Source: a virus. Taken from it: DNA of 64,000 nucleotides. The notes under the pieces were generated by a model. That model worked only from the letters and a program-made list of their open reading frames with translations. It had not been told where the DNA came from and searched no databases. Location: the IMG/VR virus record IMGVR_UViG_3300050014_000916, positions 5,028 through 69,027 of that record; one strand, given 5' to 3'. This document shows, one piece after another, positions 1 to 64,000 of this stretch (position 1 is its first letter; every line of letters starts with the position of its first letter). The translations under genes and the position numbers were made by a program.

Positions 1-284
1 ATGAATTTTGTTTTTCGTCTACAATTATTACAATGTTCAGGTCTACCGATTCTAATTTTTTTCGTAGTAATAAATGGTTCATTACATTTTTTACATACAT
101 AATTATATTCCAATTTAATACTATTGGGTAAATTTTTTAATTTTAAACTAACTTTTTCATTAATATCATTACGATTTATTTTTGTAGAATATGCTCTGGC
201 ACATTTTTTTGAGCAAAAATCACCATTAGTATATTTACTATATTTAATGGCTTCATTAGTATTACAATTTTTACAGATTTTCAT
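1..284 (-). CDS. Zn-finger-containing putative homing endonuclease, N-terminal part (runs off window)
   Basis: Manual translation MKICKNCNTNEAIKYSKYTNGDFCSKKCARAYS..CKKC..CNNC; same Cys motifs as other endonucleases here; GTATTTATA motif upstream. Confidence 0.55.
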   Translation of the reverse strand, partial: MKICKNCNTNEAIKYSKYTNGDFCSKKCARAYSTKINRNDINEKVSLKLKNLPNSIKLEYNYVCKKCNEPFITTKKIRIGRPEHCNNCRRKTKF

Positions 285-331
285 ATTTAAGTATATTTAA
301 ATATAAATACGTTGAAAAATTGATTTGAACT

Positions 332-363
332 AAAAAGGACTGTAATTATTTTTACAGTCCCTT
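332..363 (-). terminator. Intrinsic terminator closing the Lys/Tyr tRNA operon
   Basis: Minus strand GGACTGTAA-AAATAA-TTACAGTCC followed by TTTTT. Confidence 0.75.
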
Positions 364-364
364 G

Positions 365-436
365 TGCATCCGACAGGATTTGAACCTGTGTAAGTCCGCT
401 TAAGAGGCGGGAACATAACCACTTTGTTACGGATGC
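365..436 (-). tRNA. tRNA-Lys(CUU)
   Basis: GCATCCG/CGGATGC acceptor, anticodon loop CTCTTAA, T-loop TTCAAAT. Confidence 0.9.
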
Positions 437-442
437 ATGTTG

Positions 443-511
443 TGGGGGTAGTAGGCATCGAACCTACTATGTGGGCTTTTACAGAGCTGGTGTCTCCAAA
501 GACTTACCCCC
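443..511 (-). tRNA. Atypical short tRNA-Tyr(GUA)-like RNA
   Basis: GGGGGTA/TACCCCC acceptor, 1-nt linker, D-arm GTCT-TTGG-AGAC, loop CTGTAAA, T-arm GTAGG-TTCGATG-CCTAC; no long variable arm. Confidence 0.7.
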
Positions 512-518
512 AAATTTG

Positions 519-611
519 ACAGAAGGAAAGGATTCGAACCTTTCAAACCCAACACATACCGTTATTAACTGTAATTTATGCGTGGTAACGTTCCATTTTG
601 TTTACTTCTGT
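519..611 (-). ncRNA. tRNA-like RNA with enlarged anticodon arm and no readable anticodon
   Basis: CAGAAG/CTTCTG acceptor-like stem, T-arm AAAGG-TTCGAAT-CCTTT, ACGCATA/TATGTGT stem around an 18-nt loop. Confidence 0.5.
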
Positions 612-614
612 TTG

Positions 615-700
615 TGATCGCAGTGGGACTCGAACCCACAACGGCATAAAGCACCCTTCTCATTAAAAGTGAGAAGCTCCACCAATTGAGCTATACGATC
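615..700 (-). tRNA. tRNA-Lys(UUU) with long variable arm
   Basis: Anticodon arm TCTCA-CTTTTAA-TGAGA, ~18-nt variable region, T-loop TTCGAGT; 86 nt. Confidence 0.85.
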
Positions 701-864
701 AACAATAATATTAGTTTCAAAGAACTTGTACTCATTTTTTATAGAACATCGTTTTTTAAACGTTTTTCACGGGTAATAAACGTTTTTCATAAAATATGTC
801 TTTTTATACCTATTTTTCATAATCTAAGCGTTTTTATGCAACAATATGCGTTTTTATGCATAAC

Positions 865-893
865 AAAAAACCCGACTCTCAGGGAATCGGGTT
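865..893 (-). terminator. Attenuator terminator 1
   Basis: AACCCGATTC-CCTGA-GAGTCGGGTT then TTTT; lies between leader ORF and tRNAs. Confidence 0.85.
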
Positions 894-920
894 ACTAATA
901 TTTGTATTAAAAGGCAATCA

Positions 921-1013
921 TTAATTTTTACCTTTGGACACAGTATTCCCGATTCCTATAAACTGTTTTTTATAAGATTTTTTTCCGTAATAATATGTTC
1001 CAAAAGTTCTCAT
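921..1013 (-). CDS. Tyr/Lys-rich leader peptide MRTFGTYYYGKKSYKKQFIGIGNTVSKGKN
   Basis: Manual translation; contains GGAATCGGG (948-956), complementary to terminator 5' arm. Confidence 0.8.
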   Translation of the reverse strand: MRTFGTYYYGKKSYKKQFIGIGNTVSKGKN

Positions 1014-1052
1014 TGTTTTATTCTTTAACTATTTCATTAATATTTCAGATCA

Positions 1053-1084
1053 CAAATGTATAGTATAAATACGACATATGCAAA
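1053..1084 (-). promoter_or_regulatory. Bacteroidota sigma70-type promoter for leader 1
   Basis: TACATTTG (-7 box, 1053-1060) and TTTG (-33 box) 20 nt upstream. Confidence 0.65.
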
Positions 1085-1101
1085 TAAAATTGTAATTATT
1101 T

Positions 1102-1554
1102 TTATTTATCATAGCCAAATGTTCTCTTGGGATTACTCCAAAACTTCGCAGCTAATTGACTATGAGGAACATCGGGACGTAATTTTTCTTTTGTTAATTC
1201 TTCAATCCATTTATACATATTGCTTGCAATACCCAATCTTCTCTTATCTGGTCTTACATCTACACTTGCTTTTAATATGTCTGTTTCTTTTGCTTTACCA
1301 TATGATGCATTTCCAACCTCAGTTCCATCAGTATTATCGAATGCTTTTATCTCATTCCAAATAAACCAATCATCACCATATGTGCTAACAAAATTAACAT
1401 ATGTTATACCATTAATGGTTTTTTTATCTTGATAATCATTATAGTCGTTTAATTTTTTAGCATCATTTTTAATATAATCAATTCCAACGTCTTCATATGT
1501 TTCATGAAGTATTTTATGTACTTCTTCCTTGATTATATTAATAATGTTTTTCAT
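1102..1554 (-). CDS. GNAT-fold acetyltransferase-like protein with N-terminal IIKEE leader
   Basis: VDVRPDKRRLGIASNMY acetyl-CoA motif A; AAKFW. Confidence 0.65.
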   Translation of the reverse strand: MKNIINIIKEEVHKILHETYEDVGIDYIKNDAKKLNDYNDYQDKKTINGITYVNFVSTYGDDWFIWNEIKAFDNTDGTEVGNASYGKAKETDILKASVDVRPDKRRLGIASNMYKWIEELTKEKLRPDVPHSQLAAKFWSNPKRTFGYDK

Positions 1555-1571
1555 GTCAATAAATTCTACTA

Positions 1572-2069
1572 TTAATTTTCAATATTGTATTCATAATAGT
1601 TCATTAATTCATTTTCGTTATTAAAATATCGGATATTATCGTTATCAGGAGTATAATTTACCATTTCACGACCTCTAATCATTAAACCATCATATCCCAA
1701 TTTAATCATTTCATCCCTAACATTTGTTTTTGTGTCAAAATCTCTTTTCGCAGCAAAATAATCATCGATACCATTTTTTTTACCATATTGCATTACTACT
1801 GTTTGTATAAAAATTTCTGCATCATTCCAAGTATTAACAATTTTGGGATGTTTTGGTATAGCACCGACAACGAAATATACTTTACCATATTTTCTTGCCA
1901 ATTCTTTATTACTTAATGCTGCTGTGTACAAACCCTGACCAAAAGAAGCCATTCCATTATTTTCTTTACCCATTTCTTGAATGCCTCTAATGGTTACGTT
2001 TTGTCGTTTCCACTTTAAGTAATTGACGTGATTATATTCTTCTTTTATTATGTTGATAATATCTTGCAT
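1572..2069 (-). CDS. ADP-ribosyltransferase-fold-like protein with N-terminal IIKEE leader
   Basis: TIRG..FGQGLYTA..ARKYGKVY..GYDGL..EMV pattern typical of phage ART-like domains. Confidence 0.5.
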   Translation of the reverse strand: MQDIINIIKEEYNHVNYLKWKRQNVTIRGIQEMGKENNGMASFGQGLYTAALSNKELARKYGKVYFVVGAIPKHPKIVNTWNDAEIFIQTVVMQYGKKNGIDDYFAAKRDFDTKTNVRDEMIKLGYDGLMIRGREMVNYTPDNDNIRYFNNENELMNYYEYNIEN

Positions 2070-2083
2070 ATCAATAAATACTG

Positions 2084-2911
2084 TTATTTATTTTCCTCAA
2101 CTAATTGAATTACCCAGAAGTCTGCTGCTGCACTTGGTGTAGTGATGTACCAATAAGGAAGATAAAAATATCCTTTTATTCCCCAACTTGTACCCCAACT
2201 ATTTTTTACAATAAGACATTGTTTACTATCATCGTAACCAACTGCTTTAATTGCATGACCACCAATTGGCTTTTCAGTTGCTGTGGGAACAGTTGCCATA
2301 CCTGAGTTAGCAACAGCATCTGTCATGAATGATTCATAGAGTGTAATACCAAAACTTACTACATAGCCATCTGCGAGTGCTTCTTTTACTCCTTGTAATG
2401 TATGATCGGCTATTCTCAGATATTTAATAACCTGATTTTTCATAGCTTCTCTATAACAACGTCTGCATGGTTTTGTTTTAAAATTATTTGTGTCGTATTG
2501 CCACATATCTTCAGGACATACGCCCAAATCAACCATACTCTTGATACCGTCTCTGATCATTGCGCCAGCGTCTTCATTAACTGTACCTTCCATTACTCTT
2601 TCATTATAATAAATAAAAAGTCTTGAGGGCATAAAACCTTTCATACCTTGTTTCATTTGTTCAAACTGAAAAGCAGAACCCAGAGCATTTGCGGTACAAC
2701 TACCAAGATCAAGCTGGTCATATACTGGTGGACATTTTGGTCTAAGGTCTACAAGTGGTGGTAATACTCTTGGTGCTTCGGGAGCACTTACTTTGTATTT
2801 TAAGTCACGTGGGTCATGTAGATCACGCTTCCAACCAAATTTTCTCTCAGAAGATTCTGTTACTTTCGGTGCTTTTTTAAAGCGTCTTAAAAATAGATTT
2901 AGTATATTCAT
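2084..2911 (-). CDS. Papain-like C1A cysteine protease
   Basis: YDQLDLGSCTANA, GGHAIKAVGY, KNSWG catalytic motifs. Confidence 0.92.
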   Translation of the reverse strand: MNILNLFLRRFKKAPKVTESSERKFGWKRDLHDPRDLKYKVSAPEAPRVLPPLVDLRPKCPPVYDQLDLGSCTANALGSAFQFEQMKQGMKGFMPSRLFIYYNERVMEGTVNEDAGAMIRDGIKSMVDLGVCPEDMWQYDTNNFKTKPCRRCYREAMKNQVIKYLRIADHTLQGVKEALADGYVVSFGITLYESFMTDAVANSGMATVPTATEKPIGGHAIKAVGYDDSKQCLIVKNSWGTSWGIKGYFYLPYWYITTPSAAADFWVIQLVEENK

Positions 2912-2943
2912 AGTAAATTCGTTTACCATAAATACAAAAATAA

Positions 2944-2967
2944 AGCGGAATATTGCTATTCCGCTTC
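2944..2967. terminator. Hairpin terminator after ligase C-fragment
   Basis: AAGCGGAAT-ATTGCT-ATTCCGCTT inverted repeat. Confidence 0.6.
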
Positions 2968-2974
2968 ATGATAT

Positions 2975-3613
2975 TTACACACTATATTCGTAACCGTCTC
3001 GGAACGGCTTACTGTACACTGGTCTTACCTGTTTCCAGATAATCTCATCGTATGGTCGTTTGTCATACAATTTAAACAGTATTGCTCGGTGTTCTGATTT
3101 TCCTGCTTCCATTGCAAAACTTTTACGATCAACAATTTCATTTACATGGTAGATTCTCACAAATTCCAACAATGCCAGTCTTTCGATTTCATTGTAATCG
3201 GTTCTGATGATCTTTATTGTTCTTTTCAGCCAATTGTAAAATTCATCAGGAACTCTGTCATACAGTGCATCGAAATCGTAATTAAACATCAAGTGCTCCC
3301 AAACAACTAAGTTTGAAACATTTGTAAGTATTACGTGTAATCTGCAATACTCTTCGAATTTCATTTTCATTCTTAAACCACTTGCAAACCTTATTACGAA
3401 TCCTTCTTTATTGTCTTCACCCTTCATTATAGTTTCTCGTAATTCGCCAAATGACTTCAATTCGAATTTCTTTACGACAGCAAATTGTTTTGAATATGCG
3501 TCTTTTACTGTATCGTAAGGTATTTCTTCTCCTGATGTGGTGTTAATAACTGCAAGCAACACTAAATCATACATATCGCCATAATCGACTACAATTCTAT
3601 TTTTCCCACCCAT
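2975..3613 (-). CDS. T4 Rnl1-like RNA ligase, C-terminal fragment
   Basis: MGGKNRIVVDYG..LVLLAV..EGFVIRF..MKMKFEEY (nucleotidyltransferase motifs IIIa, IV, V). Confidence 0.8.
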   Translation of the reverse strand: MGGKNRIVVDYGDMYDLVLLAVINTTSGEEIPYDTVKDAYSKQFAVVKKFELKSFGELRETIMKGEDNKEGFVIRFASGLRMKMKFEEYCRLHVILTNVSNLVVWEHLMFNYDFDALYDRVPDEFYNWLKRTIKIIRTDYNEIERLALLEFVRIYHVNEIVDRKSFAMEAGKSEHRAILFKLYDKRPYDEIIWKQVRPVYSKPFRDGYEYSV

Positions 3614-3617
3614 ATTA

Positions 3618-4328
3618 TTATTTTTTAAATTTACAATTTTCAAAATGCCATCTATTCATTAATCCTTCGCCTCCTATCTTGCCACAATGTGGACAAGTAA
3701 TTTTTTTTCTTGGTATTCCCTTAGTTTTACTTGGTATTCCAGATTTTGCTTCACTTATGTTTTTTTTTGTTGCTTCTGTTTTATTTTTACCCGGATTGTT
3801 TTTCAGAAAATAATCTCGTCTTGCTTCTTTAAAATTATCGGTATGTGATTTACCAAACATTGGATTATTTTCACCTAACACCTTTAATCTTTGGGATTCC
3901 TTAAATTCATTAGTTCTTTTTTTACCAGTATTTTTTGATATTATTTTATCTGTTATTTGCTTTGCTTTTTCCGCACCATATATTTCAATTCTCGTTTTTC
4001 CAAAAAAATGACTTCTTATTTTGTCTCTCACATCAATAGATGGGTTGTTTAATCCATCACCACCATCAGTCAAATTAACCAATAAACCAAGACCTAAATC
4101 ACGTCTGCCAAATTTTTTAATATATTCAATTTCCTTTAAACATGCGTTTTTCCAAGTTAAGTTATCTTCAAGTATTTCAATAGAATAGTTTGTTTTATTT
4201 ACGATGTGTTTCCAAAACAAATTTCTGCTTTTTCTTTGATATGCCCTATTATGATTTTTATCATCACCAATACCAATATAAAAAATTTCATTAGTATCAT
4301 TTCTTCTGTGTTCATATACATATGCCAT
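3618..4328 (-). CDS. Homing endonuclease (GIY-YIG-like N-terminus, NUMOD3 repeats) inserted in RNA ligase gene
   Basis: YVYEH..FYIGIG..RA..E..LVNLTDGGDG; NPMFGKSHT; C-terminal CPHCGK. Confidence 0.8.
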   Translation of the reverse strand: MAYVYEHRRNDTNEIFYIGIGDDKNHNRAYQRKSRNLFWKHIVNKTNYSIEILEDNLTWKNACLKEIEYIKKFGRRDLGLGLLVNLTDGGDGLNNPSIDVRDKIRSHFFGKTRIEIYGAEKAKQITDKIISKNTGKKRTNEFKESQRLKVLGENNPMFGKSHTDNFKEARRDYFLKNNPGKNKTEATKKNISEAKSGIPSKTKGIPRKKITCPHCGKIGGEGLMNRWHFENCKFKK

Positions 4329-4376
4329 AATTATTCTTTAATATAAATACTTGGCATAATGAAAAACAATTCGATT

Positions 4377-5852
4377 TCAATAAATTATTTCAAACAGGTA
4401 AGTACATTCTTTGTTCAGTTTTTCATAATCTGTGATATTCAGCATCTTCTGTGCTTCAAGTGCTTGCTCAGATATGAATGAACCTCTTGATGCTACAAGC
4501 CATTTCATTCTTGGTTTGTAGTAGAATAAAATAATAAGTGAACCATCCATTTTTTCAAATACGTCAAATGCTTCTGACCAGTCAATTGTAGCTGGGTCAA
4601 ATTCTTCGTAGTTCTTGAACTTTTCAAATGGACGTGCTATGATGTTACCTTCAGCATCAATTACCAGACCACGACAAGATAAAGTATACTCGTCCCAGAA
4701 CTTCTTTGATTGAACTTTTGGGGAATAGTTAAGTATCCAGAGGTCATATTCTGGGTGCTTGTTTGCAATGATTAGGCTGTTATCAACATACTCTTGCAAT
4801 ATTTTCCAATCGATTTTTTCTAATGCTTTCATTTCATAAATAAATAAATAAATAGGTTCATACTTAAACTTCGTGTTTTTATCTCGTAAATTTACATTTG
4901 AAAGTGCGAGATAAAACTTCTTTGCCAATCTGAAACCTGTTTGTGCTGCAACCTGAATCGTTTTGTCTTCCAAATTAATATTGTGTTTGCCTTTTACATC
5001 GGCAATGTTTATTATCATCAAACCATCTGACTTCAAGCCATAATAACAATTTTCAAATGTCGGTCTCAGGAATCCCTCAACCCATGCTTCCTTTGTATTG
5101 AACTTCACATAACTCTGCGAAGGTTCATCTGCATATTTTTCCAAATCAAAGTATGGCGGTGAAGTAAAACATAAATCCAGCATTCCTTTTTCTGGCTGAT
5201 AACATTCACTTCCACATTTAAAAATATCATACAACATATCACCAGCAAAATCTTCTGCCATATCATGCAGTCCATTAAATGTTAATTCTGAAGGTTCGGT
5301 TGCAATATATTCTTTTACTCCACCAGCAATTGCACCAAGCAATCTGCCACCCCAACCACCTGACATGTCCCAAACTACGCCATCCTTTGCAAATGTATTA
5401 TAAATGCAAGCTGCTGCTGTTGGTCGGAAATTTGATACGCCTTGAACTCCTGTGTAAATCTTCAACATTTTTCTTATACCAGAGTCACTAATATACGTGC
5501 CCATCTGCAACCTTTTCCTTATGACCTTCATGAAAATTTCATCATTCATAAATGCTTCATATGGTGTCATTTTATCATTCGACTTAACATTGAATGAATG
5601 AGGAAAATATGACCACGCAAGTCCTAATCCATGCATTGATTGTTTTATTACATCGTTTTCAAACATCGTACTACGATCATATTTCATCAACTTCTCAAAA
5701 TCCTTTCTTCTGGTTTCCATATCTGTTGGATAATAAGGAAAACCCGTTTCTCTATAATGAATAAAAATCTTTGTTGCGAAGTTTTCCAATTCCATTGGCA
5801 GCATGTCTCGCCAATAATTTTCATTTATATTTAAACTTTCTTTATTTTTCAT
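4377..5852 (-). CDS. DNA amino-methyltransferase fused in frame to N-terminal half of RNA ligase (ligase ATG at 4832)
   Basis: DMSGGWGGRLLG and TSPPYF motifs, then CRGL..ARPFEKFKN..EKMDGS..SRGSF..FEIIY-stop. Confidence 0.8.
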   Translation of the reverse strand: MKNKESLNINENYWRDMLPMELENFATKIFIHYRETGFPYYPTDMETRRKDFEKLMKYDRSTMFENDVIKQSMHGLGLAWSYFPHSFNVKSNDKMTPYEAFMNDEIFMKVIRKRLQMGTYISDSGIRKMLKIYTGVQGVSNFRPTAAACIYNTFAKDGVVWDMSGGWGGRLLGAIAGGVKEYIATEPSELTFNGLHDMAEDFAGDMLYDIFKCGSECYQPEKGMLDLCFTSPPYFDLEKYADEPSQSYVKFNTKEAWVEGFLRPTFENCYYGLKSDGLMIINIADVKGKHNINLEDKTIQVAAQTGFRLAKKFYLALSNVNLRDKNTKFKYEPIYLFIYEMKALEKIDWKILQEYVDNSLIIANKHPEYDLWILNYSPKVQSKKFWDEYTLSCRGLVIDAEGNIIARPFEKFKNYEEFDPATIDWSEAFDVFEKMDGSLIILFYYKPRMKWLVASRGSFISEQALEAQKMLNITDYEKLNKECTYLFEIIY

Positions 5853-6367
5853 TTCGTAGCGTATATTATGCCATGTTTTAATTCTGCGTTTGGAAAAACT
5901 TCCTTTACTATCTCCAGATATTCCTTCTGGGTTTTATAATGTTGATAAGTGCCCGATTTAGTCAATCCTGAGACTTTTGCGGGGTTCATATATGTTGAGC
6001 GAACAAACACATATCCACCATCTTTAAGTGCGGATTTTGCCAGATAAAGTACCGACAATTGTGTCAGGCGTGCTTCAATAACATTTAGTACATTAAAGAC
6101 AGTTGCAGTATCAACACTTATTTCCGAAATCCTATTAACAACCTTTAAATTATGTACCATGCTTCTGTTATACGGGTCATAGACCAAATTTGTTACACTT
6201 TTTGCCAATAATCTTTCGGTCATCAGGTCATATTTACCACCACCAATGTCCAAATTAACACTATTTGGTTGCCAACCGAAGTACTTATCAACAATTCCAA
6301 ACCCAGCAGGTACTTGCTTTATGCTTGTTTTTGCTGATCGGTCTTTAAGGATTTCCTTACTATTCAT
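5849..6367 (-). CDS. SAM-dependent methyltransferase
   Basis: LDIGGGKYD, YDPY, NVLNVI motifs. Confidence 0.7.
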   Translation of the reverse strand: MNSKEILKDRSAKTSIKQVPAGFGIVDKYFGWQPNSVNLDIGGGKYDLMTERLLAKSVTNLVYDPYNRSMVHNLKVVNRISEISVDTATVFNVLNVIEARLTQLSVLYLAKSALKDGGYVFVRSTYMNPAKVSGLTKSGTYQHYKTQKEYLEIVKEVFPNAELKHGIIYATK

Positions 6368-6442
6368 ATTATTGTATTAGTTTGCAAATATATAAAAGTA
6401 TTTTAAACTATCATAGAGTATTTATAGAAAATCGAGAATTTA

Positions 6443-6871
6443 ATGAAAATATCCAGCATAATTAATGAAGAAGTAACCAACATGGTCAATGAAGTAACTC
6501 ACATTGAGGATGATAGACTTAAATTCATACAAGATGCCACTGCAAACTTTGCAAATTACGAATCATTCTCTAAGGACTTTGATGTAAATGTTGAATCCGT
6601 ACTACTGAGAATTCATTGGGGAGTTAACTTCTGGGTTAATAAAAGTGGCATTGCAAATTTTAATGTTGAGATTGAAGGAGTTGAAGGACAGTACGCAGTG
6701 CAAATGCTTAACAGACAAACAGATCAGGTTGAACAGGAAGTACAAAAAAACATTGCTGATATTGATTGGAACTTTCAAGTAGGTGATATTACAATCGCAT
6801 ATGGTGGTCATCTTTATGTTAGTGATATGGATTTCGATTTTAAAACAAATACATGTAAGGTTTCATTTTAA
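6443..6871 (+). CDS. Hypothetical protein, IINEE N-terminal leader (probably virion)
   Basis: ORF with GTATTTATA motif upstream. Confidence 0.55.
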   Translation: MKISSIINEEVTNMVNEVTHIEDDRLKFIQDATANFANYESFSKDFDVNVESVLLRIHWGVNFWVNKSGIANFNVEIEGVEGQYAVQMLNRQTDQVEQEVQKNIADIDWNFQVGDITIAYGGHLYVSDMDFDFKTNTCKVSF

Positions 6872-6900
6872 AAATAATATTAATTTAAAAATAAATAATT

Positions 6901-7134
6901 ATGAAAAATCTTTGGACAAAACTTATTACTTGGTTAACAACCGTTGCAGTACCCGCACTTAAAACATGGTTTGCAAAGAACTGGATGATCGTAGCAAACT
7001 ACGTCATTATATTCGCTGCATATTCAATTATATACGGCAAACAAGGTGTTGTTGGCGCAGAAGTATTGTTAGGACTTTGGTTATTTGCATCCGCAGCAAT
7101 TGGTGGATACAAATGGTTTACCAAAAAGAAATAA
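6901..7134 (+). CDS. Small two-TM membrane protein (holin-like)
   Basis: Two hydrophobic segments, basic C-terminus. Confidence 0.45.
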   Translation: MKNLWTKLITWLTTVAVPALKTWFAKNWMIVANYVIIFAAYSIIYGKQGVVGAEVLLGLWLFASAAIGGYKWFTKKK

Positions 7135-7149
7135 CATATTGGAAATTCA

Positions 7150-7174
7150 GAACCCGCTTAATAGCGGGTTTTTT
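7150..7174 (+). terminator. Intrinsic terminator
   Basis: AACCCGCT-TAAT-AGCGGGTT + T tract. Confidence 0.75.
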
Positions 7175-7175
7175 G

Positions 7176-7195
7176 TTGCGACTACCAGAATCGAA
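7176..7195. repeat. 20-bp copy of the tRNA-CAU 3' end (identical to 7938-7957)
   Basis: TTGCGACTACCAGAATCGAA at both positions. Confidence 0.9.
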
Positions 7196-7230
7196 ATTTA
7201 ATTTTGATGTATTTATATCAAAATTAAATT

Positions 7231-7932
7231 ATGAAAATAAATTTTACTGAAACAGATTTTAGTGCAGCAACATCTACGACACTATTACCATGTATATGTT
7301 ATAATTGTAATAATATATTTTACGTATCAAAAAAAAGTATAAAATTCGAACAATTAAATAATAGGGGTAGATTAAAGTTTTGTTCGCCAAAATGTTTACA
7401 TAAATATATTACAACTGAGCAAGAATTAATTTGTAGTAATTGTGGTGTTTCTTTTAAAAAACAAATTGGAAGAATTAATAAATCTGGAAATAATTTTTGC
7501 TCAAGATCGTGTAGTGTAACTTACAATAATTGTCATAAAACTAAAGGTATTCGTAGATCAAAACTTGAAATATATCTTGAGATTGAACTAACTAAATTAT
7601 ATCCAGACCTTGAAATATTATTTAATAATAAAACAACAATTAATTCAGAATTGGATATTTACATTCCTTCACTTAATCTTGCTTTTGAATTAAATGGTAT
7701 TTTTCATTATGAACCAATACATGGTCAAAACAAATTAAACCAAATTCAGAATAATGATGATCGTAAATTTCAGGCATGTTGGGAAAGAAAAATCGAGTTT
7801 TGTATTATAGATACATCACATCAAATATATTTCAAAGAAAATACGTCTATAAAATATTTAAAAATTATTGAATCTTTAGTTGACAAAAAATTGTCATGCA
7901 ATAATCACCACGTGCAGGTAATTCAATATTAA
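7231..7932 (+). CDS. Zn-finger + PD-(D/E)xK (Vsr/DUF559-like) homing endonuclease
   Basis: CxxC..FCSxxC repeats; ELDIYIPSLNLAFELNGIFHY. Confidence 0.75.
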   Translation: MKINFTETDFSAATSTTLLPCICYNCNNIFYVSKKSIKFEQLNNRGRLKFCSPKCLHKYITTEQELICSNCGVSFKKQIGRINKSGNNFCSRSCSVTYNNCHKTKGIRRSKLEIYLEIELTKLYPDLEILFNNKTTINSELDIYIPSLNLAFELNGIFHYEPIHGQNKLNQIQNNDDRKFQACWERKIEFCIIDTSHQIYFKENTSIKYLKIIESLVDKKLSCNNHHVQVIQY

Positions 7933-7937
7933 TTATC

Positions 7938-8009
7938 TTGCGACTACCAGAATCGAACTGGTATCTACTCCTTATGAGAGAGGCGTTCTAACCATTATAC
8001 CAAGTCGCA
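7938..8009 (-). tRNA. tRNA-CAU (Met or Ile2)
   Basis: TGCGACT/AGTCGCA acceptor, loop CTCATAA, T-loop TTCGATT. Confidence 0.85.
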
Positions 8010-8018
8010 GGGTACGCA

Positions 8019-8309
8019 TCAAAAATTGATGCGAGTGTAAGGTAATTTTTTCCAACCCCATTCTTCAACAGTAATTTTGACACCTTTGTCCATCCACTGT
8101 TTGGGATTTTTTGTTGTGAGCTTCCATGATGGATATTTAACTCCACTATCGTCTGCATAACCACCGTAGCATTTTCTTGTGTCGTTTTCGCCACGATTGT
8201 ATCTGCAATAACAGCAACGTATTTTACCTGAATGTTCGAGATAAAATTTGTATGCACGATTAAATTCACCACGGTTTGTGGTAGTTTCACTAATTTCTTT
8301 ACCTTTCAT
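8019..8309 (-). CDS. Hypothetical basic Cys-containing protein
   Basis: 96 aa ORF, CCYC and SWK..QW motifs. Confidence 0.55.
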   Translation of the reverse strand: MKGKEISETTTNRGEFNRAYKFYLEHSGKIRCCYCRYNRGENDTRKCYGGYADDSGVKYPSWKLTTKNPKQWMDKGVKITVEEWGWKKLPYTRINF

Positions 8310-8381
8310 TTTTCTTGTTACGCATTAGAGCGTTACAAGAAATCATATAACCAAGGTCTTTTCATGTTTGTTTTATTGTTT

Positions 8382-8729
8382 TTATATAAAATAATCTTTA
8401 TTTTCAAATTTTGTTTTTGCATCATCCAAATACTCAATGTCATCGTTTGCAACTACAAGACCCTGAAGACCCTTAATATCATTTGCTTTCCAGAGAAAAA
8501 TAGTACAATATACTATTTCATTAAGAAACTCCACAAATCCTTTATAAATACCCTCTTCTTTTGGAATCTCCTTAAAGAAAGAAAAAATATTATAACCTGC
8601 TTTGTCTTGCAGTTCCCCATGAAGATAACTAAAAGATATACGTTTCAATTCATCTTCGCCATAACCCATGAGATTTGTTCCTGTTCCGCAGACTTCTGGT
8701 ACTAAGTGATAGAGACCTTCTTCTTTCAT
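8382..8729 (-). CDS. Hypothetical protein
   Basis: 115 aa ORF preceded by TGTAAC-N15-TCGTATAA motif. Confidence 0.55.
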   Translation of the reverse strand: MKEEGLYHLVPEVCGTGTNLMGYGEDELKRISFSYLHGELQDKAGYNIFSFFKEIPKEEGIYKGFVEFLNEIVYCTIFLWKANDIKGLQGLVVANDDIEYLDDAKTKFENKDYFI

Positions 8730-8792
8730 AATTAAGTTTTATTTCTTATACGATTTTTAATTAAAAAGGTTACAGTTTTTACCAAATAAATT

Positions 8793-8876
8793 TGGTCCTC
8801 AAGGCGGGACTTGAACCCGCACGCCTTTCGACACTGGTTTTTGAAACCAGCAAGTCTACCATTCCATCACTTGAGG
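8793..8876 (-). tRNA. tRNA-Leu(CAA), encoded CCA
   Basis: CCTCAAG/CTTGAGG, CTGGT-TTCAAAA-ACCAG, class II variable arm. Confidence 0.92.
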
Positions 8877-8880
8877 TTAA

Positions 8881-9042
8881 TTATAAATCTCGTTCCTTAT
8901 AATAACGAAACTTCGCTACTTTCTTCTTTGTTACTTTGTATGCAGCAGCAACAGCGCATGCAGTTGATGAACCAAGTCCACCCTGATCATATATCTCCTG
9001 ATCTGCAGTTCTTAGATCAACTTTCTTTGGAAGTTTTTTCAT
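8881..9042 (-). CDS. 53-aa papain N-terminal fragment homolog (catalytic Cys replaced by Ser)
   Basis: Manual translation MKKLPKKVDLRTADQEIYDQGGLGSSTACAVAAAYKVTKKKVAKFRYYKERDL. Confidence 0.6.
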   Translation of the reverse strand: MKKLPKKVDLRTADQEIYDQGGLGSSTACAVAAAYKVTKKKVAKFRYYKERDL

Positions 9043-9129
9043 TTCCTTTTCTTTATTATTTTCTTAACAGCTACTCTTCTTGGGTCTACGGCTTTAAGCG
9101 GTTTACCACAGCAGTTGCTGGTTTTGTTA

Positions 9130-9324
9130 TTATTCTTTACGTCTGCCATAATCAATTTTTTGATCTTCATTAACTCTGGTAGTTGCCATACCATCATTAT
9201 GATATAATGTACCTTCTTTTTGTGCTCTGTAAATATCTTCAGGTTCAGTTATTTGGTACAGATCACCCCAACCATCTTCTTCGTAGAACCCTTCATCCAG
9301 CCAATTCCTAAATAGTAAACCCAT
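9130..9324 (-). CDS. Hypothetical protein
   Basis: 64 aa ORF in minus-strand run. Confidence 0.5.
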   Translation of the reverse strand: MGLLFRNWLDEGFYEEDGWGDLYQITEPEDIYRAQKEGTLYHNDGMATTRVNEDQKIDYGRRKE

Positions 9325-9328
9325 TTTA

Positions 9329-9589
9329 TTAAAATATTAAAGATTTTCCAAAATTATCATTTTCATTTAACATCATTTTACCTTTAACAATTAAGTCACG
9401 TTTTATTCTGTCAAGAACCAAGCAGCAAATATTGCCTTTATCTTCTCTATAATATCTAAGAAATTCTTTACGTTCTTCTCTTGAAGCCAACCGAATAATT
9501 TCTTTTGCCTCTGCGTGACAATCTTTTCGAATTTCTTTCTTGATTGCCACAATACATTCTTCGTATAATATATCAAGTGGTATTTTCAT
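9329..9589 (-). CDS. Hypothetical protein
   Basis: Start reassigned to ATG 9589, outside the tRNA. Confidence 0.5.
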   Translation of the reverse strand: MKIPLDILYEECIVAIKKEIRKDCHAEAKEIIRLASREERKEFLRYYREDKGNICCLVLDRIKRDLIVKGKMMLNENDNFGKSLIF

Positions 9590-9603
9590 ATTATTTTTAT
9601 TTG

Positions 9604-9689
9604 TAGCGAAGATGGGAGTCGAACCCACACGGACATTACTGCCCATAGGTTTTTAAGACCTACATGTCTACCAGTTCCATCACTACGCC
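9604..9689 (-). tRNA. tRNA-Leu(UAA)
   Basis: TAGGT-CTTAAAA-ACCTA, class II arm, T-loop TTCGACT. Confidence 0.9.
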
Positions 9690-10153
9690 ATTTTATCTTT
9701 TCTTGCATTTTTTCCTCTATGTGTTTCTGTTTGACTGTGACAATTAGGACATAACATTTTTAAATTTGGTAACAAGTGATTGGTTCTATTTCCGTCAACA
9801 TGATCTAACTCCATTTCCAATTTTTTTCCATGCCACATACCTTTTTGTCCGCATTCCTCACAAACGTTTTTTTTGTATCCTTCCTTAATTAATCTGTTTT
9901 TTAATTTAAATGTTTGATATTCTGGATGCTTGCCTTCAAATATGATTTCTTCAATTGGTATCATCTTTGAAGGTCTTTTTCGTGTACCCTTTCCTGATTG
10001 ATTTGTTTTATAACAGTTTAAAATTATTGCTCTTCGTTTAAAACTATTGAAATGTATTTTTAATTTTGCAGCAGCTTGCGCCATGCTTGTTGATGTTTTA
10101 CATACAGAAATGAAATCTTTATCATTTATTCTGTCTTTAATTTGTTTTGGCAT
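9683..10153 (-). CDS. HNH homing endonuclease
   Basis: CEECG..ELDHVDGNRTNH..NLKMLCPNCHSQT. Confidence 0.9.
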   Translation of the reverse strand: MPKQIKDRINDKDFISVCKTSTSMAQAAAKLKIHFNSFKRRAIILNCYKTNQSGKGTRKRPSKMIPIEEIIFEGKHPEYQTFKLKNRLIKEGYKKNVCEECGQKGMWHGKKLEMELDHVDGNRTNHLLPNLKMLCPNCHSQTETHRGKNARKDKMA

Positions 10154-10206
10154 AATATTTACTTTTCAATAAATACTACACACTACGGAAAAAGATTTTT
10201 TAGTGT

Positions 10207-10446
10207 TTACCTGTTATCTCTGTCGTAAACATAACCACTTGAAGCATTACCCCAGAAACCGTGTCCATGTGATTGTTCCCATGATGAAATTGATGAATGA
10301 TCACCAAGTGCATCAGAACTCATTCTATCTGCAAAAATTTTATCAACTCTTTTTTGATTTTTTTCTTCAAGTAAATCAGCTACGGTTTTTCCGCATATTA
10401 TGCATTGACCGCCATCAGATTCAAATTTGTGTTTATGCCTTTTCAT
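10207..10446 (-). CDS. Hypothetical protein
   Basis: 79 aa ORF, overlapping start/stop with neighbour. Confidence 0.5.
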   Translation of the reverse strand: MKRHKHKFESDGGQCIICGKTVADLLEEKNQKRVDKIFADRMSSDALGDHSSISSWEQSHGHGFWGNASSGYVYDRDNR

Positions 10447-10751
10447 GATTCTTCAAGTATTATTCTGTTATCGAAACTACCACGATTATATTTTTTGTTT
10501 GCTTTTACTTCTTTGATCTTATCCAGATGAAAGTCATAAAATTTTGCAATTGTTTCAAGCACTTCCATAATATCTGCAAATTCATCTACACTTGGTTTCT
10601 CTTTAAACTCACTTATTTCTTCTTGAAGTTTTTCGTAAAGTTTTGTAAGAAATTCTGTATCATCTTTTGCAATGTGATATTTATAACCTGAACCTGACTT
10701 TTTAATGATTTTGAGAATCTTATCTCTAACCAGTTTATTATAAGTTGTCAT
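10443..10751 (-). CDS. MazG-like nucleoside triphosphate pyrophosphohydrolase (PRA-PH-like)
   Basis: YNKLVRDKI..KLQEEISE..EFADIMEV..RGSF. Confidence 0.85.
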   Translation of the reverse strand: MTTYNKLVRDKILKIIKKSGSGYKYHIAKDDTEFLTKLYEKLQEEISEFKEKPSVDEFADIMEVLETIAKFYDFHLDKIKEVKANKKYNRGSFDNRIILEES

Positions 10752-11176
10752 GCGCTTAACAAATGTTTAAAATCACCCCCATTATATAAATCGAACGCAG
10801 TTCCCTGTCCGTACATTAATCTGAAATAATAACCTTTGAAGAACCATATATCTGTGCCAAACATGTTTTCAAGTTGTGGAACACTTATTGTGTCATAATT
10901 ATGACTTATATAGTCAATAAGAAAGGATAATTTATGGTTTGGATATGGCTCATATCCATTATGATAACATTTTTCTCGCCATTCTTCACCATGTTCCAGT
11001 ATTAATCTGTACATCAATGCTTCAAAGTCATTGTGTTTTAACCATTCTTCAAAACGAGCAAAACGTTTGAGTTTAAGTTCTTGCTTCTGTTTTTCTTTTT
11101 CGAAAAAAGCAATACCTTCTGGAGATTTTATGAAATCATCCAGTGCTTTTTCCATCTTTTTATAATCCAAGCTCAT
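10748..11176 (-). CDS. Hypothetical protein
   Basis: 142 aa ORF, coupled to neighbours. Confidence 0.55.
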   Translation of the reverse strand: MSLDYKKMEKALDDFIKSPEGIAFFEKEKQKQELKLKRFARFEEWLKHNDFEALMYRLILEHGEEWREKCYHNGYEPYPNHKLSFLIDYISHNYDTISVPQLENMFGTDIWFFKGYYFRLMYGQGTAFDLYNGGDFKHLLSA

Positions 11177-11631
11177 TTTGTTTTGTATTTTTTTTGTACT
11201 CTTTCGATTAGCTTAAAAACATAATTTTTACAAAACAATACAGTTAATTCTGCTTGCCAGTCAAGGTCTGGTAAATATTTTTCACTATACGGAATAAATG
11301 TATGTGCATAATCAACTAAAAGTTTAGTGATTTCATCTACTTTTATTTCTGCAAGAACTCTTTCTCTGGTTAATCCTCTCCAATTATCCTCTTTTATTTC
11401 ATAATCATAAATGATTGTACAATCACCATGTTCACTATCACTATTGATTATATTATGTACAATTCTTCTTATCACAGGAAAAATCATTGTTTCTACTAAT
11501 AATTCATCATCGTTTTTATAATAAGGTAGTGAATTAATCTCTACCTCATTAAAATGTTTTTCAACGATTTCACGAGTAGTATTCGTTAATCCTTCCAATA
11601 ATCCAGTTTGTTCCCAATTTCTTTTTTCCAT
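11173..11631 (-). CDS. Protein resembling the major capsid protein N-terminus
   Basis: WEQTGLLEGL..FPVIRRI vs capsid WEKIGLLEGL..FPVIRRV. Confidence 0.6.
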   Translation of the reverse strand: MEKRNWEQTGLLEGLTNTTREIVEKHFNEVEINSLPYYKNDDELLVETMIFPVIRRIVHNIINSDSEHGDCTIIYDYEIKEDNWRGLTRERVLAEIKVDEITKLLVDYAHTFIPYSEKYLPDLDWQAELTVLFCKNYVFKLIERVQKKYKTK

Positions 11632-11645
11632 AACACATTTATTTG

Positions 11646-12000
11646 TGGAGGTATGGGGAGTCGAACCCCGTCCAAATATGTGAACAATACGTTTTCTACA
11701 AGTTTATTCAGATTTTCAAATCTAACAAAATATTAACATTTGTACGCAACTGTTATCAAACCGACCAATTTTTAACCTTCTTCGGTGGAAAGGTTCTTTG
11801 TTGTATTTGCTATTTCTTAAGCTGCTATTTCGAGTTCAACATTCTCTGAAACGAAGCTACCTCTTGTTAAAGAAGTGGGAAGGGACATAACGTCCTCTGA
11901 ATTAATTGCATTTATATTCTCGAACATGTTTAAAGCGAATATTCAACCGCTACTTGCTTACTATACCATTCGGTCACACTGTCAAAACCAAATTACCCCC
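11646..12000 (-). ncRNA. ssrA: tmRNA
   Basis: 5' GGGGGTAATTTGGTTTTGAC; 3' GGACGGGGTTCGACTCCCCATACCTCCA; G3-U70; tag ORF 11817-11909 ending ELEIAA-stop. Confidence 0.92.
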
Positions 12001-12019
12001 AATTATTTTCAATGAACAT

Positions 12020-12697
12020 TTATTTATACCTACTTCCGATTTTAATTATTTTCTCATTAGTATTATAAATTAAATTCTCAATTTGATTTACATCAATATA
12101 ATCATTTTCGTCAATCCTAATCAACCTATATTCATTTGCCATACACCATTCTTCCAAGCATTTATCTTTAACTTGTTTGTCTCTTAATTGACCTTTAATA
12201 TCTTTAAAATGCCAAATTCCATCATATTCAAAACAAATCTTTAATAAATCGGAGTATAAATCTCTAACAATACCAACATCGTTATATTTTATTCTTCCCC
12301 CAGTTTTCCATTCATGTTCTGGATGTTTTGATTTAAAAAATTTACAAATTGTTCTTTCATTTTTTGATGAAAAAATTTTATTTGTACAATATGTTTTATT
12401 ATCATATGAGCCATTCCTCCACGCAAGTTTTATTCTTTCACTGCTTGTCTTTCCGATCTTTTCTTTAGATTGTTTAGTATGTTTTTTACCGTAAAAAGTT
12501 GCATTTTCTTTAATAATTCCCTTATTCCACGCAGTGAAGCCAGTCATTCCCTTATTCCAAGGAATTTTACCTCCAGAATAGTTCTTATGAGTATTAAAGT
12601 TTTTGCCCTCATCAGTATGTACTCTCCACTTATGAACTTTTATGCCTTTATAACTACATACTTTACCACAGATTTCACAAACCAGATTTAATTCCAT
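12020..12697 (-). CDS. C2H2 + NUMOD3 + PD-(D/E)xK homing endonuclease
   Basis: CEICGK..H..H; PWNKG repeats; RDLYSDLLKICFEYDGIWH. Confidence 0.75.
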   Translation of the reverse strand: MELNLVCEICGKVCSYKGIKVHKWRVHTDEGKNFNTHKNYSGGKIPWNKGMTGFTAWNKGIIKENATFYGKKHTKQSKEKIGKTSSERIKLAWRNGSYDNKTYCTNKIFSSKNERTICKFFKSKHPEHEWKTGGRIKYNDVGIVRDLYSDLLKICFEYDGIWHFKDIKGQLRDKQVKDKCLEEWCMANEYRLIRIDENDYIDVNQIENLIYNTNEKIIKIGSRYK

Positions 12698-12717
12698 TTA
12701 TTTTTAAAGAACGTTAA

Positions 12718-12918
12718 TTAAATATGACTACCATCACTTAAAGATATTCCATGACGTAGACCCCTGATGAAATCTTCAGCAGTATTTTCCCTACTGGTAT
12801 ATTGTCCAAGAATCATACCAATTTCATTACCAATGTCTGAAAGATCACCACTGTCTGCTGGTTTCATTACTCCGAATGAAGTCCAAAGTCTTTCTCTTAT
12901 TTCGTCAAAATTTTCCAT
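12718..12918 (-). CDS. Hypothetical protein
   Basis: 66 aa ORF. Confidence 0.5.
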   Translation of the reverse strand: MENFDEIRERLWTSFGVMKPADSGDLSDIGNEIGMILGQYTSRENTAEDFIRGLRHGISLSDGSHI

Positions 12919-13160
12919 TTCGTTTTAAAATATTTTTCAAATTCTCGTGCATCAATAAAAGTAATCTGCTCAAAACCCCTGCCTATCATTAAACCTATAA
13001 GTAAATACTTAGGCTTTTTCATTCCCATTAGAGAAAATTCTTCAAATACAAAGTTCTGTGTTTGTTTGATATCAACCAGACATTTAACCACGTAATTCTT
13101 ACCTTGTTTTCTGACGAATCTTGCTGGTATTATTTGTATTTTTTCAACTTCTTTTATCAT
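12897..13160 (-). CDS. Hypothetical protein
   Basis: 87 aa ORF; TATCTTTG promoter box ~13195. Confidence 0.5.
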   Translation of the reverse strand: MIKEVEKIQIIPARFVRKQGKNYVVKCLVDIKQTQNFVFEEFSLMGMKKPKYLLIGLMIGRGFEQITFIDAREFEKYFKTKWKILTK

Positions 13161-13244
13161 TAGCTATTTAACCATTTAATAAAACTTTCATATGCAAAGA
13201 TAATCTGTTTTTTGATATCTGCAAAGAAATTCTCTACAACATTT

Positions 13245-13976
13245 TCATTTCTTTACTTCTTTATCTTTTCTGAAACTATATTTATCAAAACCGTGTTGAG
13301 CGATCTTATACTTATCCTGTACTTCAATTATTTCCTTTTCACCTTTTCCAAGTACACCACCTAAGAACATCGAAAGTTCTTGAAATGCTATAAAAGTATC
13401 AAATACTCTAAAAAAATCATATTCTTTTAAAAGAGGATTAACTACGAATGCAGATTTCCTGTCATTAGCCATGTATAGCCTATCATAATCACCGTCATAA
13501 ACGAATACTGGTGCATTAAATTTTCTAAAAAGTTCAATTGCATTATATTTTTGAATATAATCCACACTATCAGCCATATTATGACGATATCCCTTTACAT
13601 TAACGTATTTCTGCAATTCATCAAAATCATATGTGATATAAGTTTGCAAAACCGAATTAAAAGGAAATTCCAATTGTTTCTTTTCAAAATGAAGTTTCCA
13701 GCCGATATAAAGTTTACCACAGAAACCCACAATAAAACTACCGTATCTTTGATATTTAAGAACATTCTTTAATTTACCCATACGTTTCATTTCATAATGA
13801 TTTGGGTCGTGAAAGGGATTATAGTCACCATATGCTTGAGTACTGCGAAATTCCTGTGGAAAATCCCGTGCATCATCAAATACTGTTGTTTCACGAACAT
13901 ACACAATGGTCTTATCAACACCCACTGTGCCGATAACACCATCATAATAATCTTTTCTTTTTGAAACTATATGCAT
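13245..13976 (-). CDS. Conserved-type phage hypothetical protein
   Basis: 243 aa ORF (KDYYD..GFCGK..HGFD..SFR). Confidence 0.65.
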   Translation of the reverse strand: MHIVSKRKDYYDGVIGTVGVDKTIVYVRETTVFDDARDFPQEFRSTQAYGDYNPFHDPNHYEMKRMGKLKNVLKYQRYGSFIVGFCGKLYIGWKLHFEKKQLEFPFNSVLQTYITYDFDELQKYVNVKGYRHNMADSVDYIQKYNAIELFRKFNAPVFVYDGDYDRLYMANDRKSAFVVNPLLKEYDFFRVFDTFIAFQELSMFLGGVLGKGEKEIIEVQDKYKIAQHGFDKYSFRKDKEVKK

Positions 13977-14035
13977 AATGAGACAAAATTAGTTTTTTTA
14001 TTTAATAAAAACAAGAAATATCAGAAATTAATGTT

Positions 14036-14419
14036 TTATCTGACTTTCTTCCAGACATAATCACTACAATCCATCGTCCAGACAGTTATTCCAAGGTCAT
14101 TGGCATCTTGTATTAAGATATTAACGAATCTCTGGTCTTTTATACCATCAATAAGTAATAAAATACCTGCTTTTTTATGTAATTTTAAAGCGTAATGATG
14201 TGATTGACCGATACTTTCTGCCCATTTGTGTGCAAAGTCTACTTCAATTGCAAATGTATCAGTTACAATGTCTGCACGAGTCCTGTCATCCAGAACCACT
14301 TCAGTTCTGCCATGAAGTATTTCAGCAAAGTAGTTTTGATAAAACTTCTCAGGTTGATGTTTCTGACTGAAACCTAATGTGGATACAAGTATAAATGATA
14401 ATGTCAATATTGTTTTCAT
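14036..14419 (-). CDS. Signal-peptide protein with PD-(D/E)xK-like fold
   Basis: MKTILTLSFILVSTLGFSQ; RADIVTDTFAIEVDFAHKWAESIGQ. Confidence 0.55.
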   Translation of the reverse strand: MKTILTLSFILVSTLGFSQKHQPEKFYQNYFAEILHGRTEVVLDDRTRADIVTDTFAIEVDFAHKWAESIGQSHHYALKLHKKAGILLLIDGIKDQRFVNILIQDANDLGITVWTMDCSDYVWKKVR

Positions 14420-14599
14420 AACCACTTATACGAAGATCAAGTAAAAAGGTTACAAAAAATTACATGAATTTCTGAAGTGGTAGTGTACTACTAACTGATA
14501 TTGCTCTTGGGTACTTTCGCCCTCAGTGGTGGTCGATGTTCCTTTGGAGAGAACGGTGACCTGCAGTACATACCTGCGATTTTTACTATTGTCTCATTG

Positions 14600-14678
14600 C
14601 ACGGCTGGCTCGAATCGAACAAGCACACCTTTCGGCACAATTTTGGAGATTGCTTACCTCACCAATGGATGCAGCCGT
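14600..14678 (-). tRNA. tRNA-Trp(CCA) with long variable arm
   Basis: ACGGCTG/CAGCCGT-G73, GCAAT-CTCCAAA-ATTGT, variable hairpin GCC-GAAA-GGT. Confidence 0.8.
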
Positions 14679-15463
14679 ATTTATTATCCCATTCAATAAT
14701 TCTACTATTTAATTCTTCTGAAGTAATTGAGCATGCTTTCCATTTACTCGAATTTTCATTATGTATCATTAATTGACAATTAGCAGGATGTTTAATTATT
14801 TCAGGACTTATATTATTTTCATATCCATATTTTACAGAAATCATATGGTCTCTACTAACACCATTTAAATTATTGCCATGATTTTTTGCTTGATACCAAC
14901 CATATTCTTTAATTAAATTAAAATTAAATTCATTGGGATAATCCGATAGATTAAATTTAAATTGACATTCTTTATAATATTTTTGATATTCAGTTAGATT
15001 CTTTCTATCATATATTTTTTTTACATTCAATCGAACAAAATTTCCAATTTCTTTTGCCAAATGAAAGAATTTTATTACATTCAATGCAATAATTAGGATT
15101 AATATAATATTCTTGTGTGTTATATCTTTTATTATTAGCATTAAGAATATTTTTCATTCCTTGTTCAGTATATACTCTTTCTTTACATGTTCTCATTCTA
15201 TTATTATATGATGCTGAACATTTATGTGAACAAAAAGCAGTTTTTATATTATCTCCAATAAATTCAGAACCACAAAACTTACATTTTTTAGTAAGATTAA
15301 AACTATTTTTTTTTCGATAATCTTTATTACATTTAATTGAACAAAAATGTTTTTTATTGTTTTTTTCACTTCGATTAAATTCAGATTCGGTTTTTTTAAA
15401 TATGTTTTGGCAATTTGCACAAACCACATCAATTAATTTTCTTCCCATTTTCCAATTTTTCAT
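14659..15463 (-). pseudogene. Zn-finger HNH-type endonuclease split by a frameshift at an A8 run (15015-15022)
   Basis: ORFs 15008-15463 and 14659-15141 join if one A is removed; SRDHM..HPANC..HNENSSK. Confidence 0.65.
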
Positions 15464-15537
15464 AATAATTACTTTTACATAAATACTATGAAAAATCTGA
15501 AAAGTGGAGAAGTTTGCTATCGAATCCTATTGTTTAG

Positions 15538-15609
15538 TGGAGCATGGGGGAGTCGAACCCCGAACATCTGAGTGACAGTCAGATATGTTAGCCATTACAC
15601 CACAGCCTC
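15538..15609 (-). tRNA. tRNA-Asp(GUC) with mispaired acceptor stem
   Basis: TCTGA-CTGTCAC-TCAGA; 5' GAGGCTG does not pair fully with 3' ATGCTCC. Confidence 0.65.
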
Positions 15610-15621
15610 GAAAATTAAAAG

Positions 15622-15699
15622 CGGACATAGAGGAATTCGAATCCTCGTTTTTGTGGGGTGACAACCCAAATCCCGCACGCCAGTCGAGCACATATGTCC
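15622..15699 (-). tRNA. tRNA-Asp(GUC)
   Basis: GGACATA/TATGTCC-G73, loop TTGTCAC. Confidence 0.8.
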
Positions 15700-15707
15700 A
15701 AAATTCG

Positions 15708-15783
15708 CAGTCCTGACAGGATTTGAACCTGCAACCCCCTCCCGAATCTGAGAGGGATTCACACCCGTATAAACTACAGGACT
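15708..15783 (-). tRNA. tRNA-like RNA with non-canonical anticodon loop
   Basis: AGTCCTG/CAGGACT-G73, normal T-arm, anticodon arm CCCTCTC-AGATTC-GGGAGGG (6-nt loop). Confidence 0.65.
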
Positions 15784-15789
15784 ATAAAG

Positions 15790-15865
15790 CGGTGCTGAAG
15801 GTATTCGAAACCTCCTGATCTCATGAGTGACAGTCATGCGTCCACACCAAGCAGACCCCAGCACC
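15790..15865 (-). tRNA. tRNA-Asp(GUC)
   Basis: GGTGCTG/CAGCACC-G73, CATGA-CTGTCAC-TCATG. Confidence 0.85.
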
Positions 15866-15905
15866 AAATTTCCAACATGTCAAAGAACCTCTACAACCAC
15901 AAAAC

Positions 15906-15939
15906 AAAAAACCCGACTGGATTTAGGACAGTCGGGTTT
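15906..15939 (-). terminator. Attenuator terminator 2
   Basis: AAACCCGACTG-TCCTAAATC-CAGTCGGGTTT + T tract. Confidence 0.85.
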
Positions 15940-15976
15940 CTTTTTTATAAGAAAGGAGGTTGTAATATTCGTTGTA

Positions 15977-16069
15977 TTACCCGACTGTATATAGCTTATC
16001 CTCTTCGGCTGCCCATAATAGGACATCCACCATGAGGACTGCTACCAATATGTCGAATAAATTTTTCAT
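15977..16069 (-). CDS. Leader peptide MKNLFDILVAVLMVDVLLWAAEEDKLYTVG
   Basis: Manual translation; ends in ACAGTCGGGT (15979-15988), complementary to terminator 5' arm. Confidence 0.75.
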   Translation of the reverse strand: MKNLFDILVAVLMVDVLLWAAEEDKLYTVG

Positions 16070-16113
16070 CGTTTTTCTTTTAAATTTGTTTGTCTTTCTA
16101 TTTAAATACTTTG

Positions 16114-16143
16114 CAAAGATAATAAAGTTTTCTGATTTCCAAA
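16114..16143 (-). promoter_or_regulatory. Bacteroidota sigma70-type promoter for leader 2
   Basis: TATCTTTG at 16114-16121, TTTG at 16140-16143. Confidence 0.65.
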
Positions 16144-16175
16144 CATTTTTTCAATTATTTTTAAAAAAAATTAAA

Positions 16176-16403
16176 TTATTTCTTATTTTTTCTAAATGTC
16201 ACTGCTTTTTTACCATTAATAGTTGGCATACCATGCTCGTCTTTTCCTATTGTCTTTACTACTGTTGGTGAATTTTTAAATTTGCCCATCATAATAGTGT
16301 CACCCACTTCTACATCAATATTTATATCTTCCGAAATAGGCTTGAAAGTCTTATCCAATTTTGCCATGACTTCAAAAAGTCTTTGTTTATTATTAGATTT
16401 CAT
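16176..16403 (-). CDS. Small protein with QRLFEVM N-terminal leader (probable internal head protein)
   Basis: Shared N-terminal motif; GTATTTAT motif upstream. Confidence 0.6.
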   Translation of the reverse strand: MKSNNKQRLFEVMAKLDKTFKPISEDINIDVEVGDTIMMGKFKNSPTVVKTIGKDEHGMPTINGKKAVTFRKNKK

Positions 16404-16707
16404 ATAATTTAAATTTATAATAAATACGTAAAAATTACTAATAATATAAATGCTTTATTCCTGTCGTATATTTAAATCGTCATATTTTTTTATTAATTTT
16501 GTAATGATTTTATCAATATACTTAAGACGTAGAGCAATTTTAGCTTCCACCTCACTAATGGTTATAATATTTTTCATAGTATTTTATTGTGTTAGGCTTT
16601 TTACTAAAGAACGTAGACATCTAACACTAATAAATACAATTACTGGTGTATATAAAAGTTATATAATTACGATAAAGATTTATACTATTCACACATTTAA
16701 ACAATTG

Positions 16708-16732
16708 AAAAGGGAAGTTTAGCTTCCCTTTT
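16708..16732. terminator. Bidirectional terminator
   Basis: AAAAGGGAAG-TTTAG-CTTCCCTTTT. Confidence 0.65.
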
Positions 16733-16733
16733 A

Positions 16734-17780
16734 TTATCTTCTTCCACCGCCTGAACTCCTACCACCACTTGAACTTCCACTCGATGAACTTCCACTCGAT
16801 GAACTTCCACCTGAACTCCTTGAACCACTTGAAAAGTTTGAACTACCTGAACTTCTTGGTGCGGAATAGCTTGAACCACCACCGTAACTACCTGAACTTC
16901 TACGATCACTGCCACCGTTATTATTACTACGAGATTCACTGTAACTTCTTGTGGGTGCAGTATATGTACGGGTCTGCGTGCGTGATTCACTTCTGATTGG
17001 CTGAGAATAAGTACGTGGTTGAGTACTTACATCTGCTCTTCTGTTATTTGTAGAGGTATTAGCTCTACTATTGTTATATTGTGGTCTGGTATTCATTCGG
17101 GGCTGATTGTATGAAGGTCTATATGTTCTTTGGTTATCAACTACAGGTCTTCTGTTTTGTACTGAAGAAGTCTGCGTTCTATAATGTACGGGATTCATAC
17201 TATTATTACGTCCACTGTTATTCCAGTTGTGTGTATAGTAATTATTGTAATTGTTGTGATTGTAATTATTAAACCTATAATGATTATAATTTCTCCAAGG
17301 ACTCCAATAATTATATCCGTAGAAACCCTGATAAAATGAATTGTAACTCCAGTAAGGATATCCCGAAAATCTCATATCCCAATAAAAATCATATGGGTCA
17401 TACATCCAATTTGAATAGTAGAAAGAATTGCCATACATCCAGTAATTAAATCCACCATGATAAAATCTACCTATATTATATGAATAATAGTACGGGTCGT
17501 AATTATAATAGTAGTTAACCTGAATATCAGGATTCTCACTTACGAGCGTATCAACAATTACGTCAACGTCTGCTCTTTTGTGTTTCTTGATCTTTTTAGC
17601 GTCTTTACTTGGTTGATAGTATAAGTCATCATACTCAGGCTTTGCGGTTGTGATACTGGCTGTAGACTTGTTAATTGAGTCTTCTCTGGCTTGCCAATAC
17701 TTTTCATAATTGGACTTCTTCTGTGCGAACATCACTGAGGATAAGAGCGCAAGGACAAAAATAAAGAATAATTTTTTCAT
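16734..17780 (-). CDS. Secreted Tyr/Asn-rich, Ser/Gly/Arg-tailed protein of Bacteroidota type
   Basis: Signal peptide MKKLFFIFVLALLSSVMFAQ; YDDLYY; C-terminal SSGGGRR. Confidence 0.7.
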   Translation of the reverse strand: MKKLFFIFVLALLSSVMFAQKKSNYEKYWQAREDSINKSTASITTAKPEYDDLYYQPSKDAKKIKKHKRADVDVIVDTLVSENPDIQVNYYYNYDPYYYSYNIGRFYHGGFNYWMYGNSFYYSNWMYDPYDFYWDMRFSGYPYWSYNSFYQGFYGYNYWSPWRNYNHYRFNNYNHNNYNNYYTHNWNNSGRNNSMNPVHYRTQTSSVQNRRPVVDNQRTYRPSYNQPRMNTRPQYNNSRANTSTNNRRADVSTQPRTYSQPIRSESRTQTRTYTAPTRSYSESRSNNNGGSDRRSSGSYGGGSSYSAPRSSGSSNFSSGSRSSGGSSSSGSSSSGSSSGGRSSGGGRR

Positions 17781-17824
17781 ATATACATTTTTATTTAATA
17801 AATACAAGCAATATTCGTACCAAA

Positions 17825-18217
17825 CTATATTCTTTTGTACTTATTATAGGTATCAAAGAGTGATTTAATGTTTGCGCTCCCTGCTGGATTCATTGAATGT
17901 ATGAGAATTTCTGCTGGTAATTCCAAATTATTATCAATACAATAATTGATGAGCCATTTAGCACAATGGTAACCTGTCTTTTCTTCGTATAGAAGATATT
18001 CTATTTCATCAAGATTTTGATGCGTGCCGTAATGTTCATCAGCAAGATCATGATCGAATGATATAATCTCAGGAATACCGTGTTCCTTAATATAGTCTAC
18101 AAAGTCATCGTAATTTCTTACGACAATCCAATCCAGATTACCATATACGTTTATGCCCAGATAATAAGCTGAATCAATCGGGTCTCTAAAATCATCAAGA
18201 TAAAGGTTGTAGCTCAT
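17825..18217 (-). CDS. Cyclic-phosphate-processing receiver-domain-like protein
   Basis: LYLDDFRDP..ISFDHDL..TGYHCAKW..HSMNPAG. Confidence 0.75.
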   Translation of the reverse strand: MSYNLYLDDFRDPIDSAYYLGINVYGNLDWIVVRNYDDFVDYIKEHGIPEIISFDHDLADEHYGTHQNLDEIEYLLYEEKTGYHCAKWLINYCIDNNLELPAEILIHSMNPAGSANIKSLFDTYNKYKRI

Positions 18218-18218
18218 A

Positions 18219-18428
18219 TTAAAAATGATTTTTTTTGGTGTTGTCTTTTACATTTACGGTGAATCTCGGTATGCAACCACCTTCGACTTTTTCCATTATA
18301 ATAAAGGAAACGTCATATTGCCTTTGTGTTGGATTATATTTGGTGGGCGTTATCAGTACTTCAGCATTATCGCCAAGTAAATCTTCTGTACATTTTTTGA
18401 GGTATATCAACAGTTCTTCTGCTTCCAT
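18219..18428 (-). CDS. Hypothetical protein
   Basis: 69 aa ORF. Confidence 0.45.
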   Translation of the reverse strand: MEAEELLIYLKKCTEDLLGDNAEVLITPTKYNPTQRQYDVSFIIMEKVEGGCIPRFTVNVKDNTKKNHF

Positions 18429-18449
18429 ATTGTTTTTATTTAAAATTAG

Positions 18450-18523
18450 TTGTCCCTGTAGGACTCGAACCTACACTCGCCTGAATCAAAATCAGATGTG
18501 TTAACCAATTACACCAAGGGACA
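18450..18523 (-). tRNA. tRNA-Gln(UUG)
   Basis: TGTCCCT/AGGGACA, loop TTTTGAT. Confidence 0.9.
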
Positions 18524-18528
18524 ATAGA

Positions 18529-18741
18529 TCATAAAACTACTCCGTAAATATCCACGCTACAGACCTTTTTATCTGTTAAAAGAACAATTGCACGTTCATT
18601 TACTTTAAAGGTTTTGCATTGATCAAGCAATATAAAGTCACCAACACATGGAATAACATCAGATTCAAATTCAAACAAAAAACTTACATCAGTAGAGTAA
18701 TCCATTTCTGTTATTTTTGAAAAAACTTTAATTTTTGTCAT
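18529..18741 (-). CDS. Hypothetical protein
   Basis: 70 aa ORF. Confidence 0.45.
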   Translation of the reverse strand: MTKIKVFSKITEMDYSTDVSFLFEFESDVIPCVGDFILLDQCKTFKVNERAIVLLTDKKVCSVDIYGVVL

Positions 18742-18755
18742 AATATATTTTTTAA

Positions 18756-19517
18756 TTAAAAGCTATCTTCAAGTTTCATTAAAAGTTTTTGCATATCTGC
18801 TTTATAAAAACCTGCACAATTAATGCAACCACATTCAACAATTTTATAACCATTCTCAGTTAATGCCAAATCCATTACAAAAGCATCATTCAATTGAAAT
18901 ATATCAATCATCTTATAACAAAACTTATAAGCTGCTTTGTCAATGTCGTCACTAAGTATCAATCTGTTTCCAAGCCTATACTGACTTGCTGTGACGATTT
19001 CGCCTTTGACAATCCAGAACCTGATTTCCTGTTGAATCTTTTTAACTGTTGATATTTGAATTTCAGTGTCGATATCCAGTAATGTACTGTGACCGTTAGT
19101 TAGTGAATATGCAACAAAGTCTCGCCATTCCTGCATGTCAAAAACCCTACCTGTAAATACCTTAGTATCTTTAGTTGGGCGTGCAAAGAACAACTCTTTG
19201 CTGAAGAAATCATCACCGAATTTCTGTATACGTGAATCGTAGTTCAATAGATTTTCTTTATAATAATCTCTGTAAACCAAATAGTCATGATTGGCATTCA
19301 TTTGAGAACCGGGTCGCCAGCCTCTTTTCACTGACAGCCTTGCCATTTTCAATGAGCCGAAAGGAAATACATCTTTTCTTTTGGTTTGTACTCTGAATGA
19401 ATTAATAAATGCTTTAACCTTGACAATCTCGTAAGGTAGAAATAGTTTGTCCAATGCCAACACTAAGTTGTCATAATTTGCTTCGTTAAATACATTTTCT
19501 TGAACTACGTAATACAT
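18756..19517 (-). CDS. ATP-grasp protein (R2K-like)
   Basis: FARPTKDTKVFTG..EIRFWIVKGEIVTASQY..FVMDL..IVECGCINCAGFY. Confidence 0.75.
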   Translation of the reverse strand: MYYVVQENVFNEANYDNLVLALDKLFLPYEIVKVKAFINSFRVQTKRKDVFPFGSLKMARLSVKRGWRPGSQMNANHDYLVYRDYYKENLLNYDSRIQKFGDDFFSKELFFARPTKDTKVFTGRVFDMQEWRDFVAYSLTNGHSTLLDIDTEIQISTVKKIQQEIRFWIVKGEIVTASQYRLGNRLILSDDIDKAAYKFCYKMIDIFQLNDAFVMDLALTENGYKIVECGCINCAGFYKADMQKLLMKLEDSF

Positions 19518-19571
19518 TTTGCAAAGATAGTAATAAAAACAATAAGTCAAAGAACTTTTTATTTTTTGTTG

Positions 19572-19643
19572 TTCCCCCCACAGGGGTCGAACCTGTAGTC
19601 ATCGGGGTCAAAGTCCGATATGTTACCATTACACCAGAGGGGA
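19572..19643 (-). tRNA. tRNA-Gln(UUG)
   Basis: TCCCCTC/GGGGGGA, loop CTTTGAC. Confidence 0.88.
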
Positions 19644-19646
19644 ATA

Positions 19647-20165
19647 TTATACCTGTTCGGGTATATTTTTTTTAATATAATACTTAATCCATTTTCGTAT
19701 AGCATTATCTGAAACACCATATATTTTACCAGTACCAGAATATCCATATTCTTTTATGTTTTGCTGTAATTGTTCATATGACGGACGTTGCGATTTACGG
19801 CTATTTAAACTAATACACGTTAAACACGATTTTGCTCTTCTTCCAATTATATTGCCACATTGACAATATTTATGTGTTTTTATTTTTTTATGTTTTACAT
19901 TTTTACCTGAAAAAGTAGATAGTGTTGCGTTACAATTAGGACAAACGATTTGTAGGTTTTCAATTCTATTATCGGTTTTAATACCATTTATGTGGTCGAG
20001 AATTAAACTCATGTATTTACCACGCCAAGTTTCATTTTGTCCACACAATTCACATATTGGTTGTTTTAAATTTTCTTTATATAGTCTTCTTTTTAAACTA
20101 TTTGTGGATTTATATTTTGAGTTTTCAACTAAAATTAATTCTGTGCGTATCTTAAGTGTTGTCAT
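19647..20165 (-). CDS. HNH homing endonuclease
   Basis: LDHINGIKTDNRIENLQIVCPNCNA; C-terminal HTH. Confidence 0.88.
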   Translation of the reverse strand: MTTLKIRTELILVENSKYKSTNSLKRRLYKENLKQPICELCGQNETWRGKYMSLILDHINGIKTDNRIENLQIVCPNCNATLSTFSGKNVKHKKIKTHKYCQCGNIIGRRAKSCLTCISLNSRKSQRPSYEQLQQNIKEYGYSGTGKIYGVSDNAIRKWIKYYIKKNIPEQV

Positions 20166-20180
20166 TTATGTTTTAATATT

Positions 20181-20258
20181 TGGTTGCCCAACTAAGGCTC
20201 GAACTTAGAAATCTTCAGATTCAGAGTCTGACGTGTTAGCCAATTGCGCCATGTGGCA
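20181..20258 (-). tRNA. tRNA-Gln(CUG), encoded CCA
   Basis: TCAGA-CTCTGAA-TCTGA. Confidence 0.85.
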
Positions 20259-20296
20259 ATGTTTTTGCTGTACATTAAGTAATAAACTAAATTTAG

Positions 20297-20370
20297 GGTG
20301 AAAGGTGAGTTTCGATCTCACTACCTCTTGGTTCACAGCCAAGCACTCTCCCGATTGAGCTACAGTCACC
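20297..20370 (-). tRNA. tRNA-His(GUG)
   Basis: G-1/C73, CTTGG-CTGTGAA-CCAAG. Confidence 0.85.
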
Positions 20371-20373
20371 ATG

Positions 20374-20452
20374 TGGTCGAGATGGTGCGATTCGAACGCA
20401 CGAGTTCTTCTGCTCCCAAAGCAGACGGGGTGACCAACTCCCCAACATCTCG
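20374..20452 (-). tRNA. tRNA-Pro(UGG), encoded CCA
   Basis: CGAGATG/CATCTCG, TCTGC-TTTGGGA-GCAGA. Confidence 0.92.
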
Positions 20453-20455
20453 AAA

Positions 20456-21019
20456 TTATTTCTTTTGAAAATTTTTTATGTATTCATCTATTTTTAATTT
20501 AATAAGATATCTGAATTTACTATGCCAATATTGATGATGTGTCGGACACAATGGAATTAAATTTTCTGGACTATTATTTTTCTTATTTCCATCATAATGA
20601 TGAACTTCTATAATATTTTTTTCATCACAACAAACACATTTCTTTTCGTGATAACGAAAACAAATTGTTCTATATTTTACTTCCGCATTCAAATCATTAT
20701 CGTTTTTATAATTTGGATTTGCTTTCCCTGATCTGAAATATGTGTTTGCACATGCATGTGAACATACTGTTTTTTCTCTTGGATGTCCAGATTTCGTTTC
20801 AAATTCATTATCACATATGGGGCAAACCTTTTTTATAATTAAATATTTTCGTCTTTTGGTTTTTCCTCTATTAAAATGTGTTACATTAAGATTGAAATTT
20901 TTTATTAATTCATTTACTTTTCGTAAACCTGAACCATTTATTTGAAAACCTAATTCACGACAAACATCGCTCTTACTATCGCATTTTGTGATAATATTTT
21001 TAATTTTATTAATATTCAT
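20456..21019 (-). CDS. HNH homing endonuclease
   Basis: CVCC..VHHYDGNKKNNSPENLIPLCPTHH. Confidence 0.88.
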   Translation of the reverse strand: MNINKIKNIITKCDSKSDVCRELGFQINGSGLRKVNELIKNFNLNVTHFNRGKTKRRKYLIIKKVCPICDNEFETKSGHPREKTVCSHACANTYFRSGKANPNYKNDNDLNAEVKYRTICFRYHEKKCVCCDEKNIIEVHHYDGNKKNNSPENLIPLCPTHHQYWHSKFRYLIKLKIDEYIKNFQKK

Positions 21020-21163
21020 AAATTTATTTTATTATAAATACTAATAAAAAGTCGAAAAACGATGATTTGAATAAATTTCAATACATCGTTACTCGATAAT
21101 TTTACAATATTTCAAAGAACTATATCCCGTAATTACGTGATAAACGCTTTTATCACGCTTTTT

Positions 21164-21239
21164 GGTGTTAGAGGGGAATCGAACCCCCAAACCCGTGATT
21201 CACAGTCACGTGAAGAATACCAACATCTACAACTAACAC
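21164..21239 (-). tRNA. tRNA-His(GUG)
   Basis: GTGTTAG/CTAACAC-C73, CGTGA-CTGTGAA-TCACG; irregular D-arm. Confidence 0.8.
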
Positions 21240-21241
21240 AG

Positions 21242-21317
21242 TCGAGTAGGCAGGACTCGAACCTGCGAGTTCTCCTGAATCCAGATCAGGCGGGGTAGCC
21301 AACTCCCCAACTACTCG
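21242..21317 (-). tRNA. tRNA-Pro(UGG) with C33 and A37
   Basis: CGAGTAG/CTACTCG, CCTGA-TCTGGAT-TCAGG. Confidence 0.82.
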
Positions 21318-21326
21318 AAAAATATG

Positions 21327-21421
21327 TCAGGGTGGTGGGGTTCGAACCCACGCACGACAACACCTTTGTGCCGTGACTGGTTTCCAAGACCAGCAGCTTC
21401 AACCAACTCGCTCACACCCTG
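21327..21421 (-). tRNA. tRNA-Pro(UGG) with very long variable arm (95 nt)
   Basis: CAGGGTG/CACCCTG, CTGGT-CTTGGAA-ACCAG, variable stem CACGGCA..TGTCGTG. Confidence 0.85.
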
Positions 21422-21443
21422 AATACATCAAAGAACTAAAATG

Positions 21444-21472
21444 AAAAAACCCCATTCGATATGAATGGGGTT
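21444..21472 (-). terminator. Attenuator terminator 3
   Basis: AACCCCATTC-ATATC-GAATGGGGTT + TTTT. Confidence 0.85.
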
Positions 21473-21507
21473 CTTCTGTTTAACCTAAAACTTTTTCAAT
21501 GAAAAAA

Positions 21508-21576
21508 TTAAGCATAGAATCCCCATTCCAGTGTTTGTGGATGCTGTTGGGGGTTTATGTTCATTAAATTTTTCAT
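21508..21576 (-). CDS. Pro/Gln/His leader peptide MKNLMNINPQQHPQTLEWGFYA
   Basis: Manual translation; contains GAATGGGG (21521-21528), complementary to terminator 5' arm. Confidence 0.82.
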   Translation of the reverse strand: MKNLMNINPQQHPQTLEWGFYA

Positions 21577-21610
21577 CGTCTTACAAATAACATTTATTAA
21601 AAACTCTTCG

Positions 21611-21641
21611 CAAAGATATACATTAAAATCATAAATACAAA
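21611..21641 (-). promoter_or_regulatory. Bacteroidota sigma70-type promoter for leader 3
   Basis: TATCTTTG at 21611-21618, TTTG 19 nt upstream. Confidence 0.65.
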
Positions 21642-21667
21642 CTTTTTTCAAAAAAAATTAAATTATT

Positions 21668-22300
21668 TTATTTATATCCTAATTGCCTCAATATATTTTC
21701 AACATCAATTCTGATTTGAGATATGCTGATTTGAGATGTCTGTGGATTATAACCCAAGTAAGAGAACCAGCTTTTAAATGCAGGTGCAAACTTCTCAGGA
21801 GTATTTACCAGTTTTAATATAGGTGCAATTGTCTTATAGGTAGTATCAGCATATTGTGGTTGTTGTGTTACGTTTTGCTGTTGCTGTTGTTGCTGCTGTG
21901 TATTTGCTGGTGCTGCTGCATTAGCTGCTCCCGCAGGTGCTACTGGTGCTGCAATTTCAGTTATGCCTGATTGCTGCTGATCAAGTCGTGTTAATCTATT
22001 GTTTATATAATCATTTTTAATTCCAGCATTATCCAAGAATTCTTTTTTTGCTGCTGTCATATCGCTTGAGCCAAAACCCTCACCTTCGCTCCAATCAGAA
22101 AAACTATCGACAGTTTCTTCTGCTGCTTGATCAAATAACTGCCTGTTACCATTATATTCTTCTTGCGATATAAGTCCTGTGCGTATTGCACTCATGATTA
22201 AATGTTCTGTACTGAATGGTGCGTCTTCATTTAATTTGTTCTTAAAGTCTGGGTTAACTTTTCCCATTACTTCAAATAATCTTTGCTTTTTGTCTGACAT
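21668..22300 (-). CDS. Probable internal head protein (QRLFEVM leader, Q/A-rich linker)
   Basis: MSDKKQRLFEVMGKVNPDFKNKLNE. Confidence 0.65.
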   Translation of the reverse strand: MSDKKQRLFEVMGKVNPDFKNKLNEDAPFSTEHLIMSAIRTGLISQEEYNGNRQLFDQAAEETVDSFSDWSEGEGFGSSDMTAAKKEFLDNAGIKNDYINNRLTRLDQQQSGITEIAAPVAPAGAANAAAPANTQQQQQQQQNVTQQPQYADTTYKTIAPILKLVNTPEKFAPAFKSWFSYLGYNPQTSQISISQIRIDVENILRQLGYK

Positions 22301-22473
22301 GTTGATCAATTTTCTATAAATACTATTATCTGAGGCAAAAAAAATCAATATAATTATATATAAAAGAACGTCTTTGAATTTATTATTAAATTATCTTTGT
22401 TTTCAATCAAAATAATTATACTTTTGTTCAACTTTTTAGAAAAATCTTTATATTTATACGAAATCAATTAACA

Positions 22474-23676
22474 ATGAACGAACAAAATTTACAAATGACT
22501 CAAACTGAGACAGAATCATCAGATGATTACCCTGCGAAAAGCGCAGACGAACCTTTATTAACCACTAACGACCTTTTGAATTTTATTGAAGAAAATTATT
22601 GCGGAACATCCATTGAAGAATGGAATGATTGGAGATGGCAGATAAGAAATAGTATAACGAATACCGAAAGATTACTTAATGTCTTAGGAAAGAAGAAGAA
22701 CGGTACTATTATTAATATGCCAGAAAATCATTTGCCATTCAGAATAACACCATATTATGTATACCTATTGGATATGCTACCAAGTGATCATCCTCTTTAT
22801 AAGACCATTATACCAACAGTTAACGAATTAAATCAGATTGAAGGAGAACAAGAAGACCCACTGGATGAACAGAAGTTCTCACCAGTGCCAAATATTGTTC
22901 ACAGATATCCTGACAGGGCATTGTTTTTGGTTACAAACTTCTGTAGTACATATTGTAGATATTGTACGAGAAGCCATATGGTTTCAAAAGAAGATCACAT
23001 TACAGCAACCAAAGCGGAATGGGAAAGAGGTTTTCAATACATTGAAAGCCATCCAGAAATCCGTGACGTTATTGTTTCAGGTGGCGATCCTCTGACATTA
23101 AGCAATGATCAGATTGAATATATCCTAAAAAGATTGCGTAGCATTGAGCATGTGGAGATAATTCGTATTGGTACTAAAGTGCCAGTAGTTCTGCCCATGC
23201 GTATAACTTCAAAGTTGATGAATATCTTAAAGAAATATCATCCTTTATATATGAGCATACATTTTACACATCCTGATGAACTTTCGACTGAAACTCAAAA
23301 GGCTTGTAATATGCTGGCTGATGCTGGTATACCTTTGGGTTCACAGAGTGTACTATTAAAGGGTATTAATGATAATGTGGAATGTTTCAGAAAACTTAAT
23401 AAAGGTTTACTCAAAATCAGAGTACGTCCATATTATATTTATCAATGTGACCCCATCCCGGGTTCGTTGCACTTTCGTACTGATATCCAGACAGGACTTG
23501 ATATTATCAAAGGACTTAGGGGATTTACCAGTGGTTATGCAGTGCCACATTATGTGATCGATGCACCTAAAGGTGGTGGTAAAATTCCTCTTTTACCCAA
23601 CTATGTAAAAGAAATTAAAGAGAATGAAATAATTTTGACTAATTATCTCGACAAAGAATACTCATATCCATTATAA
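22474..23676 (+). CDS. kamA: KamA-family radical SAM aminomutase (lysine 2,3-aminomutase-like)
   Basis: WNDWRWQ, HRYPDR, CSTYCRYCTR, SGGDPL, DAPKGGGKIP (PLP lysine). Confidence 0.88.
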   Translation: MNEQNLQMTQTETESSDDYPAKSADEPLLTTNDLLNFIEENYCGTSIEEWNDWRWQIRNSITNTERLLNVLGKKKNGTIINMPENHLPFRITPYYVYLLDMLPSDHPLYKTIIPTVNELNQIEGEQEDPLDEQKFSPVPNIVHRYPDRALFLVTNFCSTYCRYCTRSHMVSKEDHITATKAEWERGFQYIESHPEIRDVIVSGGDPLTLSNDQIEYILKRLRSIEHVEIIRIGTKVPVVLPMRITSKLMNILKKYHPLYMSIHFTHPDELSTETQKACNMLADAGIPLGSQSVLLKGINDNVECFRKLNKGLLKIRVRPYYIYQCDPIPGSLHFRTDIQTGLDIIKGLRGFTSGYAVPHYVIDAPKGGGKIPLLPNYVKEIKENEIILTNYLDKEYSYPL

Positions 23677-23904
23677 AAGAAATGCACCGTTTTTTATGCG
23701 GTGCAAATCTTATTAAATTTTAGCAAGTCTTTGAAATTTTACATAACCACTGTTTGACGATAAAATTTTAAAGGCATTCCTGTTTCTCCAGACTTAACTT
23801 AATTCACGAATTAAGCGATGACTTTTCAATATATAAATACTTTAAACTGTACATTTGTTTAGTGTTTATATGAACTATTCAGTATTTATGTGAAAATAAC
23901 ACTC

Positions 23905-24525
23905 ATGGTTGATAAGAATTTAATAAAAATAATAAACGAGCAGTTAAATGAGTTTGATTTTTTGGGTAATGGGCAATACCTTAAAGAGCAGGAAGTCATT
24001 GATTTATTAGGAAATGAAGAATTTCAAAAACAGTTTATTTGTGATTCACTTTTAGAAAGAAATAACAAAATAAAAATTGATGTTACAGACGCAAGGCTTG
24101 GTGGAGATTGGCAGAATGAACCCGAAGATGTTTCGAAATTAACACTCGAATATTTCATGAAGGTTGAGTACAAATACGATCAAACAAAAGAACCAGTAAA
24201 ATTTGATTTGAGCTTTTATAGCGATTATATTACTGTTAGTACAGACGATAATTACGATGCTGGAAGATCAGGTGGTACAACAGATAGTGACGTTGCTCCT
24301 TCAGGTAGTGCGTGGTTTAATCGTTTTAATTGGGGCGATATTAATGTTGAATTGAATACTACAGAAGGCGATGAAATTGAATTCCTTGCATATATGCACG
24401 CACCGCCAAAGATACAGGTATTATTCATTAGAAATTATCTTGAAGAATATATTAAGAAATATACTAATATGGGTATTGATACACCTGAAATGAATGATAC
24501 ACCACAAAGTGTGCCATATTGTTAA
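23905..24525 (+). CDS. Hypothetical protein (IINEQLNE leader)
   Basis: ORF with GTATTTAT motif upstream. Confidence 0.6.
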   Translation: MVDKNLIKIINEQLNEFDFLGNGQYLKEQEVIDLLGNEEFQKQFICDSLLERNNKIKIDVTDARLGGDWQNEPEDVSKLTLEYFMKVEYKYDQTKEPVKFDLSFYSDYITVSTDDNYDAGRSGGTTDSDVAPSGSAWFNRFNWGDINVELNTTEGDEIEFLAYMHAPPKIQVLFIRNYLEEYIKKYTNMGIDTPEMNDTPQSVPYC

Positions 24526-24536
24526 TAACCACGAAT

Positions 24537-24947
24537 ATGACCGAAGAAAGAAGGTTAATACTTGATAAGGTCGATGAGTTAATTAAAAAAAGAACAACAG
24601 AATTACTCAAGAGCTTGCCATCAATTCACGCAATAGATGACGGTATTATCATTCGTTTTTTTACTGGTTGGGATGATTGTGTTAACAACATTAAATTCAA
24701 GAGAATAGAAAATGATAATGATTCGGACGATATCGTTATATTTTACTTTATACCTAAAGGCGCAGTAATTGATCTAAAGAAAAGAGAATATATTAGCTGT
24801 CTTGCTTGTTTAAGCGGTAAGGTAGAAATTAAATATAGTAATAAAACACATATACTTACTGGTTTTCATAAACTCGTTTTAGATACTGATGTATTTGAAG
24901 GTATTGGCTTGGAAGACTCATATGTATTGACCTCAAGCAAACATTAA
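24537..24947 (+). CDS. Hypothetical protein, possible cupin-like fold
   Basis: ORF; weak beta-strand pattern. Confidence 0.5.
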   Translation: MTEERRLILDKVDELIKKRTTELLKSLPSIHAIDDGIIIRFFTGWDDCVNNIKFKRIENDNDSDDIVIFYFIPKGAVIDLKKREYISCLACLSGKVEIKYSNKTHILTGFHKLVLDTDVFEGIGLEDSYVLTSSKH

Positions 24948-25157
24948 TCACCATCTTTTTTGCATGCATCTGGATTTCGGACTTCTAACCTTTGCTGGCA
25001 TATAACAGCCACATAACGCACAGGATTTATTCTTTTGAAATTTTCCACATTTGTTTTCTACACAAATTGCTATTCTGTTTTTTGCAAGTTCTTCTACTTG
25101 TGGACTTGGAAACATGTAATTTTTCCAGCCATCATAAATTTCCGATAATTGACTCAT
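24948..25157 (-). CDS. Small Cys-rich protein
   Basis: RIAIC..C..CALCGCYMPAK..C..W. Confidence 0.6.
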   Translation of the reverse strand: MSQLSEIYDGWKNYMFPSPQVEELAKNRIAICVENKCGKFQKNKSCALCGCYMPAKVRSPKSRCMQKRW

Positions 25158-25159
25158 AG

Positions 25160-27313
25160 TTAACGATGAATAATTCTACCACCTTTATTTACAATAATGG
25201 TTGGATTTAATAATTTCTCTTCCAAAGCATTATGTAGAACTTCAGGTGAGGTTAATGCGTTATCATAGACCCTTAATTTTTGTATACCGCCAATAAATCC
25301 TGAATTAAAATTTTCCTGAATAAGCAGATTGTCCTTTCTTGCGTCTTGTACGAGAATATCCGCAGCAGTATATGTAAAGCCACTGATAAACAATGGTTTA
25401 TTTGGATTAAAGTTGTTGCTTGTTTCAATCAATAATCCTATATTTACAAACTTCTGACCACTATTTTCTGGTGTTCTGAAAACACTATATAATTTATTCC
25501 AAACATTTTGACCCGATATAATAGGAATCTGCATAGATGGAACAATAAAGTTTGCATTAAGTTCATTAAATAATATAAGATTACCGTTCTGATCATAAAC
25601 AGGTAAGCCGTTTACGCCATAATACATAACGCCATTAATATATATGTATTCAAATTCTTGTCTATCTGGGAATGGATGTAAACCAAGCGCAGTTACCTGA
25701 TCGATACTGGTTATTGGATTTATATATTCCATATCCTTAAGAATACTAATATCAACAGTATCGCTAAATACAACAACAGTAATTTTATTGTGTATTGCTG
25801 TACCAAAGCTATCAAATAATTTAAAGAAGCCACCATCATACATAGATAAATCAATCCTATAATCTCTGTTTGATAAAACGGAAATTGGTTTAATAAATTT
25901 CAGGAAATATGTTTTACCTGTTGTTGTGCCTGTTTCACCAGTGTATTGAATACGTATGGTTGTTTCAGGAATCAAAATTGATGGATTACAAATATCAGGT
26001 GCTTTCCATGTTTGAGTATCTGCACTTACTGATAAACCTGTTATGTGTGTATCGCCAGTGAATGGACTACATAATTCTATAATTGGGTCATTCTGCACGA
26101 AGAAATTACTCTGTATATAATTAATGTCCTGACCGTTATAAATAACGTATGTTTGATAGTCATAATGATATGAATGTTCCAAACCAAATGAGCCACCGCC
26201 CCAACTAATTGAGTATGGTACACCTATTTGTTTTTCTTTGTCGTTATTGAATCTATGAAAATAATATTCAGGGAAATCATGAATTATCCATGTTGCACGA
26301 CCATTTACATAGAATATAATCTTACCTGTTCTTTGTGGTGAACATTCTAATTGTAATGGTGTATCAAATATATTATCTGGTGTGAATACAATATCAATTA
26401 TAGTATAACCAGTTGCTTTAACTACCGATGGGGATGAATTTGTAACTATAAGACCATCTGCATTAATATATTTATAAAAAATTCTTCTATCTTGAGTTAA
26501 TCCGAATGCAATTACATTATTTTTTAAATTATCAATTGGTGGTAATTCATTATGTTCTGTTTTAAATCGATCTTCAAATGCTCTGAATCCCTTTTTTAAT
26601 ACTTGATTTGCAGTGAACGCATCGAGAAAATCATTATAGCTTGTTACCACACCAGTTTCTGTAATGCCAGTTGCTGTTGCAATAACTGTGCCTTGAAAGC
26701 CAATAGTTGTTGAACCAGAAGTGCCGACAGTTGTTTCACCACTGAAATATGGATTATATTTATCTTCCGCACGTGCGCCCATCATATAGAATATACCGTG
26801 TGAGCTTGGGTCAAGATGTAAAATGGTTTCGATTGTCAAACCTTTATTATATCGTGAAGGAAGTAATTCGTAATTAAAACCATCGAGTTTAAAAAATCCC
26901 TGTAAATATCCACCAGTAAGATTAAAATAGTAATATGGAGTAGTTAAGCCTGATGTTGTGCCTGATGTAACTGCGCTTATTGTATATCCACTATATGTTG
27001 TTGTTGCGCTAACTCCGCTTGTATTGCCTGTTGTTGGGTTTATAACTTCATTGAAGCCAACCCTATACACTGAAAATAATGTATCTTCTGGCAATATAGT
27101 TATGCCTTCCCACATTACATTAGTCCTGCCATTATCGAATTCAGTCAGACCGAAATCCATTAAATTTATATTATCAGAAACCGCACCTGCCCACTTAGTT
27201 AAACTAAATGCTGTTAGTCCAGTATTCCAATTTCTCCATGAGTTAACGTTAGTTAAATCAATATGTATTGCAAGATTGTCGGTGATTATACCATTTAAAC
27301 ATTCTAAATTCAT
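25160..27313 (-). CDS. Virion structural protein with LamG/concanavalin-like elements
   Basis: SG/TG-rich; IFYVNG; FIGGIQKLRVYDNALTSPEV. Confidence 0.65.
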   Translation of the reverse strand: MNLECLNGIITDNLAIHIDLTNVNSWRNWNTGLTAFSLTKWAGAVSDNINLMDFGLTEFDNGRTNVMWEGITILPEDTLFSVYRVGFNEVINPTTGNTSGVSATTTYSGYTISAVTSGTTSGLTTPYYYFNLTGGYLQGFFKLDGFNYELLPSRYNKGLTIETILHLDPSSHGIFYMMGARAEDKYNPYFSGETTVGTSGSTTIGFQGTVIATATGITETGVVTSYNDFLDAFTANQVLKKGFRAFEDRFKTEHNELPPIDNLKNNVIAFGLTQDRRIFYKYINADGLIVTNSSPSVVKATGYTIIDIVFTPDNIFDTPLQLECSPQRTGKIIFYVNGRATWIIHDFPEYYFHRFNNDKEKQIGVPYSISWGGGSFGLEHSYHYDYQTYVIYNGQDINYIQSNFFVQNDPIIELCSPFTGDTHITGLSVSADTQTWKAPDICNPSILIPETTIRIQYTGETGTTTGKTYFLKFIKPISVLSNRDYRIDLSMYDGGFFKLFDSFGTAIHNKITVVVFSDTVDISILKDMEYINPITSIDQVTALGLHPFPDRQEFEYIYINGVMYYGVNGLPVYDQNGNLILFNELNANFIVPSMQIPIISGQNVWNKLYSVFRTPENSGQKFVNIGLLIETSNNFNPNKPLFISGFTYTAADILVQDARKDNLLIQENFNSGFIGGIQKLRVYDNALTSPEVLHNALEEKLLNPTIIVNKGGRIIHR

Positions 27314-27389
27314 TTCGTACAAGAATTTATAATAAATACTCAAGTACTTTAATTAATAGTTTTGTATTTATAGAAAATATCGTTTTTAT

Positions 27390-28514
27390 ATGACAAAATA
27401 TACTCCACAGCGACTTTTCGAAATGATGAATAGGGTTGCAGGTATGCCGTTAGATGAGGTTGATTGGGAAGGCAATTTCAGTGATGTATCAAAAGAATGT
27501 ATGAGTGTAGATGAATTAAAAACATATCTCAATAATGTAATTACTAATCACCAACTTCCTAATTCCAAGAGAACAAAAGCATCATTATTGGTACATAATA
27601 AAGCAATTCCTTTTGACGAAAAGGGTGATATTGATGTTGAGGCATTCATTACGAATATAACAAAAATGCCACCCCAAATTTTCAGTCAGAATACTAAAAT
27701 GGAAAAGTCTGGTTCAGAAAATGCAGCCACATTTAATATTGGTATTCCTGCTTTACGTGGTTTAGTATATGACATTCAAAATAAAGAGTTTTATATCGTA
27801 AATACTTGCCCGGGTGCAGGTACGTGCGCACGTGTATGTTATGCAAGGCGTGGTAGATATGTGGTTCAATCGACAATTTTTATTAAGCAAACCAGAATAT
27901 TAAGTCTCTTACTCAATTATCCTGATAAATTCGAAAAAATATTGAAACGTGAAATTGAAGTATTAGCAATAAAAAATAGTGATAAGAAAGTTATATTTAG
28001 ATGGAATGATGCTGGTGATTTTTTTACCAAGAAATATTTTGAAATTGCTGTTAAGATAACCAAAGAATTAAAAGCAGAAGGTTATAATTTTGAATCATAT
28101 GCGCATACAAAAATGGGCGATGTTTATAACCTAAACGACCCAAACATTACATTAAATTTCTCAGTTGATGCAAATAAACAGGAGATTGGTAAAGTAAATT
28201 TGAGTGACGCAAAAACATCAGAGATAGTTCCAAAGGATTTATTTAAAGACCTCTTTATAAAAAAAGCAGCACATTTTGATGTTGATGAAAAAGGTAAACT
28301 CATACCGATTAATGACAACAGTATCAACATATTAAAAGAAAGAATCGCTAAACAATTTAATGTCAATCCTCATACATTATTAACATATGACGAAATGTTA
28401 AAAACACCAGTTGGTAGAGATAAAAGTATTAATGTTATCGTGATGCCTAAAGGTGAGGGAGATGTATCTGCACAGAGAAAGGACGTTAAGAGAACTTTTC
28501 TGCTATATCATTAA
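27390..28514 (+). CDS. Gp88-like Cys-cluster protein with QRLFEMM leader
   Basis: TCPGAGTCARVCYA; FRWNDAGDFF; YAHTK. Confidence 0.7.
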   Translation: MTKYTPQRLFEMMNRVAGMPLDEVDWEGNFSDVSKECMSVDELKTYLNNVITNHQLPNSKRTKASLLVHNKAIPFDEKGDIDVEAFITNITKMPPQIFSQNTKMEKSGSENAATFNIGIPALRGLVYDIQNKEFYIVNTCPGAGTCARVCYARRGRYVVQSTIFIKQTRILSLLLNYPDKFEKILKREIEVLAIKNSDKKVIFRWNDAGDFFTKKYFEIAVKITKELKAEGYNFESYAHTKMGDVYNLNDPNITLNFSVDANKQEIGKVNLSDAKTSEIVPKDLFKDLFIKKAAHFDVDEKGKLIPINDNSINILKERIAKQFNVNPHTLLTYDEMLKTPVGRDKSINVIVMPKGEGDVSAQRKDVKRTFLLYH

Positions 28515-28556
28515 GTATTTATATAAAAATTAAAATAAAGTTAATAAACAAAAGCT

Positions 28557-28886
28557 ATGAAAAAATACGACCAACAAAGACTTTTTGAAGTCATGGGTAG
28601 ACTTGACAAAACATTCCATCCTAAAGCTGAATTACTTAAAGAGTGGAACTTCGATAAGAAAAAAGGCGAAGATAAAGACGAAGACAAAGAAGAAAAAGAA
28701 GAAGGTTCTGAAAAGAAAAAATTCAATTTCGAAAAGAAGGAAGGTAAAGAATCTAAAGAACATGAAGAGTCTGAAACTCCTGAAGAAGAAAAAGAAGAGC
28801 ACGAAGATAAAGAAGAACTTAAAGAAACTGATGCTCCTGCAGCTAAAAAGTTGCCAGTAAACGCAATAGCAAAAGTAGGTAAATAA
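28557..28886 (+). CDS. Charged internal head protein-like
   Basis: QRLFEVM leader, K/E-rich. Confidence 0.6.
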   Translation: MKKYDQQRLFEVMGRLDKTFHPKAELLKEWNFDKKKGEDKDEDKEEKEEGSEKKKFNFEKKEGKESKEHEESETPEEEKEEHEDKEELKETDAPAAKKLPVNAIAKVGK

Positions 28887-28910
28887 TATTACCTTTTATA
28901 TTTCAATAAA

Positions 28911-29294
28911 ATGAAAAAAGTTATTGACTCAAAGAAACTTTTATTTGAGAATATGGAAAAATTAAATCCAGAATTCAAAATAAAAGAAGAGGAAGATAAG
29001 TGGATTCAGGGTGCAGTTAATCCAGAACATAAGGGTTATTGCACTCCGATGACTAAATCTACCTGTACACCAAAACGTAAAGCACTTGCTCAGAGATTCA
29101 AAAAGGGTATTGATGAGACATTTAATATAAATGATTACGGTGAGAACAGCGAAGTCTTTAAGCAAATGACCGATGAGATAAAACATTCTATTGATGAATT
29201 GTATGCTGAAGGTGACTACGAGATTATTCACAATTTATATACACTCATGGGTTTAAAGAAAAATAACACAAGTATTGGGCAAAAAACAGTATAA
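28911..29294 (+). CDS. Internal head protein-like
   Basis: KKLLFENMEKLNPEF leader; KWIQGAV. Confidence 0.6.
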   Translation: MKKVIDSKKLLFENMEKLNPEFKIKEEEDKWIQGAVNPEHKGYCTPMTKSTCTPKRKALAQRFKKGIDETFNINDYGENSEVFKQMTDEIKHSIDELYAEGDYEIIHNLYTLMGLKKNNTSIGQKTV

Positions 29295-30106
29295 TGATTG
29301 AGACAAAAAATAACCCACGTGCGTGGTCAAGCAGATTTTGGTCAAGAAATAATATTTCAGATGTCCTGAAAGAAGTTGTTGAACCAGATGCTGTTGATGT
29401 ATCATCAATTAAAATGAATGATACATTAAATCCGCTTATTTGGGAAAGTGATGAAATCATGAAACCTGATGTTAGGTCAGTCTTACTTAAGAATGCTAAG
29501 AGATTCATTGAATTCTCTGATGTAGAAGGTCTGAAGTTCAATGATGTTATATTAACTGGTAGTATGGCTAATTATAATTACAACGATGAGTCTGATCTCG
29601 ACATACACATTATATTGGATTTTACTCAAATATCTCAAAACAAAGAATTTGTTGGTGATTTTTTTAAGTTAAAGAAACAACTATGGGCAGATCATCTTCC
29701 AATTCAAGTTAAGGGTCATGATGTTGAAATGTATTTTCAGGATAGCAAAGAACCTCACCATTCATCAGGTACATACTCTTTAGTTAAGAATACTTGGATT
29801 AGAAAACCAACTAAAAAGATCGTGAATATTGATTCCGCAGATGTTCAATTAAAATCTGCAGATATAATGAACATGATTGAAGAATTGGAGAAGAACAGAA
29901 ATAAAAGTGATTTCTTGAAGAAGCATGAATTATTAAAAAATAAAATAAAAAAATACAGACAATCAGGTCTTGATACTGGCGGTGAATATTCAATTGAAAA
30001 TTTAGTATTTAAGGTATTAAGAAATACTGGCTATCTGGAAAAAATGGTTGAGCTAAAGAATGATTATTTAACTCAAGAGTTGAGCTTAAACGAATTAATG
30101 TCATGA
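29294..30106 (+). CDS. Pol-beta-like nucleotidyltransferase
   Basis: LTGSMANYNY..SDLDIH..VEMYFQD. Confidence 0.8.
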   Translation: MIETKNNPRAWSSRFWSRNNISDVLKEVVEPDAVDVSSIKMNDTLNPLIWESDEIMKPDVRSVLLKNAKRFIEFSDVEGLKFNDVILTGSMANYNYNDESDLDIHIILDFTQISQNKEFVGDFFKLKKQLWADHLPIQVKGHDVEMYFQDSKEPHHSSGTYSLVKNTWIRKPTKKIVNIDSADVQLKSADIMNMIEELEKNRNKSDFLKKHELLKNKIKKYRQSGLDTGGEYSIENLVFKVLRNTGYLEKMVELKNDYLTQELSLNELMS

Positions 30107-30354
30107 AAAGATTTATATTAACAGAACAACAGTTGCGTGAGTATATTGAGATTAAGAAATCTGAAAAGATTTTTTATGACATTGTAGAAGATTTACATAA
30201 AAATGTGAAGTATCTCAACGAAAACATTTCACGACAAAAAGCAAATCAGTCAGTAATCAACGGTTACGCACAGAAACATTTAATTAACCCAAGAGTGACT
30301 GAAATGTTAGTTAAGCATAAAATTATGAATGAAACTGGTGAAATAATCATCTAA
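30103..30354 (+). CDS. Hypothetical protein
   Basis: MKRFILTEQQ-type leader. Confidence 0.55.
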   Translation: MKRFILTEQQLREYIEIKKSEKIFYDIVEDLHKNVKYLNENISRQKANQSVINGYAQKHLINPRVTEMLVKHKIMNETGEIII

Positions 30355-30431
30355 TACCATTTTTTTGTTCTTAATTAAGTATTTATAAAAAAATATATAA
30401 CGTAAATAATAAAAATTTTAAAAATATTCAC

Positions 30432-32900
30432 ATGAAAAAACATGCATCACAAGAAGCATTTATTCAAAGACTTCAGGAATTGGCACAAACAAAGAAACCT
30501 ATTATAAAGGAAGCAAACGTCCGTAATTTAGGCGACTTGATTGATTATAAGAGGTCAGCCGATGGTATTGCTTATGGTATTGTCAAAGAACAGCACCATT
30601 ATTATATTAAAAAAGCTGGCACTAAAGAAAATCCTAATGTTGCAGATTTTGCATATATTGGTGGATTATCAAATATAACCAATTATCAATACACTAAGTT
30701 ATCTGAAGCTGAGAAGCAAAGGAATATGATATTTCAAACAATCAACGAAAGTATTGCAAATAAACCAAGTTTAACAGGTAGCAAGAAAAAAAGGCTTAAC
30801 GAAGACGTTGCAAAAGACGAACTCGATCAAGCATCGGATAAGGTTGGTGAATTAGATGCTGCAACAAATGCAGAAAATACTCCAGAACCAGCACCAAACC
30901 CAGAGGGTGGTGCACCTACAGATGCAGGAATGCCTTCACCAACTGGTGATAGTAATGCACCTACAGATATGGAAGAACCTGCTCCAGATGCTGGTAATGA
31001 AGAACTTCCACCTGCTGAAGATGCAGAAGCTGGTAGTGAAGAAGAACTTCCACCTACTGATGATACAGAAGAGAATCCTGAAGGCGAAAATCCCGAAGGT
31101 GAAGGAAAAGATGCAATTGCATCTGATATTGGTGAAATTGGCGAAAAAGTACAAAATACAAATCTAAAAGAAGATAAGGTTAAGGAATATGTTGGTACAT
31201 TTCTTGGTTATTTTACAGATTACTTTAAGAAAATGCCACAAGAAGAACTTGATGACTTGGGTGATAAAATTATTAAGGTTAACACCGAAGCAAACATAAA
31301 AGATTTGGAAGCAAATACTCCAAATGAACCAATTGCAGGTGGCGAAGAAGCTGGTATTGAAGAAGAACAAGAACAGTGCGCAGAATGTGGTAAATTCAGT
31401 AAATATGCAGAATCACGTGGTTATGACAGTCCAGAAAAATTCATGGAATGTGATGATGAGGAAAAAACAAATGTTGTTAATGACTATATAACTGCAGGTG
31501 ACGAAGGTATGAATGATGGCGATGAAAAAACTATTAGTTTAATCATCAAATTATCTCCAGATATGCTTGCTAAACTGAAAGACGATTACGGTCAGGAAGA
31601 ATATGCAGAAAAAATTCAACCACAGGTTGATTCAATGAATGAATCCGATGAAGATGCTATGATGCAACTTAAAGAAGCATGGGGTGATGTATGGCAGGGT
31701 ATTAAAGGTGCTGGGCAAGCAATTGCTGGTGCTGCTAAAACTGCTGGTACAGGTATTTCACAGGCTTATCATGGTATTGGTGTTAATCCAGCATGGAATA
31801 AACTTGCAGCTATTGCAACTGATTTGGGAAAACAAATTAATGCAGTAAATGATAAAGCAGTTAAAGCTGGTCAGAGTCCTGTTAAAGTTCAGGATATTCT
31901 TTCAGTAATAAATAAACAATTAACTACTCCAACAGCACCACAGACAAAGACTGGTAAAGACATGAATGCAAGTCAAGCTGCTGCTTGGCAAGCTGGTAAT
32001 AAAGGTCAACAAACTGCTGGAACTAATGTAGATGTTAATGCATTAAAAGGACAACAGGGTATTGCTAAGAAAGCTGCTCAACCACTTTCAAAGGTAGCAG
32101 AAAATCAGATGCCAGTTGATCAAACACAGGTACAACCTAATATATTAAAAGAAGAGGAAGATGAAGAAGAAAAGGATTTTAATATAGATGATCTTGATAC
32201 AGGTGAAGAAAAAGGTGGTGAAGAAGTTACTCCAGAGGAAACTCCTGAAGAAACTCCTGAAATTGAAACTGGTGGTGAAGAAGAGGAAGAAGTTCCTGAA
32301 GAAACTCCAAGTATTTTTGGAAAAGACGCACAAAACTTAGGTGGTGGTGTTGTTAAACCTGAAGGTGCTGGTGTTGAAATTAAAATCGAACCAGATAAAA
32401 GCATCAATATTTCAATGAGTGAATCTGAAAAGAAATTAAGAAAATACATTCGTGAACATCTTGAAGTTAAAGCAGGTTTAAGAAAAGCAAATCTTAATGA
32501 AAGTAAAAAATCACCAACATTAATGAAACTTGACGCTGTAATTGACAGACAATTTAAGCTCTATGAATCAACTATAGTTAAAAAAAAAGTTGAAGAAGGT
32601 GTAGTAACAGATGTAATGGGTAAAATGGGACAAGGACTTGAAGGTAGATTGAAAAAACAAAGAGAATTGAAACGTGCTTTGGAAATTGACCCTGAAAATG
32701 CTGGTTCTGCACTTTATAAGGCATTTGAACAAGATTTTAAATTTCAAGCTGGTGGACTTCAGTATTTAAATAAATTAACACCTGAAGAAAAAATGCAGCT
32801 TGCACAACAAGCAGCAAGCGACCCCAAAGGGTTAGGTCAATTGAAAATTATGAATGATAAACTCACATATATTCCAGTTGATTACTCAGCAAGAGGATAA
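30432..32900 (+). CDS. Large acidic prohead core / internal protein
   Basis: 822 aa, E/P-rich low-complexity blocks, many xxE putative protease sites. Confidence 0.65.
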   Translation: MKKHASQEAFIQRLQELAQTKKPIIKEANVRNLGDLIDYKRSADGIAYGIVKEQHHYYIKKAGTKENPNVADFAYIGGLSNITNYQYTKLSEAEKQRNMIFQTINESIANKPSLTGSKKKRLNEDVAKDELDQASDKVGELDAATNAENTPEPAPNPEGGAPTDAGMPSPTGDSNAPTDMEEPAPDAGNEELPPAEDAEAGSEEELPPTDDTEENPEGENPEGEGKDAIASDIGEIGEKVQNTNLKEDKVKEYVGTFLGYFTDYFKKMPQEELDDLGDKIIKVNTEANIKDLEANTPNEPIAGGEEAGIEEEQEQCAECGKFSKYAESRGYDSPEKFMECDDEEKTNVVNDYITAGDEGMNDGDEKTISLIIKLSPDMLAKLKDDYGQEEYAEKIQPQVDSMNESDEDAMMQLKEAWGDVWQGIKGAGQAIAGAAKTAGTGISQAYHGIGVNPAWNKLAAIATDLGKQINAVNDKAVKAGQSPVKVQDILSVINKQLTTPTAPQTKTGKDMNASQAAAWQAGNKGQQTAGTNVDVNALKGQQGIAKKAAQPLSKVAENQMPVDQTQVQPNILKEEEDEEEKDFNIDDLDTGEEKGGEEVTPEETPEETPEIETGGEEEEEVPEETPSIFGKDAQNLGGGVVKPEGAGVEIKIEPDKSINISMSESEKKLRKYIREHLEVKAGLRKANLNESKKSPTLMKLDAVIDRQFKLYESTIVKKKVEEGVVTDVMGKMGQGLEGRLKKQRELKRALEIDPENAGSALYKAFEQDFKFQAGGLQYLNKLTPEEKMQLAQQAASDPKGLGQLKIMNDKLTYIPVDYSARG

Positions 32901-32919
32901 AATAAATATCGAATAAAAG

Positions 32920-32950
32920 AAAACCGAACTAAAAATAGTTCGGTTTTTTT
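32920..32950 (+). terminator. Intrinsic terminator
   Basis: AAAACCGAACTA-AAAA-TAGTTCGGTTTTTTT. Confidence 0.75.
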
Positions 32951-32983
32951 GTAACATATTATTCAGACATTCGTATAACAACC

Positions 32984-33349
32984 ATGAAAAATAATGTAAG
33001 AGAATACGACAAATTGAAATTGTTCAGGAATAAAAGAAGAAATTCCGAACTACTTCTACTTGCTGAAACTCAGCAGGATTTTGATTACAGAAAACTATTA
33101 ATTGAAGAAAACGAAATTAATTTACACGTATTTTTCAGTAGAATGATAGTAGCAAATTATTTATCGTGGTTTTTACTTGCAGCATCAATTTATTTTATTC
33201 CGTTTCTTGTATTGCCATTGGCAATTGTGTTGCGAGTTTTTTCATATAAATCCAAGAAAAATTTCGAAAAAACATATAAAAGTTATCAGACTGTTTTAAG
33301 TGCAGTTAATCTGATAATTAAAAGAGAATATGGCATTCAATTGACATAA
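32984..33349 (+). CDS. Membrane protein
   Basis: Hydrophobic hairpin; TGTAAC-N15-TCGTATAA upstream. Confidence 0.55.
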   Translation: MKNNVREYDKLKLFRNKRRNSELLLLAETQQDFDYRKLLIEENEINLHVFFSRMIVANYLSWFLLAASIYFIPFLVLPLAIVLRVFSYKSKKNFEKTYKSYQTVLSAVNLIIKREYGIQLT

Positions 33350-33399
33350 AAGTAGTAATATTTTTCCCCGTTGTATCGTATTTATAATAAATTCACGAT

Positions 33400-33879
33400 A
33401 TGGAATATGATGATAGTAAATTGAAGTTGATATATGTCTTGAAAATTGGTTACAATTCAAAAGATGAGGGGTTATATGAGTTTATATTTTCTCTTGATGA
33501 AACTAATATTGATGCTGAAGGTTGGTGTTGGGATATTGCGCCAGCGTGTGATAATGCATTAGCACCTACTGAGGAATTTATAAATGCTGTTTTTAATTTA
33601 AAAACTGCATCATTTGATTTATTCTGCTTGCATGAATCTCCCGAAAGAGAATATATGCATGGTTATCACACCATACATGCACTTGCGTATGAGGTTGAAA
33701 AGAAAGACCAAAATGGTTATAGCGATTATGATAAAATGTTCAATGGAGAGAACGATGATGTTCCATTGTTAGTTTTTCATTATGGCATGTCATTGGCAAA
33801 AGTGAAAGACCTTCTTAATGCAAGAAAAATCATATTAAAGAATAACGAATTCGTTGAAACGTCTTCGCTGAAGTTTTAA
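33400..33879 (+). CDS. Hypothetical protein upstream of terminase
   Basis: 159 aa ORF. Confidence 0.6.
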   Translation: MEYDDSKLKLIYVLKIGYNSKDEGLYEFIFSLDETNIDAEGWCWDIAPACDNALAPTEEFINAVFNLKTASFDLFCLHESPEREYMHGYHTIHALAYEVEKKDQNGYSDYDKMFNGENDDVPLLVFHYGMSLAKVKDLLNARKIILKNNEFVETSSLKF

Positions 33880-33927
33880 GCATTTACGATTTTTACATAG
33901 TCAGAGTATTTATTATAAAATTTTATA

Positions 33928-36012
33928 ATGAGTGCTGCTGATATTAACCCCGATCTTGTTCCTGATGAACTATTCCCAGATCATGTGCCCTTAATTCCCA
34001 TTGATGTACAAAGAGAAAAGGAAAAAGAAGAAATTCGAAGATTAACAAAGGAACTTAAAAAGAATATGGGTGACATTGAGCCAATCATTGTTACCGAAAG
34101 TGGGGGTGTAAAAAAAGCAAGCGAATTAACTCTTGCAGAAAAGCAAAATGAAATTATTCGTTGCGCCAGTAATCCAATATATTTTATTGAAACATATTTA
34201 ACAATCTTTGACCAGACAAAAGGTGTTGCTGGTCTTATTGTTCAATTCAAATTATTTGATTTTCAAGTAGATTTAATTAATTCATATAGAGAAAACCGAT
34301 TTGTTGTTGCTAATAAATATCGTCAGGCTGGTATTTCAACTACCACCTGTGCATATATCGCTTGGTACGTGATGTTCAATAGAAACAGACAGGTTGCTAT
34401 CGTTGCCGATAAACTTGAAACTGCTCGTGATGAATTAATGAATGATGTTGTTGATTTCATTGAAGGTTGTCCTAAATGGCTTAAGCCCAAAACAGGTAGA
34501 AATACTGAAAAGAATCTCAAGGATACTCAGAAACTCAAAGTATATGACAACAATTCGAAGTTAGGTGCTTTCAGTTCAAAAGGTCTTCGTGGTTATACGC
34601 CAACCTTGTTGTTCTGGGATGAAACTGCATGGACAGAAAAGGGAGATAAATTCTGGACATCTGCACAGCCTACATTACAAACTGGTGGTGCTGCAATTAT
34701 GGTTAGTACTCCTTCGGGACTTGATGCTGTCTTCTATAAGACATTCCAAGGTGCAAGAGAAGGTGACAATAACTTTAAAGCAGTTGAGCTTTGGTGGTTT
34801 AATGACCCACGTTATAATAAAGATTTGGTTTGGCTTAAAAATAAAGGAAAGGAAACTGAGAAACGTTGGGTTGATGAGAATTGGAGTACGAAGAGAAGAA
34901 TTGAATTAATGGATGATGGCTGGGAAGCAAGCAGTCCTTGGTTCGAAGATCAGGTTCGTAATGCCAATGGTGATATGCGTAAGATTGCACAGGAACTTTT
35001 GTGTTCTTTCTTAGGTTCTGGCGACAACTTTATTGCTGAAGAATATCTCAAACGTATACAAGAAGATGAAGTACTTCCACCAAAGTCACAGGAATATATT
35101 GACAAGAACATGTGGATTTGGGAAGAGGCACAGGCTGGTGAGCAATACATAATGGCAATAGATGCTTCGCCCGGGCATGGTGAAGATAATTCTACCATTA
35201 ACATGTTGAAAACCAAAGAAACAATTGAAGAAAAGACAATTATAAAAAACGGTAAAGAGAAGAGAATTAAAATTAAAAGACATACCGTTGAACAGGTTGC
35301 CGAATATTATGGCAAGATTGCACCACAGATGCTTGCAGAAATTGCATATCAATATGGTATACGATACAATAAAGCATATTGTGTAGTTGATATAACTGGT
35401 GGTTACGGTGTGCAGACAATTGAAAAACTTCTGGAAATTGGCTATGAAAATATTCATTATGCTGAAGTAACACATAAACCTTCAAGAGACAGACTACAAG
35501 GTTACATCAAAAAAGGTCAAAAAACTATGAATGATGGTGCAATAATGAATGTGGATTTGATACCCGGATTCTTCATCGGTGGCAACCGTGCATCTGTTGT
35601 TCTTGAAATGCAACGTGCGATTCATTTACAGGACGTTATAATTCATTCCGTAAGATTGCTCAATGAATTAAAGACCTTCGTTACAGTGGCTGGAAACCGT
35701 GTTGCTGACCATAAGCGTAGTTTCCACGATGATTCAATTATGGGATTATCAATTGGTTTGTATGTTCTGAACTTTGATATGGTGCGTTACAAACAAAGTA
35801 AAGGTATTACAGAGCATATGCTCAATGCAATTATGACAGTTAACGATATGAAAGAAATGGATAAAAGACATGCTACTGGTAATACTCTTTCCATTAGAAA
35901 TACAAATGTTAAGAACAAACCAATGTTTTCTCCAAATAATACATCACCATTAAATCCATATGGTGCAAATGCATGGTTATTTAATGGTGTAAATGGAAAA
36001 AAGAAAAACTAA
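33928..36012 (+). CDS. Terminase large subunit (T4 gp17-like)
   Basis: KYRQAGISTT Walker A, FWDE Walker B, STPSG, AIDAS, HDDSIM. Confidence 0.95.
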   Translation: MSAADINPDLVPDELFPDHVPLIPIDVQREKEKEEIRRLTKELKKNMGDIEPIIVTESGGVKKASELTLAEKQNEIIRCASNPIYFIETYLTIFDQTKGVAGLIVQFKLFDFQVDLINSYRENRFVVANKYRQAGISTTTCAYIAWYVMFNRNRQVAIVADKLETARDELMNDVVDFIEGCPKWLKPKTGRNTEKNLKDTQKLKVYDNNSKLGAFSSKGLRGYTPTLLFWDETAWTEKGDKFWTSAQPTLQTGGAAIMVSTPSGLDAVFYKTFQGAREGDNNFKAVELWWFNDPRYNKDLVWLKNKGKETEKRWVDENWSTKRRIELMDDGWEASSPWFEDQVRNANGDMRKIAQELLCSFLGSGDNFIAEEYLKRIQEDEVLPPKSQEYIDKNMWIWEEAQAGEQYIMAIDASPGHGEDNSTINMLKTKETIEEKTIIKNGKEKRIKIKRHTVEQVAEYYGKIAPQMLAEIAYQYGIRYNKAYCVVDITGGYGVQTIEKLLEIGYENIHYAEVTHKPSRDRLQGYIKKGQKTMNDGAIMNVDLIPGFFIGGNRASVVLEMQRAIHLQDVIIHSVRLLNELKTFVTVAGNRVADHKRSFHDDSIMGLSIGLYVLNFDMVRYKQSKGITEHMLNAIMTVNDMKEMDKRHATGNTLSIRNTNVKNKPMFSPNNTSPLNPYGANAWLFNGVNGKKKN

Positions 36013-36083
36013 TATGTATTTATATTTAACTGGCTTTTGCAAAAAAGTTTAGTATTTATAAAAAAATATAAAAAATTATAAAA

Positions 36084-39000
36084 ATGGCTGAAGAAAAAAA
36101 AGGTGGAACTATATATCAGGAACTTAGTTCGTTTCTGAATCTCGGTGGTTTTGATGTACAGACTGCACAACCAACGGTATCTGCAAGTACACCGCCTAAA
36201 GAGTCGAAGATTATCATTAAAGGTAATTCTCCTGAAGAAATCTACAGAAAGGGTTTGGAACTGGAACAAAAAAGAGAACTTCAAAATAAGTTTTTCCGTA
36301 CTACTGATAGAGGTTTTCAGAAGGCTTTACAATATGAAGCAGCCAGACTCCCAGCATATATTGATTATGAGGGTATGGAATATTACCCAATTATTAGTAG
36401 TGCATTGGATTTATTTATGGAAGAAGCAACAACCATTGGTTTAAATGGTAAAATGTTGAACATATATTCAAATAAGGAAAGAATCAAGACAATATTAGAA
36501 GAATTTTTCTACGATACGGTTAACGTAAATGTTAACCTACCATTCTGGGTAAGAAACACTGTTAAATATGGTGATAATTTCGTATTACTTTATGGTGAAC
36601 GTAAAAAAGGTATTACTCACGTGAAACAACTCGTAAACTATGAAATTGAGCGTTTCGAGAGAATTCAGAATGGAAAACCACTGGTGAAATTCAAAGAAAG
36701 GATGACTGGTGATGAATTTAACGTATTTGAAATTGCTCATTTTAGACTTCTTGGTGATGACAAATATTTACCCTACGGAAGTTGCTTATTATCAGATAGT
36801 TATATAAAAACAAGCAATGGAATTAAAGAAATTAAAAACATTTTAAAAGGCGATGTTGTTATTGGTTTTGATATCAAAACACAGAAAAAAATAGAATCTA
36901 AGGTATTGGATGTTGTTTGTAATGGAGAAAAACAAACATATAAAATATCAACACAGCATAATTATCTTAAGTTAACTGATAATCATAAATTACCATATTA
37001 CGATTACGATGATGATTTATTTAAAGAAAAATTTGTTAGTGAATTAAAAATCGGTGACGGATTAATTATAAATAATCATGATGATTATAATGAACAAATA
37101 AAAATTAATAAATCTATTGAAATTAAGGAGCATAAAAATAGAATATATGGTGATTTTGTTAATGATTTAAAATATATTCCAGATTATGTTGATAAAGATT
37201 TTGCAAAATTATTTGGATTTTTACTCGGAGATGGTGGTGTAAATGCAACAAGACCTTATATGGTATATTTTGCATATGGTGTACATGATATTATTAACCA
37301 AAAATATATTAATTTATTAGAAAAATACTCAAATAAAGAAATTTATTTAAGAAAAAATAATAAATATTCAAATGGGATTGCTTCAGCAGTTGTTAATTCA
37401 AAATCTTTAGCAACCATATTAAAAAATATGGAATTTGCTGGAGATTCAAGAACAAAAAGAATTCCAAAATGGTTGTTTTCCGCTTCCACAGATATTAGAA
37501 AAGCATTTTTGGAAGGATTACAAGACGCTGATGGGTCAGTAAATGTGGATAAATGGAATTGTAAAAGATTTGGCATTGAAATGTCTAATTATAGTTTAAT
37601 TAATGATGTTAAACTATTAGCACAATCATTAGGATATAAAACTGGTAGTATTAATAAAAGAAAAAAAAGAAATAATATTATTATTAATGGTATTAAAGTA
37701 AAAAATATTGCAGATGCATATCAATTATTTTATTATGAGTCAAAAAATGAACAAACAATGTTTTCCGACATAGAAAATAGATTAACCAATGATTTTATTG
37801 TCGAAAAAATAAAATCGATTGAATTGGATGAAATTGGTTTTGTTTTTGATATTCAAGTTGATAATGAAAATCACAATTTTTTTGCAAATAATATTGTTGT
37901 TCACAATTCAGTACTTAATAAAGTTCGTAGAGTTTTTAGACAGTTAATTATGGCTGAAGATGCTATGTTAACATATCGTATTATCAGGGCAGGTGAAAAG
38001 AAAGTATTTAAAATTGATGTTGGAAACATTGATGAGGATGATATCGAAGAATATATCTACAAAGTAGCTACCAAGTTTAAAAAAACTGCACAGGTAGCTC
38101 CGAATGACGGACAGATTGATTACAGGTTTAATATAATGGGAAATGATGAAGATTATTTCCTTCCAGTGAGAAATGCAAATACTCAAACAGGAATTGAAAC
38201 CCTCCCGGGCGCATCCAATCTTGATGCAATTCAAGATATTGAATATTTACGTGACAATTTATTTATTGGTTTAGGTGTTCCAAAACCATTTCTGAGTTTT
38301 CAAGATGCTGCTGGTGCTGGTAAAAACATGGCACAATATGATATTCGTTTCGCAAAGAAAGTCAATCGTATTCAACAAGCTATGATTCAGGAACTCAATA
38401 AAATGGCAATGATACATTTGTATTTATTGGGTTATACTGGCGAAGACCTTAATGATTTTGTTCTTACACTTACTAATCCTTCAACACAACAAGAATTACT
38501 TAAAGCCGAATTACTTCGTGAAAAAGCACAGACATATGCTGAATTGACACGTGCTGAAGCTGGTATTGCTGCAATGTCACACACAGGTGCAAAACGTATG
38601 TTATTTAATATGAGTGATAGAGATATTGTAAATGACTTGAAACAACAGAAAATGGAAAAAGTTATTATGCAAGAACTTCAGGATTCACCAGTTACAATCA
38701 AGAAAACTGGTTTATTTACCGATATTGATAAGAGATTTGGTGAACCTCAAGGTGCTGCAATGGCAGGTGCTCCAACTGGTGGTACTGCTGGTGCTCCACC
38801 TGCTGGTGGTGCTCCTGCTGGTATGCCACCTCCACCTGCTGGCGGTGCTCCAGAAATAGGACTTCCACCTGAAGGCGGTGCTCCTGCTGGCGGTGCTGGT
38901 GCTCCACCTCCTGCTGGTGCTGGTGCTCCACCTGCTGGACTTCCACCTATGCAAGAAAATAGAATGACCGAAGATCAATATAATCTACAACTTGAAAAAT

Positions 39001-39233
39001 TAGTATATGGTGACAGTTACCATCCAGCAGTGCATAGAAATGAAGTTAAGCGCAGAGAACTTATAAAAGAGAATGATGAAATTAACGATAACTTAAATAA
39101 AAATGCTTTCGATATGGTTAATGAAATTGATGCTTTATTAGAAAAGGGTGAAACTATTAATGCCGAACATAAAATAAATGAAACCGAAGATATTGATTTC
39201 GAATCAATTGAAAACATTGAAGATATTGAGTAA
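36084..39233 (+). CDS. Portal protein (T4 gp20-like) with intein
   Basis: KYGDNF, EDAMLTYRIIRA, KVFKIDVGN, EDYFLP, IETLPG. Confidence 0.93.
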   Translation: MAEEKKGGTIYQELSSFLNLGGFDVQTAQPTVSASTPPKESKIIIKGNSPEEIYRKGLELEQKRELQNKFFRTTDRGFQKALQYEAARLPAYIDYEGMEYYPIISSALDLFMEEATTIGLNGKMLNIYSNKERIKTILEEFFYDTVNVNVNLPFWVRNTVKYGDNFVLLYGERKKGITHVKQLVNYEIERFERIQNGKPLVKFKERMTGDEFNVFEIAHFRLLGDDKYLPYGSCLLSDSYIKTSNGIKEIKNILKGDVVIGFDIKTQKKIESKVLDVVCNGEKQTYKISTQHNYLKLTDNHKLPYYDYDDDLFKEKFVSELKIGDGLIINNHDDYNEQIKINKSIEIKEHKNRIYGDFVNDLKYIPDYVDKDFAKLFGFLLGDGGVNATRPYMVYFAYGVHDIINQKYINLLEKYSNKEIYLRKNNKYSNGIASAVVNSKSLATILKNMEFAGDSRTKRIPKWLFSASTDIRKAFLEGLQDADGSVNVDKWNCKRFGIEMSNYSLINDVKLLAQSLGYKTGSINKRKKRNNIIINGIKVKNIADAYQLFYYESKNEQTMFSDIENRLTNDFIVEKIKSIELDEIGFVFDIQVDNENHNFFANNIVVHNSVLNKVRRVFRQLIMAEDAMLTYRIIRAGEKKVFKIDVGNIDEDDIEEYIYKVATKFKKTAQVAPNDGQIDYRFNIMGNDEDYFLPVRNANTQTGIETLPGASNLDAIQDIEYLRDNLFIGLGVPKPFLSFQDAAGAGKNMAQYDIRFAKKVNRIQQAMIQELNKMAMIHLYLLGYTGEDLNDFVLTLTNPSTQQELLKAELLREKAQTYAELTRAEAGIAAMSHTGAKRMLFNMSDRDIVNDLKQQKMEKVIMQELQDSPVTIKKTGLFTDIDKRFGEPQGAAMAGAPTGGTAGAPPAGGAPAGMPPPPAGGAPEIGLPPEGGAPAGGAGAPPPAGAGAPPAGLPPMQENRMTEDQYNLQLEKLVYGDSYHPAVHRNEVKRRELIKENDEINDNLNKNAFDMVNEIDALLEKGETINAEHKINETEDIDFESIENIEDIE
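36783..37907 (+). mobile_element. Intein with LAGLIDADG endonuclease in portal
   Basis: S|CLLSD..FGFLLGDG..FLEGLQDADG..IVVHN|S. Confidence 0.92.
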
Positions 39234-39301
39234 TTAATATCTTGTATAAAATAAACGTTTATAACTAATTACAGTATTTATAATAAATTAAAGTAAAACA
39301 T

Positions 39302-40084
39302 ATGAAAAGTATCAATATAGGAATTGTTAATTTAATAGTTTCCAAGAAGTTAAAGGACGCTTACTTCAGTAATGCTTTAATTGAAGAATCAAAAAAATTA
39401 ACAAATGATTTCTTTACAATCGTAAGGAACTCACCAATATTGCAGTTGGAGTTCAAGGTGTTTAATAATATTGAAAACAAACACATTGAAAATGACCTTG
39501 CTGCAACCCGTTATATTGACAATAACATTAAGTTGTTTGAAGTATGGACTCTTAAAGAAATTGAAGCTGAACATCAGAAACTCAAAGCATTTCTTAATGA
39601 AGAAGTTCAGGTTGATGACAGCAGAGTTGATTTATATGTTGCAATTGGTAATCTTATTAAAGAATCTCTTAGTAATAGTGAAGATGTAGATGTTGATAGC
39701 ATTCATGAATCATTTACACAAGTATTAAATCATGTTAAAACAGCAAAACAAACTCTTACAGAAAGTGTTGAACCTGAAGTCGAAGAGGTTGATGAAAATG
39801 TTATTGAAATTGCAGTAAATAAATTTAACGAAAGATACGAAACACTTTCTGAAGATGATCGTAATTTATTCATGAAGCTCGTTAATGCCAGCGATAAACA
39901 GAAAGAAGATTTACTCGAAGAATATAAAGCAGAAGACCTTACTTTATTAGAAAGTGTCAACAAAGAAGCGGTTAAGGATAGCATCGGTAAAGCAATGCAG
40001 AAGATTAAAGAAATGAAATTTAATCCCAAAACTGCAGATGATGATATTATCGGTTTACACGAACTTAAAAAGGGTATACTTTAA
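39302..40084 (+). CDS. Head-module helical protein
   Basis: 260 aa ORF after portal. Confidence 0.65.
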   Translation: MKSINIGIVNLIVSKKLKDAYFSNALIEESKKLTNDFFTIVRNSPILQLEFKVFNNIENKHIENDLAATRYIDNNIKLFEVWTLKEIEAEHQKLKAFLNEEVQVDDSRVDLYVAIGNLIKESLSNSEDVDVDSIHESFTQVLNHVKTAKQTLTESVEPEVEEVDENVIEIAVNKFNERYETLSEDDRNLFMKLVNASDKQKEDLLEEYKAEDLTLLESVNKEAVKDSIGKAMQKIKEMKFNPKTADDDIIGLHELKKGIL

Positions 40085-40957
40085 TTATTGTGCGTCAGCA
40101 GATAATGCATTAAAATTAGGATTTGGATATACATTTACACCCAGATCATCATAGCCAAAATACATTCCTTTTGTTCCATTAATTGTTTGGGGATATCCCA
40201 GATATCTGAATATTTTAAATACATAGTCAATTCCCTCAATTTGATAATTTGGAGAATATTTGGTTGCACGTTCAATTGTGTTACTATAAGTACCTTTAAT
40301 AAGTCCCAATCCTCTACTATATCCGAACAGCACCTGACTTGTTAATGATGTTTTTCCAACAGCAGCAATAATTTTCATATATCTGAATTGTGCTTTTATC
40401 ATTATCTCAGGATTATCAATAATATTTTGATGCATTATTGGTCTGTTCTTTTTTCCTATTGCACTTGCAACATTATATGTGGTATCATAACTACCACCAA
40501 TATCAATAGTACCACTTACTATTGCTTGAATTTCAGCAGTAGTCATATGTGGTGCGATATATGAGTAGTTGTTCGTTATAATAACATTATATACCGCATC
40601 AGTAGTGAATTGACCAATTCCCGAAGCAGTACTTGTGGTTGGATAGTTCCAAACAAAGTATCCAGATTCTTGAAATGCTTGTGCTGCCATAACATTAGCA
40701 TCCATTTGATACATGTTGCCGTACTTGTTATACCAATCAATTAATGCTTCACCTAATTGTTGATTTGTGGTGATAGGAACATTATTATGTCTGGCATGTG
40801 AAACCCATATCGTACTTGCTGGTGTTTCAGGGTCGCAATATGGCAGCACACCTTTATTTTTACCTTGTAGTAATGAATTACCACTACCACTGCAAGCTGC
40901 TCGTATGAATGCTTCACCTTTTTGTGTTAATACAAATTTACCTGTTTTTGTTGCCAT
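40085..40957 (-). CDS. Lytic transglycosylase (SLT-like)
   Basis: AAQAFQESG, ASGIGQF motifs. Confidence 0.75.
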   Translation of the reverse strand: MATKTGKFVLTQKGEAFIRAACSGSGNSLLQGKNKGVLPYCDPETPASTIWVSHARHNNVPITTNQQLGEALIDWYNKYGNMYQMDANVMAAQAFQESGYFVWNYPTTSTASGIGQFTTDAVYNVIITNNYSYIAPHMTTAEIQAIVSGTIDIGGSYDTTYNVASAIGKKNRPIMHQNIIDNPEIMIKAQFRYMKIIAAVGKTSLTSQVLFGYSRGLGLIKGTYSNTIERATKYSPNYQIEGIDYVFKIFRYLGYPQTINGTKGMYFGYDDLGVNVYPNPNFNALSADAQ

Positions 40958-40959
40958 AA

Positions 40960-43900
40960 TTATTGAATTTCAAAACCTTTATACATTGAATTATATCTTG
41001 CTTTATCTGCTGCACTTTCACTACCCACACCTCTACTAATATCACCTGCCGATAACATGCTTACGTTTGTTTCTTCAGAATCTCCACCGTCAAAGCCAAT
41101 AAGTGTTGCTGGATTCATTACTCTTGGTACGGGGTATCTTAATATTTTAGTACCACTAAAGCTCGTCATCATTCTATTTGGCTCAATTGTGTGTTCTACA
41201 GATAATATAATATACGCACCATTAAATAAAGGTACGTTTTCTAATTGAAAATATTGAGTCGGCTGAATCATAACATTACCCATACCATTAATTGTTGCCC
41301 TATATGCACGATTTTCATAAAGGTTATATAAGTTCTGACCTTTGGGTATTGGCGTAGTTCCTTTTGCGTCACCAGCCAGTCTTGCAAGAATCTGAATACT
41401 TTCGTTAGTTTCTGGATATTCCTTACTGTCAATTTTAATATCAGTGAACATTGATTGGTTTTGTTCACCAAACCTGACTCTGAATGCTCTTACTTGCCTC
41501 CAAGGGAAACCACCATAATTTGTTTCTTGTGATTGATCTTCGGGACTTGCAGTTCCAGTATCTGGTTTTTTTGTTTGAAAATCACTTGGCATATTAGTTT
41601 CATTGCTTATGTCAGTGATACCATCGTCCTTAAAATCATTATCCATTCCAGTAGGATAACTTGAAGTTCCACCAACAAACATACATACAAATGCTGCACT
41701 GTTTGTTGGAGTACCATTAACATCAATTTTAAATGATTCTTCCCATGCCTGATCATTGTATGACATTAAGTTCTGTAATGGAAAAAATTCAAATCCATTT
41801 AATGATAATAATTGAGATAGTGCAGTAAAGACCGAAATATTTGGGTCATCAAACATCTGTACAAGTGCTTCAGCGTTTATAATCGTATCACCAATTGGAT
41901 TCATTGCTCTATCTACAAATGCAAATATATCAATTAAGTTTTTACCAGAAGGATTAAAAGGATATCCTTGAACATTCTTGACATTTGGATTACATAACCA
42001 TTTATCATTGATATTTTTAAATGAATAGTATGTCTGTGTTACAATATCTTCATCACCTTTTCTTTTCTCATTGTCAGTATCGGCTTGTTTTAAATCGGTA
42101 GCCTTTGCATCAATTTGACTCAATAACGATGTAAAAAATTTCTTAAAATATATGTCGTTAATTGTTTTATTTGAAGAACTTGCATCGTTTAAACTTTTAA
42201 TTGATTTATAACCCTTTTGTTCGGTGACTGGTTTAGTGAATGTTATTTCGCTAAAATTAATAATTTTTGAACCAGTAAGCATTGGCAATAATACGTTTGC
42301 AAAACTTTCTCCTGTGTTATCATCATTATTTGGATATAAAAGGGATTTATATGCAGCAGCTTTTGCTTTTATATATGCATCATCGCTGTTGTATTGTCCA
42401 CGAGTACCTACTTTGTCCTGTACTTGAGTGTATGTTGACTGTAAAGCTGATCTAATTTTAAGATATTGATCATTAAATGTGTTAAATGCTGATTTAAATT
42501 CGGCTTTATCGTTAGCTGATAATACATTTTCAATATCTCCAATATCCGCAAATATAAAAAGTCCCGAACTTTCCAGATTCTTTCCAGAGCCGTTTGTGAA
42601 GAAATTTTTTAATTGGGTAGCTATTCCGTTAGTTTTTGCATCAATTAACGAACCCATGTATGCGGGTAGATATGATGGAACTTCAATTGCTGCAGGAATA
42701 TTAAATAATAATCCATTTAAATTTTTTGGATATTTATTGAATGGACTTGCAGTATATCCAAAGTTTGATAATAATATTATTGCACCCAATGGTGTGCTTT
42801 GATTAATAATGTCGGCATAAATTTCATTATCATGTTTTGAAAGTACATCAATCCAAACAGTAGGTACGCTTGCAAATGAACTACTACTTAATCTGCTGGC
42901 ATTTGATGCAATTGAGCCATTAAATCCATTGTTGCTTAAGAAATATGAATTACCAGTCACTGCCAGTTGGTCAATTGTATTAATTCTATTAAGATTTCTA
43001 CCACTACTATTTATTGTAACTTTAGCATTTAAAACATCGTCAGCATTAAATACCTTAATTACCTCTGGTGTTACAAATCTTGTAATTAAACTCGTACCAT
43101 TATATTTGGTCTGTACATCCAGTAGTTTTAATGTTGCGTCTGCTTCCATAGTGTCTTCAATGTACGGTACGTTTTCGGTTGTAAATTGAAACGAACTCTG
43201 TGGAATTGCATTGAAATTATTTTTAAAGAATCCTCTCCTTGTAGTTTCTTGAAATTTATCAATTGGGTCTTCTGAACCTTGTTGTGGGGTTCTAATATTT
43301 ATTGTTTTACTTGGCGATAACACCATACCTTTATATTGAGTAAATTCTTTATCAACGTAAACGTTATCACTTGTAGTTATCGGTATAGATTCTTTTGTTG
43401 GTGTGCCTGTACTTGGATTTATTTCAGGAAAATCATAAAAGTCGCCATTAAGAGCAGTATTTTCAGATAAATATTTATAAAAAGCATCGGCAGTATTATG
43501 ATCTTGTGCAAATTGTCTTAAATTTTGACCATATTTTGAATCAAATATTGATGCGGTTAGATTATATGCTTCTGCTTCAGCATATAAATTAGCATATGCA
43601 GCACTTATTTTGCCACCCTTATAAAAATTTGTTGGTAATGAGCTTTGTGTCAAAATATAAAACCTATTTAATACAATTTTAAGTACTTGATCTATTCTGT
43701 TGTCAGAACTTATATTAATTGGTTGACCGTTTACTCCACCACCAGTACTGGTGTCAACACCAATATATGGACTCTGTAAGTCTGTAGTTCCAAGTGTTGA
43801 ATCAACTGGTGATATTGGTATCCATTTATTTACACCATTTTCATTTTGATTGGCTCTCATGTTGCTGAGTTCAGTATAGTTTTGTTGGCTATTAAAACTA

Positions 43901-45687
43901 TCAATAAAATCTTCCACTAATGAAATTTCTGGAAAAGGACGTGGTAATTTTCTGCTTAATTCAATTGGTGCTATTCTTACCTGTCTATAACCACCAGCAA
44001 CTGGCTGTTGATTTTTTATTATTAATGGAAATGCAAATATTTTATTATTGCTAACAGTAATACCATCACTACCGCTACCAGTATCTTTATAGCTACCATC
44101 ATTAATTATTAATCTTTTATAATCATCAATATTATGATGCCTGTTTTCCGCTTCGTCAGATGTATCTTTTATTTTTTTAAAAAACTTATCGACATCATCT
44201 AATATAATTTTAAAAATATTATATATTGATGGTCTGAGTCCAAGATTATCAAGTATTTTCTGATTGATCTTAGTGTTAATTGATTTACTAAGAGTAACTT
44301 TTTGTTTTGTTAAATCTGCTTTATTTTTATATAGCTTATTATAATAATCAGTAACGTCAATTCCAACATATTTGGTCGTGCTACTGGTGCTTGCAGCATT
44401 ATTTGCAATATTATAGTTATTATCAAATACCTGTGGGTCTGAAATATCTGTAGTTAATACACTAATTCCATTATCGCTGGCTTTTTGAATAAGACTTGCC
44501 TTGAATGCTAATAATTGGCTACCCAATTCATTTATTAATGCTGCATTGGTTGTAGGCAGTGCTGGACTAATGTTCTGACCAACGATATATGAAATAAATA
44601 ATCTTTTATTTGTATTTGCTTGTACTCCGCTTACTGCATTAAACTGAATTGCACTATCATATCCCAATAAAGTGCTTATTGGTGTTATGATTGCCTTTGC
44701 GTTATCGGCAGTTGGTTGATTACCTTTAAAGTTATAGTATGGCAGTGATGCAATTTGTTGCGATGTTGATGGTACTGTTTGCTGTTGTGCTGGTGCTACA
44801 TCTTTAATTAACATATATGGTTGAGACTGTGCATTTGATAATTGACTATTAAAGCTGTCCAGTACTGTTATTGCATTATTGTTGTTGGCAATTTTAACAA
44901 TTACAGCATCATATTCTTTTGTTTCTGTAGAATTCTTAATATCATCTGAAATTGCAGTATATAAATTCTTCAATTTCATTATTAATTCATATGTGTTGGT
45001 TGGTGCGGTATGTGCATCAGGATTAAGCGATATTTGTGCTGGTGGCATAAGCGGAAAATTAATAACATACCTTAATAATACATCGGTGAGTGGTGCAAAT
45101 GTTACTGCCACAAATTGTGCGTCAATTATGAAGTTACCGTTTTCTGCTTTAAATTCGGTTGTATATTTAACAAGGTGTAATTGATATGATAATGATTTGC
45201 CATAATATCCTTTTAATGTAAGATAAAAAATTGGCGGTGGAAAATCAAATAATATTCTATAAGGTGAGTTTGCACGATTAAAGAAAGCCAAACCTCTTAT
45301 ATCAACAAATTGAATATTGATTTGTGGTACAAATGAAGAATTGAGCACTACCTTGATACCACTCATACCAAAACCTTCATATTGAATATTATTACCATTA
45401 CTACCATCATAATAATTTGTGGTAAAATTTAAGAAATTTGGATTTTTATTATTTTCATCACCTTCAGTTTGATTTATTCCCATGAAATTAACCCTTGTAG
45501 TGCTTTCTAAGCCAGTTGCTTGGATACCATATTTTGCACTACCTTCTGTTGTAACCAATACACTTCTGCCTTTTCTTACACCATACAACTCTGCGAAAAT
45601 GAACATATCTTCATATTTAGGTATGCCATTGACAATTGTAGTATTGATGTTTACATCAAGTGGGTCAATAAGTTTCACATTACTCAT
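40960..45687 (-). CDS. Large virion protein, baseplate-hub-like
   Basis: 1575 aa; C-terminal GNVMIQP..NGAYIILSVEHTI typical of hub proteins. Confidence 0.65.
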   Translation of the reverse strand: MSNVKLIDPLDVNINTTIVNGIPKYEDMFIFAELYGVRKGRSVLVTTEGSAKYGIQATGLESTTRVNFMGINQTEGDENNKNPNFLNFTTNYYDGSNGNNIQYEGFGMSGIKVVLNSSFVPQINIQFVDIRGLAFFNRANSPYRILFDFPPPIFYLTLKGYYGKSLSYQLHLVKYTTEFKAENGNFIIDAQFVAVTFAPLTDVLLRYVINFPLMPPAQISLNPDAHTAPTNTYELIMKLKNLYTAISDDIKNSTETKEYDAVIVKIANNNNAITVLDSFNSQLSNAQSQPYMLIKDVAPAQQQTVPSTSQQIASLPYYNFKGNQPTADNAKAIITPISTLLGYDSAIQFNAVSGVQANTNKRLFISYIVGQNISPALPTTNAALINELGSQLLAFKASLIQKASDNGISVLTTDISDPQVFDNNYNIANNAASTSSTTKYVGIDVTDYYNKLYKNKADLTKQKVTLSKSINTKINQKILDNLGLRPSIYNIFKIILDDVDKFFKKIKDTSDEAENRHHNIDDYKRLIINDGSYKDTGSGSDGITVSNNKIFAFPLIIKNQQPVAGGYRQVRIAPIELSRKLPRPFPEISLVEDFIDSFNSQQNYTELSNMRANQNENGVNKWIPISPVDSTLGTTDLQSPYIGVDTSTGGGVNGQPINISSDNRIDQVLKIVLNRFYILTQSSLPTNFYKGGKISAAYANLYAEAEAYNLTASIFDSKYGQNLRQFAQDHNTADAFYKYLSENTALNGDFYDFPEINPSTGTPTKESIPITTSDNVYVDKEFTQYKGMVLSPSKTINIRTPQQGSEDPIDKFQETTRRGFFKNNFNAIPQSSFQFTTENVPYIEDTMEADATLKLLDVQTKYNGTSLITRFVTPEVIKVFNADDVLNAKVTINSSGRNLNRINTIDQLAVTGNSYFLSNNGFNGSIASNASRLSSSSFASVPTVWIDVLSKHDNEIYADIINQSTPLGAIILLSNFGYTASPFNKYPKNLNGLLFNIPAAIEVPSYLPAYMGSLIDAKTNGIATQLKNFFTNGSGKNLESSGLFIFADIGDIENVLSANDKAEFKSAFNTFNDQYLKIRSALQSTYTQVQDKVGTRGQYNSDDAYIKAKAAAYKSLLYPNNDDNTGESFANVLLPMLTGSKIINFSEITFTKPVTEQKGYKSIKSLNDASSSNKTINDIYFKKFFTSLLSQIDAKATDLKQADTDNEKRKGDEDIVTQTYYSFKNINDKWLCNPNVKNVQGYPFNPSGKNLIDIFAFVDRAMNPIGDTIINAEALVQMFDDPNISVFTALSQLLSLNGFEFFPLQNLMSYNDQAWEESFKIDVNGTPTNSAAFVCMFVGGTSSYPTGMDNDFKDDGITDISNETNMPSDFQTKKPDTGTASPEDQSQETNYGGFPWRQVRAFRVRFGEQNQSMFTDIKIDSKEYPETNESIQILARLAGDAKGTTPIPKGQNLYNLYENRAYRATINGMGNVMIQPTQYFQLENVPLFNGAYIILSVEHTIEPNRMMTSFSGTKILRYPVPRVMNPATLIGFDGGDSEETNVSMLSAGDISRGVGSESAADKARYNSMYKGFEIQ

Positions 45688-45789
45688 TTTTCTGATTTTT
45701 AATATAAATACGGAGTTATAAAAAATCTACTATTGTATTTGCCGATTGAGTTATTCGGACTATTTATTATAAAGTATAATTTTATATAT

Positions 45790-46206
45790 ATGATATTCGC
45801 AATAATAGGTCAAAGTAGTGCAACAGTAGGTCATCAGTACGTTATCATGGGAATGATCGCAATCACTATCGCAATTCTTTCCACGACCATTATTACTGCA
45901 ATGAAAGCACTCAAGAAAAAGGGTATTGAAATGAAACTCATGCAACAGCAACATATTGCAAAAATTGACATGATAAGAAAAGAACAATCAGACGTATTGG
46001 AAAAAATCAGACTGGAAATGTTAAAACGTGAAGAAGAAAGAACACGTCAATGGATGGAAAGCGAAAAAGAAGCGTTACATCTATTGAATGGTGTTTCTAT
46101 TATTTTGGATTTGAGCGACAAACTTAGTAGAGTTGAGGGAGAAAAACTCATGAAAAAACTTGAAGAGCTTCAAACTCAAATTAAAAACATAACATCGAAA
46201 GACTAA
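45790..46206 (+). CDS. TM + coiled-coil protein (possible lysis protein)
   Basis: One hydrophobic helix followed by heptads. Confidence 0.5.
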   Translation: MIFAIIGQSSATVGHQYVIMGMIAITIAILSTTIITAMKALKKKGIEMKLMQQQHIAKIDMIRKEQSDVLEKIRLEMLKREEERTRQWMESEKEALHLLNGVSIILDLSDKLSRVEGEKLMKKLEELQTQIKNITSKD

Positions 46207-46218
46207 TTTTAATTAAAA

Positions 46219-46380
46219 ATGACAAAAATTGAGAAGCTCAAGGAACTAAATGTGCAGCTTAGTACAATAGTAAAAGAATTGGAAATGCGCATTTTTATCG
46301 AAAACGTTGATGATGTTAGAGATAGGAAAAAGTTTGAAGAGAGTCCCAGAGTTCATGCTGAACTAAATCAACAACTATAA
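46219..46380 (+). CDS. Small hypothetical protein (53 aa)
   Basis: Manual translation MTKIEKLKELNVQLSTIVKELEMR..; fills intergenic gap. Confidence 0.45.
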   Translation: MTKIEKLKELNVQLSTIVKELEMRIFIENVDDVRDRKKFEESPRVHAELNQQL

Positions 46381-46405
46381 CTATTTATATACAAAGATAT
46401 TTAAC

Positions 46406-48310
46406 ATGAGTAAGATTTTACAAGCAGGGCAGACAGGATTTGGTATTTTGATCGAACATGATGCTGGATTTATTAGTGCTGATCTCAATCCACAATTTTT
46501 AACTGAAGCATTTGTAATTAAGCCAAATGAACCTGTATTAATAACATGTATATTACAGAAATGGGGTGTTAAAAACAAAAACGGCAGGATATATCCTAAA
46601 GCGGTTTTAGTACCACAGGTCAATTTATATCAAGATTTAATTAATACTAATAGTGCAGTTTCTGAAGCCGACCATCCCGACTGCGTCCAAGCATCTAATT
46701 CAGAGATACTTACAAAAGATGGTTGGAAATTAATTAAAAATATTTCAGAGGATGAAGAAATATTAACATTGAATAATTTAACTAACCAAATTGAAATTCA
46801 GAGAATTGAAAAGAAAATATATTTACCATATAAAGGTAAAATGTATAAATTTTCTGGTCAAAATATTGATATGACAGTCACTGCTAATCATAGATTTTTA
46901 CTTGAAAATTCAAAGGGTGAAAGAAATTATTTTTTTGCTGAAGATATTTTTAATAATAAAAAAAATGTTTTTTCTTCTGGTCATTATAAGTTATTAAAAA
47001 CAGGCGAATGGACGGGTCAATATAATGAATATTATACATTAAATGGTGTTAACAGAAATTCATTAAGTTTCAATATGAAACATGATTTAATTGAAAAATA
47101 TACACAACCAATTGATGTTAAGTCTGAAGATTGGTTTGCATTTATGGGTATTTATTTAGCTGAAGGACATTGTGGTGGTACAAAGTCTAATCAATATAAA
47201 TTGAAGGGATATGATGTTGTTATAACACAGAAAAATGAAGAAAAAAAGAAAATTATTGTAGAATTATTAAATAAATTACCGTTTAAATATTGGATTGATG
47301 AGCATGATAATGGAAAATGTCAATATCATATAGCTGATGCAAGATTATACAATTATTTATTTCCATTAGGACATTCACATAATAAATTTATTCCAGTTGA
47401 ATTAAAACAAGCATCATCAGATTTATTGAAAATATTTTTTAATTGGTTTCAGATTGGTGATGGAAGATCAGTTAAATCAAAGTACGAAAATTGGTCAAAT
47501 AAAGAATCGGTTTTTTCAACATCAAAACAATTGATTGACGATTTGCATGAAATTCTAATTAAAATTGATGGAAACGGTAACATTACTACTTATCAACCTA
47601 AAGATAGATATTTAGTTGATCATTCGGTATTGAAAAGAGAGGTTATTTTATCTGATGGAACAGTTGAATATATCAATGAAGATATAAAAGAAAAAAGATT
47701 AGTTAAGGCTGAAAATAGTCATCTTCAATATAATTTAAATATATCAAAACGAAAAAATATTTGGCTTGATAAAAGAAGTATAACAATAAATAAAATTGAT
47801 TTTGATGAAGAAATTGCTTGTGTTAGGGTAGCCAATAGCAATTTCATGATTAGAGTAAATGGTAAATCACATTGGACTGGAAACTCTTCTATTATTTCTT
47901 TACAAAATCTCTCACATATGATAACAAAAATGTGGTGGGGAACTGGTGATAAAGAAAATGTTTTATATGGTCAATTAAAAATTATTGTAACTCGTGGATA
48001 TATTAATTATGGCGTATGTTCAGTTATTGGTGATAAGATTGTTCTGTATCTTGAAAATAAAATAAGATTAGGTATTTCCAGCCGTGGAGTTGGTACACTT
48101 AAAGAAATTAATGGTGAAAATCTCGTACAAGGAGACTTCGAACTAATTGGTTTTGACTTAGTTGCATCACCAAGTACCCCGGGCGCATTTCTTATGCCAG
48201 AAAAACAAGGCGATAAATCTGTTGGCGAGAATTATGTGCAGAAAAACGGTATATATCTTAAGGAAGACGAACAAAAAATAGTAACTGCTGTTAATAAGTT
48301 CTTATTGTAA
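46406..48310 (+). CDS. Prohead protease (T4 gp21-like) with intein
   Basis: NKNGRIYP, EADHPD, GISSRGVG, FDLVASPSTPGA. Confidence 0.93.
   Translation: MSKILQAGQTGFGILIEHDAGFISADLNPQFLTEAFVIKPNEPVLITCILQKWGVKNKNGRIYPKAVLVPQVNLYQDLINTNSAVSEADHPDCVQASNSEILTKDGWKLIKNISEDEEILTLNNLTNQIEIQRIEKKIYLPYKGKMYKFSGQNIDMTVTANHRFLLENSKGERNYFFAEDIFNNKKNVFSSGHYKLLKTGEWTGQYNEYYTLNGVNRNSLSFNMKHDLIEKYTQPIDVKSEDWFAFMGIYLAEGHCGGTKSNQYKLKGYDVVITQKNEEKKKIIVELLNKLPFKYWIDEHDNGKCQYHIADARLYNYLFPLGHSHNKFIPVELKQASSDLLKIFFNWFQIGDGRSVKSKYENWSNKESVFSTSKQLIDDLHEILIKIDGNGNITTYQPKDRYLVDHSVLKREVILSDGTVEYINEDIKEKRLVKAENSHLQYNLNISKRKNIWLDKRSITINKIDFDEEIACVRVANSNFMIRVNGKSHWTGNSSIISLQNLSHMITKMWWGTGDKENVLYGQLKIIVTRGYINYGVCSVIGDKIVLYLENKIRLGISSRGVGTLKEINGENLVQGDFELIGFDLVASPSTPGAFLMPEKQGDKSVGENYVQKNGIYLKEDEQKIVTAVNKFLL
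46682..47884 (+). mobile_element. Intein with LAGLIDADG endonuclease in prohead protease
   Basis: D|CVQAS..TANHRF..GIYLAEG..WTGN|S. Confidence 0.9.
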
Positions 48311-48453
48311 TGGAATTTATAAGCGCATAAGATAGTTATAATTTTTCTTAAAAACAAGAAAATTAAGGTTGTTTTTATAAAAAAAAATGCTTTTTGGTAA
48401 AAATAACGTATTTATATAAAAATTATAGTATTAGTAAGGACATTTTTAATAAC

Positions 48454-50073
48454 ATGGAAAACGAAAAAAAATCGATAGTAAAGGAAGCGTTAGTTGATTT
48501 TAAAAATATTCAACAAGCTGCGGATGCTAATGCTAAGAAAAGATTGGCTGCAGAATTCCCAAAAGAATTCGGCAATATTTTGAAAGAAGAATTAAATAAA
48601 AATAAACCAGCGAAAGAATCCTATAAAAAACTGGATGAAGCTGAATCAAATAAAGAAACTGATATGAAAAATTTAACAAATGAGACCCCAAAGGTTGTTA
48701 AGGAAGCTGCAGGTAAAGGTTTACCATTTAATACAAAAGCAAAAGGTGTACAAAAAGTAGCAGAAGATGTAAAAATTACTGATACTGTAGGTAAAGGTGA
48801 ACCTTTTGATGAAAAAGCAAAAGGCGTACAGAAAATTGCTGAAGAACGTGAAAAAGATTTCATGGGCGATGTAGAAGGCGAAACACCAAACCAAGGTAAA
48901 GGTGAAGCTGAAAAAGGTAAAATATTTAACGAAAAGCTCAAAGGTCCGACCTCTGGCAAACCAATTGCTAATACAAAAAAAGACGTATCAGAGAATTATG
49001 ATTTAACAGAACTTGATATGAGTGGTGTAGGTACAGCATTAGAAGGTGCAGACAACATGGATGAAGTTCTTTCACTGGAACAAATTGAAGAAGAAATTAA
49101 CGCTATGGAAACAGCAAATGAAGAACTTGCTGGCGGTGGAACACCATCAGTAGGAAGTCCATATGAAGGACTTGTTGAAATGCGTGATAAACTTGATGGT
49201 ATGATTAAAGGCATGGGTAGCATGGGTGAGCAGAAAAACAACGGTGGCAAAGGTGCAAACGTAGTTATGGCTGGCGGTCCTAACCAAGCTAAAATTGATG
49301 AACTTGATGTTTATGAACAAAAAAATAATGGTGGACAAGGTGCTAACAAAGTAAATGCTGGCGGTCCTACCCAACCTATGATTGATGAAGTAGGTAGTGA
49401 AGACGAAATCACTCCTGAAATGATTGATCAAGTATTAGGTCAAAAAGAAGAAAAACCTGTTGAAGAAAGTCTTACACAGACATTAGGAAATATGAAGAAA
49501 GTTCCTTCAACTTCAATCCCGGGTGTTGATTACAAGAGCACAGGCGCAGTTAATAAAATGCGTTCAGGTTTACGTACAGAATCAGAGAAAAAGATTAGTG
49601 GTTTAATCGAAGTTAACAAAAAATTAGCTAAGAAATTAAACGAAACTAAAAAATATAAAGAATCCGTTACAGGATTAGTTGAAAGTTATAAGTCCGCACT
49701 TGACAAGTATCGCAGTCAGTTAAAAGAAATGGCAGTTTTCAATACCAATTTGGCACACGTCAATAATTTATTGGTTAACGAAGAGTTGGCATTAACGCAA
49801 GAGGACAAGATTAAGATCATCGACGAATTTAAAAAAGTCGATAGTATTGTTGCTTCACAGAAGGTGTATAAAAACTTCCTTACAGAAATGAAGGGTGGAA
49901 AGAAAACACTTACTGAAAGTATTGAGGATAAAGTATCAGCTTCTATACAGCCATCTTCAAAACAAAAACTTGATGAAGTAGTAGAAAAAACAGCCTATAC
50001 CAATGATAAACATATCATGAGAATGAGAAAAATCATGGAAACTATAGAGCATAGAGGCAAAAAAATAATTTAA
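48454..50073 (+). CDS. Prohead scaffold/core protein
   Basis: Position between protease and capsid; coiled coil; internal repeats. Confidence 0.75.
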   Translation: MENEKKSIVKEALVDFKNIQQAADANAKKRLAAEFPKEFGNILKEELNKNKPAKESYKKLDEAESNKETDMKNLTNETPKVVKEAAGKGLPFNTKAKGVQKVAEDVKITDTVGKGEPFDEKAKGVQKIAEEREKDFMGDVEGETPNQGKGEAEKGKIFNEKLKGPTSGKPIANTKKDVSENYDLTELDMSGVGTALEGADNMDEVLSLEQIEEEINAMETANEELAGGGTPSVGSPYEGLVEMRDKLDGMIKGMGSMGEQKNNGGKGANVVMAGGPNQAKIDELDVYEQKNNGGQGANKVNAGGPTQPMIDEVGSEDEITPEMIDQVLGQKEEKPVEESLTQTLGNMKKVPSTSIPGVDYKSTGAVNKMRSGLRTESEKKISGLIEVNKKLAKKLNETKKYKESVTGLVESYKSALDKYRSQLKEMAVFNTNLAHVNNLLVNEELALTQEDKIKIIDEFKKVDSIVASQKVYKNFLTEMKGGKKTLTESIEDKVSASIQPSSKQKLDEVVEKTAYTNDKHIMRMRKIMETIEHRGKKII

Positions 50074-50097
50074 GAAAAAATTTAAAACCTTAATAAA

Positions 50098-51777
50098 ATG
50101 GGATTTTTAATGGAAAGTGCGGAAGTTGGCAATATTGGATTAAAACAACTCCGTGAACAAAGAGAAATAACAACAAACCGTTGGGAAAAAATCGGTCTTC
50201 TTGAAGGTCTTGAAGGTAACGTAAAAGAGAATTGCGCACAGCTTTTCGAAAACCAGTTATCACACATGATCAACGAGTCTTCAGATTCAAGCAATAGCGG
50301 ACAGTTCGAAACTGTTGCATTCCCTGTAATCCGTAGAGTATTTGCAAAATTACTTGCAAACGATATCGTGTCTGTACAAGCACTTAACTTACCTATTGGT
50401 AAATTGTACTATATTAACCCTAAAGCAAGCGTAAGAGTTGATCAATCACCTAATTTCAATCACACATCACCAGATGGTGCTTATGGAAACGCTGCTGAAA
50501 AAGCATTGAGCGCAAAAACTCAATTCGAAAGTCGTTCATTATACGATGCATTCTATGCAACTGAGTATGCTGAAGAAGGTACATCATTATTTGATCGCTC
50601 AAAAGGCGACATGATTGTTGTTACTGGTACAACTACTGCATCTGCATGGGTTGTTGGTGTTGATAAATATGTTACCTTAACACTTGCTGGTTTCAGTATC
50701 ACAAATGAAGGTAAATTAATCGGTCCTGCTGGTGTTCCTATGGATACTGAATCTTTCCTTGCTGGTTTGAGAATAACCGCAAGTGTTAAATTAGTAGCTC
50801 CTGCACCTTATGCAACTGACGGTTCAATTACTGCTGGACAGGCTATTCCTTTCAACGTTAAAGTTCAAAAATACGGACAGGCAATCGTTGACAAAACTGG
50901 AAAAATCGTTCTTATAGCTGACGTACAATATGCTGGAACTAATGGTTACAGTGCATTAAGCGCAACAACTGTATCAACTGGTATCACTTTCACTGCAACT
51001 TACAGAGTATACAGTGACCTTGAAGAAGATTCAAGAATGGCTGAAGTAACTTTCGTACTTGACCAAGTAACAGTATCTGTAGAAACACGTAAAATGCGTG
51101 CTATGTGGACACCTGAACTTGCACAGGACGTTAGTGCATTCCACAACATTGACGCTGAAGCAGAGTTAACAGCTTTACTTTCAGAACAAATGGCTGCTGA
51201 AATTGACCGTGAAATTCTTCGTGACCTAAGACGTGGCGCAGCATGGACAGCAAGATGGGACTATAATGGTCTCCGTAAAGGAACTAACACTTACTACGGT
51301 GTTCAGAAAGACTGGAATCAAACATTGATCACAAAGATCAACCAGATTTCAGCACAGATTCACAAAGCAACCTTAAGAGGTGGCGCATCATGGGTAGTAG
51401 TATCCCCAGAAGTTAGTGCAGTATTCGATGACCTTGAATATTTCCACGTATCTAACGCTGCTCCAGAGCAGGATAAATACAACATGGGTATTGAGAAAAT
51501 TGGTACTCTTAGTGGACGTTATCAGGTATATCGTGACCCATACGCACCAGCTAACACAGTATTAGTTGGACATAAAGGAACAAGTATCTTGGAAACAGGT
51601 TACATCTACGCTCCTTACGTACCAATGCAGTTAACCCCTGTAATGTATAACCCATTTGATTTCACACCAATCCGTGGTATCATGACACGTTATGCAAAGA
51701 AAATGGTACTTAACAGATACTATGGTAGAATCTTCTGCGATGGTCTTCAGACCTTCGGAATTGGTGACTTACAGTAA
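50098..51777 (+). CDS. Major capsid protein (T4 gp23-like)
   Basis: WTPELAQD, EIDREI, GYIYAPYVP, RGIMTRY. Confidence 0.96.
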   Translation: MGFLMESAEVGNIGLKQLREQREITTNRWEKIGLLEGLEGNVKENCAQLFENQLSHMINESSDSSNSGQFETVAFPVIRRVFAKLLANDIVSVQALNLPIGKLYYINPKASVRVDQSPNFNHTSPDGAYGNAAEKALSAKTQFESRSLYDAFYATEYAEEGTSLFDRSKGDMIVVTGTTTASAWVVGVDKYVTLTLAGFSITNEGKLIGPAGVPMDTESFLAGLRITASVKLVAPAPYATDGSITAGQAIPFNVKVQKYGQAIVDKTGKIVLIADVQYAGTNGYSALSATTVSTGITFTATYRVYSDLEEDSRMAEVTFVLDQVTVSVETRKMRAMWTPELAQDVSAFHNIDAEAELTALLSEQMAAEIDREILRDLRRGAAWTARWDYNGLRKGTNTYYGVQKDWNQTLITKINQISAQIHKATLRGGASWVVVSPEVSAVFDDLEYFHVSNAAPEQDKYNMGIEKIGTLSGRYQVYRDPYAPANTVLVGHKGTSILETGYIYAPYVPMQLTPVMYNPFDFTPIRGIMTRYAKKMVLNRYYGRIFCDGLQTFGIGDLQ

Positions 51778-51796
51778 TCAATAGATAAATAAAAAG

Positions 51797-51822
51797 AAAG
51801 GTGTCGATAGACACCTTTTTTT
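51797..51822 (+). terminator. Terminator after capsid gene
   Basis: AAAGGTGTC-GATA-GACACCTTTTTTT. Confidence 0.8.
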
Positions 51823-51862
51823 GTTTTTATAAAGTATTTATGGTTGTAACTATTATGGTGGA

Positions 51863-52306
51863 ATGAAAAAGTTAATACTTCTTGTCATATTGTTCTTTGG
51901 ATTTATTGTACTGAATGCGCAGTCGGTTGAAAAAAGCATGAAGTTTGAGGATTTTGGTACATGGGATAAAACAATATCGCCAGTAAACAAGATTAGCATA
52001 TCTTCATACGTAGTAAAAAGAGTTCTGGTTTATGATGATCAAAAAAAAGCCAGTGATTCACCGAAATACAGATACGAGCTAATTGTGGTGAGTAATTCAA
52101 TTTATAATAACAAACCAACGAAGACTTGGATATATGGCACAAGAGTATTCATTGATGACAAAGAAGCAACGATTTCACAATCACCAGATGGATTTACGGC
52201 AATAATTAATACAGAGCCAACAGTAATTTTTAGGTATGAAAGCAGCTTGGATACGATTAATATTAAAATCACTTGGAAAAGTTCTCAATATTTTAGGGGT
52301 AGGTAA
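51863..52306 (+). CDS. Secreted/periplasmic hypothetical protein
   Basis: Signal peptide ..VLNAQ. Confidence 0.6.
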   Translation: MKKLILLVILFFGFIVLNAQSVEKSMKFEDFGTWDKTISPVNKISISSYVVKRVLVYDDQKKASDSPKYRYELIVVSNSIYNNKPTKTWIYGTRVFIDDKEATISQSPDGFTAIINTEPTVIFRYESSLDTINIKITWKSSQYFRGR

Positions 52307-52346
52307 ATGGTTGAAAAATAAATGGTATAAAGAAAAAAAGAAAAAC

Positions 52347-52760
52347 ATGGGACTAAAACAAATTAGTGGAAGCACACAGGTAGTATTTACAGTAAAAACA
52401 TTTATTGCATTTATAATTGCAATGTTATCATTTTTTTATGGTTTCTACCAACTTGTAGTAGTTCCGAGAATGAACACTACCGATGCAATGATTATAGAAC
52501 AAAAAGAACAAAATAAGGCAACTGCTTCAGAACTTATTAAAATTAATACCTCAATTGGTACTTTAACAGGTACACTTCAAGTGCTTGTACAAGAAAAATC
52601 AACCGTTCAGGCAAGCACAAATACTGGTGGTTCATTTAGTAATAATTCCACAAGTAAAAATACTGACAATAGTAATACTCGTCCTAATACTGATAATAGC
52701 AATAGTGGCAGTGGCAGACATTTAAGTAACGGAAGTAATACTGCCAGTGTCTCACATTAA
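52347..52760 (+). CDS. TM + coiled-coil protein
   Basis: FIAFIIAMLSFFYGFY helix; S/N-rich tail. Confidence 0.55.
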   Translation: MGLKQISGSTQVVFTVKTFIAFIIAMLSFFYGFYQLVVVPRMNTTDAMIIEQKEQNKATASELIKINTSIGTLTGTLQVLVQEKSTVQASTNTGGSFSNNSTSKNTDNSNTRPNTDNSNSGSGRHLSNGSNTASVSH

Positions 52761-53065
52761 TCTTCTTTTATTTCAATTGTCTTAAATACTCCAAAGACTT
52801 TTCTGAAATCATCATAAACTTTGATTCGTTCAGCCATTTTATCATATACTTTTGATATATGTTCATTGAGCGATTTTAAATCAATGTTCATTGCATCATG
52901 ATCTTCACTGAAAATAACCCATTGTTTGGATTCGGCAGAAGTAAAAGCATAATCCTTAAATTTAACCTTATATTGACCATAAAATGAGATACTTTCATCC
53001 AATGGGTCGAAAGTCACGAGAATTCTCTCATCGGCTTTACCTTCAATATGAATTAACCATTCCAT
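52757..53065 (-). CDS. Hypothetical protein
   Basis: 102 aa ORF. Confidence 0.55.
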   Translation of the reverse strand: MEWLIHIEGKADERILVTFDPLDESISFYGQYKVKFKDYAFTSAESKQWVIFSEDHDAMNIDLKSLNEHISKVYDKMAERIKVYDDFRKVFGVFKTIEIKED

Positions 53066-53075
53066 AATTTAAATA

Positions 53076-53420
53076 TTAATAGTTACAAATTCTTATTTTT
53101 AATTTATATTGTTTTGCTAAATCAATCATATGACCTGTGCCTTTACTTGTACCATCCCAGAAAGCAATCAGTGCATCACCATACTCAGCCATTTGCTTAT
53201 TCCTGATATAACCTGCTGATCTGCCTTTATTCCAGTCTGCAGGAAATCTGGTTGTTTTATACCCTCTTTCAATTGCGTATCTTTCACCCAGATGATCAGC
53301 ACCCTTCGCTGCACCACTGACAATTTCGATATCCTGTTGATCTTTAAGAACTTTATCACAGAACTCCCGTAGTTTCTGGTAATCATCAAAATCTCTACCA
53401 CCAGCTATTATTACTTTCAT
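53076..53420 (-). CDS. SLOG/YspA-like (DUF2493) protein
   Basis: IIAGGRDF, SGAAKGAD, AGYIRN, FWDGTSKGT. Confidence 0.85.
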   Translation of the reverse strand: MKVIIAGGRDFDDYQKLREFCDKVLKDQQDIEIVSGAAKGADHLGERYAIERGYKTTRFPADWNKGRSAGYIRNKQMAEYGDALIAFWDGTSKGTGHMIDLAKQYKLKIRICNY

Positions 53421-53776
53421 TATTTAGCAGGTATAATTTTTTCTTCAGGATAACACCTATCAAACCATTCTTTTACACTTTCATCAGGGTCGCCATTATC
53501 ACTTAAATGAAAAGCATACCTCTTAATAATCGCTATTATTTCCTCTCTGGTATAAACTTTAAGCGGTATAATATCTGTACAGAATGAATTATCGTCTTCA
53601 CCAATTACATAAGATTCTTTCGATTCAAACATTGCAGCCATATTTACATCAGAATTTCCAACAAGACCATCCAATATGCCTGATTTTTCCCAACGATTAA
53701 TCGTTTCTTCTTTTACTTTGTGAAGTTGTTCTAAACCATTAACGGGTTTTTCGGTTGTTTTTTTAGTTTTCTTCAT
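53420..53776 (-). CDS. Protein resembling the major capsid protein N-terminus
   Basis: TINRWEKSGILDGLVGN vs capsid TTNRWEKIGLLEGLEGN. Confidence 0.6.
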   Translation of the reverse strand: MKKTKKTTEKPVNGLEQLHKVKEETINRWEKSGILDGLVGNSDVNMAAMFESKESYVIGEDDNSFCTDIIPLKVYTREEIIAIIKRYAFHLSDNGDPDESVKEWFDRCYPEEKIIPAK

Positions 53777-53881
53777 AACATCTTTTTTAATAAATAACTT
53801 AAAGAAAAATATTCTCCTTTTTCTTTAGCACAAATTTCATAATAAATCCGTTTATAGTAAAACATCTTTACTTTCATCTCA

Positions 53882-55369
53882 TCAATTTTCTTCATCTATC
53901 CAAGTTCTATCATAAATTAATTCCAATTTTGCTCTGGTTATTGCCACATATTCCAAGTTTTTTTCCTGAATATACTGCCAACCCTTGACGTTTTGCATTG
54001 GTAGTAAGTCTGGGCGTATAATAAATACTCTGTCTGCTTCCAAACCTTTGATTTTATGTACTGTACTCAAAACAATACCCTGAATTTCGTCAGTAAATAT
54101 GGTTTTAATACTTGCTTTAAGGTCTGTTATATTCGTACTGAGTCTGGCAAGGAATAACAATGTTCTGACTTTATCTTCAAGCGCACTGTAACCACTATGT
54201 TCATATGGATTAAGTATACCATCAGCTTTTAAGTCTCTCTTAAAACTATCGAGTTCTGCTTCCCAGAAACTAATAAGTTTTTCAATTGTTGTGATCTTAC
54301 CAATTAACTCAATCAGATGTACACCAATATCCGAACCTTTAATTATTGCTTTTTTCTTCTGTGTTAAAAACTGAAAAAATAGTTTTACCAATGGCATAGT
54401 TGTTCTACAAAGAATAAAGTCACCACTACGTGCTTCACTGACAACACTACCGTCCCTTACAAGACCTTCTGGTGCATCTGGGAGTGCTTTGATGTCTGGA
54501 ACGATCTTCTGTGCTTCTTTTATAACATTTTGTGAGCATCTGAACGATACAGAAAGTGGTAAAATCTTAGTATTAGGAAATTTTTCAAACCATTCAAAAG
54601 ATTTTTCATCAGCAGCGTTAAATCCATAGATTCCCTGAAAGAAATCACCTACACTGATCAGTCTACCTGTGATTTTCTTACTAATTCTGTCTTTCTTCAA
54701 AATCTTTTCCACAATTTTTATCTGGCAACGATTTAAATCCTGAATTTCATCAACGAAAACATAATCCTGTGGGAAAAACCATATACCATTATCAATTGCT
54801 GGTAGATAAATTTCATCTGTGAAATCATATGTGTCCCTGTTGACTGACATCTCATCCAATACTTTAAGTACCCTCTTGATATCCTTTGGTTTTGTGAGGT
54901 TTATGTCATATCTGTCAGCAATGTACGGTATGTATTCAGCCTTATGGGTTAAGGTAAGTCTACAAAGATTGCTGAGTTTCTTAATATTGTTCAAATAATT
55001 ATTAATTGCTTCCTCATCTTTAAGTTCTTCATCCAAATTCCAAGATTTTGCTTTTCTCTGAATTATTTTATCTGCTTTAAATTCATCGAATTGAATACTA
55101 TCACCGTATTTTCTCTTAATTGCACCAGTACCAATGCCGTATGTGGTATAACAACGAATACCCTCATTTAATTTACTTTTAAGTTCTTCCTGAATATGCT
55201 TATTAAATGCTAAAAATATAATATTTTTATCTTTGGGCAATAAATTAACTGCTTCAACAATAGTGCTGGTTTTACCTGTCCCGGCATATGCCCTAATTAA
55301 TATATTTTCATGTCTTTTTTTAATAAAAGTAAATATTCTTTCCTGTTCAGGAGTTGGTTTATGGTTCAT
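53882..55369 (-). CDS. UvrD/SF1 helicase
   Basis: AYAGTGKT, VDEIQD, VGDFFQGIYGF, STVHKIKGLE, YVAITRAK. Confidence 0.92.
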   Translation of the reverse strand: MNHKPTPEQERIFTFIKKRHENILIRAYAGTGKTSTIVEAVNLLPKDKNIIFLAFNKHIQEELKSKLNEGIRCYTTYGIGTGAIKRKYGDSIQFDEFKADKIIQRKAKSWNLDEELKDEEAINNYLNNIKKLSNLCRLTLTHKAEYIPYIADRYDINLTKPKDIKRVLKVLDEMSVNRDTYDFTDEIYLPAIDNGIWFFPQDYVFVDEIQDLNRCQIKIVEKILKKDRISKKITGRLISVGDFFQGIYGFNAADEKSFEWFEKFPNTKILPLSVSFRCSQNVIKEAQKIVPDIKALPDAPEGLVRDGSVVSEARSGDFILCRTTMPLVKLFFQFLTQKKKAIIKGSDIGVHLIELIGKITTIEKLISFWEAELDSFKRDLKADGILNPYEHSGYSALEDKVRTLLFLARLSTNITDLKASIKTIFTDEIQGIVLSTVHKIKGLEADRVFIIRPDLLPMQNVKGWQYIQEKNLEYVAITRAKLELIYDRTWIDEEN

Positions 55370-55372
55370 TAT

Positions 55373-56323
55373 TTATTTAATTTTTAAATTAAATTGATTA
55401 TTATTAGGTTGTTTCATGTGTAAACATATTTCATTGAGCCAATTATTTCTATGCGCTGAATCATATGCTGAAGATGATTCCAAGTGAAAATCATTTCTTT
55501 TATTATATTTAATTGCCTCGTTTTTACAATTTTCATATGTCCAATAATATATTGGTTTTACAATTTCTATCATATGTGAGCAAATTTCATTAAGGCAATT
55601 ATTTCTTCGTGCAGCATTATATGCACCACAAGATTTTTTTTGAAATTCACTTCTCGTATTATATTTTAAAGCCTCTTTCATAAGATTCTTGATACTCCAT
55701 TTAAATATATTACCACCCAAACCGCCTCCCTTTATTTTATTTAATAAAAACCAATTATTCTTTCTATATTCATTAATAAAAAAAATTTCATTAATCGCAG
55801 CATCAGATTCATCAATGGGCGTATTGACCAACATTTTAAATGTTGGATTTAATTTAGTTTTTTTAATATAATTTAAAACTGCTGAATCTGCGGAATTGAT
55901 TAATCCAAGATGTACTTTATTCCTTTTGTTCATATCATACGTTAATCCAACATAAACGTGATTATCAATGAATTCAAATGCATAAACATATCTTTTTTTA
56001 TGTGTTTGATTTGTTACCATATGTGAGCATATTTCATTAAGCCAACCATTTTTTCGTGCAGCATTATATGCACTACTGGAATTTTCAATAAATTTACTTC
56101 TATTTTGATATTTTAATGCCTCAATATGACATCTATCCAACACCCAATAATTAGGTGGATTGATGACCTTTTTCATATGCTGACACAATTCATCAACCCA
56201 ATTATTCTTAATCACCTTATTATAAGCAGTTGGTGATCTATGTTTAAATTCGTTTTTTGTGTTATACTTTAATGCTTCTTTACTACAAACATCTTTACTC
56301 CAATAATTTGCCGATTTTCTCAT
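55373..56323 (-). CDS. GIY-YIG homing endonuclease flanked by repeated helical domains
   Basis: YVYAFEF..VYVGLT; four EALKY..AY..W..ICxHM repeats. Confidence 0.8.
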   Translation of the reverse strand: MRKSANYWSKDVCSKEALKYNTKNEFKHRSPTAYNKVIKNNWVDELCQHMKKVINPPNYWVLDRCHIEALKYQNRSKFIENSSSAYNAARKNGWLNEICSHMVTNQTHKKRYVYAFEFIDNHVYVGLTYDMNKRNKVHLGLINSADSAVLNYIKKTKLNPTFKMLVNTPIDESDAAINEIFFINEYRKNNWFLLNKIKGGGLGGNIFKWSIKNLMKEALKYNTRSEFQKKSCGAYNAARRNNCLNEICSHMIEIVKPIYYWTYENCKNEAIKYNKRNDFHLESSSAYDSAHRNNWLNEICLHMKQPNNNQFNLKIK

Positions 56324-56533
56324 TTATTCATATTTTTCACAAAAATATTCTTTGCATTTATATGGTTTATCATTTTGAATTGTACATTTATTATTCTTAA
56401 AATAAGGGCATTGATCAGTCCAGATATAATTGCCAAATACAATAAATTCTTTAAATAATGATTTTTCATACTCACTTGTTAATCTTAAAAGCCAATGTTT
56501 TTTACAACATTTACCACAACCAATACAAATCAT
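56324..56533 (-). CDS. YkgJ-like CxxCxxCC protein
   Basis: CIGCGKCC..CPY..C..C. Confidence 0.7.
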   Translation of the reverse strand: MICIGCGKCCKKHWLLRLTSEYEKSLFKEFIVFGNYIWTDQCPYFKNNKCTIQNDKPYKCKEYFCEKYE

Positions 56534-56994
56534 AATATTTCAATCCAATCATTATTGGTATTACCACCAGTTAATCTATATATTTTATTTTCGCTTTTGA
56601 CAAGAACTTTCAATCCGTCTTCACGTAAATATATTTTTTCTCCTTCAAGTATGCCTGTGGTAGCCAAACTATCTCTTTCTTCAATAGTATCAACAGCTAC
56701 ATAATATGGTTTACCCAATATCATTTCAGTATCTCCATATGCTTTCATAGTGTTCCAAAGTAATTCTGCCATTTCATCACTAACTTGTCCAAGTACACGA
56801 ATAGTAAGATCAATTTTTTCTGCAGTATCTTTATCAAAGTGATCACTTAATCGATCATATGTATTTTGTAGTACATATCTTGCTATTTCAATTGCAAAAA
56901 ATTTATCTTCAGGTTTATCTTTATAACTTGATGGTAACCCAATGCAAGGTCTGCCTTGCTCATTTAATTTAATTTCGTATTCAATCCTATGCAT
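56530..56994 (-). CDS. Hypothetical protein
   Basis: 154 aa ORF; TATATTTG promoter box upstream. Confidence 0.55.
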   Translation of the reverse strand: MHRIEYEIKLNEQGRPCIGLPSSYKDKPEDKFFAIEIARYVLQNTYDRLSDHFDKDTAEKIDLTIRVLGQVSDEMAELLWNTMKAYGDTEMILGKPYYVAVDTIEERDSLATTGILEGEKIYLREDGLKVLVKSENKIYRLTGGNTNNDWIEIL

Positions 56995-57044
56995 AATAGA
57001 TTCATTAAAGTATTTATAATAAACGACTACAAATATATATCTTT

Positions 57045-58163
57045 ATGGCATTAATAACAACAGTTGATAAAAATAAATTATTCCTTCATGTAAAACATGA
57101 GTTGGGATTCCCACTGAGACCCTTTGAAATTGAGGATGAACAGATGGATTCATATCTTGAAATGGTCGTTGAAGACTATTCTTCACTTGTAAATAGCTGG
57201 TTAATTCAACAGCAATGGATTGGCTTGGAAGGTATGAACAAAGAAACTGGTGACTTTCTCAGTGCATTTACCAATAAGTCAAATCACTATATGGAAAGTT
57301 TTACCTATGGTTATTCACGACAGGTAGGTCTTGGTACAAATGCACCTGCTGCCCAAGGTTGGGAGCTTAAACGTGATTTTATCGTTACCGAAGCACATAC
57401 ACAACATTATATTATACCTGCTGGCAGGGAAGTTAATGAAGTATTATGGGAAACACCACCTGAGATTGATGGTGGACTTGCTGATCCGTTCGCACTGAAT
57501 GCATGGTCACCCGGGATGATGGGCTGGTCATATCTTGGTCGTCCAGCGATGTATGTACAACCGACTTTTTCAACATTATTGGGTGCTCAAGATCGTAGGA
57601 TGAAACAAAGAGTTTTGCAATCAATTTTAACCTATAGAATTACAGGTTTAGCTACTGGTGAAAAAGTCTTGCATTTATATCCCGTACCCGGTGATCGTCA
57701 TGAAATAGCTGGTACATGGGGAAAACATTATGCTGGAAGAAAAGTTTGGTATTGGTATTACGATACAAATCCTGATCAACGTAATAAATGTTTGGAAGAA
57801 AATAATGATGTGGTAAGACTACCTTCCGATGCACCAACATCTGTGCTGGAATGGCAGAATTTAAATGATGTTGCTCGTCAGCAGATAAGAAATTTACTCA
57901 TTGCCAAAGTTAAAATAGTTCTTGGTGGAGTTCGTGGCTTTTACACTGGTGAACTTGGTGTTGCTGAGAAGCAATTAACGATGGATTACAGACACTTGCT
58001 TGATGAAGGTAAAGAGTTAAAGGATGCTACAGAAAAGGTGATCTTAGATCAGCTTACATACCTTAGTCAAGAAAATCTTACAGATATTCGTGCAAGGGTA
58101 GCAGAAAACGTAAATAAAGAACGTGGATATCAACCACCAAAGTTCCCGATTATATCAATTTAA
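57045..58163 (+). CDS. Neck protein (T4 gp13-like)
   Basis: ELGFP..EIEDEQM N-terminus; late motif upstream; context. Confidence 0.65.
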   Translation: MALITTVDKNKLFLHVKHELGFPLRPFEIEDEQMDSYLEMVVEDYSSLVNSWLIQQQWIGLEGMNKETGDFLSAFTNKSNHYMESFTYGYSRQVGLGTNAPAAQGWELKRDFIVTEAHTQHYIIPAGREVNEVLWETPPEIDGGLADPFALNAWSPGMMGWSYLGRPAMYVQPTFSTLLGAQDRRMKQRVLQSILTYRITGLATGEKVLHLYPVPGDRHEIAGTWGKHYAGRKVWYWYYDTNPDQRNKCLEENNDVVRLPSDAPTSVLEWQNLNDVARQQIRNLLIAKVKIVLGGVRGFYTGELGVAEKQLTMDYRHLLDEGKELKDATEKVILDQLTYLSQENLTDIRARVAENVNKERGYQPPKFPIISI

Positions 58164-58164
58164 T

Positions 58165-58716
58165 ATGAAGAAGAAAAAGCAAATAGAAGATATTGAGAAT
58201 GACAGAATGGGCATGTTTATGAATAATAGATCATTCAATCTTGATATTATGTATGGTAGGAATTTCTTAAAGACTGATAATGCACAAGAAGTCACTATAT
58301 ATAAAATTAATGTGATTGAATCCAAGGTACATTCATTATATGGTCAGGCAAAATCAAAAGATAAAAAGTACATGCCACCTGTCAGGATATCGGTTATGGT
58401 AAATGTTGAAGATGGCAAGCAGGAATTTTATGGTGGTAATCAAGGTGGTATTGCCCGTGACGATACAGGACCGATCAGTTTCGGAGTGTATCTTAAAGAA
58501 CTGGAAGAAAAGAATTTGGAAATTGACAGAGGTGATATTATTGAATATAACATGAGTGGCGAAAAGAAAAGATATTATGAAGTTGAAAGTGCTAATAATG
58601 TTACAGATGAAACAAAGAAAACTATAGGTGGCTTTAAACCATACTGGAAACGTGTAACTGGTGTGCCAGTTAAGGAAGACGTTGTACCATTCCTTAGTGA
58701 AACCAAGGGCAATTAA
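58165..58716 (+). CDS. Head closure / neck protein (gp14-like)
   Basis: SLYGQA..RGDII..YYEV; follows neck gene. Confidence 0.6.
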   Translation: MKKKKQIEDIENDRMGMFMNNRSFNLDIMYGRNFLKTDNAQEVTIYKINVIESKVHSLYGQAKSKDKKYMPPVRISVMVNVEDGKQEFYGGNQGGIARDDTGPISFGVYLKELEEKNLEIDRGDIIEYNMSGEKKRYYEVESANNVTDETKKTIGGFKPYWKRVTGVPVKEDVVPFLSETKGN

Positions 58717-58801
58717 AGAAAAATATGGAGTATTGTCAGTATTCTTCATATTTTTTAGTATTTATATAAAAATAACATTAAACAATTTAAAAAATACGGC
58801 T

Positions 58802-58954
58802 ATGAAATTAAATCAAACAACTTACAGACTTTGGCTGAGAACTGGTATTAATGAGACTGGTTATGCTACAGATAATGATATTCTTGCAGCTATCGCAGCA
58901 CTTGTATCAAATACAATCCCTGTAACTCCAAACCCAATTGATAAACAGGACTAA
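58802..58954 (+). CDS. 50-aa protein with C-terminal NPIDKQD motif
   Basis: Paralogous C-terminus with next two genes. Confidence 0.65.
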   Translation: MKLNQTTYRLWLRTGINETGYATDNDILAAIAALVSNTIPVTPNPIDKQD

Positions 58955-58975
58955 GAGTTAAAGAAGAAAAAATAA

Positions 58976-59015
58976 TAAGATATGACATCAATAAATTTAT
59001 TGATGTCATATCTTA
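58976..59015. repeat. Perfect 40-bp palindrome
   Basis: TAAGATATGACATCAATAAA|TTTATTGATGTCATATCTTA. Confidence 0.95.
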
Positions 59016-59037
59016 ATAATATTTAAAATTTATTAAC

Positions 59038-59481
59038 ATGGGACTATCATTTCCTCCAACAGTTACTGGAGCGACTGCTCATTCTATAACATTTGATTCA
59101 GCAGTTGTTACAGGTAAAGTAACAACCAGTGGTAGCACTACAGTTACTTCTCGTGGAACAACATGGAGTATTATTACTGGTGCAACACCAACTGGAAACA
59201 GTCATACTATTGATGGTGTTGGACTTGGCGATTTTACAAGCGCAATGAGTGGTTTACAACAAAACACCAATTATTATTATCGTGCATATGCAAGAAATAG
59301 TTGTGGAATTGGATATGGCGCAGAACATAGTTTATGTACCAATATTCATCCAACGTCTTCTGCAGAACTCAGGATATATGAAAGAACAGGTATTTTTGGT
59401 GGTACACCTACTCCAGATCAACAGCTTGCTATAATTCTTGCGGGTGTTCTGACAGAAAATCCAATTGATAAACAGGATTAA
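59038..59481 (+). CDS. Fibronectin-III-like decoration protein with NPIDKQD tail
   Basis: GLQQNTNYYYRAYARN..GYG. Confidence 0.75.
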   Translation: MGLSFPPTVTGATAHSITFDSAVVTGKVTTSGSTTVTSRGTTWSIITGATPTGNSHTIDGVGLGDFTSAMSGLQQNTNYYYRAYARNSCGIGYGAEHSLCTNIHPTSSAELRIYERTGIFGGTPTPDQQLAIILAGVLTENPIDKQD

Positions 59482-59504
59482 AAATAACTTTAAAATTAAA
59501 AATT

Positions 59505-59951
59505 ATGGTTGGAGGTACACCTACAGTTACAGGTACAACAATAAGCTCAATTACAAGCACATCTGCAATTGGTGCTGGTGACGTTACAGCTAACGGAAGC
59601 GGTCTTTTGGCTCGTGGAGTTATTTGGAACGTGTTAAATGACGTTACAGGAAGAACAGGAAACGGTGATTCGTTTATTGCTGGAACTGGAATGACAGGAA
59701 TATTTACAGTATCACTTACTGGATTAAAATCAAACACCAAATATTATGCTCGTGCATATGCACGTAATGGCAGTGGAACTGCTTACGGTGCTGAAACTAA
59801 TTTTACGACTACTGCATCTGCAACATCTTCAGATGATCTTCGATTATTTGAAAGGACTGGCATTACTGGTGGTAGTCCTACTCCAGAAGAACAGCTTGCT
59901 ACAATTCTGGCAGATATTATGGTTGAAAATCCGATAGATACACAAGATTAA
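59505..59951 (+). CDS. Fibronectin-III-like decoration protein with NPIDTQD tail
   Basis: GLKSNTKYYARAYARN..AYG. Confidence 0.75.
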   Translation: MVGGTPTVTGTTISSITSTSAIGAGDVTANGSGLLARGVIWNVLNDVTGRTGNGDSFIAGTGMTGIFTVSLTGLKSNTKYYARAYARNGSGTAYGAETNFTTTASATSSDDLRLFERTGITGGSPTPEEQLATILADIMVENPIDTQD

Positions 59952-59960
59952 CGAAAATAT

Positions 59961-59987
59961 AAAAGGGGGTCAATTTGACCCCCTTTT
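59961..59987. terminator. Bidirectional terminator between convergent genes
   Basis: AAAAGGGGGTCAA-T-TTGACCCCCTTTT. Confidence 0.75.
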
Positions 59988-59992
59988 ATTAT

Positions 59993-60325
59993 TTAATCTT
60001 CAGTTTCCCCATCATTAGTTTCAATATCATCAAAAGTTTTAAACTCTTCAGTCGCTTCATTAAACATTTCATCATCAACCCAGATTGGTGTTTGCTCACC
60101 AACATAGGCATCTTGAACATTAAAATCAAAATACTCCATTGCCATTTCATATGTCATCTTATCTCTATCGATAAGAATTTTAATACATTTACTTATTGAG
60201 TAAACAAGACGGAATCCACCAGTTACTTTATCATAAGCAACACCGATTACCGCATCATCGAAGCCATCGGCTTTTAAAAGTTCCTCATCTGGATACCAGT
60301 CAATTATTTCATTTAGTTTGTTCAT
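59993..60325 (-). CDS. Conserved-type phage hypothetical protein
   Basis: ADGFDDAVIG..EYFDFN..AYVGEQTP. Confidence 0.7.
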   Translation of the reverse strand: MNKLNEIIDWYPDEELLKADGFDDAVIGVAYDKVTGGFRLVYSISKCIKILIDRDKMTYEMAMEYFDFNVQDAYVGEQTPIWVDDEMFNEATEEFKTFDDIETNDGETED

Positions 60326-60569
60326 CTTTTTTTATTTTAAAATGTTTCACTTTAATCTTTTCAAGTTCATCTATTAGTTTTTTGTGTTGTTCTTTTGATT
60401 GTACTCCTAATTCGTCACCATAGTCTTTATATATATCCATAACAAATACAATAAATTCCTTTTCCTTTTCAGAAAGGTATGTGCCCTTTTTGATATAAAG
60501 CAACAATGCCATTGAAAGGACAAGAACTGCTGATGCCAGTAATGTCAATAATATATATAGTATGATCAT
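60309..60569 (-). CDS. Small membrane-anchored protein
   Basis: N-terminal TM helix. Confidence 0.55.
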   Translation of the reverse strand: MIILYILLTLLASAVLVLSMALLLYIKKGTYLSEKEKEFIVFVMDIYKDYGDELGVQSKEQHKKLIDELEKIKVKHFKIKKDEQTK

Positions 60570-60573
60570 TCAA

Positions 60574-60951
60574 TTATTTTAACTTTCTTTCTCTCACGAG
60601 CGCAATATGTGCTTCTCCTATAACTTTAAGCCAAGGAAATTTAGTGCCATTTTCACGAAAATCGTTCATGTAACTTTGTATTTTTGCAAAGAATCGTTCT
60701 TCCTGTGACTGTCCGTTATAAACCAAACCACGTTCTTTCCATGTGTCGCCATAACGTATTCCGTCATCAGTCAATTGCATTTCAACATCCTGATTGGTTT
60801 CCCAAAGTTCATCAATTAAATTAACATCTTTTAATCTTTCATCCATAATTTTATTATTTATTTTAACCAAATTTTTCCAACATGTACATTGTCCGCTTGC
60901 ATGTAAGCAATACGGACAATAACCACCAGTATGAAAATCGTAATTACTCAT
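60574..60951 (-). CDS. Hypothetical protein
   Basis: 125 aa ORF. Confidence 0.55.
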   Translation of the reverse strand: MSNYDFHTGGYCPYCLHASGQCTCWKNLVKINNKIMDERLKDVNLIDELWETNQDVEMQLTDDGIRYGDTWKERGLVYNGQSQEERFFAKIQSYMNDFRENGTKFPWLKVIGEAHIALVRERKLK

Positions 60952-61270
60952 TCACTTTCTTTTTAGTTTTATCTAAATCGATATCTTCCCAGAGTTTTGC
61001 AAACCTGTATGCTGAATCACATTCTTTCAATGTTTTAAGTTGATCACATACTCTCAATAAAGTATCAAGATGACTATGAAGACTTGCATGGTCAAAATAA
61101 GAATTTCTGACTTTTTTATTGAAATCTTCAAGAGCTTTATCACGTCTTTGGGTAAAATATTCGATTGCTGTTTCCATATCGAATTTGATATTTTTTATTG
61201 CAGTTTCTTCTGCTTCTCTCATCTGATTGATTTCGCTTTCAATCTCTTCGTTACTAAGTTTTTCTTCCAT
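60944..61270 (-). CDS. Hypothetical coiled-coil protein
   Basis: 108 aa ORF. Confidence 0.55.
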   Translation of the reverse strand: MEEKLSNEEIESEINQMREAEETAIKNIKFDMETAIEYFTQRRDKALEDFNKKVRNSYFDHASLHSHLDTLLRVCDQLKTLKECDSAYRFAKLWEDIDLDKTKKKVNE

Positions 61271-61511
61271 AGTTTTATTTGTTTTTATTATTATACTTAT
61301 ATACTCTCACTGCTATCATTGCATCGTTACAGAGTTTAATTCCTTCATTTTACTTAAATATTGCATCAATCAGGCTGTCAACCTTTAATCTGTTTTCAAT
61401 TTGAACACCAGATTTAAGTAAGTCCACCAAATCCCCAATTGTTTCATCACGTTTTTCTTCGCCAATCTTAATGGCAAGCATTAAATCACTATCATTTTCC
61501 ATCTTCGGGTT

Positions 61512-62255
61512 TTATTTAATATATTTATAATTTTCAAATTTCTTATTCTTTGATCGTAATCTCCATAATATGGTTGATATTGAAATTCCCAATTTTTTAT
61601 ATGCATCACCAAGTGAAAAATATTCGATGTTATTAATACTGAACCTAATATTTTGTGTTCCACTATATTTACCTTTTCGCTGTTTTGATAATTCGTTTTT
61701 TGTTTCAATTGTATGATGTTTATTAAAAAACGAATTATTTTCTCCACTAAATGGTCTACAAGATTTACAATATATTGCATTATTCGATATTCTTTTACCA
61801 CAATTACAGTAATTATATGTTTTACCATCTTTCCAATTGGGATTATTTTCCATTGGTCTTGAATATTTATCTTTCCTTTCAACATCATTCATGTTTTTTA
61901 TGGTGGCATGAAGCGTTTTTTTCATTTTAGCAATAATTTCATTCTTTTTGGGATTATTACTTAAATTATCTCCACCGCTTGCGATTTTTCCGATATTATA
62001 TTTTGGTTTCAAATTTAAGTATTTTTGTTCCAAAATCAATAAATCATTAATATCACATTCTTCAATAATTTCAAAAACAAAATTTTTTTCACCATATTTA
62101 TTCCATGCTCTTTGTAATTTAATATTTTCGTGTTTATTATTTCTTAATCCACATCTATGTCTATCCCATCTTCTTGTAATATTTTTTGCTGACCCTATAT
62201 AGCAGTTTTTATTAATTATGTTTTTTATTCTATAAATTCCACTTATCATCGCCAT
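61512..62255 (-). CDS. GIY-YIG homing endonuclease with NUMOD3
   Basis: SGIYRI..CYIGSA..RW..H; free-standing just downstream of thyA. Confidence 0.9.
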   Translation of the reverse strand: MAMISGIYRIKNIINKNCYIGSAKNITRRWDRHRCGLRNNKHENIKLQRAWNKYGEKNFVFEIIEECDINDLLILEQKYLNLKPKYNIGKIASGGDNLSNNPKKNEIIAKMKKTLHATIKNMNDVERKDKYSRPMENNPNWKDGKTYNYCNCGKRISNNAIYCKSCRPFSGENNSFFNKHHTIETKNELSKQRKGKYSGTQNIRFSINNIEYFSLGDAYKKLGISISTILWRLRSKNKKFENYKYIK

Positions 62256-62304
62256 TTTAATAATAAATACTCACATAATTAAAAATTAAATGATAGTCCA
62301 TAAT

Positions 62305-63393
62305 TTATTTCTTTAGTCCAGTAAATAATTCATATTTTATTGAAGGATGTGACTGGTAATTAATTAATTCGAAATCATTTATGTTTAATTCAAGAATATC
62401 ATCAAGATTATTTAATTCTTTATTAATTTTTAATTCTGGTAATTTATATGGAACTCTTTTTAATTGTTCTTTAACCTCTTCTATATGATTTACATATATG
62501 TGTGTATCACCACCAATCCAAGTAGCGATACCTTCTTCCATATTACATGTTTTTGCAAATATTTTTAAAAGACAGCTCATTGAAGCTAAATTAAATGGAG
62601 CACCACATGCGCTATCTACACTTCTTTGGTACATGTTCAAATCAAGATAAAATTTCGGTACATTTTGTTCATCCAATGCATCACTTTCAGTTTTACCATT
62701 TCCCCATGTTAATAAGAACATAATACCTTTGATTCGTTCAGTCCATATTGCACGTCTCTCTTCAATGCTCATTGGTCTTACAATAAATTGGTACATCAAA
62801 TGACATGGTGGTAAAGCCATGTGTTTCTGATCAGCTTTATTCCAAGCATTAATTATATGATACCTGCTGAAAGGATTGGTCTGTAGACCTTCGAGACATT
62901 CTTTAACCTGATCAACACCATTCTGATGTCGCCATTGATACCCATAAACTTTACCCAGATCACCCAACATATATATTGGCATTACTGAACCAAGTAATTC
63001 TTCAGGTATTCCTTTTGAGCCTCTTAAGAAGATATATAAATTACCCTCTTTTATTGTTTCAACAAATTCTTCAATGGTAAATCTTTTTTCTTCGACAATA
63101 CCCATTTTATCACAATATTTTAAATACCAGCCATAAGCGTCTTTATTCCAAATATTTACGTTATTATCAACCAAGTATTTAATATTAGTATCACCCCTGA
63201 GAATCCACAGTAGTTCATGAACCATGCCCTTCCAGTACATCTTTTTAGTTGTAAGAAGAGGATAGCCATCTTGTAAATTCATTTGTATCACTGCATGTGA
63301 TATGCCAATCGTATTAGGCATATTGGCTCTGCCACTTTCCTTCTCAACACCATTGTCAATGATGTTCTGAAGTAAATCCAAATACTGTTTCAT
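62305..63393 (-). CDS. thyA: Thymidylate synthase
   Basis: PLLTTKK, ELLW, YGYQWR, ALPPCH, YQRSVD, GDTHIYVNH. Confidence 0.96.
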   Translation of the reverse strand: MKQYLDLLQNIIDNGVEKESGRANMPNTIGISHAVIQMNLQDGYPLLTTKKMYWKGMVHELLWILRGDTNIKYLVDNNVNIWNKDAYGWYLKYCDKMGIVEEKRFTIEEFVETIKEGNLYIFLRGSKGIPEELLGSVMPIYMLGDLGKVYGYQWRHQNGVDQVKECLEGLQTNPFSRYHIINAWNKADQKHMALPPCHLMYQFIVRPMSIEERRAIWTERIKGIMFLLTWGNGKTESDALDEQNVPKFYLDLNMYQRSVDSACGAPFNLASMSCLLKIFAKTCNMEEGIATWIGGDTHIYVNHIEEVKEQLKRVPYKLPELKINKELNNLDDILELNINDFELINYQSHPSIKYELFTGLKK

Positions 63394-63408
63394 TTTTAAT
63401 TAAAAATA

Positions 63409-63594
63409 CTATCTCTTATTATTTATTGCTTCAATCTCACGATTGATGCGTGCGATATCCGCAGTTAAAAGCGGAATCATGGTAGATGTTGTCTTGCCGT
63501 TGATTTTTTCAGGTTTAGTACCTCTCAGGAGTTGTGCTTCAAGCATTTTTTTAGCAGCTTCCCTTCTCATTTTGTTTCCAGTTGTGCCCTTCAT
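63409..63594 (-). CDS. Hypothetical protein
   Basis: 61 aa ORF. Confidence 0.5.
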   Translation of the reverse strand: MKGTTGNKMRREAAKKMLEAQLLRGTKPEKINGKTTSTMIPLLTADIARINREIEAINNKR

Positions 63595-63608
63595 AGTTAA
63601 AATTGTTT

Positions 63609-63827
63609 TTAAAATATTGCACTAAATGCAATAATATATTTTGGTTTTATTGTATTGTAAATATCTTCAATAAAAACATCATCGGGTTTTATTTCGATTG
63701 TATTAATGTCCGAAAGAAAAAATGCATCACCTTGTACGTGAATTACTACACCATCTTTTGATAAATAAGAAGGTATCATGTCTGAATTTGTATATAGACT
63801 TCCTTTAATTAATATATTTCCCGTCAT
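63609..63827 (-). CDS. Hypothetical protein
   Basis: 72 aa ORF. Confidence 0.45.
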   Translation of the reverse strand: MTGNILIKGSLYTNSDMIPSYLSKDGVVIHVQGDAFFLSDINTIEIKPDDVFIEDIYNTIKPKYIIAFSAIF

Positions 63828-64000
63828 TTTTGTAGTTTATTTATTTGATATTCAGTAAATTCGTGCATGAATTCACATTCAAGACCTAATGAACTAATAC
63901 CGTTGAACTTACCAAAATCATATGCTTCCACAGCAGGACGTACTTCTTTACAGATGTTCAGTACTTCTTCATCACTGAGATCAATCTTTTTAATAATCAA

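What the first reader, a model, noticed from the sequence alone, without database searches (positions are those of the whole stretch)
332..21641. Codon-matched leader-peptide attenuators controlling phage tRNA operons (three instances)
Seen: three minus-strand units share one layout. Each has a TAnnTTTG promoter, a 22-30 codon leader ORF (below the ORF-track cutoff), an intrinsic terminator, a boxA-like GTTCTTTG and then a tRNA cluster. Each leader contains an 8-10 nt segment perfectly complementary to the terminator 5' arm, placed 2-3 codons after the last cognate codon. The leader codons match the tRNAs that follow. Established: this is the logic of trp/his/pheST ribosome-mediated attenuation, and host defences such as PrrC and other anticodon nucleases destroy specific tRNAs. 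Inference: the phage senses loss of particular charged tRNAs by ribosome stalling and induces the replacement tRNAs. I know of no description of this for phage tRNA arrays, but could not search the literature.
Basis: partly seen in the sequence, partly recalled or inferred. Interest (0 to 1): 0.96.

Follow-up and report, generated by a model that had tools for sequence, protein, structure and literature searches.

The report
Leader-peptide attenuators gating phage tRNA genes
In this giant T4-like phage, each main block of tRNA genes sits behind a tiny test gene, written in the codons those tRNAs read and wired to a switchable transcription stop, so the phage probably makes these tRNAs only when ribosomes run short of them.

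Summary
All three minus-strand units have a Bacteroidota-type promoter, a 30-, 30- or 22-codon ORF and a strong intrinsic terminator. Each ORF contains a 9-, 10- or 8-nt in-frame segment perfectly complementary to the terminator 5' arm. GTTCTTTGA and a tRNA block follow.

Within the window the codon match is far beyond chance for the Lys/Tyr unit (P~5e-5) and the Pro/Gln/His unit (P~3e-6). It is not for the Asp unit alone.

Comparative data decide it:
- Of 117 viral loci with the terminator-GTTCTTTGA signature, 82 carry tRNAs and all 82 have a leader ORF.
- Across 45 leader clusters, leader residues match the downstream tRNAs in 0.298 of positions, against 0.189±0.012 when tRNA sets are permuted (0 of 20000 permutations).
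- Leader segments track their own terminator arm.
- Cognate codons are enriched only 4-13 codons before the antiterminator.
- Eight units found tRNA-first in near-complete relatives replicate the match.

Best reading: trp-type ribosome-stalling attenuators that feed decoding speed back onto phage tRNA supply. Everything is in silico. The anti-defence trigger is untested.

Seven literature searches found no description. This scan had already noted the same design on other DNA.

The parts
1053..1084 (-). U1 promoter: -33 TTTG (1084-1081), 20-nt spacer, -7 TAnnTTTG (1060-1053)
   Evidence: Read; -7 located by script. The consensus itself is recalled (Bacteroides sigma-A promoters).
921..1013 (-). 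U1 leader ORF, 30 codons plus stop. Control codons 7-16 (995-966): 8 of 10 are Tyr or Lys
   Evidence: P~5e-5. U1-like leaders stand before Lys/Tyr tRNA blocks in relatives L029, L116 and G155.
948..956 (-). U1 antiterminator strand: 9 nt perfectly complementary to the terminator 5' arm; starts at codon 20, phase 0
   Evidence: duplex -17.1 kcal/mol. Nascent RNA from this segment to the 5' arm folds as an antiterminator at -25.3, against -13.7 for the terminator hairpin.
865..893 (-). U1 intrinsic terminator: 10-bp stem, 5-nt loop, run of six T
717..725 (-). U1 GTTCTTTGA (rrn boxA-like), 16 nt before tRNA-Lys
364..700 (-). U1 regulated tRNA block: Lys(UUU) 700-614, Tyr(GUA) 511-442, Lys(CUU) 436-364
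   Evidence: tRNA-Tyr is called by ARAGORN only.
332..360 (-). Hairpin plus T-run that closes the U1 tRNA block
   Evidence: Read (by eye); not tested further.
16114..16143 (-). U2 promoter: -33 TTTG (16143-16140), 18-nt spacer, -7 TAnnTTTG (16121-16114)
15977..16069 (-). U2 leader ORF, 30 codons plus stop. Asp at codons 6, 15 and 24; Glu-Glu-Asp patch at codons 22-24 (16006-15998)
   Evidence: The family alignment shows a conserved Asp/Glu patch just before the antiterminator. Relatives carry Asp+Glu tRNAs downstream.
15979..15988 (-). U2 antiterminator strand: 10 nt perfectly complementary to the terminator 5' arm; starts at codon 28; the stop codon follows directly
   Evidence: duplex -18.6; antiterminator fold -16.7 against -15.9 for the terminator. 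In the untranslated leader it pairs with codons 4-6 (fold -33.1).
15906..15939 (-). U2 intrinsic terminator: 11-bp stem, 9-nt loop, run of six T
   Evidence: The scan missed it because its loop limit is 8.
15880..15888 (-). U2 GTTCTTTGA, 14 nt before the first tRNA-Asp
15539..15865 (-). U2 regulated tRNA block: Asp(GUC) x3 and one tRNA with an irregular anticodon loop (15783-15707)
21611..21641 (-). U3 promoter: -33 TTTG (21641-21638), 19-nt spacer, -7 TAnnTTTG (21618-21611)
21508..21576 (-). U3 leader ORF, 22 codons plus stop. Codons 9-14 (21552-21535) are all Pro, Gln or His
   Evidence: P~3e-6. Homologous leaders precede Pro/His/Gln blocks in L013 and G155.
21521..21528 (-). U3 antiterminator strand: 8 nt perfectly complementary to the terminator 5' arm; starts at codon 17
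   Evidence: duplex -15.6; antiterminator fold -20.8 against -16.1 for the terminator.
21444..21476 (-). U3 intrinsic terminator: up to 14 pairs, 5-nt loop, run of six T
21428..21436 (-). U3 GTTCTTTGA, 6 nt before tRNA-Pro. A further copy at 21120-21112 follows tRNA-His, and another at 19555-19547 follows tRNA-Gln
20181..21421 (-). U3 regulated array, split by a homing endonuclease gene: Pro, Pro, His (21421-21164); HNH ORF (21019-20456); Pro, His, Gln(CUG) (20452-20181)

Best explanation
Each unit is a leader-peptide (ribosome-mediated) transcription attenuator placed before a block of phage tRNA genes.

Proposed sequence of events:
1. Host RNA polymerase starts at a Bacteroidota-type promoter.
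2. A ribosome translates the 22-30-codon leader.
3. If the tRNAs that read the central control codons are scarce, the ribosome stalls 4-13 codons before the antiterminator strand. These are the same tRNA species that the block encodes.
4. The free antiterminator strand then pairs with the terminator's 5' arm as it emerges, so the terminator cannot form.
5. The polymerase runs past GTTCTTTGA into the tRNA genes. GTTCTTTGA is the same motif as in host rrn leaders, so it possibly loads an rrn-type antitermination complex.
6. If decoding is fast, the ribosome covers the antiterminator strand or reaches the stop codon next to it. The terminator then forms and transcription ends.

The result is a closed loop: the phage makes a tRNA block only while decoding of that block's codons is slow.

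Shown from sequence and comparison: the parts, their geometry and the covariation. Inferred: translation of the leader, stalling, the switch itself and the role of GTTCTTTGA.
For: 1. Anatomy is complete in 3 of 3 units. Antiterminator folds (-25.3, -16.7, -20.8 kcal/mol) equal or exceed the terminator hairpins (-13.7, -15.9, -16.1).

2. Recurrence. The signature 'GGG + six T, 5-30 nt, GTTCTTTGA' gave 117 viral matches. tRNAs follow on the same strand in 81 of them within 700 nt and in 82 within 1500 nt. Among 121 matches in cellular genomes only 2 had tRNAs, and one of those is a phage-like 5.8-kb contig carrying an Asp-type leader.

3. An ATG ORF of 12-60 codons ends within 110 nt upstream of the terminator (up to 6 nt past the start of its 5' arm) in 82 of 82 loci. 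An ORF of at least 20 codons is present in 44 of 45 cluster representatives. The controls give 34% of 900 shuffles and 17 of 45 reverse complements.

4. Leader/tRNA covariation:
- 45 clusters: cognate fraction 0.298 against 0.189±0.012; 0 of 20000 permutations reach it.
- 36 conservative clusters: 0.313 against 0.211±0.014; 0 of 20000.
- Codon level: 0.253 against 0.145±0.011; 0 of 20000.
- 310 of 375 cognate residues use a codon that the downstream anticodon can read.
- 19 of 20 amino acids are commoner in a leader when their tRNA follows.

5. Replicate on units found tRNA-first in three near-complete relatives. 8 of the 11 units were not in the motif-selected set. They score 0.369 against 0.225±0.035; 0 of 14833 derangements reach it.

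6. Antiterminator/terminator covariation. The longest perfect complement to a leader's own 5' arm averages 7.0 nt, against 4.82±0.19 with arms permuted (maximum 5.53 in 2000 permutations).

7. Position. In the 25 of 45 representatives with a complement of at least 7 nt, cognate codons are enriched only at codons -13 to -4 before the antiterminator. Examples: 17 of 25 at -9 against 6.7 expected, and 16 of 25 at -7 against 5.7. Codons -3 to +6 show none overall (mostly 1-4 against about 4.5; only +3 is nominally above its expectation, 5 of 18 against 3.2). This matches the roughly 12-13 nt a ribosome covers 3' of its A site (recalled).

8. U2 and U3 are paralogous cassettes. They share the promoter, the 5' UTR and the first four codons, and their upstream genes are paralogs. 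Their control codons and terminators differ in step with their tRNAs.

9. TAnnTTTG lies within 100 nt upstream of the ATG in 28 of 43 representatives, against 2 of 44 in a control region.
Against: - There is no experimental or expression evidence. No RNA run held the stretch (reported under Tried and rejected only).
- The U2 codon match is not significant within the window. This contig has no tRNA-Glu for the two Glu codons of its acidic patch.
- U1 has two further Lys codons after the antiterminator. Its stop codon lies 24 nt beyond the antiterminator, so a terminating ribosome would not cover that strand.
- The leader for Lys(CUU) contains no AAG codon.
- The excess of third-position changes in leader families is weak: 107, 92 and 128 changes at codon positions 1, 2 and 3.
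- Within the Asp family the pairing core is invariant, so that family contributes little compensatory evidence.
- 20 of 45 representatives had a perfect complement shorter than 7 nt. G-U pairs and mismatches were not scored.
- Leader clusters are not fully independent, because they share ancestry.
Confidence: 0.8

Rival explanations
1. The same attenuators have been selected mainly as a counter-defence alarm. In this reading they switch on replacement tRNAs when host anticodon nucleases or other tRNA-depleting defences cut specific tRNAs. This is the first reader's trigger, and it refines the best explanation rather than excluding it.
For: - The tRNA region carries RNA-repair-type genes: a T4 Rnl1-type RNA ligase domain (ORF 4377-5852) and a cyclic-phosphate-processing receiver domain (17825-18217). 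An R2K ATP-grasp protein lies beside them (18756-19520).
- The controlled species include Lys, Tyr, His and Asp, which I recall as targets of PrrC-like and colicin-E5-like nucleases.
- Any working attenuator of this kind would respond to such depletion automatically.
Against: - Across the 45 clusters, the controlled blocks include tRNAs for all 20 amino acids. That fits general supply control better than a response to particular nucleases.
- No defence or nuclease gene was examined.
- Gene neighbourhood is not a test.
Confidence: 0.3
2. The units are constitutive, rrn-like leaders. In this reading the hairpin plus GTTCTTTGA copies the host rrn boxB/boxA arrangement, or serves as a processing site. 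The short ORFs are incidental and untranslated.
For: - A Bacteroidales rrn leader shows a promoter, then a hairpin with a T-run, then GTTCTTTGA, with 16S starting 125 nt later and no ORF noted.
- The motif lies 100-130 nt before 16S in 23 of 151 sampled Bacteroidota genomes.
- The coding signal in the leaders is weak.
Against: - It does not explain the ORF in 44 of 45 representatives against 34% of shuffles.
- It does not explain the leader/tRNA covariation, the position-specific enrichment or the tracking of the terminator arm.
- 8 of the 11 units found tRNA-first lack GTTCTTTGA yet keep the leader and terminator.
Confidence: 0.07
3. The short ORFs encode functional micro-proteins that end at their own terminator, for example a small hydrophobic peptide in the Asp family. 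In this reading the tRNAs are transcribed independently.
For: The Asp-family leaders keep a conserved hydrophobic N-terminal half that codon sensing does not explain.
Against: - No promoter motif lies between the terminator and the tRNAs in U2 and U3, where the gaps are 40 and 22 nt.
- Peptides differ completely between families, but always in step with the tRNAs.
- The terminator arm is complementary to the ORF's 3' part.
Confidence: 0.05
4. An RNA-only switch that binds tRNA directly (T-box-like), with no role for translation.
For: It would also couple tRNA status to read-through of a terminator.
Against: - No T-box or other Rfam leader family matches the units at E<=0.1.
- The matching elements are many in-frame codons, for up to a dozen tRNA species, inside a start-to-stop ORF. 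A T-box has a single specifier codon.
Confidence: 0.03

Closest known systems
Leader-peptide attenuators of amino-acid operons (trp, his, phe, leu; multivalent thr and ilvGMEDA of enterobacteria) - textbook knowledge, recalled
   Same: A short leader ORF rich in regulatory codons. An antiterminator that competes with an intrinsic terminator. Regulatory codons placed so that a stalled ribosome leaves the antiterminator free. Multi-amino-acid leaders resemble the multivalent thr and ilv leaders.
   Different: - The regulated genes are tRNA genes, not biosynthetic enzymes. The product itself (tRNA) closes the loop, and making it cannot relieve amino-acid starvation.
- Leaders can list up to about a dozen different amino acids, one or two codons each.
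- The units are phage-borne.
- There is no sequence similarity to any Rfam leader family.
pheST attenuator (a Phe-codon leader controlling a tRNA synthetase operon) - recalled
   Same: Leader-peptide attenuation applied to a gene of the translation apparatus.
   Different: It controls a synthetase, senses one amino acid and is a cellular gene.
T-box riboswitches
   Same: They couple the state of a specific tRNA to read-through of a terminator before translation-related genes.
   Different: A T-box binds uncharged tRNA directly, through one specifier codon, without a ribosome. No T-box match was found here.
Anabaena trn operon (long tRNA array induced under translational stress; PMC8421152, PMC10272220)
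   Same: An accessory tRNA array that is switched on when translation is impaired.
   Different: Per its title and abstract (search listing), control is by the protein repressor TrcR. The words leader, attenuat and terminator occur 0 times in either main text.
rrn leader/spacer boxA antitermination sites
   Same: The nonamer GTTCTTTGA stands 100-130 nt before 16S in 23 of 151 sampled Bacteroidota genomes. It also stands in a 16S-23S spacer after the spacer tRNAs. These are the positions I recall for boxA in E. coli rrn operons.
   Different: Here it sits 6-16 nt before phage tRNAs and after a conditional terminator. It is optional in relatives. Binding of NusB/NusE was not tested.

Membership tests
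Leader-peptide (ribosome-mediated) transcription attenuators | Short ORF between the promoter and the regulated genes | tested here: met
   3 of 3 window units. 82 of 82 viral loci. 44 of 45 representatives have an ORF of at least 20 codons, against 34% of shuffles.
Leader-peptide (ribosome-mediated) transcription attenuators | Regulatory codons correspond to the regulated product | tested here: met
   Permutation tests. Within the window: U1 P~5e-5, U3 P~3e-6, U2 not significant alone.
Leader-peptide (ribosome-mediated) transcription attenuators | Intrinsic terminator before the regulated genes, and a mutually exclusive antiterminator using its 5' arm | tested here: met
   The arm-permutation test gives 7.0 against 4.82±0.19 nt.
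Leader-peptide (ribosome-mediated) transcription attenuators | Geometry: a ribosome stalled at the regulatory codons leaves the antiterminator free, and a ribosome that proceeds covers it | tested here: met
   Cognate codons are enriched at -13 to -4 codons and not at -3 to +6, in the 25 of 45 representatives with a complement of at least 7 nt. The window units have 2-3 spacer codons. U1's distant stop codon fits less well.
Leader-peptide (ribosome-mediated) transcription attenuators | The leader is translated, and read-through rises when the cognate charged tRNA is limiting | not testable with these tools
   No RNA holder was listed. The codon-position signal is only weak.
Leader-peptide (ribosome-mediated) transcription attenuators | Regulated genes are amino-acid biosynthesis or synthetase genes (all described members, as far as I recall and as my searches show) | tested here: not met
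   The regulated genes are tRNAs. This is why I file it as a new variant rather than a member of a described family.
Rfam leader families (Trp_leader, His_leader, Thr_leader, Leu_leader, Bacteroid-trp and others) | A match to the family's covariance model | tested here: not met
   No leader family hits any unit at E<=0.1. The only Trp_leader hit (7095-7177, plus strand, 30.9 bits against a gathering score of 41) lies elsewhere and below threshold.
T-box riboswitch | Specifier loop plus the T-box sequence, matching the Rfam model | tested here: not met
   No T-box match.
rrn-type boxA | The same motif is conserved in the rrn leader and spacer of the presumed host phylum | tested here: met
   23 of 151 sampled Bacteroidota genomes have it 100-130 nt before the 16S 5' end. 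102 of the 151 have the exact 16S 5' site, and some of those sit at contig ends. The reversed-pattern control gave 0. Examples are L194 (leader) and L175 (spacer).
rrn-type boxA | Binds NusB/NusE and confers terminator-resistant transcription | not testable with these tools
   -
Bacteroidota sigma-A promoter | -33 TTTG and -7 TAnnTTTG about 19 nt apart (recalled consensus) | tested here: met
   Spacers of 20, 18 and 19 nt in U1-U3. The -7 motif lies within 100 nt upstream of the leader ATG in 28 of 43 representatives, against 2 of 44 in a control region.

The most novel reading that the evidence does not exclude
The leaders are programmable 'bar codes' of each tRNA array. They would be multi-codon sensors of decoding speed, through which a virus reads the host's tRNA pool in real time and transcribes only the tRNA blocks that are running short. 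On this reading the phage senses tRNA supply, not amino-acid supply. The same circuit would act as an automatic alarm and repair response when host defences cleave or deplete specific tRNAs. It would work alongside the RNA-ligase and cyclic-phosphate-processing genes in the same region.
Probability: 0.45. Interest if true: 0.93.

Novelty: new variant of a known kind. Interest (0 to 1): 0.86.

Why it matters
As far as I recall, tRNA genes are treated as controlled at the promoter (growth rate, stringent response) or, in one cyanobacterial array, by a repressor. I found no account of tRNA genes gated by a leader peptide.

If these units work as they read, large phages regulate their own tRNA supply by a direct feedback on decoding speed, block by block. 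That would have several consequences:
- It would explain how tRNA-rich phages avoid needless tRNA synthesis while still buffering codon-usage mismatch, host shut-off or tRNA-targeting defences.
- It would extend trp-type attenuation to a new class of product, with leaders that list up to about a dozen amino acids.
- It would give a compact natural sensor of the availability of chosen tRNAs, usable as a reporter.
- It yields a simple annotation rule: a short ORF whose codons mirror the following anticodons, plus a terminator. The rule finds such units in many uncultured phage genomes.

Tried and rejected
- Relatives through the 210-aa protein upstream of U3: 79 pattern hits, none confirmed.
- Megablast of window 1-22000 against catalogued phages: no match. 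Distant blastn of the U2 leader: no match.
- MCP tblastn: the best hit has 33% identity, so there is no close cultured relative. The signature is absent from LR756508, LR756511 and MW353176.
- Expression: no RNA holder was listed for window 15400-21800.
- Rfam: no known leader or T-box family matches the units.
- Compensatory changes within the Asp family: the pairing core is invariant and only its flanks vary. I therefore relied on the between-family arm-permutation test.
- Codon-position test for coding: only a weak third-position excess.
- The 35 of 117 viral pattern hits without tRNAs: mostly no good hairpin or leader. I treated them as chance matches.
- GTTCTTTGA as a -33 promoter element: rejected for the three units, because no -7 motif follows before the tRNA. 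The copy at 19555-19547 does precede a TAnnTTTG and an ORF.
- The host's own tRNA operons as the source of the design: only 2 of 121 cellular matches have tRNAs downstream.
- Literature: seven searches. I saw listings with titles and abstract starts only, and none describes leader-peptide attenuation of tRNA genes. For PMC10272220 and PMC8421152 I ran word finds on the main text only. Supplements were not seen. About 1.7 million PMC articles and all subscription-only papers were not searched.

Full report
**What the window is**

The window is bases 5028-69027 of a 69-kb virus record. The record is estimated to be 21% complete, which implies a genome of about 330 kb.
- It encodes a T4-type major capsid protein, a portal protein that carries an intein, a large terminase and a prohead protease.
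- All 18 tRNA genes and the tmRNA gene lie on the minus strand between 364 and 21421.
- No catalogued phage is close. Megablast finds nothing, and the capsid protein reaches at most 33% identity to uncultured huge phages.

**The observation**

Reading the minus strand and locating the parts by script confirms three units with one layout:
- -33 TTTG and -7 TAnnTTTG, 18-20 nt apart.
- A 29-39-nt A-rich 5' UTR.
- An ORF of 30, 30 or 22 codons.
- A 10-14-bp G+C-rich hairpin followed by six T.
- GTTCTTTGA, and 6-16 nt later the first tRNA of a block.

Each ORF contains a perfect complement of the terminator's 5' arm, 9, 10 or 8 nt long. The complement starts in frame at codon 20, 28 or 17. That is 3, 3 and 2 codons after the last codon cognate to the tRNAs that follow.

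Energetics:
- The nascent RNA from that segment to the 5' arm folds into an antiterminator of -25.3, -16.7 and -20.8 kcal/mol.
- The terminator hairpins give -13.7, -15.9 and -16.1.
- In U2 and U3 the untranslated leader pairs the antiterminator strand with upstream codons. In U3 those are the Pro control codons. This resembles the 1:2 pairing of the trp leader.

**Codon match inside the window**

- U1: 8 of 10 consecutive codons are Tyr or Lys, before tRNA-Lys, Tyr, Lys. P~5e-5 given the phage's own amino-acid frequencies.
- U3: six consecutive codons are Pro, Gln or His, before Pro, Pro, His / Pro, His, Gln. P~3e-6.
- U2: three scattered Asp codons plus a Glu-Glu-Asp patch, before three tRNA-Asp. 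Not significant alone (P~0.39; Asp+Glu 0.12).

**Relatives**

A protein-based search for relatives failed. I therefore scanned the viral collection for the DNA signature 'GGG + six T, 5-30 nt, GTTCTTTGA'.
- 81 of the 117 have same-strand tRNAs within 700 nt, and 82 within 1500 nt.
- The other 35 look like chance matches.
- The same scan of 596 Gb of cellular genomes gave 121 matches, of which only 2 have tRNAs. One of those is a 5.8-kb contig with an Asp-type leader followed by Asp, Asp, Asp, Glu, Glu.

The design is therefore a phage feature, not a host one.

**Leaders in relatives**

I used one rule that is blind to tRNA identity: take the longest ATG ORF of 12-60 codons ending within 110 nt upstream of the hairpin.
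- 82 of 82 loci have a leader.
- An ORF of at least 20 codons is present in 44 of 45 cluster representatives. Dinucleotide shuffles give 34%, and the opposite strand gives 17 of 45.
- TAnnTTTG lies within 100 nt upstream of the ATG in 28 of 43 representatives, against 2 of 44 in a control region.

**Covariation with the tRNAs**

The 82 leaders plus the 3 window leaders form 45 clusters (single linkage at 50% identity).

| Test | Observed | Permuted | Permutations reaching it |
|---|---|---|---|
| 45 clusters, amino-acid level | 0.298 | 0.189±0.012 | 0 of 20000 |
| 36 conservative clusters | 0.313 | 0.211±0.014 | 0 of 20000 |
| 45 clusters, codon level (wobble rules) | 0.253 | 0.145±0.011 | 0 of 20000 |

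The measure is the mean fraction of leader residues whose amino acid has a tRNA within 1000 nt downstream. Permutation reassigns tRNA sets among clusters.
- 310 of 375 cognate residues use a codon that the downstream anticodon can read.
- 19 of 20 amino acids are commoner in a leader when their tRNA follows. Asn is the exception.

**Covariation with the terminator**

The longest perfect complement between a leader and its own terminator 5' arm averages 7.0 nt. With arms permuted among clusters it averages 4.82±0.19, with a maximum of 5.53 in 2000 permutations.

Within the Asp family the pairing core is invariant, so that family adds little.

**Geometry**

I used the 25 of 45 representatives with a complement of at least 7 nt. 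The other 20 were dropped because no register could be set.
- Cognate codons are enriched only at codons -13 to -4 relative to the antiterminator start. Examples: 17 of 25 against 6.7 expected at -9; 16 against 5.7 at -7; 16 against 7.1 at -6; 15 against 6.7 at -5.
- They are not enriched overall from -3 to +6 (mostly 1-4 against about 4.5; only +3 is nominally above its expectation, 5 of 18 against 3.2).

The sharp edge four codons before the antiterminator is what a stalled ribosome's 3' boundary predicts (about 12-13 nt from the first A-site base, recalled).

**Independent replicate**

I then worked tRNA-first in three near-complete relatives: G154 (385 kb), G155 (322 kb, with terminal repeats) and G156 (291 kb).
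- Of 39 tRNA clusters (250-nt gap rule), 11 have a terminator plus ORF within 230 nt upstream. These head the main blocks.
- 8 of the 11 were not in the motif-selected set. All 8 lack GTTCTTTG within the 420 nt examined.
- Those 8 give a cognate fraction of 0.369 against 0.225±0.035, and 0 of 14833 derangements reach it.
- A twelfth unit lies 352 nt before the Tyr/Lys block of G155.
- G155 carries counterparts of all three window units, in the same order.

**Paralogy within the window**

U2 and U3 are paralogous cassettes. They share the end of the upstream spacer, the -7 box, the bases before the ATG and the first four codons. Their upstream genes share an N-terminal motif. Their control codons and terminators have diverged in step with their tRNAs.

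**GTTCTTTGA**

- It occurs 6 times in the window against 1.04 expected. Five copies lie in the tRNA region on the tRNA strand, and the sixth is antisense in a gene.
- The same nonamer follows a promoter and a hairpin with a T-run in a Bacteroidales rrn leader, 125 nt before 16S.
- It also lies in a Chitinophagaceae 16S-23S spacer after the spacer tRNAs.
- In 151 sampled Bacteroidota genomes, 23 have it 100-130 nt before the 16S 5' end. 102 of the 151 show the exact 16S site, some at contig ends. The reversed-pattern control gave 0.

'BoxA-like' is thus a fair name, and together with the promoter type it points to a Bacteroidota host. Its function here is inferred, and it is not obligatory.

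**Mechanism and rivals**

The best explanation is trp-type attenuation with the phage's own tRNAs as the product: slow decoding of the control codons gives read-through, and fast decoding gives termination. I put it at 0.8.

The anti-defence trigger is a refinement that I could not test.
- For it: the region carries an Rnl1-type RNA ligase domain and a cyclic-phosphate-processing receiver domain, with an R2K ATP-grasp protein beside them.
- Against it as the main role: blocks for all 20 amino acids are under such control, which fits general supply control.

A constitutive rrn-like leader, a functional micro-protein and a T-box-like RNA switch each fail to explain the covariation, the position effect or the ORF excess. 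Rfam finds no known leader or T-box on the units.

**Weak points**

- There are no expression data.
- U2 is unconvincing alone, and this contig has no tRNA-Glu.
- U1 has Lys codons after the antiterminator, and its stop codon lies 24 nt beyond it.
- The third-position excess in leader families is weak: 107, 92 and 128 changes.
- The clusters share ancestry.

**Novelty**

Seven full-text searches found no account of leader-peptide attenuation of tRNA genes (listings only). The nearest system in print is the Anabaena trn array, which is controlled by the repressor TrcR. The words leader, attenuat and terminator are absent from both papers' main texts.

This scan's earlier notes report the same design on other DNA, including giant Caulobacter phages and a roughly 330-kb phage. 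They likewise found no publication. Those are unchecked AI notes. I set my scores on the tests above.

I file the finding as a new variant of a known kind: the mechanism class is classical, while the regulated product, the feedback logic and the multi-codon 'array bar-code' leaders are new.

Noticed in passing
window 11643-12000 (-): A phage-borne tmRNA gene (Rfam 94.4 bits, full length). ARAGORN predicts a 30-residue tag.
   Followed up: no
window 20456-21019, 19647-20165, 9683-10153 (-): Three HNH homing-endonuclease ORFs are interleaved with the tRNAs (Pfam HNH families). One splits the Pro/His/Gln array into two partly duplicated blocks. In relative L013 the Pro, Pro, His, Gln block is contiguous.
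   Followed up: partly
window 4377-5852, 17825-18217, 18756-19520 (-): RNA-repair-type genes lie inside the tRNA region: an ORF with a T4 Rnl1-type RNA ligase domain plus a DNA-methylase-like domain, and a cyclic-phosphate-processing receiver domain protein. An R2K ATP-grasp protein lies beside them.
   Followed up: partly
window 22474-23676 (+): A lysine-2,3-aminomutase-like radical SAM protein is transcribed divergently from the U3 region. Its match is to the C-terminal domain of that enzyme family. I recall that family as including the EF-P modification enzyme EpmB.
   Followed up: no
window 865-726 (-): Only in U1, a 140-nt spacer separates the terminator from GTTCTTTGA. Read by eye, it holds two pairs of 13-nt direct repeats. 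Function unknown. G155 has an even longer gap (352 nt) at its U1 counterpart.
   Followed up: no
window 15783-15707, 700-614, 21421-21326, about 595-518 (-): Several tRNAs are irregular:
- One has an 8-nt anticodon loop, or a 2-nt intron under relaxed ARAGORN settings.
- A tRNA-Lys is 87 nt long, with an extended variable arm.
- A tRNA-Pro is 96 nt long.
- A degenerate tRNA-like element lies between tRNA-Lys and tRNA-Tyr; only relaxed settings call it.
   Followed up: partly
window 16176-16403 and 21668-22348 (-): The genes just upstream of U2 and U3 are paralogs with a shared N-terminal motif. The gene and the attenuator cassette seem to have duplicated together. Neither has a Pfam family.
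   Followed up: partly
Asp-family leaders (U2, L009, L020, L040, L041, L043 and others): The N-terminal two-thirds of the Asp-type leader is a conserved hydrophobic peptide across 15 diverged members. Codon sensing does not explain this. It may reflect an RNA pause or anti-antiterminator structure (the U2 leader alone folds at -33.1 kcal/mol), or a property of the peptide.
   Followed up: partly
L194 4580-4800 (+), Bacteroidales genome contig: The host-type rrn leader reads: promoter, hairpin with a T-run, GTTCTTTGA, then 16S. It looks like the phage unit without the leader ORF, which hints that the phage cassette may derive from an rrn-type leader.
   Followed up: partly
window 36084-39233 (+): The T4-type portal gene carries an intein with a LAGLIDADG homing-endonuclease domain.
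   Followed up: no
L252 about 18045 (G155): ARAGORN calls a tRNA with a CUA anticodon ('Pyl', meaning amber-reading) in the complete relative G155. It is a possible suppressor tRNA.
   Followed up: no

What the first reader, a model, noticed from the sequence alone, without database searches (positions are those of the whole stretch)
332..1084. YYYGKKSYKK leader heading a self-contained Lys/Tyr tRNA operon
The whole unit is visible: promoter (1053-1084), leader MRTFGTYYYGKKSYKKQFIGIGNTVSKGKN, antiterminator GGAATCGGG-AA-TACT pairing with AGTA-A-CCCGATTCC, terminator (865-893), tRNA-Lys(UUU), a tRNA-like RNA, a Tyr(GUA)-like RNA, tRNA-Lys(CUU) and a final terminator. tRNA-Lys(UUU) is the known target of PrrC. 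All six leader Lys codons are AAA, read only by that tRNA.
Basis: partly seen in the sequence, partly recalled or inferred. Interest (0 to 1): 0.9.

Follow-up and report, generated by a model that had tools for sequence, protein, structure and literature searches.

The report
Leader-peptide attenuator gating phage Lys/Tyr tRNAs
A huge phage puts a tiny Tyr- and Lys-rich test gene and a switchable transcription stop in front of its Lys and Tyr tRNA genes, so it probably makes these tRNAs only when ribosomes run short of them, a trp-operon-style control that I could not find described for tRNA genes.

Summary
On the minus strand of 334-1084 lie a promoter, a 30-codon ORF with the core YYYGKKSYKK, a 9-nt ORF segment complementary to the 5' arm of a strong intrinsic terminator, tRNA-Lys(UUU), an aberrant tRNA-Tyr(GUA), tRNA-Lys(CUU) and a final terminator.

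Comparative data make chance unlikely.
- The same leader occurs in 39 distinct variants in viral and metagenome contigs.
- Apart from a few odd or mistaken ARAGORN calls, only Lys and Tyr tRNAs follow it, often 9-19 nt after the terminator T-run.
- Two helices pair the Tyr/Lys codons with the strand that holds the antiterminator segment, and both show compensatory changes.
- The window and two complete relatives (349 and 363 kb) carry paralogous units. Their leaders mirror their own tRNA sets: PQQHPQ with Pro/His/Gln, a D/E/V/L/A/W-rich leader with those tRNAs, and a T/S/N/I/F/C/G/R-rich leader with those tRNAs.
- In the Asp-type unit the leader-to-terminator pairing covaries.

Best reading (0.75): trp-like ribosome-mediated attenuation in which stalling at Tyr/Lys codons lets transcription run into the tRNAs.

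The AAA-only and PrrC point is not conserved or tested. The 512-613 "tRNA-like RNA" is unsupported. A conserved A-tract array is unexplained. Nothing was shown experimentally.

This scan has reported the same principle before on other phage DNA. My searches found no published account.

The parts
1053..1084 (-). Promoter: TTTG (1081-1084), 20 nt, TACATTTG (1053-1060). It fits the two-box Bacteroidota-type pattern, which I recall from memory.
   Evidence: The pattern gives 9 matches in the window against 4.9 expected. Three of the 9 are the promoters of the three leader units. The boxes are kept in most relatives.
921..1013 (-). Leader ORF, 30 codons plus TAA: MRTFGTYYYGKKSYKKQFIGIGNTVSKGKN.
   Evidence: The frame is open in 39 distinct relatives, at 26-32 codons.
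966..995 (-). Regulatory codons 7-16, YYYGKKSYKK: 4 Tyr and 4 Lys.
   Evidence: 8 of 10 residues are in {K,Y} against a background of 0.138. p=4.6e-6, or 1.5e-3 after correction for 325 segments.
933..1004 (-). Leader hairpin (regions 1:2). H1 pairs 996-1004 with 933-942. H2 pairs 969-977 with 954-962. The 5' strand carries the Tyr/Lys codons and the 3' strand carries the antiterminator segment.
   Evidence: -21.5 kcal/mol, z=-3.7 for the whole leader region. RNAalifold predicts H2; pair 13-78 is GC in 24 and AU in 11; pair 45-52 is GC in 28 and AU in 10. There are 28 cells changed on both sides against 10.6 in shuffles (0 of 500 reach it).
948..956 (-). Antiterminator segment (region 2 core), GGAATCGGG, inside codons 20-22.
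   Evidence: GAATCGGG is kept in 36 of 39 relatives, and 3 have a final A. The first base of codon 20 varies (G, A or C, giving Gly or Arg).
865..893 (-). Intrinsic terminator: stem 869-893 and T-run to 865. The 5' arm at 883-891 is complementary to 948-956.
   Evidence: (-13.7 kcal/mol).
726..864 (-). Array of A-tracts and small palindromes, with repeats spaced 20, 30 and 50 nt. Its function is unexplained.
   Evidence: 93-94% identical over 118-126 nt in the best-matching of 23 held loci with a hit. It is absent from the relatives where the tRNA starts 9-19 nt after the T-run.
717..725 (-). GTTCTTTGA motif, 16 nt before the first tRNA.
   Evidence: 6 copies against 1.04 expected (0 of 100 shuffles reach 6). 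One copy lies between the terminator and the first tRNA in each of the three units.
614..700 (-). tRNA-Lys(UUU), 87 nt, with an extra variable-arm hairpin.
512..613 (-). Spacer with acceptor-like and T-arm-like pairings. It is not confirmed as a tRNA.
   Evidence: Seen by eye. No call by ARAGORN or Rfam. No homologue in the held loci.
442..511 (-). Aberrant 70-nt tRNA-Tyr(GUA).
   Evidence: ARAGORN. No match to the Rfam tRNA model at E<=10. Counterparts in 6 held loci.
364..436 (-). tRNA-Lys(CUU).
334..363 (-). Terminator closing the operon.
   Evidence: my own scan. It has no upstream complement longer than 5 nt.

Best explanation
This is a ribosome-mediated (leader-peptide) transcription attenuator that gates a phage tRNA operon.

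Proposed mechanism:
1. Host RNA polymerase starts at the promoter (1053-1084) and a ribosome translates the 30-codon leader.
2. Left alone, or after a ribosome has run through and left, the leader RNA folds into a long hairpin. The hairpin pairs the stretch holding the Tyr/Lys codons with the stretch holding GGAATCGGG. The terminator at 865-893 then forms and transcription stops before the tRNAs.
3. If the ribosome stalls at the Tyr or Lys codons because charged tRNA-Tyr or tRNA-Lys is scarce, it covers the 5' strand of that hairpin.
4. GGAATCGGG is then free and pairs with the terminator's 5' arm as soon as that arm is made. The terminator cannot form, and polymerase runs on into tRNA-Lys(UUU), tRNA-Tyr and tRNA-Lys(CUU).
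5. The operon's own products relieve the stall, which makes this a negative feedback on decoding capacity for Lys and Tyr codons.

Shown: the sequence elements, their conservation, covariation in the leader hairpin, and the link between leader composition and tRNA identity. Inferred: translation of the leader, the direction of the switch, and any response to tRNA supply.
For: (1) Anatomy. All elements stand in the right order. With leader nt 1-58 blocked, as under a ribosome stalled at Lys16, the antiterminator is the minimum-energy fold (-26.8 kcal/mol) and the terminator is gone. The free RNA folds as leader hairpin plus terminator (-38.2).

(2) Conservation of the unit. The degenerate pattern for YYYGKK(S/T)YKK hit 20 viral and 46 metagenome stretches. 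That makes 69 matches counting the window and L002/L003. Of 58 with at least 300 nt downstream, 49 have only Lys/Tyr tRNAs within 2.5 kb. The other 9 are listed in the Against line.

(3) No room for a second promoter. In L004, L007, L010, L011, L018 and L023 (and duplicates of them) the first tRNA starts 9-19 nt after the T-run. Those tRNAs can only be reached by reading through the terminator.

(4) Leader hairpin. On 39 distinct leaders, H2 is 96.3% paired and H1 78.6%. Compensatory changes occur at 45-52 (GC 28, AU 10) and 13-78 (GC 24, AU 11). There are 28 cells changed on both sides against 10.6+-2.3 in shuffles (0 of 500). Slid controls pair 38-56% of cells.

(5) The antiterminator segment is constrained as RNA. 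GAATCGGG pairs with CCCGATTC 8 of 8 in 14 of 14 full units, while the spacer between them cannot be aligned and the terminator's 3' arm varies. The first base of codon 20, just outside the conserved 8-nt GAATCGGG core, changes the amino acid freely (Gly 18, Arg 21), and the peptide flanks show no third-position bias.

(6) Specificity. Of 18 terminator-like hairpins in the window, only the three in front of tRNA clusters have a G+C-rich upstream complement of 8-10 nt. That length was reached by 0, 0 and 2 of 300 shuffles.

(7) Independent paralogues. The window has 3 such units, and the complete relatives G001 and G002 have 4 each. tRNA tallies behind distinct units:
- P, 20 units: Pro 40, His 24, Gln 40, plus 6 that leak in from the next operon.
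- D, 16 units: Asp 30, Glu 23, Val 14, Leu 32, Ala 13, Trp 10.
- K, 16 units: Lys 35, Tyr 22, and 1 miscall.
- T, 4 units: Thr, Cys, Ile, Ser, Phe, Gly, Met, Asn, Arg.
Share of leader residues drawn from the unit's own set, against background: 0.37 vs 0.089, 0.66 vs 0.32, 0.35 vs 0.138, 0.82 vs 0.45.

(8) The leader-to-terminator pairing covaries where it varies. In 16 D-type units, 5 of 10 pairs change on both sides (11 cells, 0 of 500 shuffles reach it). In the T-type units, G001 and G002 have different but matching segments.
Against: No experiment and no RNA data exist: no RNA run holds the stretch.

Within the Lys/Tyr family the antiterminator pairing never varies on both sides, so it has no covariation of its own. 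Three relatives lose its last pair.

The leader's stop codon lies 27 nt past the antiterminator segment. A terminating ribosome therefore does not mask that segment, as it would in trp or in the P and D units, where the stop lies 13 and 2 nt past it. Termination has to rely on refolding of the leader hairpin, which is an assumption.

In L002, L011 and L016 the terminator fold is 0.7-2.8 kcal/mol more stable than the antiterminator even with the leader blocked, so kinetic control is needed.

RNAalifold on its own predicted only H2, not H1. The sequences are related, so covariation cells are not independent events.

Whole-leader enrichment in the window is modest: 10 of 29 residues, p=0.004. The core was fixed by my search pattern.

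The 9 of 58 loci that were not 'only Lys/Tyr':
- 4 carry a 'Leu(taa)' call. For L002 and L009 I read it as a Lys(CUU) homologue with C33, by eye. I did not check L280 and L282.
- L256 has a 'Cys(gca)' call and L281 a 'Val(aac)' call among Lys/Tyr tRNAs. Neither was examined.
- L274 has no tRNA in its 388 nt.
- L242 and L276 are unrelated chance matches.

A conserved 140-nt array between the terminator and the tRNAs is unexplained. It could hold a second control element or a start site that I cannot recognise.
Confidence: 0.75

Rival explanations
1. The ORF is an ordinary small-protein gene with its own terminator. The tRNAs are made constitutively, either by leaky readthrough or from an unrecognised start in the A-tract array. 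The match of the ORF to the terminator arm has no switching role.
For: The window has 140 nt of conserved sequence between the terminator and the first tRNA. The antiterminator pairing shows no covariation within this family. There is no expression data.
Against: Many relatives leave 9-19 nt between the T-run and the first tRNA. The peptide flanks are not conserved as protein. Four leader classes mirror four tRNA sets. The complement is specific to the tRNA-preceding terminators and covaries in the D class. The two-box promoter pattern has no match in 726-864.
Confidence: 0.08
2. The switch is real but senses translation in general rather than the supply of tRNA-Lys and tRNA-Tyr. Examples are ribosome availability, host shut-off or ribosome-targeting stress. 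Any slowing of the leader ribosome would open the operon.
For: Any ribosome paused on nt 7-58 would free the antiterminator. An inducible tRNA operon that answers to general translational stress is known in Anabaena (PMC8421152 abstract and word search; PMC10272220 search listing and word search).
Against: General sensing would not need leaders written in the operon's own amino acids, yet each of the four classes is. The Tyr and Lys codons are exactly the invariant part of the 5' strand, although my search pattern partly enforces that.
Confidence: 0.08
3. The control does not depend on translation. The conserved leader hairpin and the alternative pairing are set by a protein or by a tRNA binding the RNA directly (T-box-like or protein-mediated antitermination), and the ORF is incidental.
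For: RNA-level conservation is strong: Tyr codons TAT TAT TAC in 39 of 39, and compensatory pairs. The conserved array could bind a factor.
Against: No Rfam family other than tRNA reaches its threshold in 300-1100, and no T-box in the window. The frame stays open with ATG and a stop in all 39 variants despite indels. In the P and D classes the stop codon sits at a fixed 13 or 2 nt from the antiterminator segment, which only makes sense for a ribosome. A direct tRNA sensor for 2 to 9 different amino acids has no precedent that I know of.
Confidence: 0.06

Closest known systems
Leader-peptide attenuators of enterobacterial amino-acid operons: trpL, hisL, pheL, leuL, and the multivalent thrL and ilvL (textbook knowledge, recalled; pheL paper PMC3082878 seen as abstract)
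   Same: A promoter-proximal mini-ORF rich in the sensed amino acids. A 1:2 hairpin that includes the regulatory codons. A 2:3 antiterminator that overlaps the 5' arm of a 3:4 intrinsic terminator. More than one amino acid sensed, as in thr and ilv.
   Different: The genes behind the terminator are tRNAs, not biosynthetic enzymes, so the product that relieves the stall is the tRNA itself. The element is phage-borne, sits behind a Bacteroidota-type promoter and comes as a set of 3-4 paralogues that divide the amino acids among them. In this unit the stop codon lies well past region 2.
pheST attenuator of E. coli, with leader pheM controlling Phe-tRNA synthetase
   Same: Leader-peptide attenuation applied to a part of the translation apparatus and read out through tRNA charging.
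   Different: It controls a synthetase, not tRNA genes. It senses a single amino acid and is cellular.
T-box riboswitches
   Same: A terminator-or-antiterminator choice that reports on a specific tRNA and controls translation-related genes.
   Different: A T-box binds uncharged tRNA directly through a specifier codon and the T-box loop, without a ribosome. No T-box model matched here.
Inducible tRNA array (trn operon) of Anabaena PCC 7120 (PMC8421152; PMC10272220)
   Same: A supernumerary tRNA operon that is silent by default and switched on when translation is impaired.
   Different: It is reported as controlled by the repressor TrcR. The words 'attenuat' and 'leader peptide' do not occur in either main text. 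It is cellular and plasmid-borne.
Phage tRNAs as counter-defence against tRNA-cleaving systems (PMC11555353 abstract; PMC10264068 search listing)
   Same: tRNA-Tyr (retron-Eco7 PtuAB) and tRNA-Lys (PrrC170) are the reported targets that phages replace with their own copies. This operon carries the same two identities.
   Different: PMC11555353's section headings describe strong constitutive expression ('strong promoter'), not a sensing switch; PMC10264068 I saw only as a search listing. No nuclease or host is known for this phage.

Membership tests
Leader-peptide (ribosome-mediated) transcription attenuator | A short ORF with a start codon directly behind a promoter and ahead of the regulated genes. 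| tested here: met
   ORF at 921-1013, 40 nt behind the promoter boxes. The frame is kept in 39 distinct relatives.
Leader-peptide (ribosome-mediated) transcription attenuator | Regulatory codons for the sensed amino acid(s) are clustered in the leader. | tested here: met
   YYYGKKSYKK has 8 of 10 residues in {K,Y}, p=4.6e-6 (1.5e-3 corrected). The paralogous leaders are likewise enriched for their own sets.
Leader-peptide (ribosome-mediated) transcription attenuator | An intrinsic terminator lies between the leader and the regulated genes. | tested here: met
   It is present in 14 of 14 distinct units that have sequence there.
Leader-peptide (ribosome-mediated) transcription attenuator | An antiterminator pairing excludes the terminator (2:3 against 3:4). 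| tested here: met
   9 nt here, and 8 of 8 pairs in 14 of 14 units. 0 of 300 shuffles reach it. It covaries in the paralogous D class. It has no covariation inside the Lys/Tyr family.
Leader-peptide (ribosome-mediated) transcription attenuator | A 1:2 hairpin ties the regulatory codons to region 2, so that only a ribosome stalled there frees region 2. | tested here: met
   Compensatory pairs at 13-78 and 45-52. H1 was not predicted by RNAalifold alone.
Leader-peptide (ribosome-mediated) transcription attenuator | Readthrough rises when the cognate charged tRNA is limiting, and this depends on translation of the leader. | not testable with these tools
   No RNA run holds the stretch. Reporter assays or in vitro assays are needed.
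Leader-peptide (ribosome-mediated) transcription attenuator | The regulated genes make or charge the sensed amino acid (the classical scope of the family). | tested here: not met
   Only tRNA genes follow. This is the point of novelty, not an argument against the mechanism.
T-box riboswitch | Match to the T-box leader model (specifier loop and T-box sequence). | tested here: not met
   No Rfam hit other than tRNA and tmRNA at gathering score in the window. Nothing T-box-like at E<=10 in 300-1100.

The most novel reading that the evidence does not exclude
The phage carries a set of codon-matched leader-peptide gauges that read, in real time, whether ribosomes can still decode each group of codons. 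The Lys/Tyr gauge is an inducible counter-defence. When a host anticodon nuclease or other tRNA-degrading immune system (PrrC-like for Lys, retron PtuAB-like for Tyr) empties those pools, ribosomes stall in the leader and the phage switches on replacement tRNAs. Some of those tRNAs have unusual bodies: a long-arm tRNA-Lys(UUU) and a miniature tRNA-Tyr.
Probability: 0.3. Interest if true: 0.9.

Novelty: new variant of a known kind. Interest (0 to 1): 0.8.

Why it matters
Phage tRNA genes are usually treated as constitutive add-ons, either for codon compensation or, more recently, as replacements for tRNAs destroyed by host immunity. A leader-peptide attenuator in front of them would mean several things.

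- The phage measures decoding capacity codon group by codon group and makes tRNAs on demand.
- The classic trp/his mechanism would extend to RNA genes.
- tRNA supply would have a direct feedback loop.
- The link to tRNA-targeting defences would become testable, because Lys and Tyr are the two identities with published nuclease targets (PMC11555353 abstract).

The unit is small (about 220 nt) and modular, and it exists in four natural specificities. It could therefore serve as a reporter of the availability of a specific tRNA.

The signature is a mini-ORF whose composition mirrors the tRNAs behind a terminator. It can be searched for. This scan has now met it in several unrelated phage groups, which suggests a general principle rather than a curiosity.

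Tried and rejected
Expression evidence. The look-up of sequencing runs listed 20 holders, all DNA contigs apart from one guessed 'RNA?' row with a 0.05 share. No RNA holder was listed. I did not lay reads, because contigs cannot show 3' ends.

Second promoter in the A-tract array. The two-box pattern has no match in 726-864. The array's TGAAAAACR repeat is not enriched in the window: 6 found against 4.15 expected. I could assign no function. I considered phased A-tract curvature and small palindromes acting as operators, but tested neither.

Second leader inside the array. I looked at an ATG-started 17-codon frame rich in Lys and Tyr. I dropped it because L002 has an in-frame stop after 4 codons (by eye).

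T-type leader scan. The 14-mer used was too unspecific, with 117 or more mostly unrelated hits. Only the loci that passed my pipeline were used, so the T class rests on 4 units.

The 'tRNA-like RNA' at 512-613. No call by ARAGORN or Rfam and no homologue. I do not count it as a gene.

Genome collection scan. It gave 2 hits. One is the same 362,763-base contig as G002, filed as a MAG. The other, L287, is a chance match inside a long coding region in another frame. Neither gives host information.

Host assignment. It rests only on the recalled Bacteroidota promoter pattern and is not established.

Literature. Four searches found no paper describing leader-peptide attenuation of tRNA genes. Subscription-only papers are not covered by the library.

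Rows dropped. In one search two units were left unclassified (L040, L232), because my script had picked a wrong-frame ORF. In alignment A2, rows L182 and L220 are out of register and count as unpaired.
Full report
WHAT THE WINDOW IS. The window is bases 5028-69027 of a 69-kb IMG/VR virus record that CheckV rates 21% complete. It has 32% G+C. It carries 18 tRNA genes and a tmRNA, all on the minus strand. The nearest named phage record is an uncultured 595-kb phage, matching over 5% of a 6-kb query. Two complete relatives found later have 349 and 363 kb and 36 and 55 tRNA matches. This is therefore a piece of a huge phage. The promoters discussed below fit the two-box pattern TTTG, about 20 nt, TAnnTTTG. 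I recall that pattern as typical of Bacteroidota. The host is otherwise unknown.

THE OBSERVATION.
- Promoter boxes at 1081-1084 and 1053-1060.
- A 30-codon ORF at 921-1013 reading MRTFGTYYYGKKSYKKQFIGIGNTVSKGKN, with all six Lys codons AAA.
- GGAATCGGG at 948-956 inside the ORF, the exact complement of CCCGATTCC at 883-891.
- That complement is the 5' arm of a 10-bp terminator stem (869-893), which is followed by a T-run to 865.
- tRNA-Lys(UUU) at 614-700 and tRNA-Lys(CUU) at 364-436, both confirmed by ARAGORN and by the Rfam tRNA model.
- A 70-nt tRNA-Tyr(GUA) at 442-511, which only ARAGORN accepts. It has counterparts in six held loci.
- A closing terminator at 334-363.

The 'tRNA-like RNA' at 512-613 is not supported by ARAGORN, by Rfam or by homology.

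One is a 140-nt array of A-tracts and small palindromes at 726-864. The other is a GTTCTTTGA motif at 717-725.

THE LYS/TYR UNIT IN OTHER PHAGES. The protein gene upstream has two relatives at 74-77% identity, and both are followed by the same unit. A degenerate pattern for YYYGKK(S/T)YKK then found 20 viral and 46 metagenome stretches.

Of the 69 matches in all, two (L242, L276) are chance hits with no such ORF. The others lie in an ATG-started frame of 26-32 codons.

Among the 58 matches with at least 300 nt downstream, 49 have only Lys and Tyr tRNAs within 2.5 kb. The nine exceptions are these.
- Four carry 'Leu(taa)' calls. Two of them I read by eye as Lys(CUU) homologues with C33. The other two I did not check.
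- One has a 'Cys' call and one a 'Val(aac)' call among Lys/Tyr tRNAs. I did not examine them.
- One locus has only 388 nt and no tRNA.
- Two are the chance hits named above.

The number and order of the tRNAs differ from contig to contig. What is conserved is therefore the pairing of this leader with these two identities, not one frozen block. In six distinct arrangements the first tRNA begins 9-19 nt after the T-run. That leaves no room for a promoter of its own, so those tRNAs can be transcribed only by reading through the terminator.

RNA STRUCTURE. The free leader folds as a long hairpin (-21.5 kcal/mol) followed by the terminator (-13.7). The whole region scores z=-3.7 against shuffles.

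On 39 distinct leaders, RNAalifold predicts the inner helix H2 without guidance. In it, the third base of Lys15 pairs with the first base of codon 18, as G-C in 28 and A-U in 10.

Counting my two-helix model on the same alignment gives these figures.
- H2 is 96.3% paired and H1 78.6%.
- A second compensatory pair lies at 13-78 (G-C 24, A-U 11).
- 28 cells changed on both sides against 10.6+-2.3 in shuffles (0 of 500).
- Slid controls pair 38-56% of cells.

The 5' strand of this hairpin is the stretch with the Tyr and Lys codons. The 3' strand holds the antiterminator segment.

The antiterminator pairing itself is 8 of 8 in all 14 complete distinct units, so it shows no covariation in this family. 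Its context still argues for an RNA constraint.
- The spacer between stop codon and terminator cannot be aligned, and the spacer from ORF end to terminator stem is 20-52 nt.
- The terminator's 3' arm varies and often pairs imperfectly with the ATTC part of the 5' arm.
- The base just 5' of GAATCGGG changes freely and switches the residue between Gly and Arg.

The peptide outside the core shows no third-position bias. For codons 23-28 the entropy by codon position is 4.5, 5.6 and 4.0. This speaks against a functional small protein.

PARALOGOUS UNITS. The same layout stands in front of the window's Asp cluster and in front of its Pro/His/Gln cluster. The Asp leader ends in a 10-nt complement of its terminator arm that overlaps the stop codon. 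The Pro/His/Gln leader has the core PQQHPQ, with the complement ending 13 nt before the end of the stop codon. The Met, Leu and tmRNA genes have no such unit.

The complete relatives G001 and G002 have four units each. The fourth has a leader rich in Thr, Ser, Asn, Ile, Phe, Cys, Gly and Arg, and it stands in front of exactly those tRNAs.

A script run over all held loci found 126 terminators followed by a tRNA within 400 nt. Of these, 102 had a leader complement of at least 7 nt and a short ORF, giving 58 distinct units. The tRNAs behind them sort cleanly by leader class. Each leader class draws 1.8 to 4 times more of its residues from its own operon's amino acids than long ORFs of the window do.

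In 16 Asp-type units the leader-to-terminator pairing changes on both sides at 5 of 10 pairs (11 cells; 0 of 500 shuffles reach it). The two Thr-type units of G001 and G002 carry different but matching segments.

In the window, only the three tRNA-preceding terminators among 18 terminator-like hairpins have such a complement.

MECHANISM. I read the unit as a trp-like attenuator.
- Region 1 is leader nt 10-45, with the Tyr and Lys codons.
- Region 2 is nt 52-81, with GGAATCGGG.
- Region 3 is the terminator's 5' arm and region 4 its 3' arm.

A ribosome stalled with any codon from Tyr7 to Lys16 in its A site should cover part of region 1 but end before nt 59. I take the downstream edge as about 12 nt past the A-site codon, which is recalled from ribosome-profiling practice. 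Region 2 is then free and pairs with region 3 as that arm emerges.

With nt 1-58 blocked, this antiterminator is the minimum-energy fold of the window's transcript (-26.8 kcal/mol, no terminator). In three relatives it lies 0.7-2.8 kcal/mol above the terminator fold, so the order of synthesis has to decide.

Without a stall, the ribosome runs to the stop codon 27 nt beyond region 2 and leaves. The 1:2 hairpin re-forms while polymerase crosses the spacer, and the terminator forms. This last step is inference. Here the terminating ribosome does not itself mask region 2, as it would in the Pro and Asp units.

The products of the operon relieve the stall, so the loop is homeostatic.

Most relatives carry both AAA and AAG, and both TAT and TAC, in the core. 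The operons carry both Lys isoacceptors. The conserved property is therefore sensing of Lys and Tyr decoding in general, not of tRNA-Lys(UUU) alone. The window's all-AAA leader is the exception: 1 of the 39 distinct leaders, the window's own.

WHAT DOES NOT FIT OR IS OPEN.
- The A-tract array (726-864) is 93-94% identical in the best-matching of 23 held loci with a hit. It is absent from other relatives, has no recognisable promoter and remains unexplained.
- GTTCTTTGA occurs 6 times against 1 expected. It sits between terminator and first tRNA in all three units. It may be a processing or antitermination signal, which I did not test.
- The Tyr gene of this window is aberrant and may or may not be functional.
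- No RNA data exist.

COMPARISON WITH WHAT IS KNOWN. The unit meets every sequence-level criterion of a leader-peptide attenuator, except that the regulated genes are tRNAs. It is not a T-box.

Four full-text searches found no paper on leader-peptide attenuation of tRNA genes. The nearest printed case of an inducible tRNA operon is the Anabaena trn array, reported as under the repressor TrcR. Neither of the two papers contains the words 'attenuat' or 'leader peptide' in its main text.

tRNA-Tyr and tRNA-Lys are the published targets of retron-Eco7 PtuAB and of PrrC170, and phages counter these systems with their own tRNAs (PMC11555353, abstract). That makes a counter-defence role plausible but unproven.

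Earlier agents of this scan reported the same principle in phiCbK-like, crAss-like, lake and other giant phages. Those notes are leads, not evidence.

VERDICT. I put leader-peptide attenuation of a phage Lys/Tyr tRNA operon at about 0.75. It is a new variant of a known kind of control, and of high interest. The decisive evidence is still missing: transcript ends, dependence on leader translation, and response to tRNA supply.

Noticed in passing
window 726-864 (minus strand): An array of A5-6 tracts and small palindromes (AAACGTTT twice, and GCATAAAAACGC-type repeats) with repeat spacings of 20, 30 and 50 nt. It is 93-94% identical in the best-matching relatives that have it and absent from others. 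Curved DNA or an operator array are possible readings.
   Followed up: partly
window 717-725, 15880-15888, 21428-21436, 21112-21120, 19547-19555, 30583-30591: GTTCTTTGA occurs 6 times against 1.04 expected. One copy lies between terminator and first tRNA in each of the three attenuated units.
   Followed up: partly
window 15905-16143 and 21445-21641; L054, L055, L056, L057: Paralogous attenuator units for Asp (with Glu, Val, Leu, Ala, Trp in relatives), for Pro/His/Gln and, in the complete relatives, for Thr/Cys/Asn/Ile/Ser/Phe/Gly/Arg. Together with Lys/Tyr, these four operons cover 19 of the 20 amino acids, or all 20 counting the one Met tRNA in G001's fourth operon.
   Followed up: yes
window 614-700; also L008, L010, L018: tRNA-Lys(UUU) carries an extra variable-arm hairpin (87 nt here). 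Copies of 84-85 nt occur in three relatives, while other relatives have 72-76 nt.
   Followed up: partly
window 512-613: A 102-nt spacer with acceptor-like and T-arm-like pairings and a long stem whose 18-nt loop contains, by eye, a stretch complementary to the Tyr anticodon loop. No tool calls it and no relative has it.
   Followed up: partly
window 11643-12000: A phage-borne tmRNA gene (Rfam 94.4 bits; ARAGORN gives a tag peptide).
   Followed up: no
window 15707-15783: ARAGORN calls a tRNA with a four-base anticodon (gatt) inside the Asp cluster. The Rfam tRNA model scores it 38.6 bits.
   Followed up: no
window 4377-5852, 3618-4328, 2084-2929: Just upstream of the Lys/Tyr unit: an ORF combining a DNA methylase domain with the start of a T4-type RNA ligase domain, a NUMOD3-motif ORF, and a papain-family protease.
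   Followed up: partly
L055 about 15386 and L058 about 12313: Both complete relatives carry a tRNA with anticodon CUA, which ARAGORN labels 'Pyl'. It is a possible amber suppressor.
   Followed up: no
L286: A contig of exactly the length of G002 (362,763 bases) that carries the same leader is filed in the genome collection as part of a Candidatus Paceibacterota MAG. It is probably a phage contig binned with a bacterium.
   Followed up: no

What the first reader, a model, noticed from the sequence alone, without database searches (positions are those of the whole stretch)
14600..16143. Asp/Trp(/Glu) leader upstream of three tRNA-Asp and a tRNA-Trp
Leader MKNLFDILVAVLMVDVLLWAAEEDKLYTVG shares the ACGATGAAAAATTTA start with leader 3. 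It carries 3 Asp codons, 1 Trp codon and EE, and ends in ACAGTCGGGT, a 10/10 complement of the terminator arm that overlaps the stop codon. Codon enrichment is weaker than in the other two. Its TTA/TTG/ATG codons also match the more distant Leu(UAA), Leu(CAA) and CAU tRNAs, which may be coincidence.
Basis: partly seen in the sequence, partly recalled or inferred. Interest (0 to 1): 0.78.

Follow-up and report, generated by a model that had tools for sequence, protein, structure and literature searches.

The report
Leader-peptide switch before phage tRNA genes
A large uncultured phage puts a 30-codon test gene and a switchable transcription stop in front of its Asp and Trp tRNA genes, and related phages show that this test gene was written for a six-amino-acid tRNA block, most of which this phage has lost.

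Summary
A 30-codon ORF (16069..15977, minus strand) ends in a 10-nt stretch that perfectly complements the 5' arm of an intrinsic terminator. Three tRNA-Asp genes, one anticodon-less tRNA-like gene, an HNH endonuclease gene and a Trp-like tRNA follow.

The Asp/Trp(/Glu) reading is only partly right. Against the window's own tRNAs the codon match is not significant (4 of 29, P=0.14).

The same leader precedes tRNA blocks in 24 distinct sequences from 35 related phage stretches. Twelve of the 13 fully covered blocks hold tRNAs only for Asp, Glu, Val, Leu, Ala and Trp. These six amino acids fill 20 of the window leader's 29 codons (P=4e-5).

Terminator, antiterminator and an upstream protector helix all covary. 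ORF length changes by whole codons, and the stop codon keeps its place.

Best reading (0.75): a trp-type, multivalent ribosome-mediated attenuator that lets transcription into the tRNA block when those codons are read slowly. Here it guards a shrunken block.

Eight literature searches found no published account of such control of tRNA genes. This scan has noted the same device before, on this genome and on other phage DNA.

The parts
16140..16143 (-). candidate -33 promoter element
   Evidence: Read. It lies 18 nt upstream of the -7 box. The promoter type is recalled (Bacteroidota-type) and was not tested.
16114..16121 (-). candidate -7 promoter box, 44 nt before the start codon
   Evidence: A box of the same type lies within 80 nt upstream of the start codon in 21 of 24 distinct homologous leaders. 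None of the 24 has one between the ORF and the tRNA block.
15977..16069 (-). leader ORF, 30 codons plus TAA
   Evidence: Homologues vary in length by whole codons, and the other two frames are closed in 24 and 20 of 24. 20 of 29 codons code the six amino acids of the family's tRNA block.
16052..16060 (-). segment 0 (codons 4-6), protector arm that pairs with 15985..15977
   Evidence: Minimum-energy fold. RNAalifold predicts it on its own. 94.4% of cells are paired over 24 sequences, with one-sided changes only.
15979..15988 (-). segment 1 (codons 28-30 and the first base of the stop), antiterminator 5' arm
   Evidence: 10/10 complement of 15937..15928. 87.8% of cells are paired, 5 of 10 pairs change on both sides, and 0 of 500 shuffles reach this.
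15928..15939 (-). segment 2: terminator 5' arm and antiterminator 3' arm
15906..15919 (-). segment 3: terminator 3' arm with its run of six T
   Evidence: hairpin -19.8 kcal/mol. 93.9% of cells are paired and 6 pairs change on both sides.
15870..15888 (-). conserved boxA-like 19-nt motif between the terminator and the first tRNA
   Evidence: Exact motif found in 78 viral stretches. There it lies after leaders, after promoter-like boxes or between tRNAs, so it is a transcribed element. The boxA likeness is recalled and was not tested.
15789..15865 (-). tRNA-Asp(GTC)
   Evidence: 40.3 bits; 95% identical to the first tRNA-Asp in L015 and L020.
15707..15783 (-). tRNA-like RNA without a normal anticodon loop
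   Evidence: 38.6 bits. Homologues are the second gene of the block in L032/L085 and L062/L070. The anticodon arm is a covarying 7-8 bp stem with a 4-6 nt loop.
15621..15699 (-). tRNA-Asp(GTC) with an unusual D arm
   Evidence: ARAGORN only; Rfam misses it. Five Asp homologues, 85-94% identical.
15539..15609 (-). tRNA-Asp(GTC)
   Evidence: 45.2 bits.
14659..15463 (-). two overlapping ORFs of an HNH endonuclease-like gene inside the block
   Evidence: phrog_1271 HNH endonuclease at E=6.6e-8 and phrog_23051 at E=9.6e-34. Pfam gave nothing above its cut-off.
14600..14679 (-). tRNA-Trp(CCA)-like gene with an extra arm
   Evidence: Own parse. Rfam tRNA-Sec model 29.8 bits, below the 47-bit cut-off. 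92% identical over 49 nt to a tRNA-Trp in L032.

Best explanation
This is a four-segment, ribosome-mediated transcription attenuator of the trp/thr/ilv kind, placed in front of a phage tRNA block instead of a biosynthetic operon.

Proposed working:
1. Transcription starts about 50 nt upstream of a 30-codon leader ORF.
2. If ribosomes read the ORF quickly and reach the stop codon, they cover segment 1. Segments 2 and 3 then form the terminator, and transcription ends before the boxA-like motif and the tRNA genes.
3. If nobody translates, segment 0 holds segment 1 and the terminator also forms.
4. If a ribosome stalls inside the ORF for want of a charged tRNA, segment 0 is displaced and segment 1 stays free. 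It pairs with segment 2 before segment 3 is made, and the polymerase runs on into the tRNA genes.

The ORF is written in the six amino acids (Asp, Glu, Val, Leu, Ala, Trp) whose tRNAs fill this block in related phages. That makes it a multivalent gauge of those tRNA pools and a negative feedback on their supply. In this phage the block has shrunk to three tRNA-Asp genes, one tRNA-like RNA and one Trp-like tRNA, while the gauge is unchanged.

Shown here: the anatomy, its conservation, the covariation of all three helices, reading-frame conservation, and the leader/block match.
Inferred: translation, stalling, read-through, and what depletes the tRNAs.
For: Anatomy:
- The ORF, the 10/10 arm and the terminator are as described.
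- The minimum-energy fold has segment 0:1 plus the terminator at -56.3 kcal/mol, z=-4.86, with 0 of 200 shuffles as good.
- The antiterminator alone folds at -16.3 kcal/mol and the terminator at -19.8, so the switch would be kinetic.

Conservation:
- Flanking proteins of relatives are only 49-50% identical, yet the leader core is identical in 9 loci.
- 35 of 78 stretches carrying the boxA-like motif have this leader, in 24 distinct versions.

Structure, on the window plus 23 of those 24:
- Antiterminator: 87.8% of cells paired, 5 of 10 pairs changed on both sides, 0 of 500 shuffles reach the paired share or the covariation score. Versions slid by 1-3 columns give 19-49% paired.
- Terminator 93.9% and segment 0:1 94.4% paired.
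- RNAalifold finds segment 0:1 and the terminator unaided.
- In L071 the core changes in segments 1, 2 and 3 together.

Reading frame:
- The distance from the start codon to segment 1 is 75-87 nt and a multiple of 3 in 22 of 24.
- The stop begins 6 nt after the core starts in 21 of 24.
- The two frame-shifted cases stay open through segment 1.
- Frames +1 and +2 are open in 0 and 4 of 24.

Codon match:
- Window leader against the family's six amino acids: 20 of 29, P=4e-5. G001 leader: 22 of 29, no random draw of 100,000 as high.
- Pooled over 24 leaders the share is 0.69 in frame, against 0.15 and 0.09 in the other frames.
- The five residues after the Trp come in 13 different orders but always from nearly the same residues.
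- 12 of 13 fully covered blocks hold tRNAs for these six amino acids only.

Generality:
- The complete 362,763-bp relative G001 has four such leaders, each matched to its own block.
- Over seven leader classes, every one of 68 amino-acid types with a tRNA in the block appears in its leader.

No bypass: 0 of 24 have a promoter-like -7 box between the ORF and the tRNA block.
Against: - Nothing shows translation, stalling or read-through directly. RNA contigs of two metatranscriptome runs match only 15125-15521, not the leader.
- The leader does not match this phage's own block: 4 of 29 codons.
- Within the family the leader does not follow losses from the block. Leaders keep Ala, Val, Leu and Glu codons where those tRNAs are missing. 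Selection on the match is therefore slow or indirect.
- With strict wobble only 16 of 29 codons are read by block tRNAs, even in G001.
- The N-terminal third and the Leu-Leu-Trp stretch are conserved in sequence, not only in composition. Part of that is explained by segment 0 and part is not.
- One other leader class (L031 type) has a promoter-like box after its attenuator, which would bypass it.
- At equilibrium the terminator fold is slightly better (-22.6 against -20.2 kcal/mol), so the model needs kinetic control.
- The host and its transcription-translation coupling are unknown.
Confidence: 0.75

Rival explanations
1. The attenuator is real but senses translation capacity in general (ribosome supply, any elongation block) rather than the six particular codon families. 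The composition of the ORF would then be a by-product of RNA-structure and hydrophobicity constraints.
For: The leader does not follow tRNA losses from the block. Segments 0 and 1 and an internal hairpin constrain many codons. Only 16 of 29 codons are read under strict wobble.
Against: The in-frame share of the six amino acids is 0.69, against 0.15 and 0.09 in the other frames of the same nucleotides. Residue order after the Trp is shuffled while composition is kept. Six other leader classes with quite different compositions each match their own block, 68 of 68 amino-acid types covered.
Confidence: 0.1
2. The ORF encodes a small hydrophobic peptide with a function of its own, and the hairpin is simply its terminator. 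The tRNA genes would be expressed by other means, such as a phage-polymerase promoter at the conserved 19-nt motif.
For: The peptide has a 17-residue hydrophobic stretch. Its first eight residues and the Leu-Leu-Trp stretch are conserved. The function of the 19-nt motif is untested.
Against: The last codons vary and even change frame, while the pairing with the terminator arm and the place of the stop are kept. Ile and Phe, common in this AT-rich proteome (7.9% and 4.4%), are rare in the leaders (4.3% and 0.6%). The 19-nt motif also lies between tRNAs and downstream of promoter-like boxes, as a transcribed element would.
Confidence: 0.07
3. It is an RNA-only switch: the leader transcript is not translated and binds a factor or a tRNA directly, in the manner of a T-box.
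For: No direct evidence of translation. The RNA is highly structured.
Against: No Rfam cis-regulatory family is matched at gathering score in the window, or at E<=1 in 15450-16200; only weak sRNA look-alikes appear. Length varies by whole codons in 22 of 24, and the stop codon is fixed relative to segment 1 in 21 of 24.
Confidence: 0.05

Closest known systems
Multivalent leader-peptide attenuators of enterobacterial amino-acid operons (thr leader: Thr and Ile; ilvGMEDA leader: Ile, Leu, Val).
   Same: A short translated leader is enriched in codons of several amino acids. The terminator and antiterminator share an arm. A terminating ribosome masks the antiterminator arm.
   Different: The controlled genes are tRNA genes, not biosynthetic enzymes. 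The gauge covers six amino acids. It sits in a phage. No sequence similarity: no Rfam leader family is matched.
E. coli trpL four-segment attenuator (recalled; its logic is also described for pheL in passages of PMC3082878)
   Same: It has four segments with 1:2 and 3:4 against 2:3, which correspond here to 0:1 and 2:3 against 1:2. Without translation it also terminates.
   Different: The sensing codons here are spread over about 18 codons between the protector and the antiterminator arm, rather than sitting inside segment 1.
Silent tRNA array (trn operon) of Anabaena sp. PCC 7120, induced under translational stress (PMC8421152 and PMC10272220; passages read)
   Same: An accessory block of tRNA genes is switched on when translation is impaired.
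   Different: Control there is by the repressor TrcR acting on direct repeats in the promoter. Neither text contains 'leader peptide' or words beginning 'attenuat'. That system is bacterial, not phage.
T-box riboswitches (recalled)
   Same: They couple the state of a tRNA pool to read-through of a terminator.
   Different: A T-box binds uncharged tRNA directly, needs no translation and controls synthetase or amino-acid genes. No T-box match here.
boxA / Nus-factor antitermination of rRNA operons (recalled)
   Same: A boxA-like motif sits at the start of a long, highly structured, untranslated transcription unit.
   Different: Here it lies downstream of an attenuator. Binding of Nus factors was not tested.

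Membership tests
Leader-peptide (ribosome-mediated) transcription attenuator | A short ORF in the 5' leader, upstream of and on the same strand as the controlled genes, with no promoter in between | tested here: met
   ORF 16069..15977 lies 112 nt before the first tRNA. 0 of 24 homologues have a -7-type box between the ORF and the block.
Leader-peptide (ribosome-mediated) transcription attenuator | An intrinsic terminator between the ORF and the first controlled gene | tested here: met
   Hairpin of -19.8 kcal/mol with six T. 93.9% paired over 24 sequences, with double changes in 6 pairs. The simple scan missed it.
Leader-peptide (ribosome-mediated) transcription attenuator | An antiterminator that shares an arm with the terminator and overlaps the end of the ORF, so that a terminating ribosome masks it | tested here: met
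   10/10 pairing. Covariation with 0 of 500 shuffles reaching it. The stop begins 6 nt after the core starts in 21 of 24.
Leader-peptide (ribosome-mediated) transcription attenuator | An upstream protector segment that holds the antiterminator arm when the leader is not translated | tested here: met
   Segment 0:1 appears in the minimum-energy fold and in the RNAalifold consensus. 94.4% paired, but with one-sided changes only.
Leader-peptide (ribosome-mediated) transcription attenuator | A leader enriched in the codons whose supply is being regulated | tested here: inconclusive
   Not met against the window's own tRNAs (4/29, P=0.14). Met against the block of relatives (20/29, P=4e-5).
Leader-peptide (ribosome-mediated) transcription attenuator | The leader is translated, and stalling raises read-through | not testable with these tools
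   Indirect support only: whole-codon length changes in 22 of 24. The RNA contigs do not cover the leader.
Rfam leader families (His, Trp, Leu, Thr leaders) and T-box | A match to the family's covariance model | tested here: not met
   No such match at gathering score in the window, nor at E<=1 in 15450-16200.
rRNA-type boxA antitermination site | A boxA sequence in the transcript that binds NusB/NusE | not tested
   The likeness of 15888..15881 to boxA is recalled. The motif's position in transcripts fits.

The most novel reading that the evidence does not exclude
The leaders form a phage-borne alarm for attack on the tRNA pool. When host defence nucleases, or the phage's own shut-off, deplete particular tRNAs, ribosomes stall in the matching leader. 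Only then does the phage transcribe replacement tRNAs with divergent bodies. On this reading, the shrunken block here (three different tRNA-Asp genes, a Trp tRNA with an extra arm and an anticodon-less tRNA-like RNA) is what is left after selection by a host that targets Asp and Trp tRNAs, and the tRNA-like RNA is a decoy. An independently reduced relative (L037/L041/L053) also keeps just Asp and Trp.
Probability: 0.15. Interest if true: 0.92.

Novelty: new variant of a known kind. Interest (0 to 1): 0.8.

Why it matters
Leader-peptide attenuation is textbook biology for amino-acid operons. Here the same device appears to control tRNA genes, so the ribosome's speed on given codons would set the supply of the tRNAs that read them.

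That would be a direct homeostat of the tRNA pool, carried by giant phages with up to 55 or more tRNA genes split into blocks by amino acid. It would explain how such phages avoid making dozens of tRNAs when the host pool suffices. It also offers compact, codon-specific sensors for synthetic biology.

This particular copy adds two points:
- The sensor can outlive most of the genes it was written for.
- Asp and Trp tRNAs are the ones kept when the block shrinks.

Tried and rejected
- A blastn search of 15500-16200 against the phage record collection found nothing.
- Rfam found no cis-regulatory family.
- Pfam found nothing above its cut-offs for five neighbouring ORFs.
- I first thought the odd tRNA at 15783..15707 might be a decayed tRNA-Glu. 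Its homologues show a closed anticodon arm, so I dropped that idea.
- I looked for fine-scale co-variation between leader composition and tRNA losses within the family and found none. My early impression that one relative's extra Val codon goes with its Val tRNAs, and that L034 lacks both, rests on single cases, one of them on a cut locus. I do not rely on it.
- An automatic leader picker based on the longest complement chose wrong frames in several loci. I replaced it with a class pattern.
- RNA evidence: two metatranscriptome runs of one study (X1, X2) hold contigs identical to 15125-15521 only, and a third (X3) holds only short unlike pieces. Nothing lies on the leader or the terminator, contigs cannot show ends, and DNA carry-over is not excluded. 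This gives no evidence either way.
- Leader too short as a query for the search for related loci.
So I could not ask whether bacterial genomes hold the device, and the host was not tested. 'Bacteroidota-type' rests on a recalled promoter consensus and on earlier notes of this scan.
- Literature searches. Only the listings were seen, except passages of PMC3082878, PMC8421152 and PMC10272220. None describes a leader-peptide attenuator before tRNA genes. Supplements were closed, and subscription journals are not covered.
- The pattern searches returned the same 9 loci.
- Rows left out: L027 was left out of alignment A2 because of a long insert before the motif. L012/L017 (an inserted ORF puts the leader beyond my 330-nt look-back), L019 and L049 (leader cut by the contig end) are not among the 24 distinct leaders.
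Full report
WHAT THE WINDOW IS. The window is 64,000 of the 69,027 bases of one viral contig with 32% G+C, estimated 21% complete, so it is a fragment of a very large phage. All 18 ARAGORN tRNA genes and a tmRNA gene lie on the minus strand within the first 21.5 kb.

THE OBSERVATION. Its last ten nucleotides, up to the first base of the stop codon (15988..15979), are a perfect complement of 15937..15928. That stretch is also the 5' arm of a hairpin closed by 15919..15909 and followed by six T. The 15-nt start context recurs exactly once more, at the leader at 21579..21565. Downstream lie, in order:
- tRNA-Asp (15865-15789);
- an unclassifiable tRNA (15783-15707);
- tRNA-Asp (15699-15621, ARAGORN only);
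- tRNA-Asp (15609-15539);
- two overlapping ORFs of an HNH endonuclease-like gene (15463-14659);
- a Trp-like tRNA with an extra arm (14679-14600), which ARAGORN and the Rfam tRNA model miss.

Taken alone the evidence is modest. A complement this long turns up at 1.5% of random placements. The leader's Asp, Asp+Trp or Asp+Glu+Trp content is not above background (P=0.23, 0.14, 0.20).

RELATIVES CHANGE THE PICTURE. A neighbouring 243-residue protein led to three viral contigs only 49-50% identical in that protein. They hold the same order of tRNA blocks and nearly the same leader. A search with the leader core found 9 loci. One lies in a 362,763-bp record rated 100% complete (G001), which has 55 Rfam tRNA matches, all but one inside a 42-kb stretch. 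A search with the conserved 19-nt motif that separates terminator and first tRNA found 78 stretches. Of these, 35 carry this leader, in 24 distinct versions.

Behind the leader the blocks read Asp (1-3 genes), Glu (1-3), Val, Leu (several anticodons), Ala and Trp. Of 13 blocks that are bounded by the tmRNA gene or followed for at least 6 kb, 12 hold tRNAs for these six amino acids and no other.

These six amino acids fill 20 of the 29 codons after the start in the window's leader (P=4e-5), and 22 of 29 in G001, where no random draw of 100,000 was as high. Pooled over the 24 versions the share is 0.69 in frame, against 0.15 and 0.09 in the other two frames of the same nucleotides. The five residues after the single Trp occur in 13 different orders built from nearly the same residues. 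Pro and Gln never occur in these leaders. So composition is kept, not peptide sequence.

STRUCTURE. The minimum-energy fold of 16075..15895 pairs codons 4-6 (segment 0) with the end of the ORF (segment 1) and forms the terminator (segments 2 and 3). Its energy is -56.3 kcal/mol with z=-4.86. On an alignment of the window with 23 of the 24 versions (L027 left out):
- RNAalifold finds both helices unaided.
- Segment 0:1 is paired in 94.4% of cells, with one-sided changes only. The terminator is paired in 93.9%, with six pairs changed on both sides.
- The alternative segment 1:2 helix is paired in 87.8% of cells, with five of ten pairs changed on both sides. None of 500 shuffles reaches the paired share or the covariation score, and slid versions reach only 19-49% paired.
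- In L071 a core G-C pair becomes A-U in segments 1, 2 and 3 together, and the partner in segment 0 still pairs.

The antiterminator alone is worth -16.3 kcal/mol and the terminator -19.8. At equilibrium the terminator form is slightly better (-22.6 against -20.2), so the switch must be kinetic, as in known attenuators.

READING FRAME. The distance from the start codon to the core of segment 1 is 75, 78, 81, 84 or 87 nt in 22 of 24 sequences. The stop codon begins 6 nt after the core starts in 21 of 24. In the two sequences with a shifted frame the ORF stays open through segment 1 and ends 11 or 16 nt after the core's first base. In a third, in-frame sequence (L087) the stop lies 30 nt after it. 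Frames +1 and +2 are open in 0 and 4 of 24. This is what a translated leader whose stop must place a ribosome on segment 1 would show. A conserved peptide would not tolerate the frame shifts, and an untranslated RNA would not keep whole-codon steps.

PROMOTER AND THE 19-NT MOTIF. A -7-type box lies 44 nt before the start codon here and within 80 nt in 21 of 24 versions. None of the 24 has such a box between ORF and block. The 19-nt motif also occurs between tRNAs and after promoter-like boxes, as a transcribed element would. Its likeness to boxA is my recollection and is untested.

GENERALITY.
- G001 has four leaders. Each is enriched in the amino acids of its own block and not of the others. 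One of them, in front of a Thr/Cys/Asn/Ile/Ser/Phe/Gly/Arg block, has no counterpart in this window.
- Three further classes use almost every amino acid once or twice. In L029 the leader uses 19 amino-acid types and lacks only Pro, and the block has tRNAs for 19 types and lacks only Pro.
- Over seven classes, all 68 amino-acid types with a tRNA in the block appear in the leader.

WHAT SPEAKS AGAINST, OR LIMITS, THE READING.
- There is no direct evidence of translation, stalling or read-through. RNA contigs match only 15125-15521.
- The window's own block serves 4 of the leader's 29 codons.
- Within the family, leaders keep their codons where the tRNAs are gone: Ala missing in 3 of 13 blocks, and nearly everything missing in the L037 group. 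The match is therefore inherited rather than tuned.
- Under strict wobble only 16 of 29 codons are read, even in G001.
- The L031 class has a promoter-like box after its attenuator.

THIS PHAGE'S BLOCK. Where G001 has 16 tRNA genes over 3.1 kb, the window has three Asp genes, the tRNA-like RNA, an endonuclease gene and the Trp-like tRNA over 1.3 kb. The L037/L041/L053 group has a leader that differs from the window's and a block also reduced to Asp and Trp. The gauge here would still answer to slow reading of Val, Leu, Ala and Glu codons but could only supply Asp and Trp tRNAs. Two Leu tRNAs lie 6 kb further on, beyond the tmRNA gene. Whether read-through reaches them was not testable.

COMPARISON WITH WHAT IS KNOWN. 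The device works like the multivalent leader-peptide attenuators of the thr and ilv operons and has the four-segment plan of trpL (recalled; the pheL logic was read in passages of PMC3082878). It matches no Rfam leader or T-box model. The nearest printed case of a regulated accessory tRNA block that I could read is the Anabaena trn operon, induced under translational stress. It is controlled by the repressor TrcR at promoter repeats, and neither paper contains the words leader peptide or attenuat-. Eight full-text searches found no account of leader-peptide attenuation of tRNA genes. Supplements and subscription journals were not covered.

EARLIER NOTES OF THIS SCAN. The scan has described the same device on this genome (the two sister leaders) and on several other phage genomes, including this six-amino-acid leader type. 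I reached the six-amino-acid reading before seeing the notes on other genomes. They agree with it but are not independent evidence.

VERDICT. The best explanation is a multivalent ribosome-mediated attenuator gating a now-reduced phage tRNA block (confidence 0.75). It is a new variant of a known kind, of high interest.

Noticed in passing
window 15707-15783 (-): A tRNA-like gene with normal acceptor, D and T arms whose anticodon arm is a closed 7-8 bp stem with a 4-6 nt loop. Homologues sit as the second gene of the block in L032/L085 and L062/L070, with compensating changes in that stem. This looks like a conserved non-decoding tRNA-like RNA, perhaps a decoy or a processing element.
   Followed up: partly
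window 14659-15463 (-): An HNH endonuclease-like gene in two overlapping frames sits inside the tRNA block, where relatives carry Glu, Val, Leu and Ala tRNA genes. RNA-library contigs of two runs are identical to 15125-15521.
   Followed up: partly
L022:11552-11686 (record G001): A fourth leader class, absent from this window: a 44-codon ORF with a run of 22 residues all drawn from Thr, Ser, Arg, Asn, Gly, Ile, Phe and Cys. It has an 11/11 complement to its terminator arm and precedes a block of exactly those tRNAs.
   Followed up: partly
L029, L076, L091 (also L024, L035, L088): A 'pan' leader of 32 codons that uses 19 amino-acid types and lacks only Pro. It sits before a single block with tRNAs for 19 types, also lacking only Pro.
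   Followed up: partly
L031, L038, L052, L086, L089: In this leader class a promoter-like -7 box lies between the attenuator's terminator and the 19-nt motif. It would let transcription bypass the attenuator.
   Followed up: no
window 15870-15888 (-) and 78 viral stretches (L012-L092): A 19-nt boxA-like motif is conserved exactly in front of tRNA blocks across many large phage contigs, up to 675 kb. Four of the 78 stretches (L045, L054, L055, L058) have no tRNA after it.
   Followed up: partly
L023:2814-2886 (record G001); also L084: ARAGORN calls a tRNA with anticodon CTA (labelled Pyl), that is, an amber-suppressor-type tRNA, at the end of the tRNA region. This may hint at TAG recoding in these phages.
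   Followed up: no
window 15962-15980 (-): A small hairpin directly after the stop codon looks replaced by a different hairpin at the same place in L014 and L019. This is by eye only; the column-wise count does not show it.
   Followed up: no
window 15945-15959 (-): A pyrimidine-rich stretch between segments 1 and 2 is nearly invariant in the family and stays unpaired in the folds. As I recall the 3' end of 16S rRNA, it resembles that sequence. Its role is unexplained.
   Followed up: no
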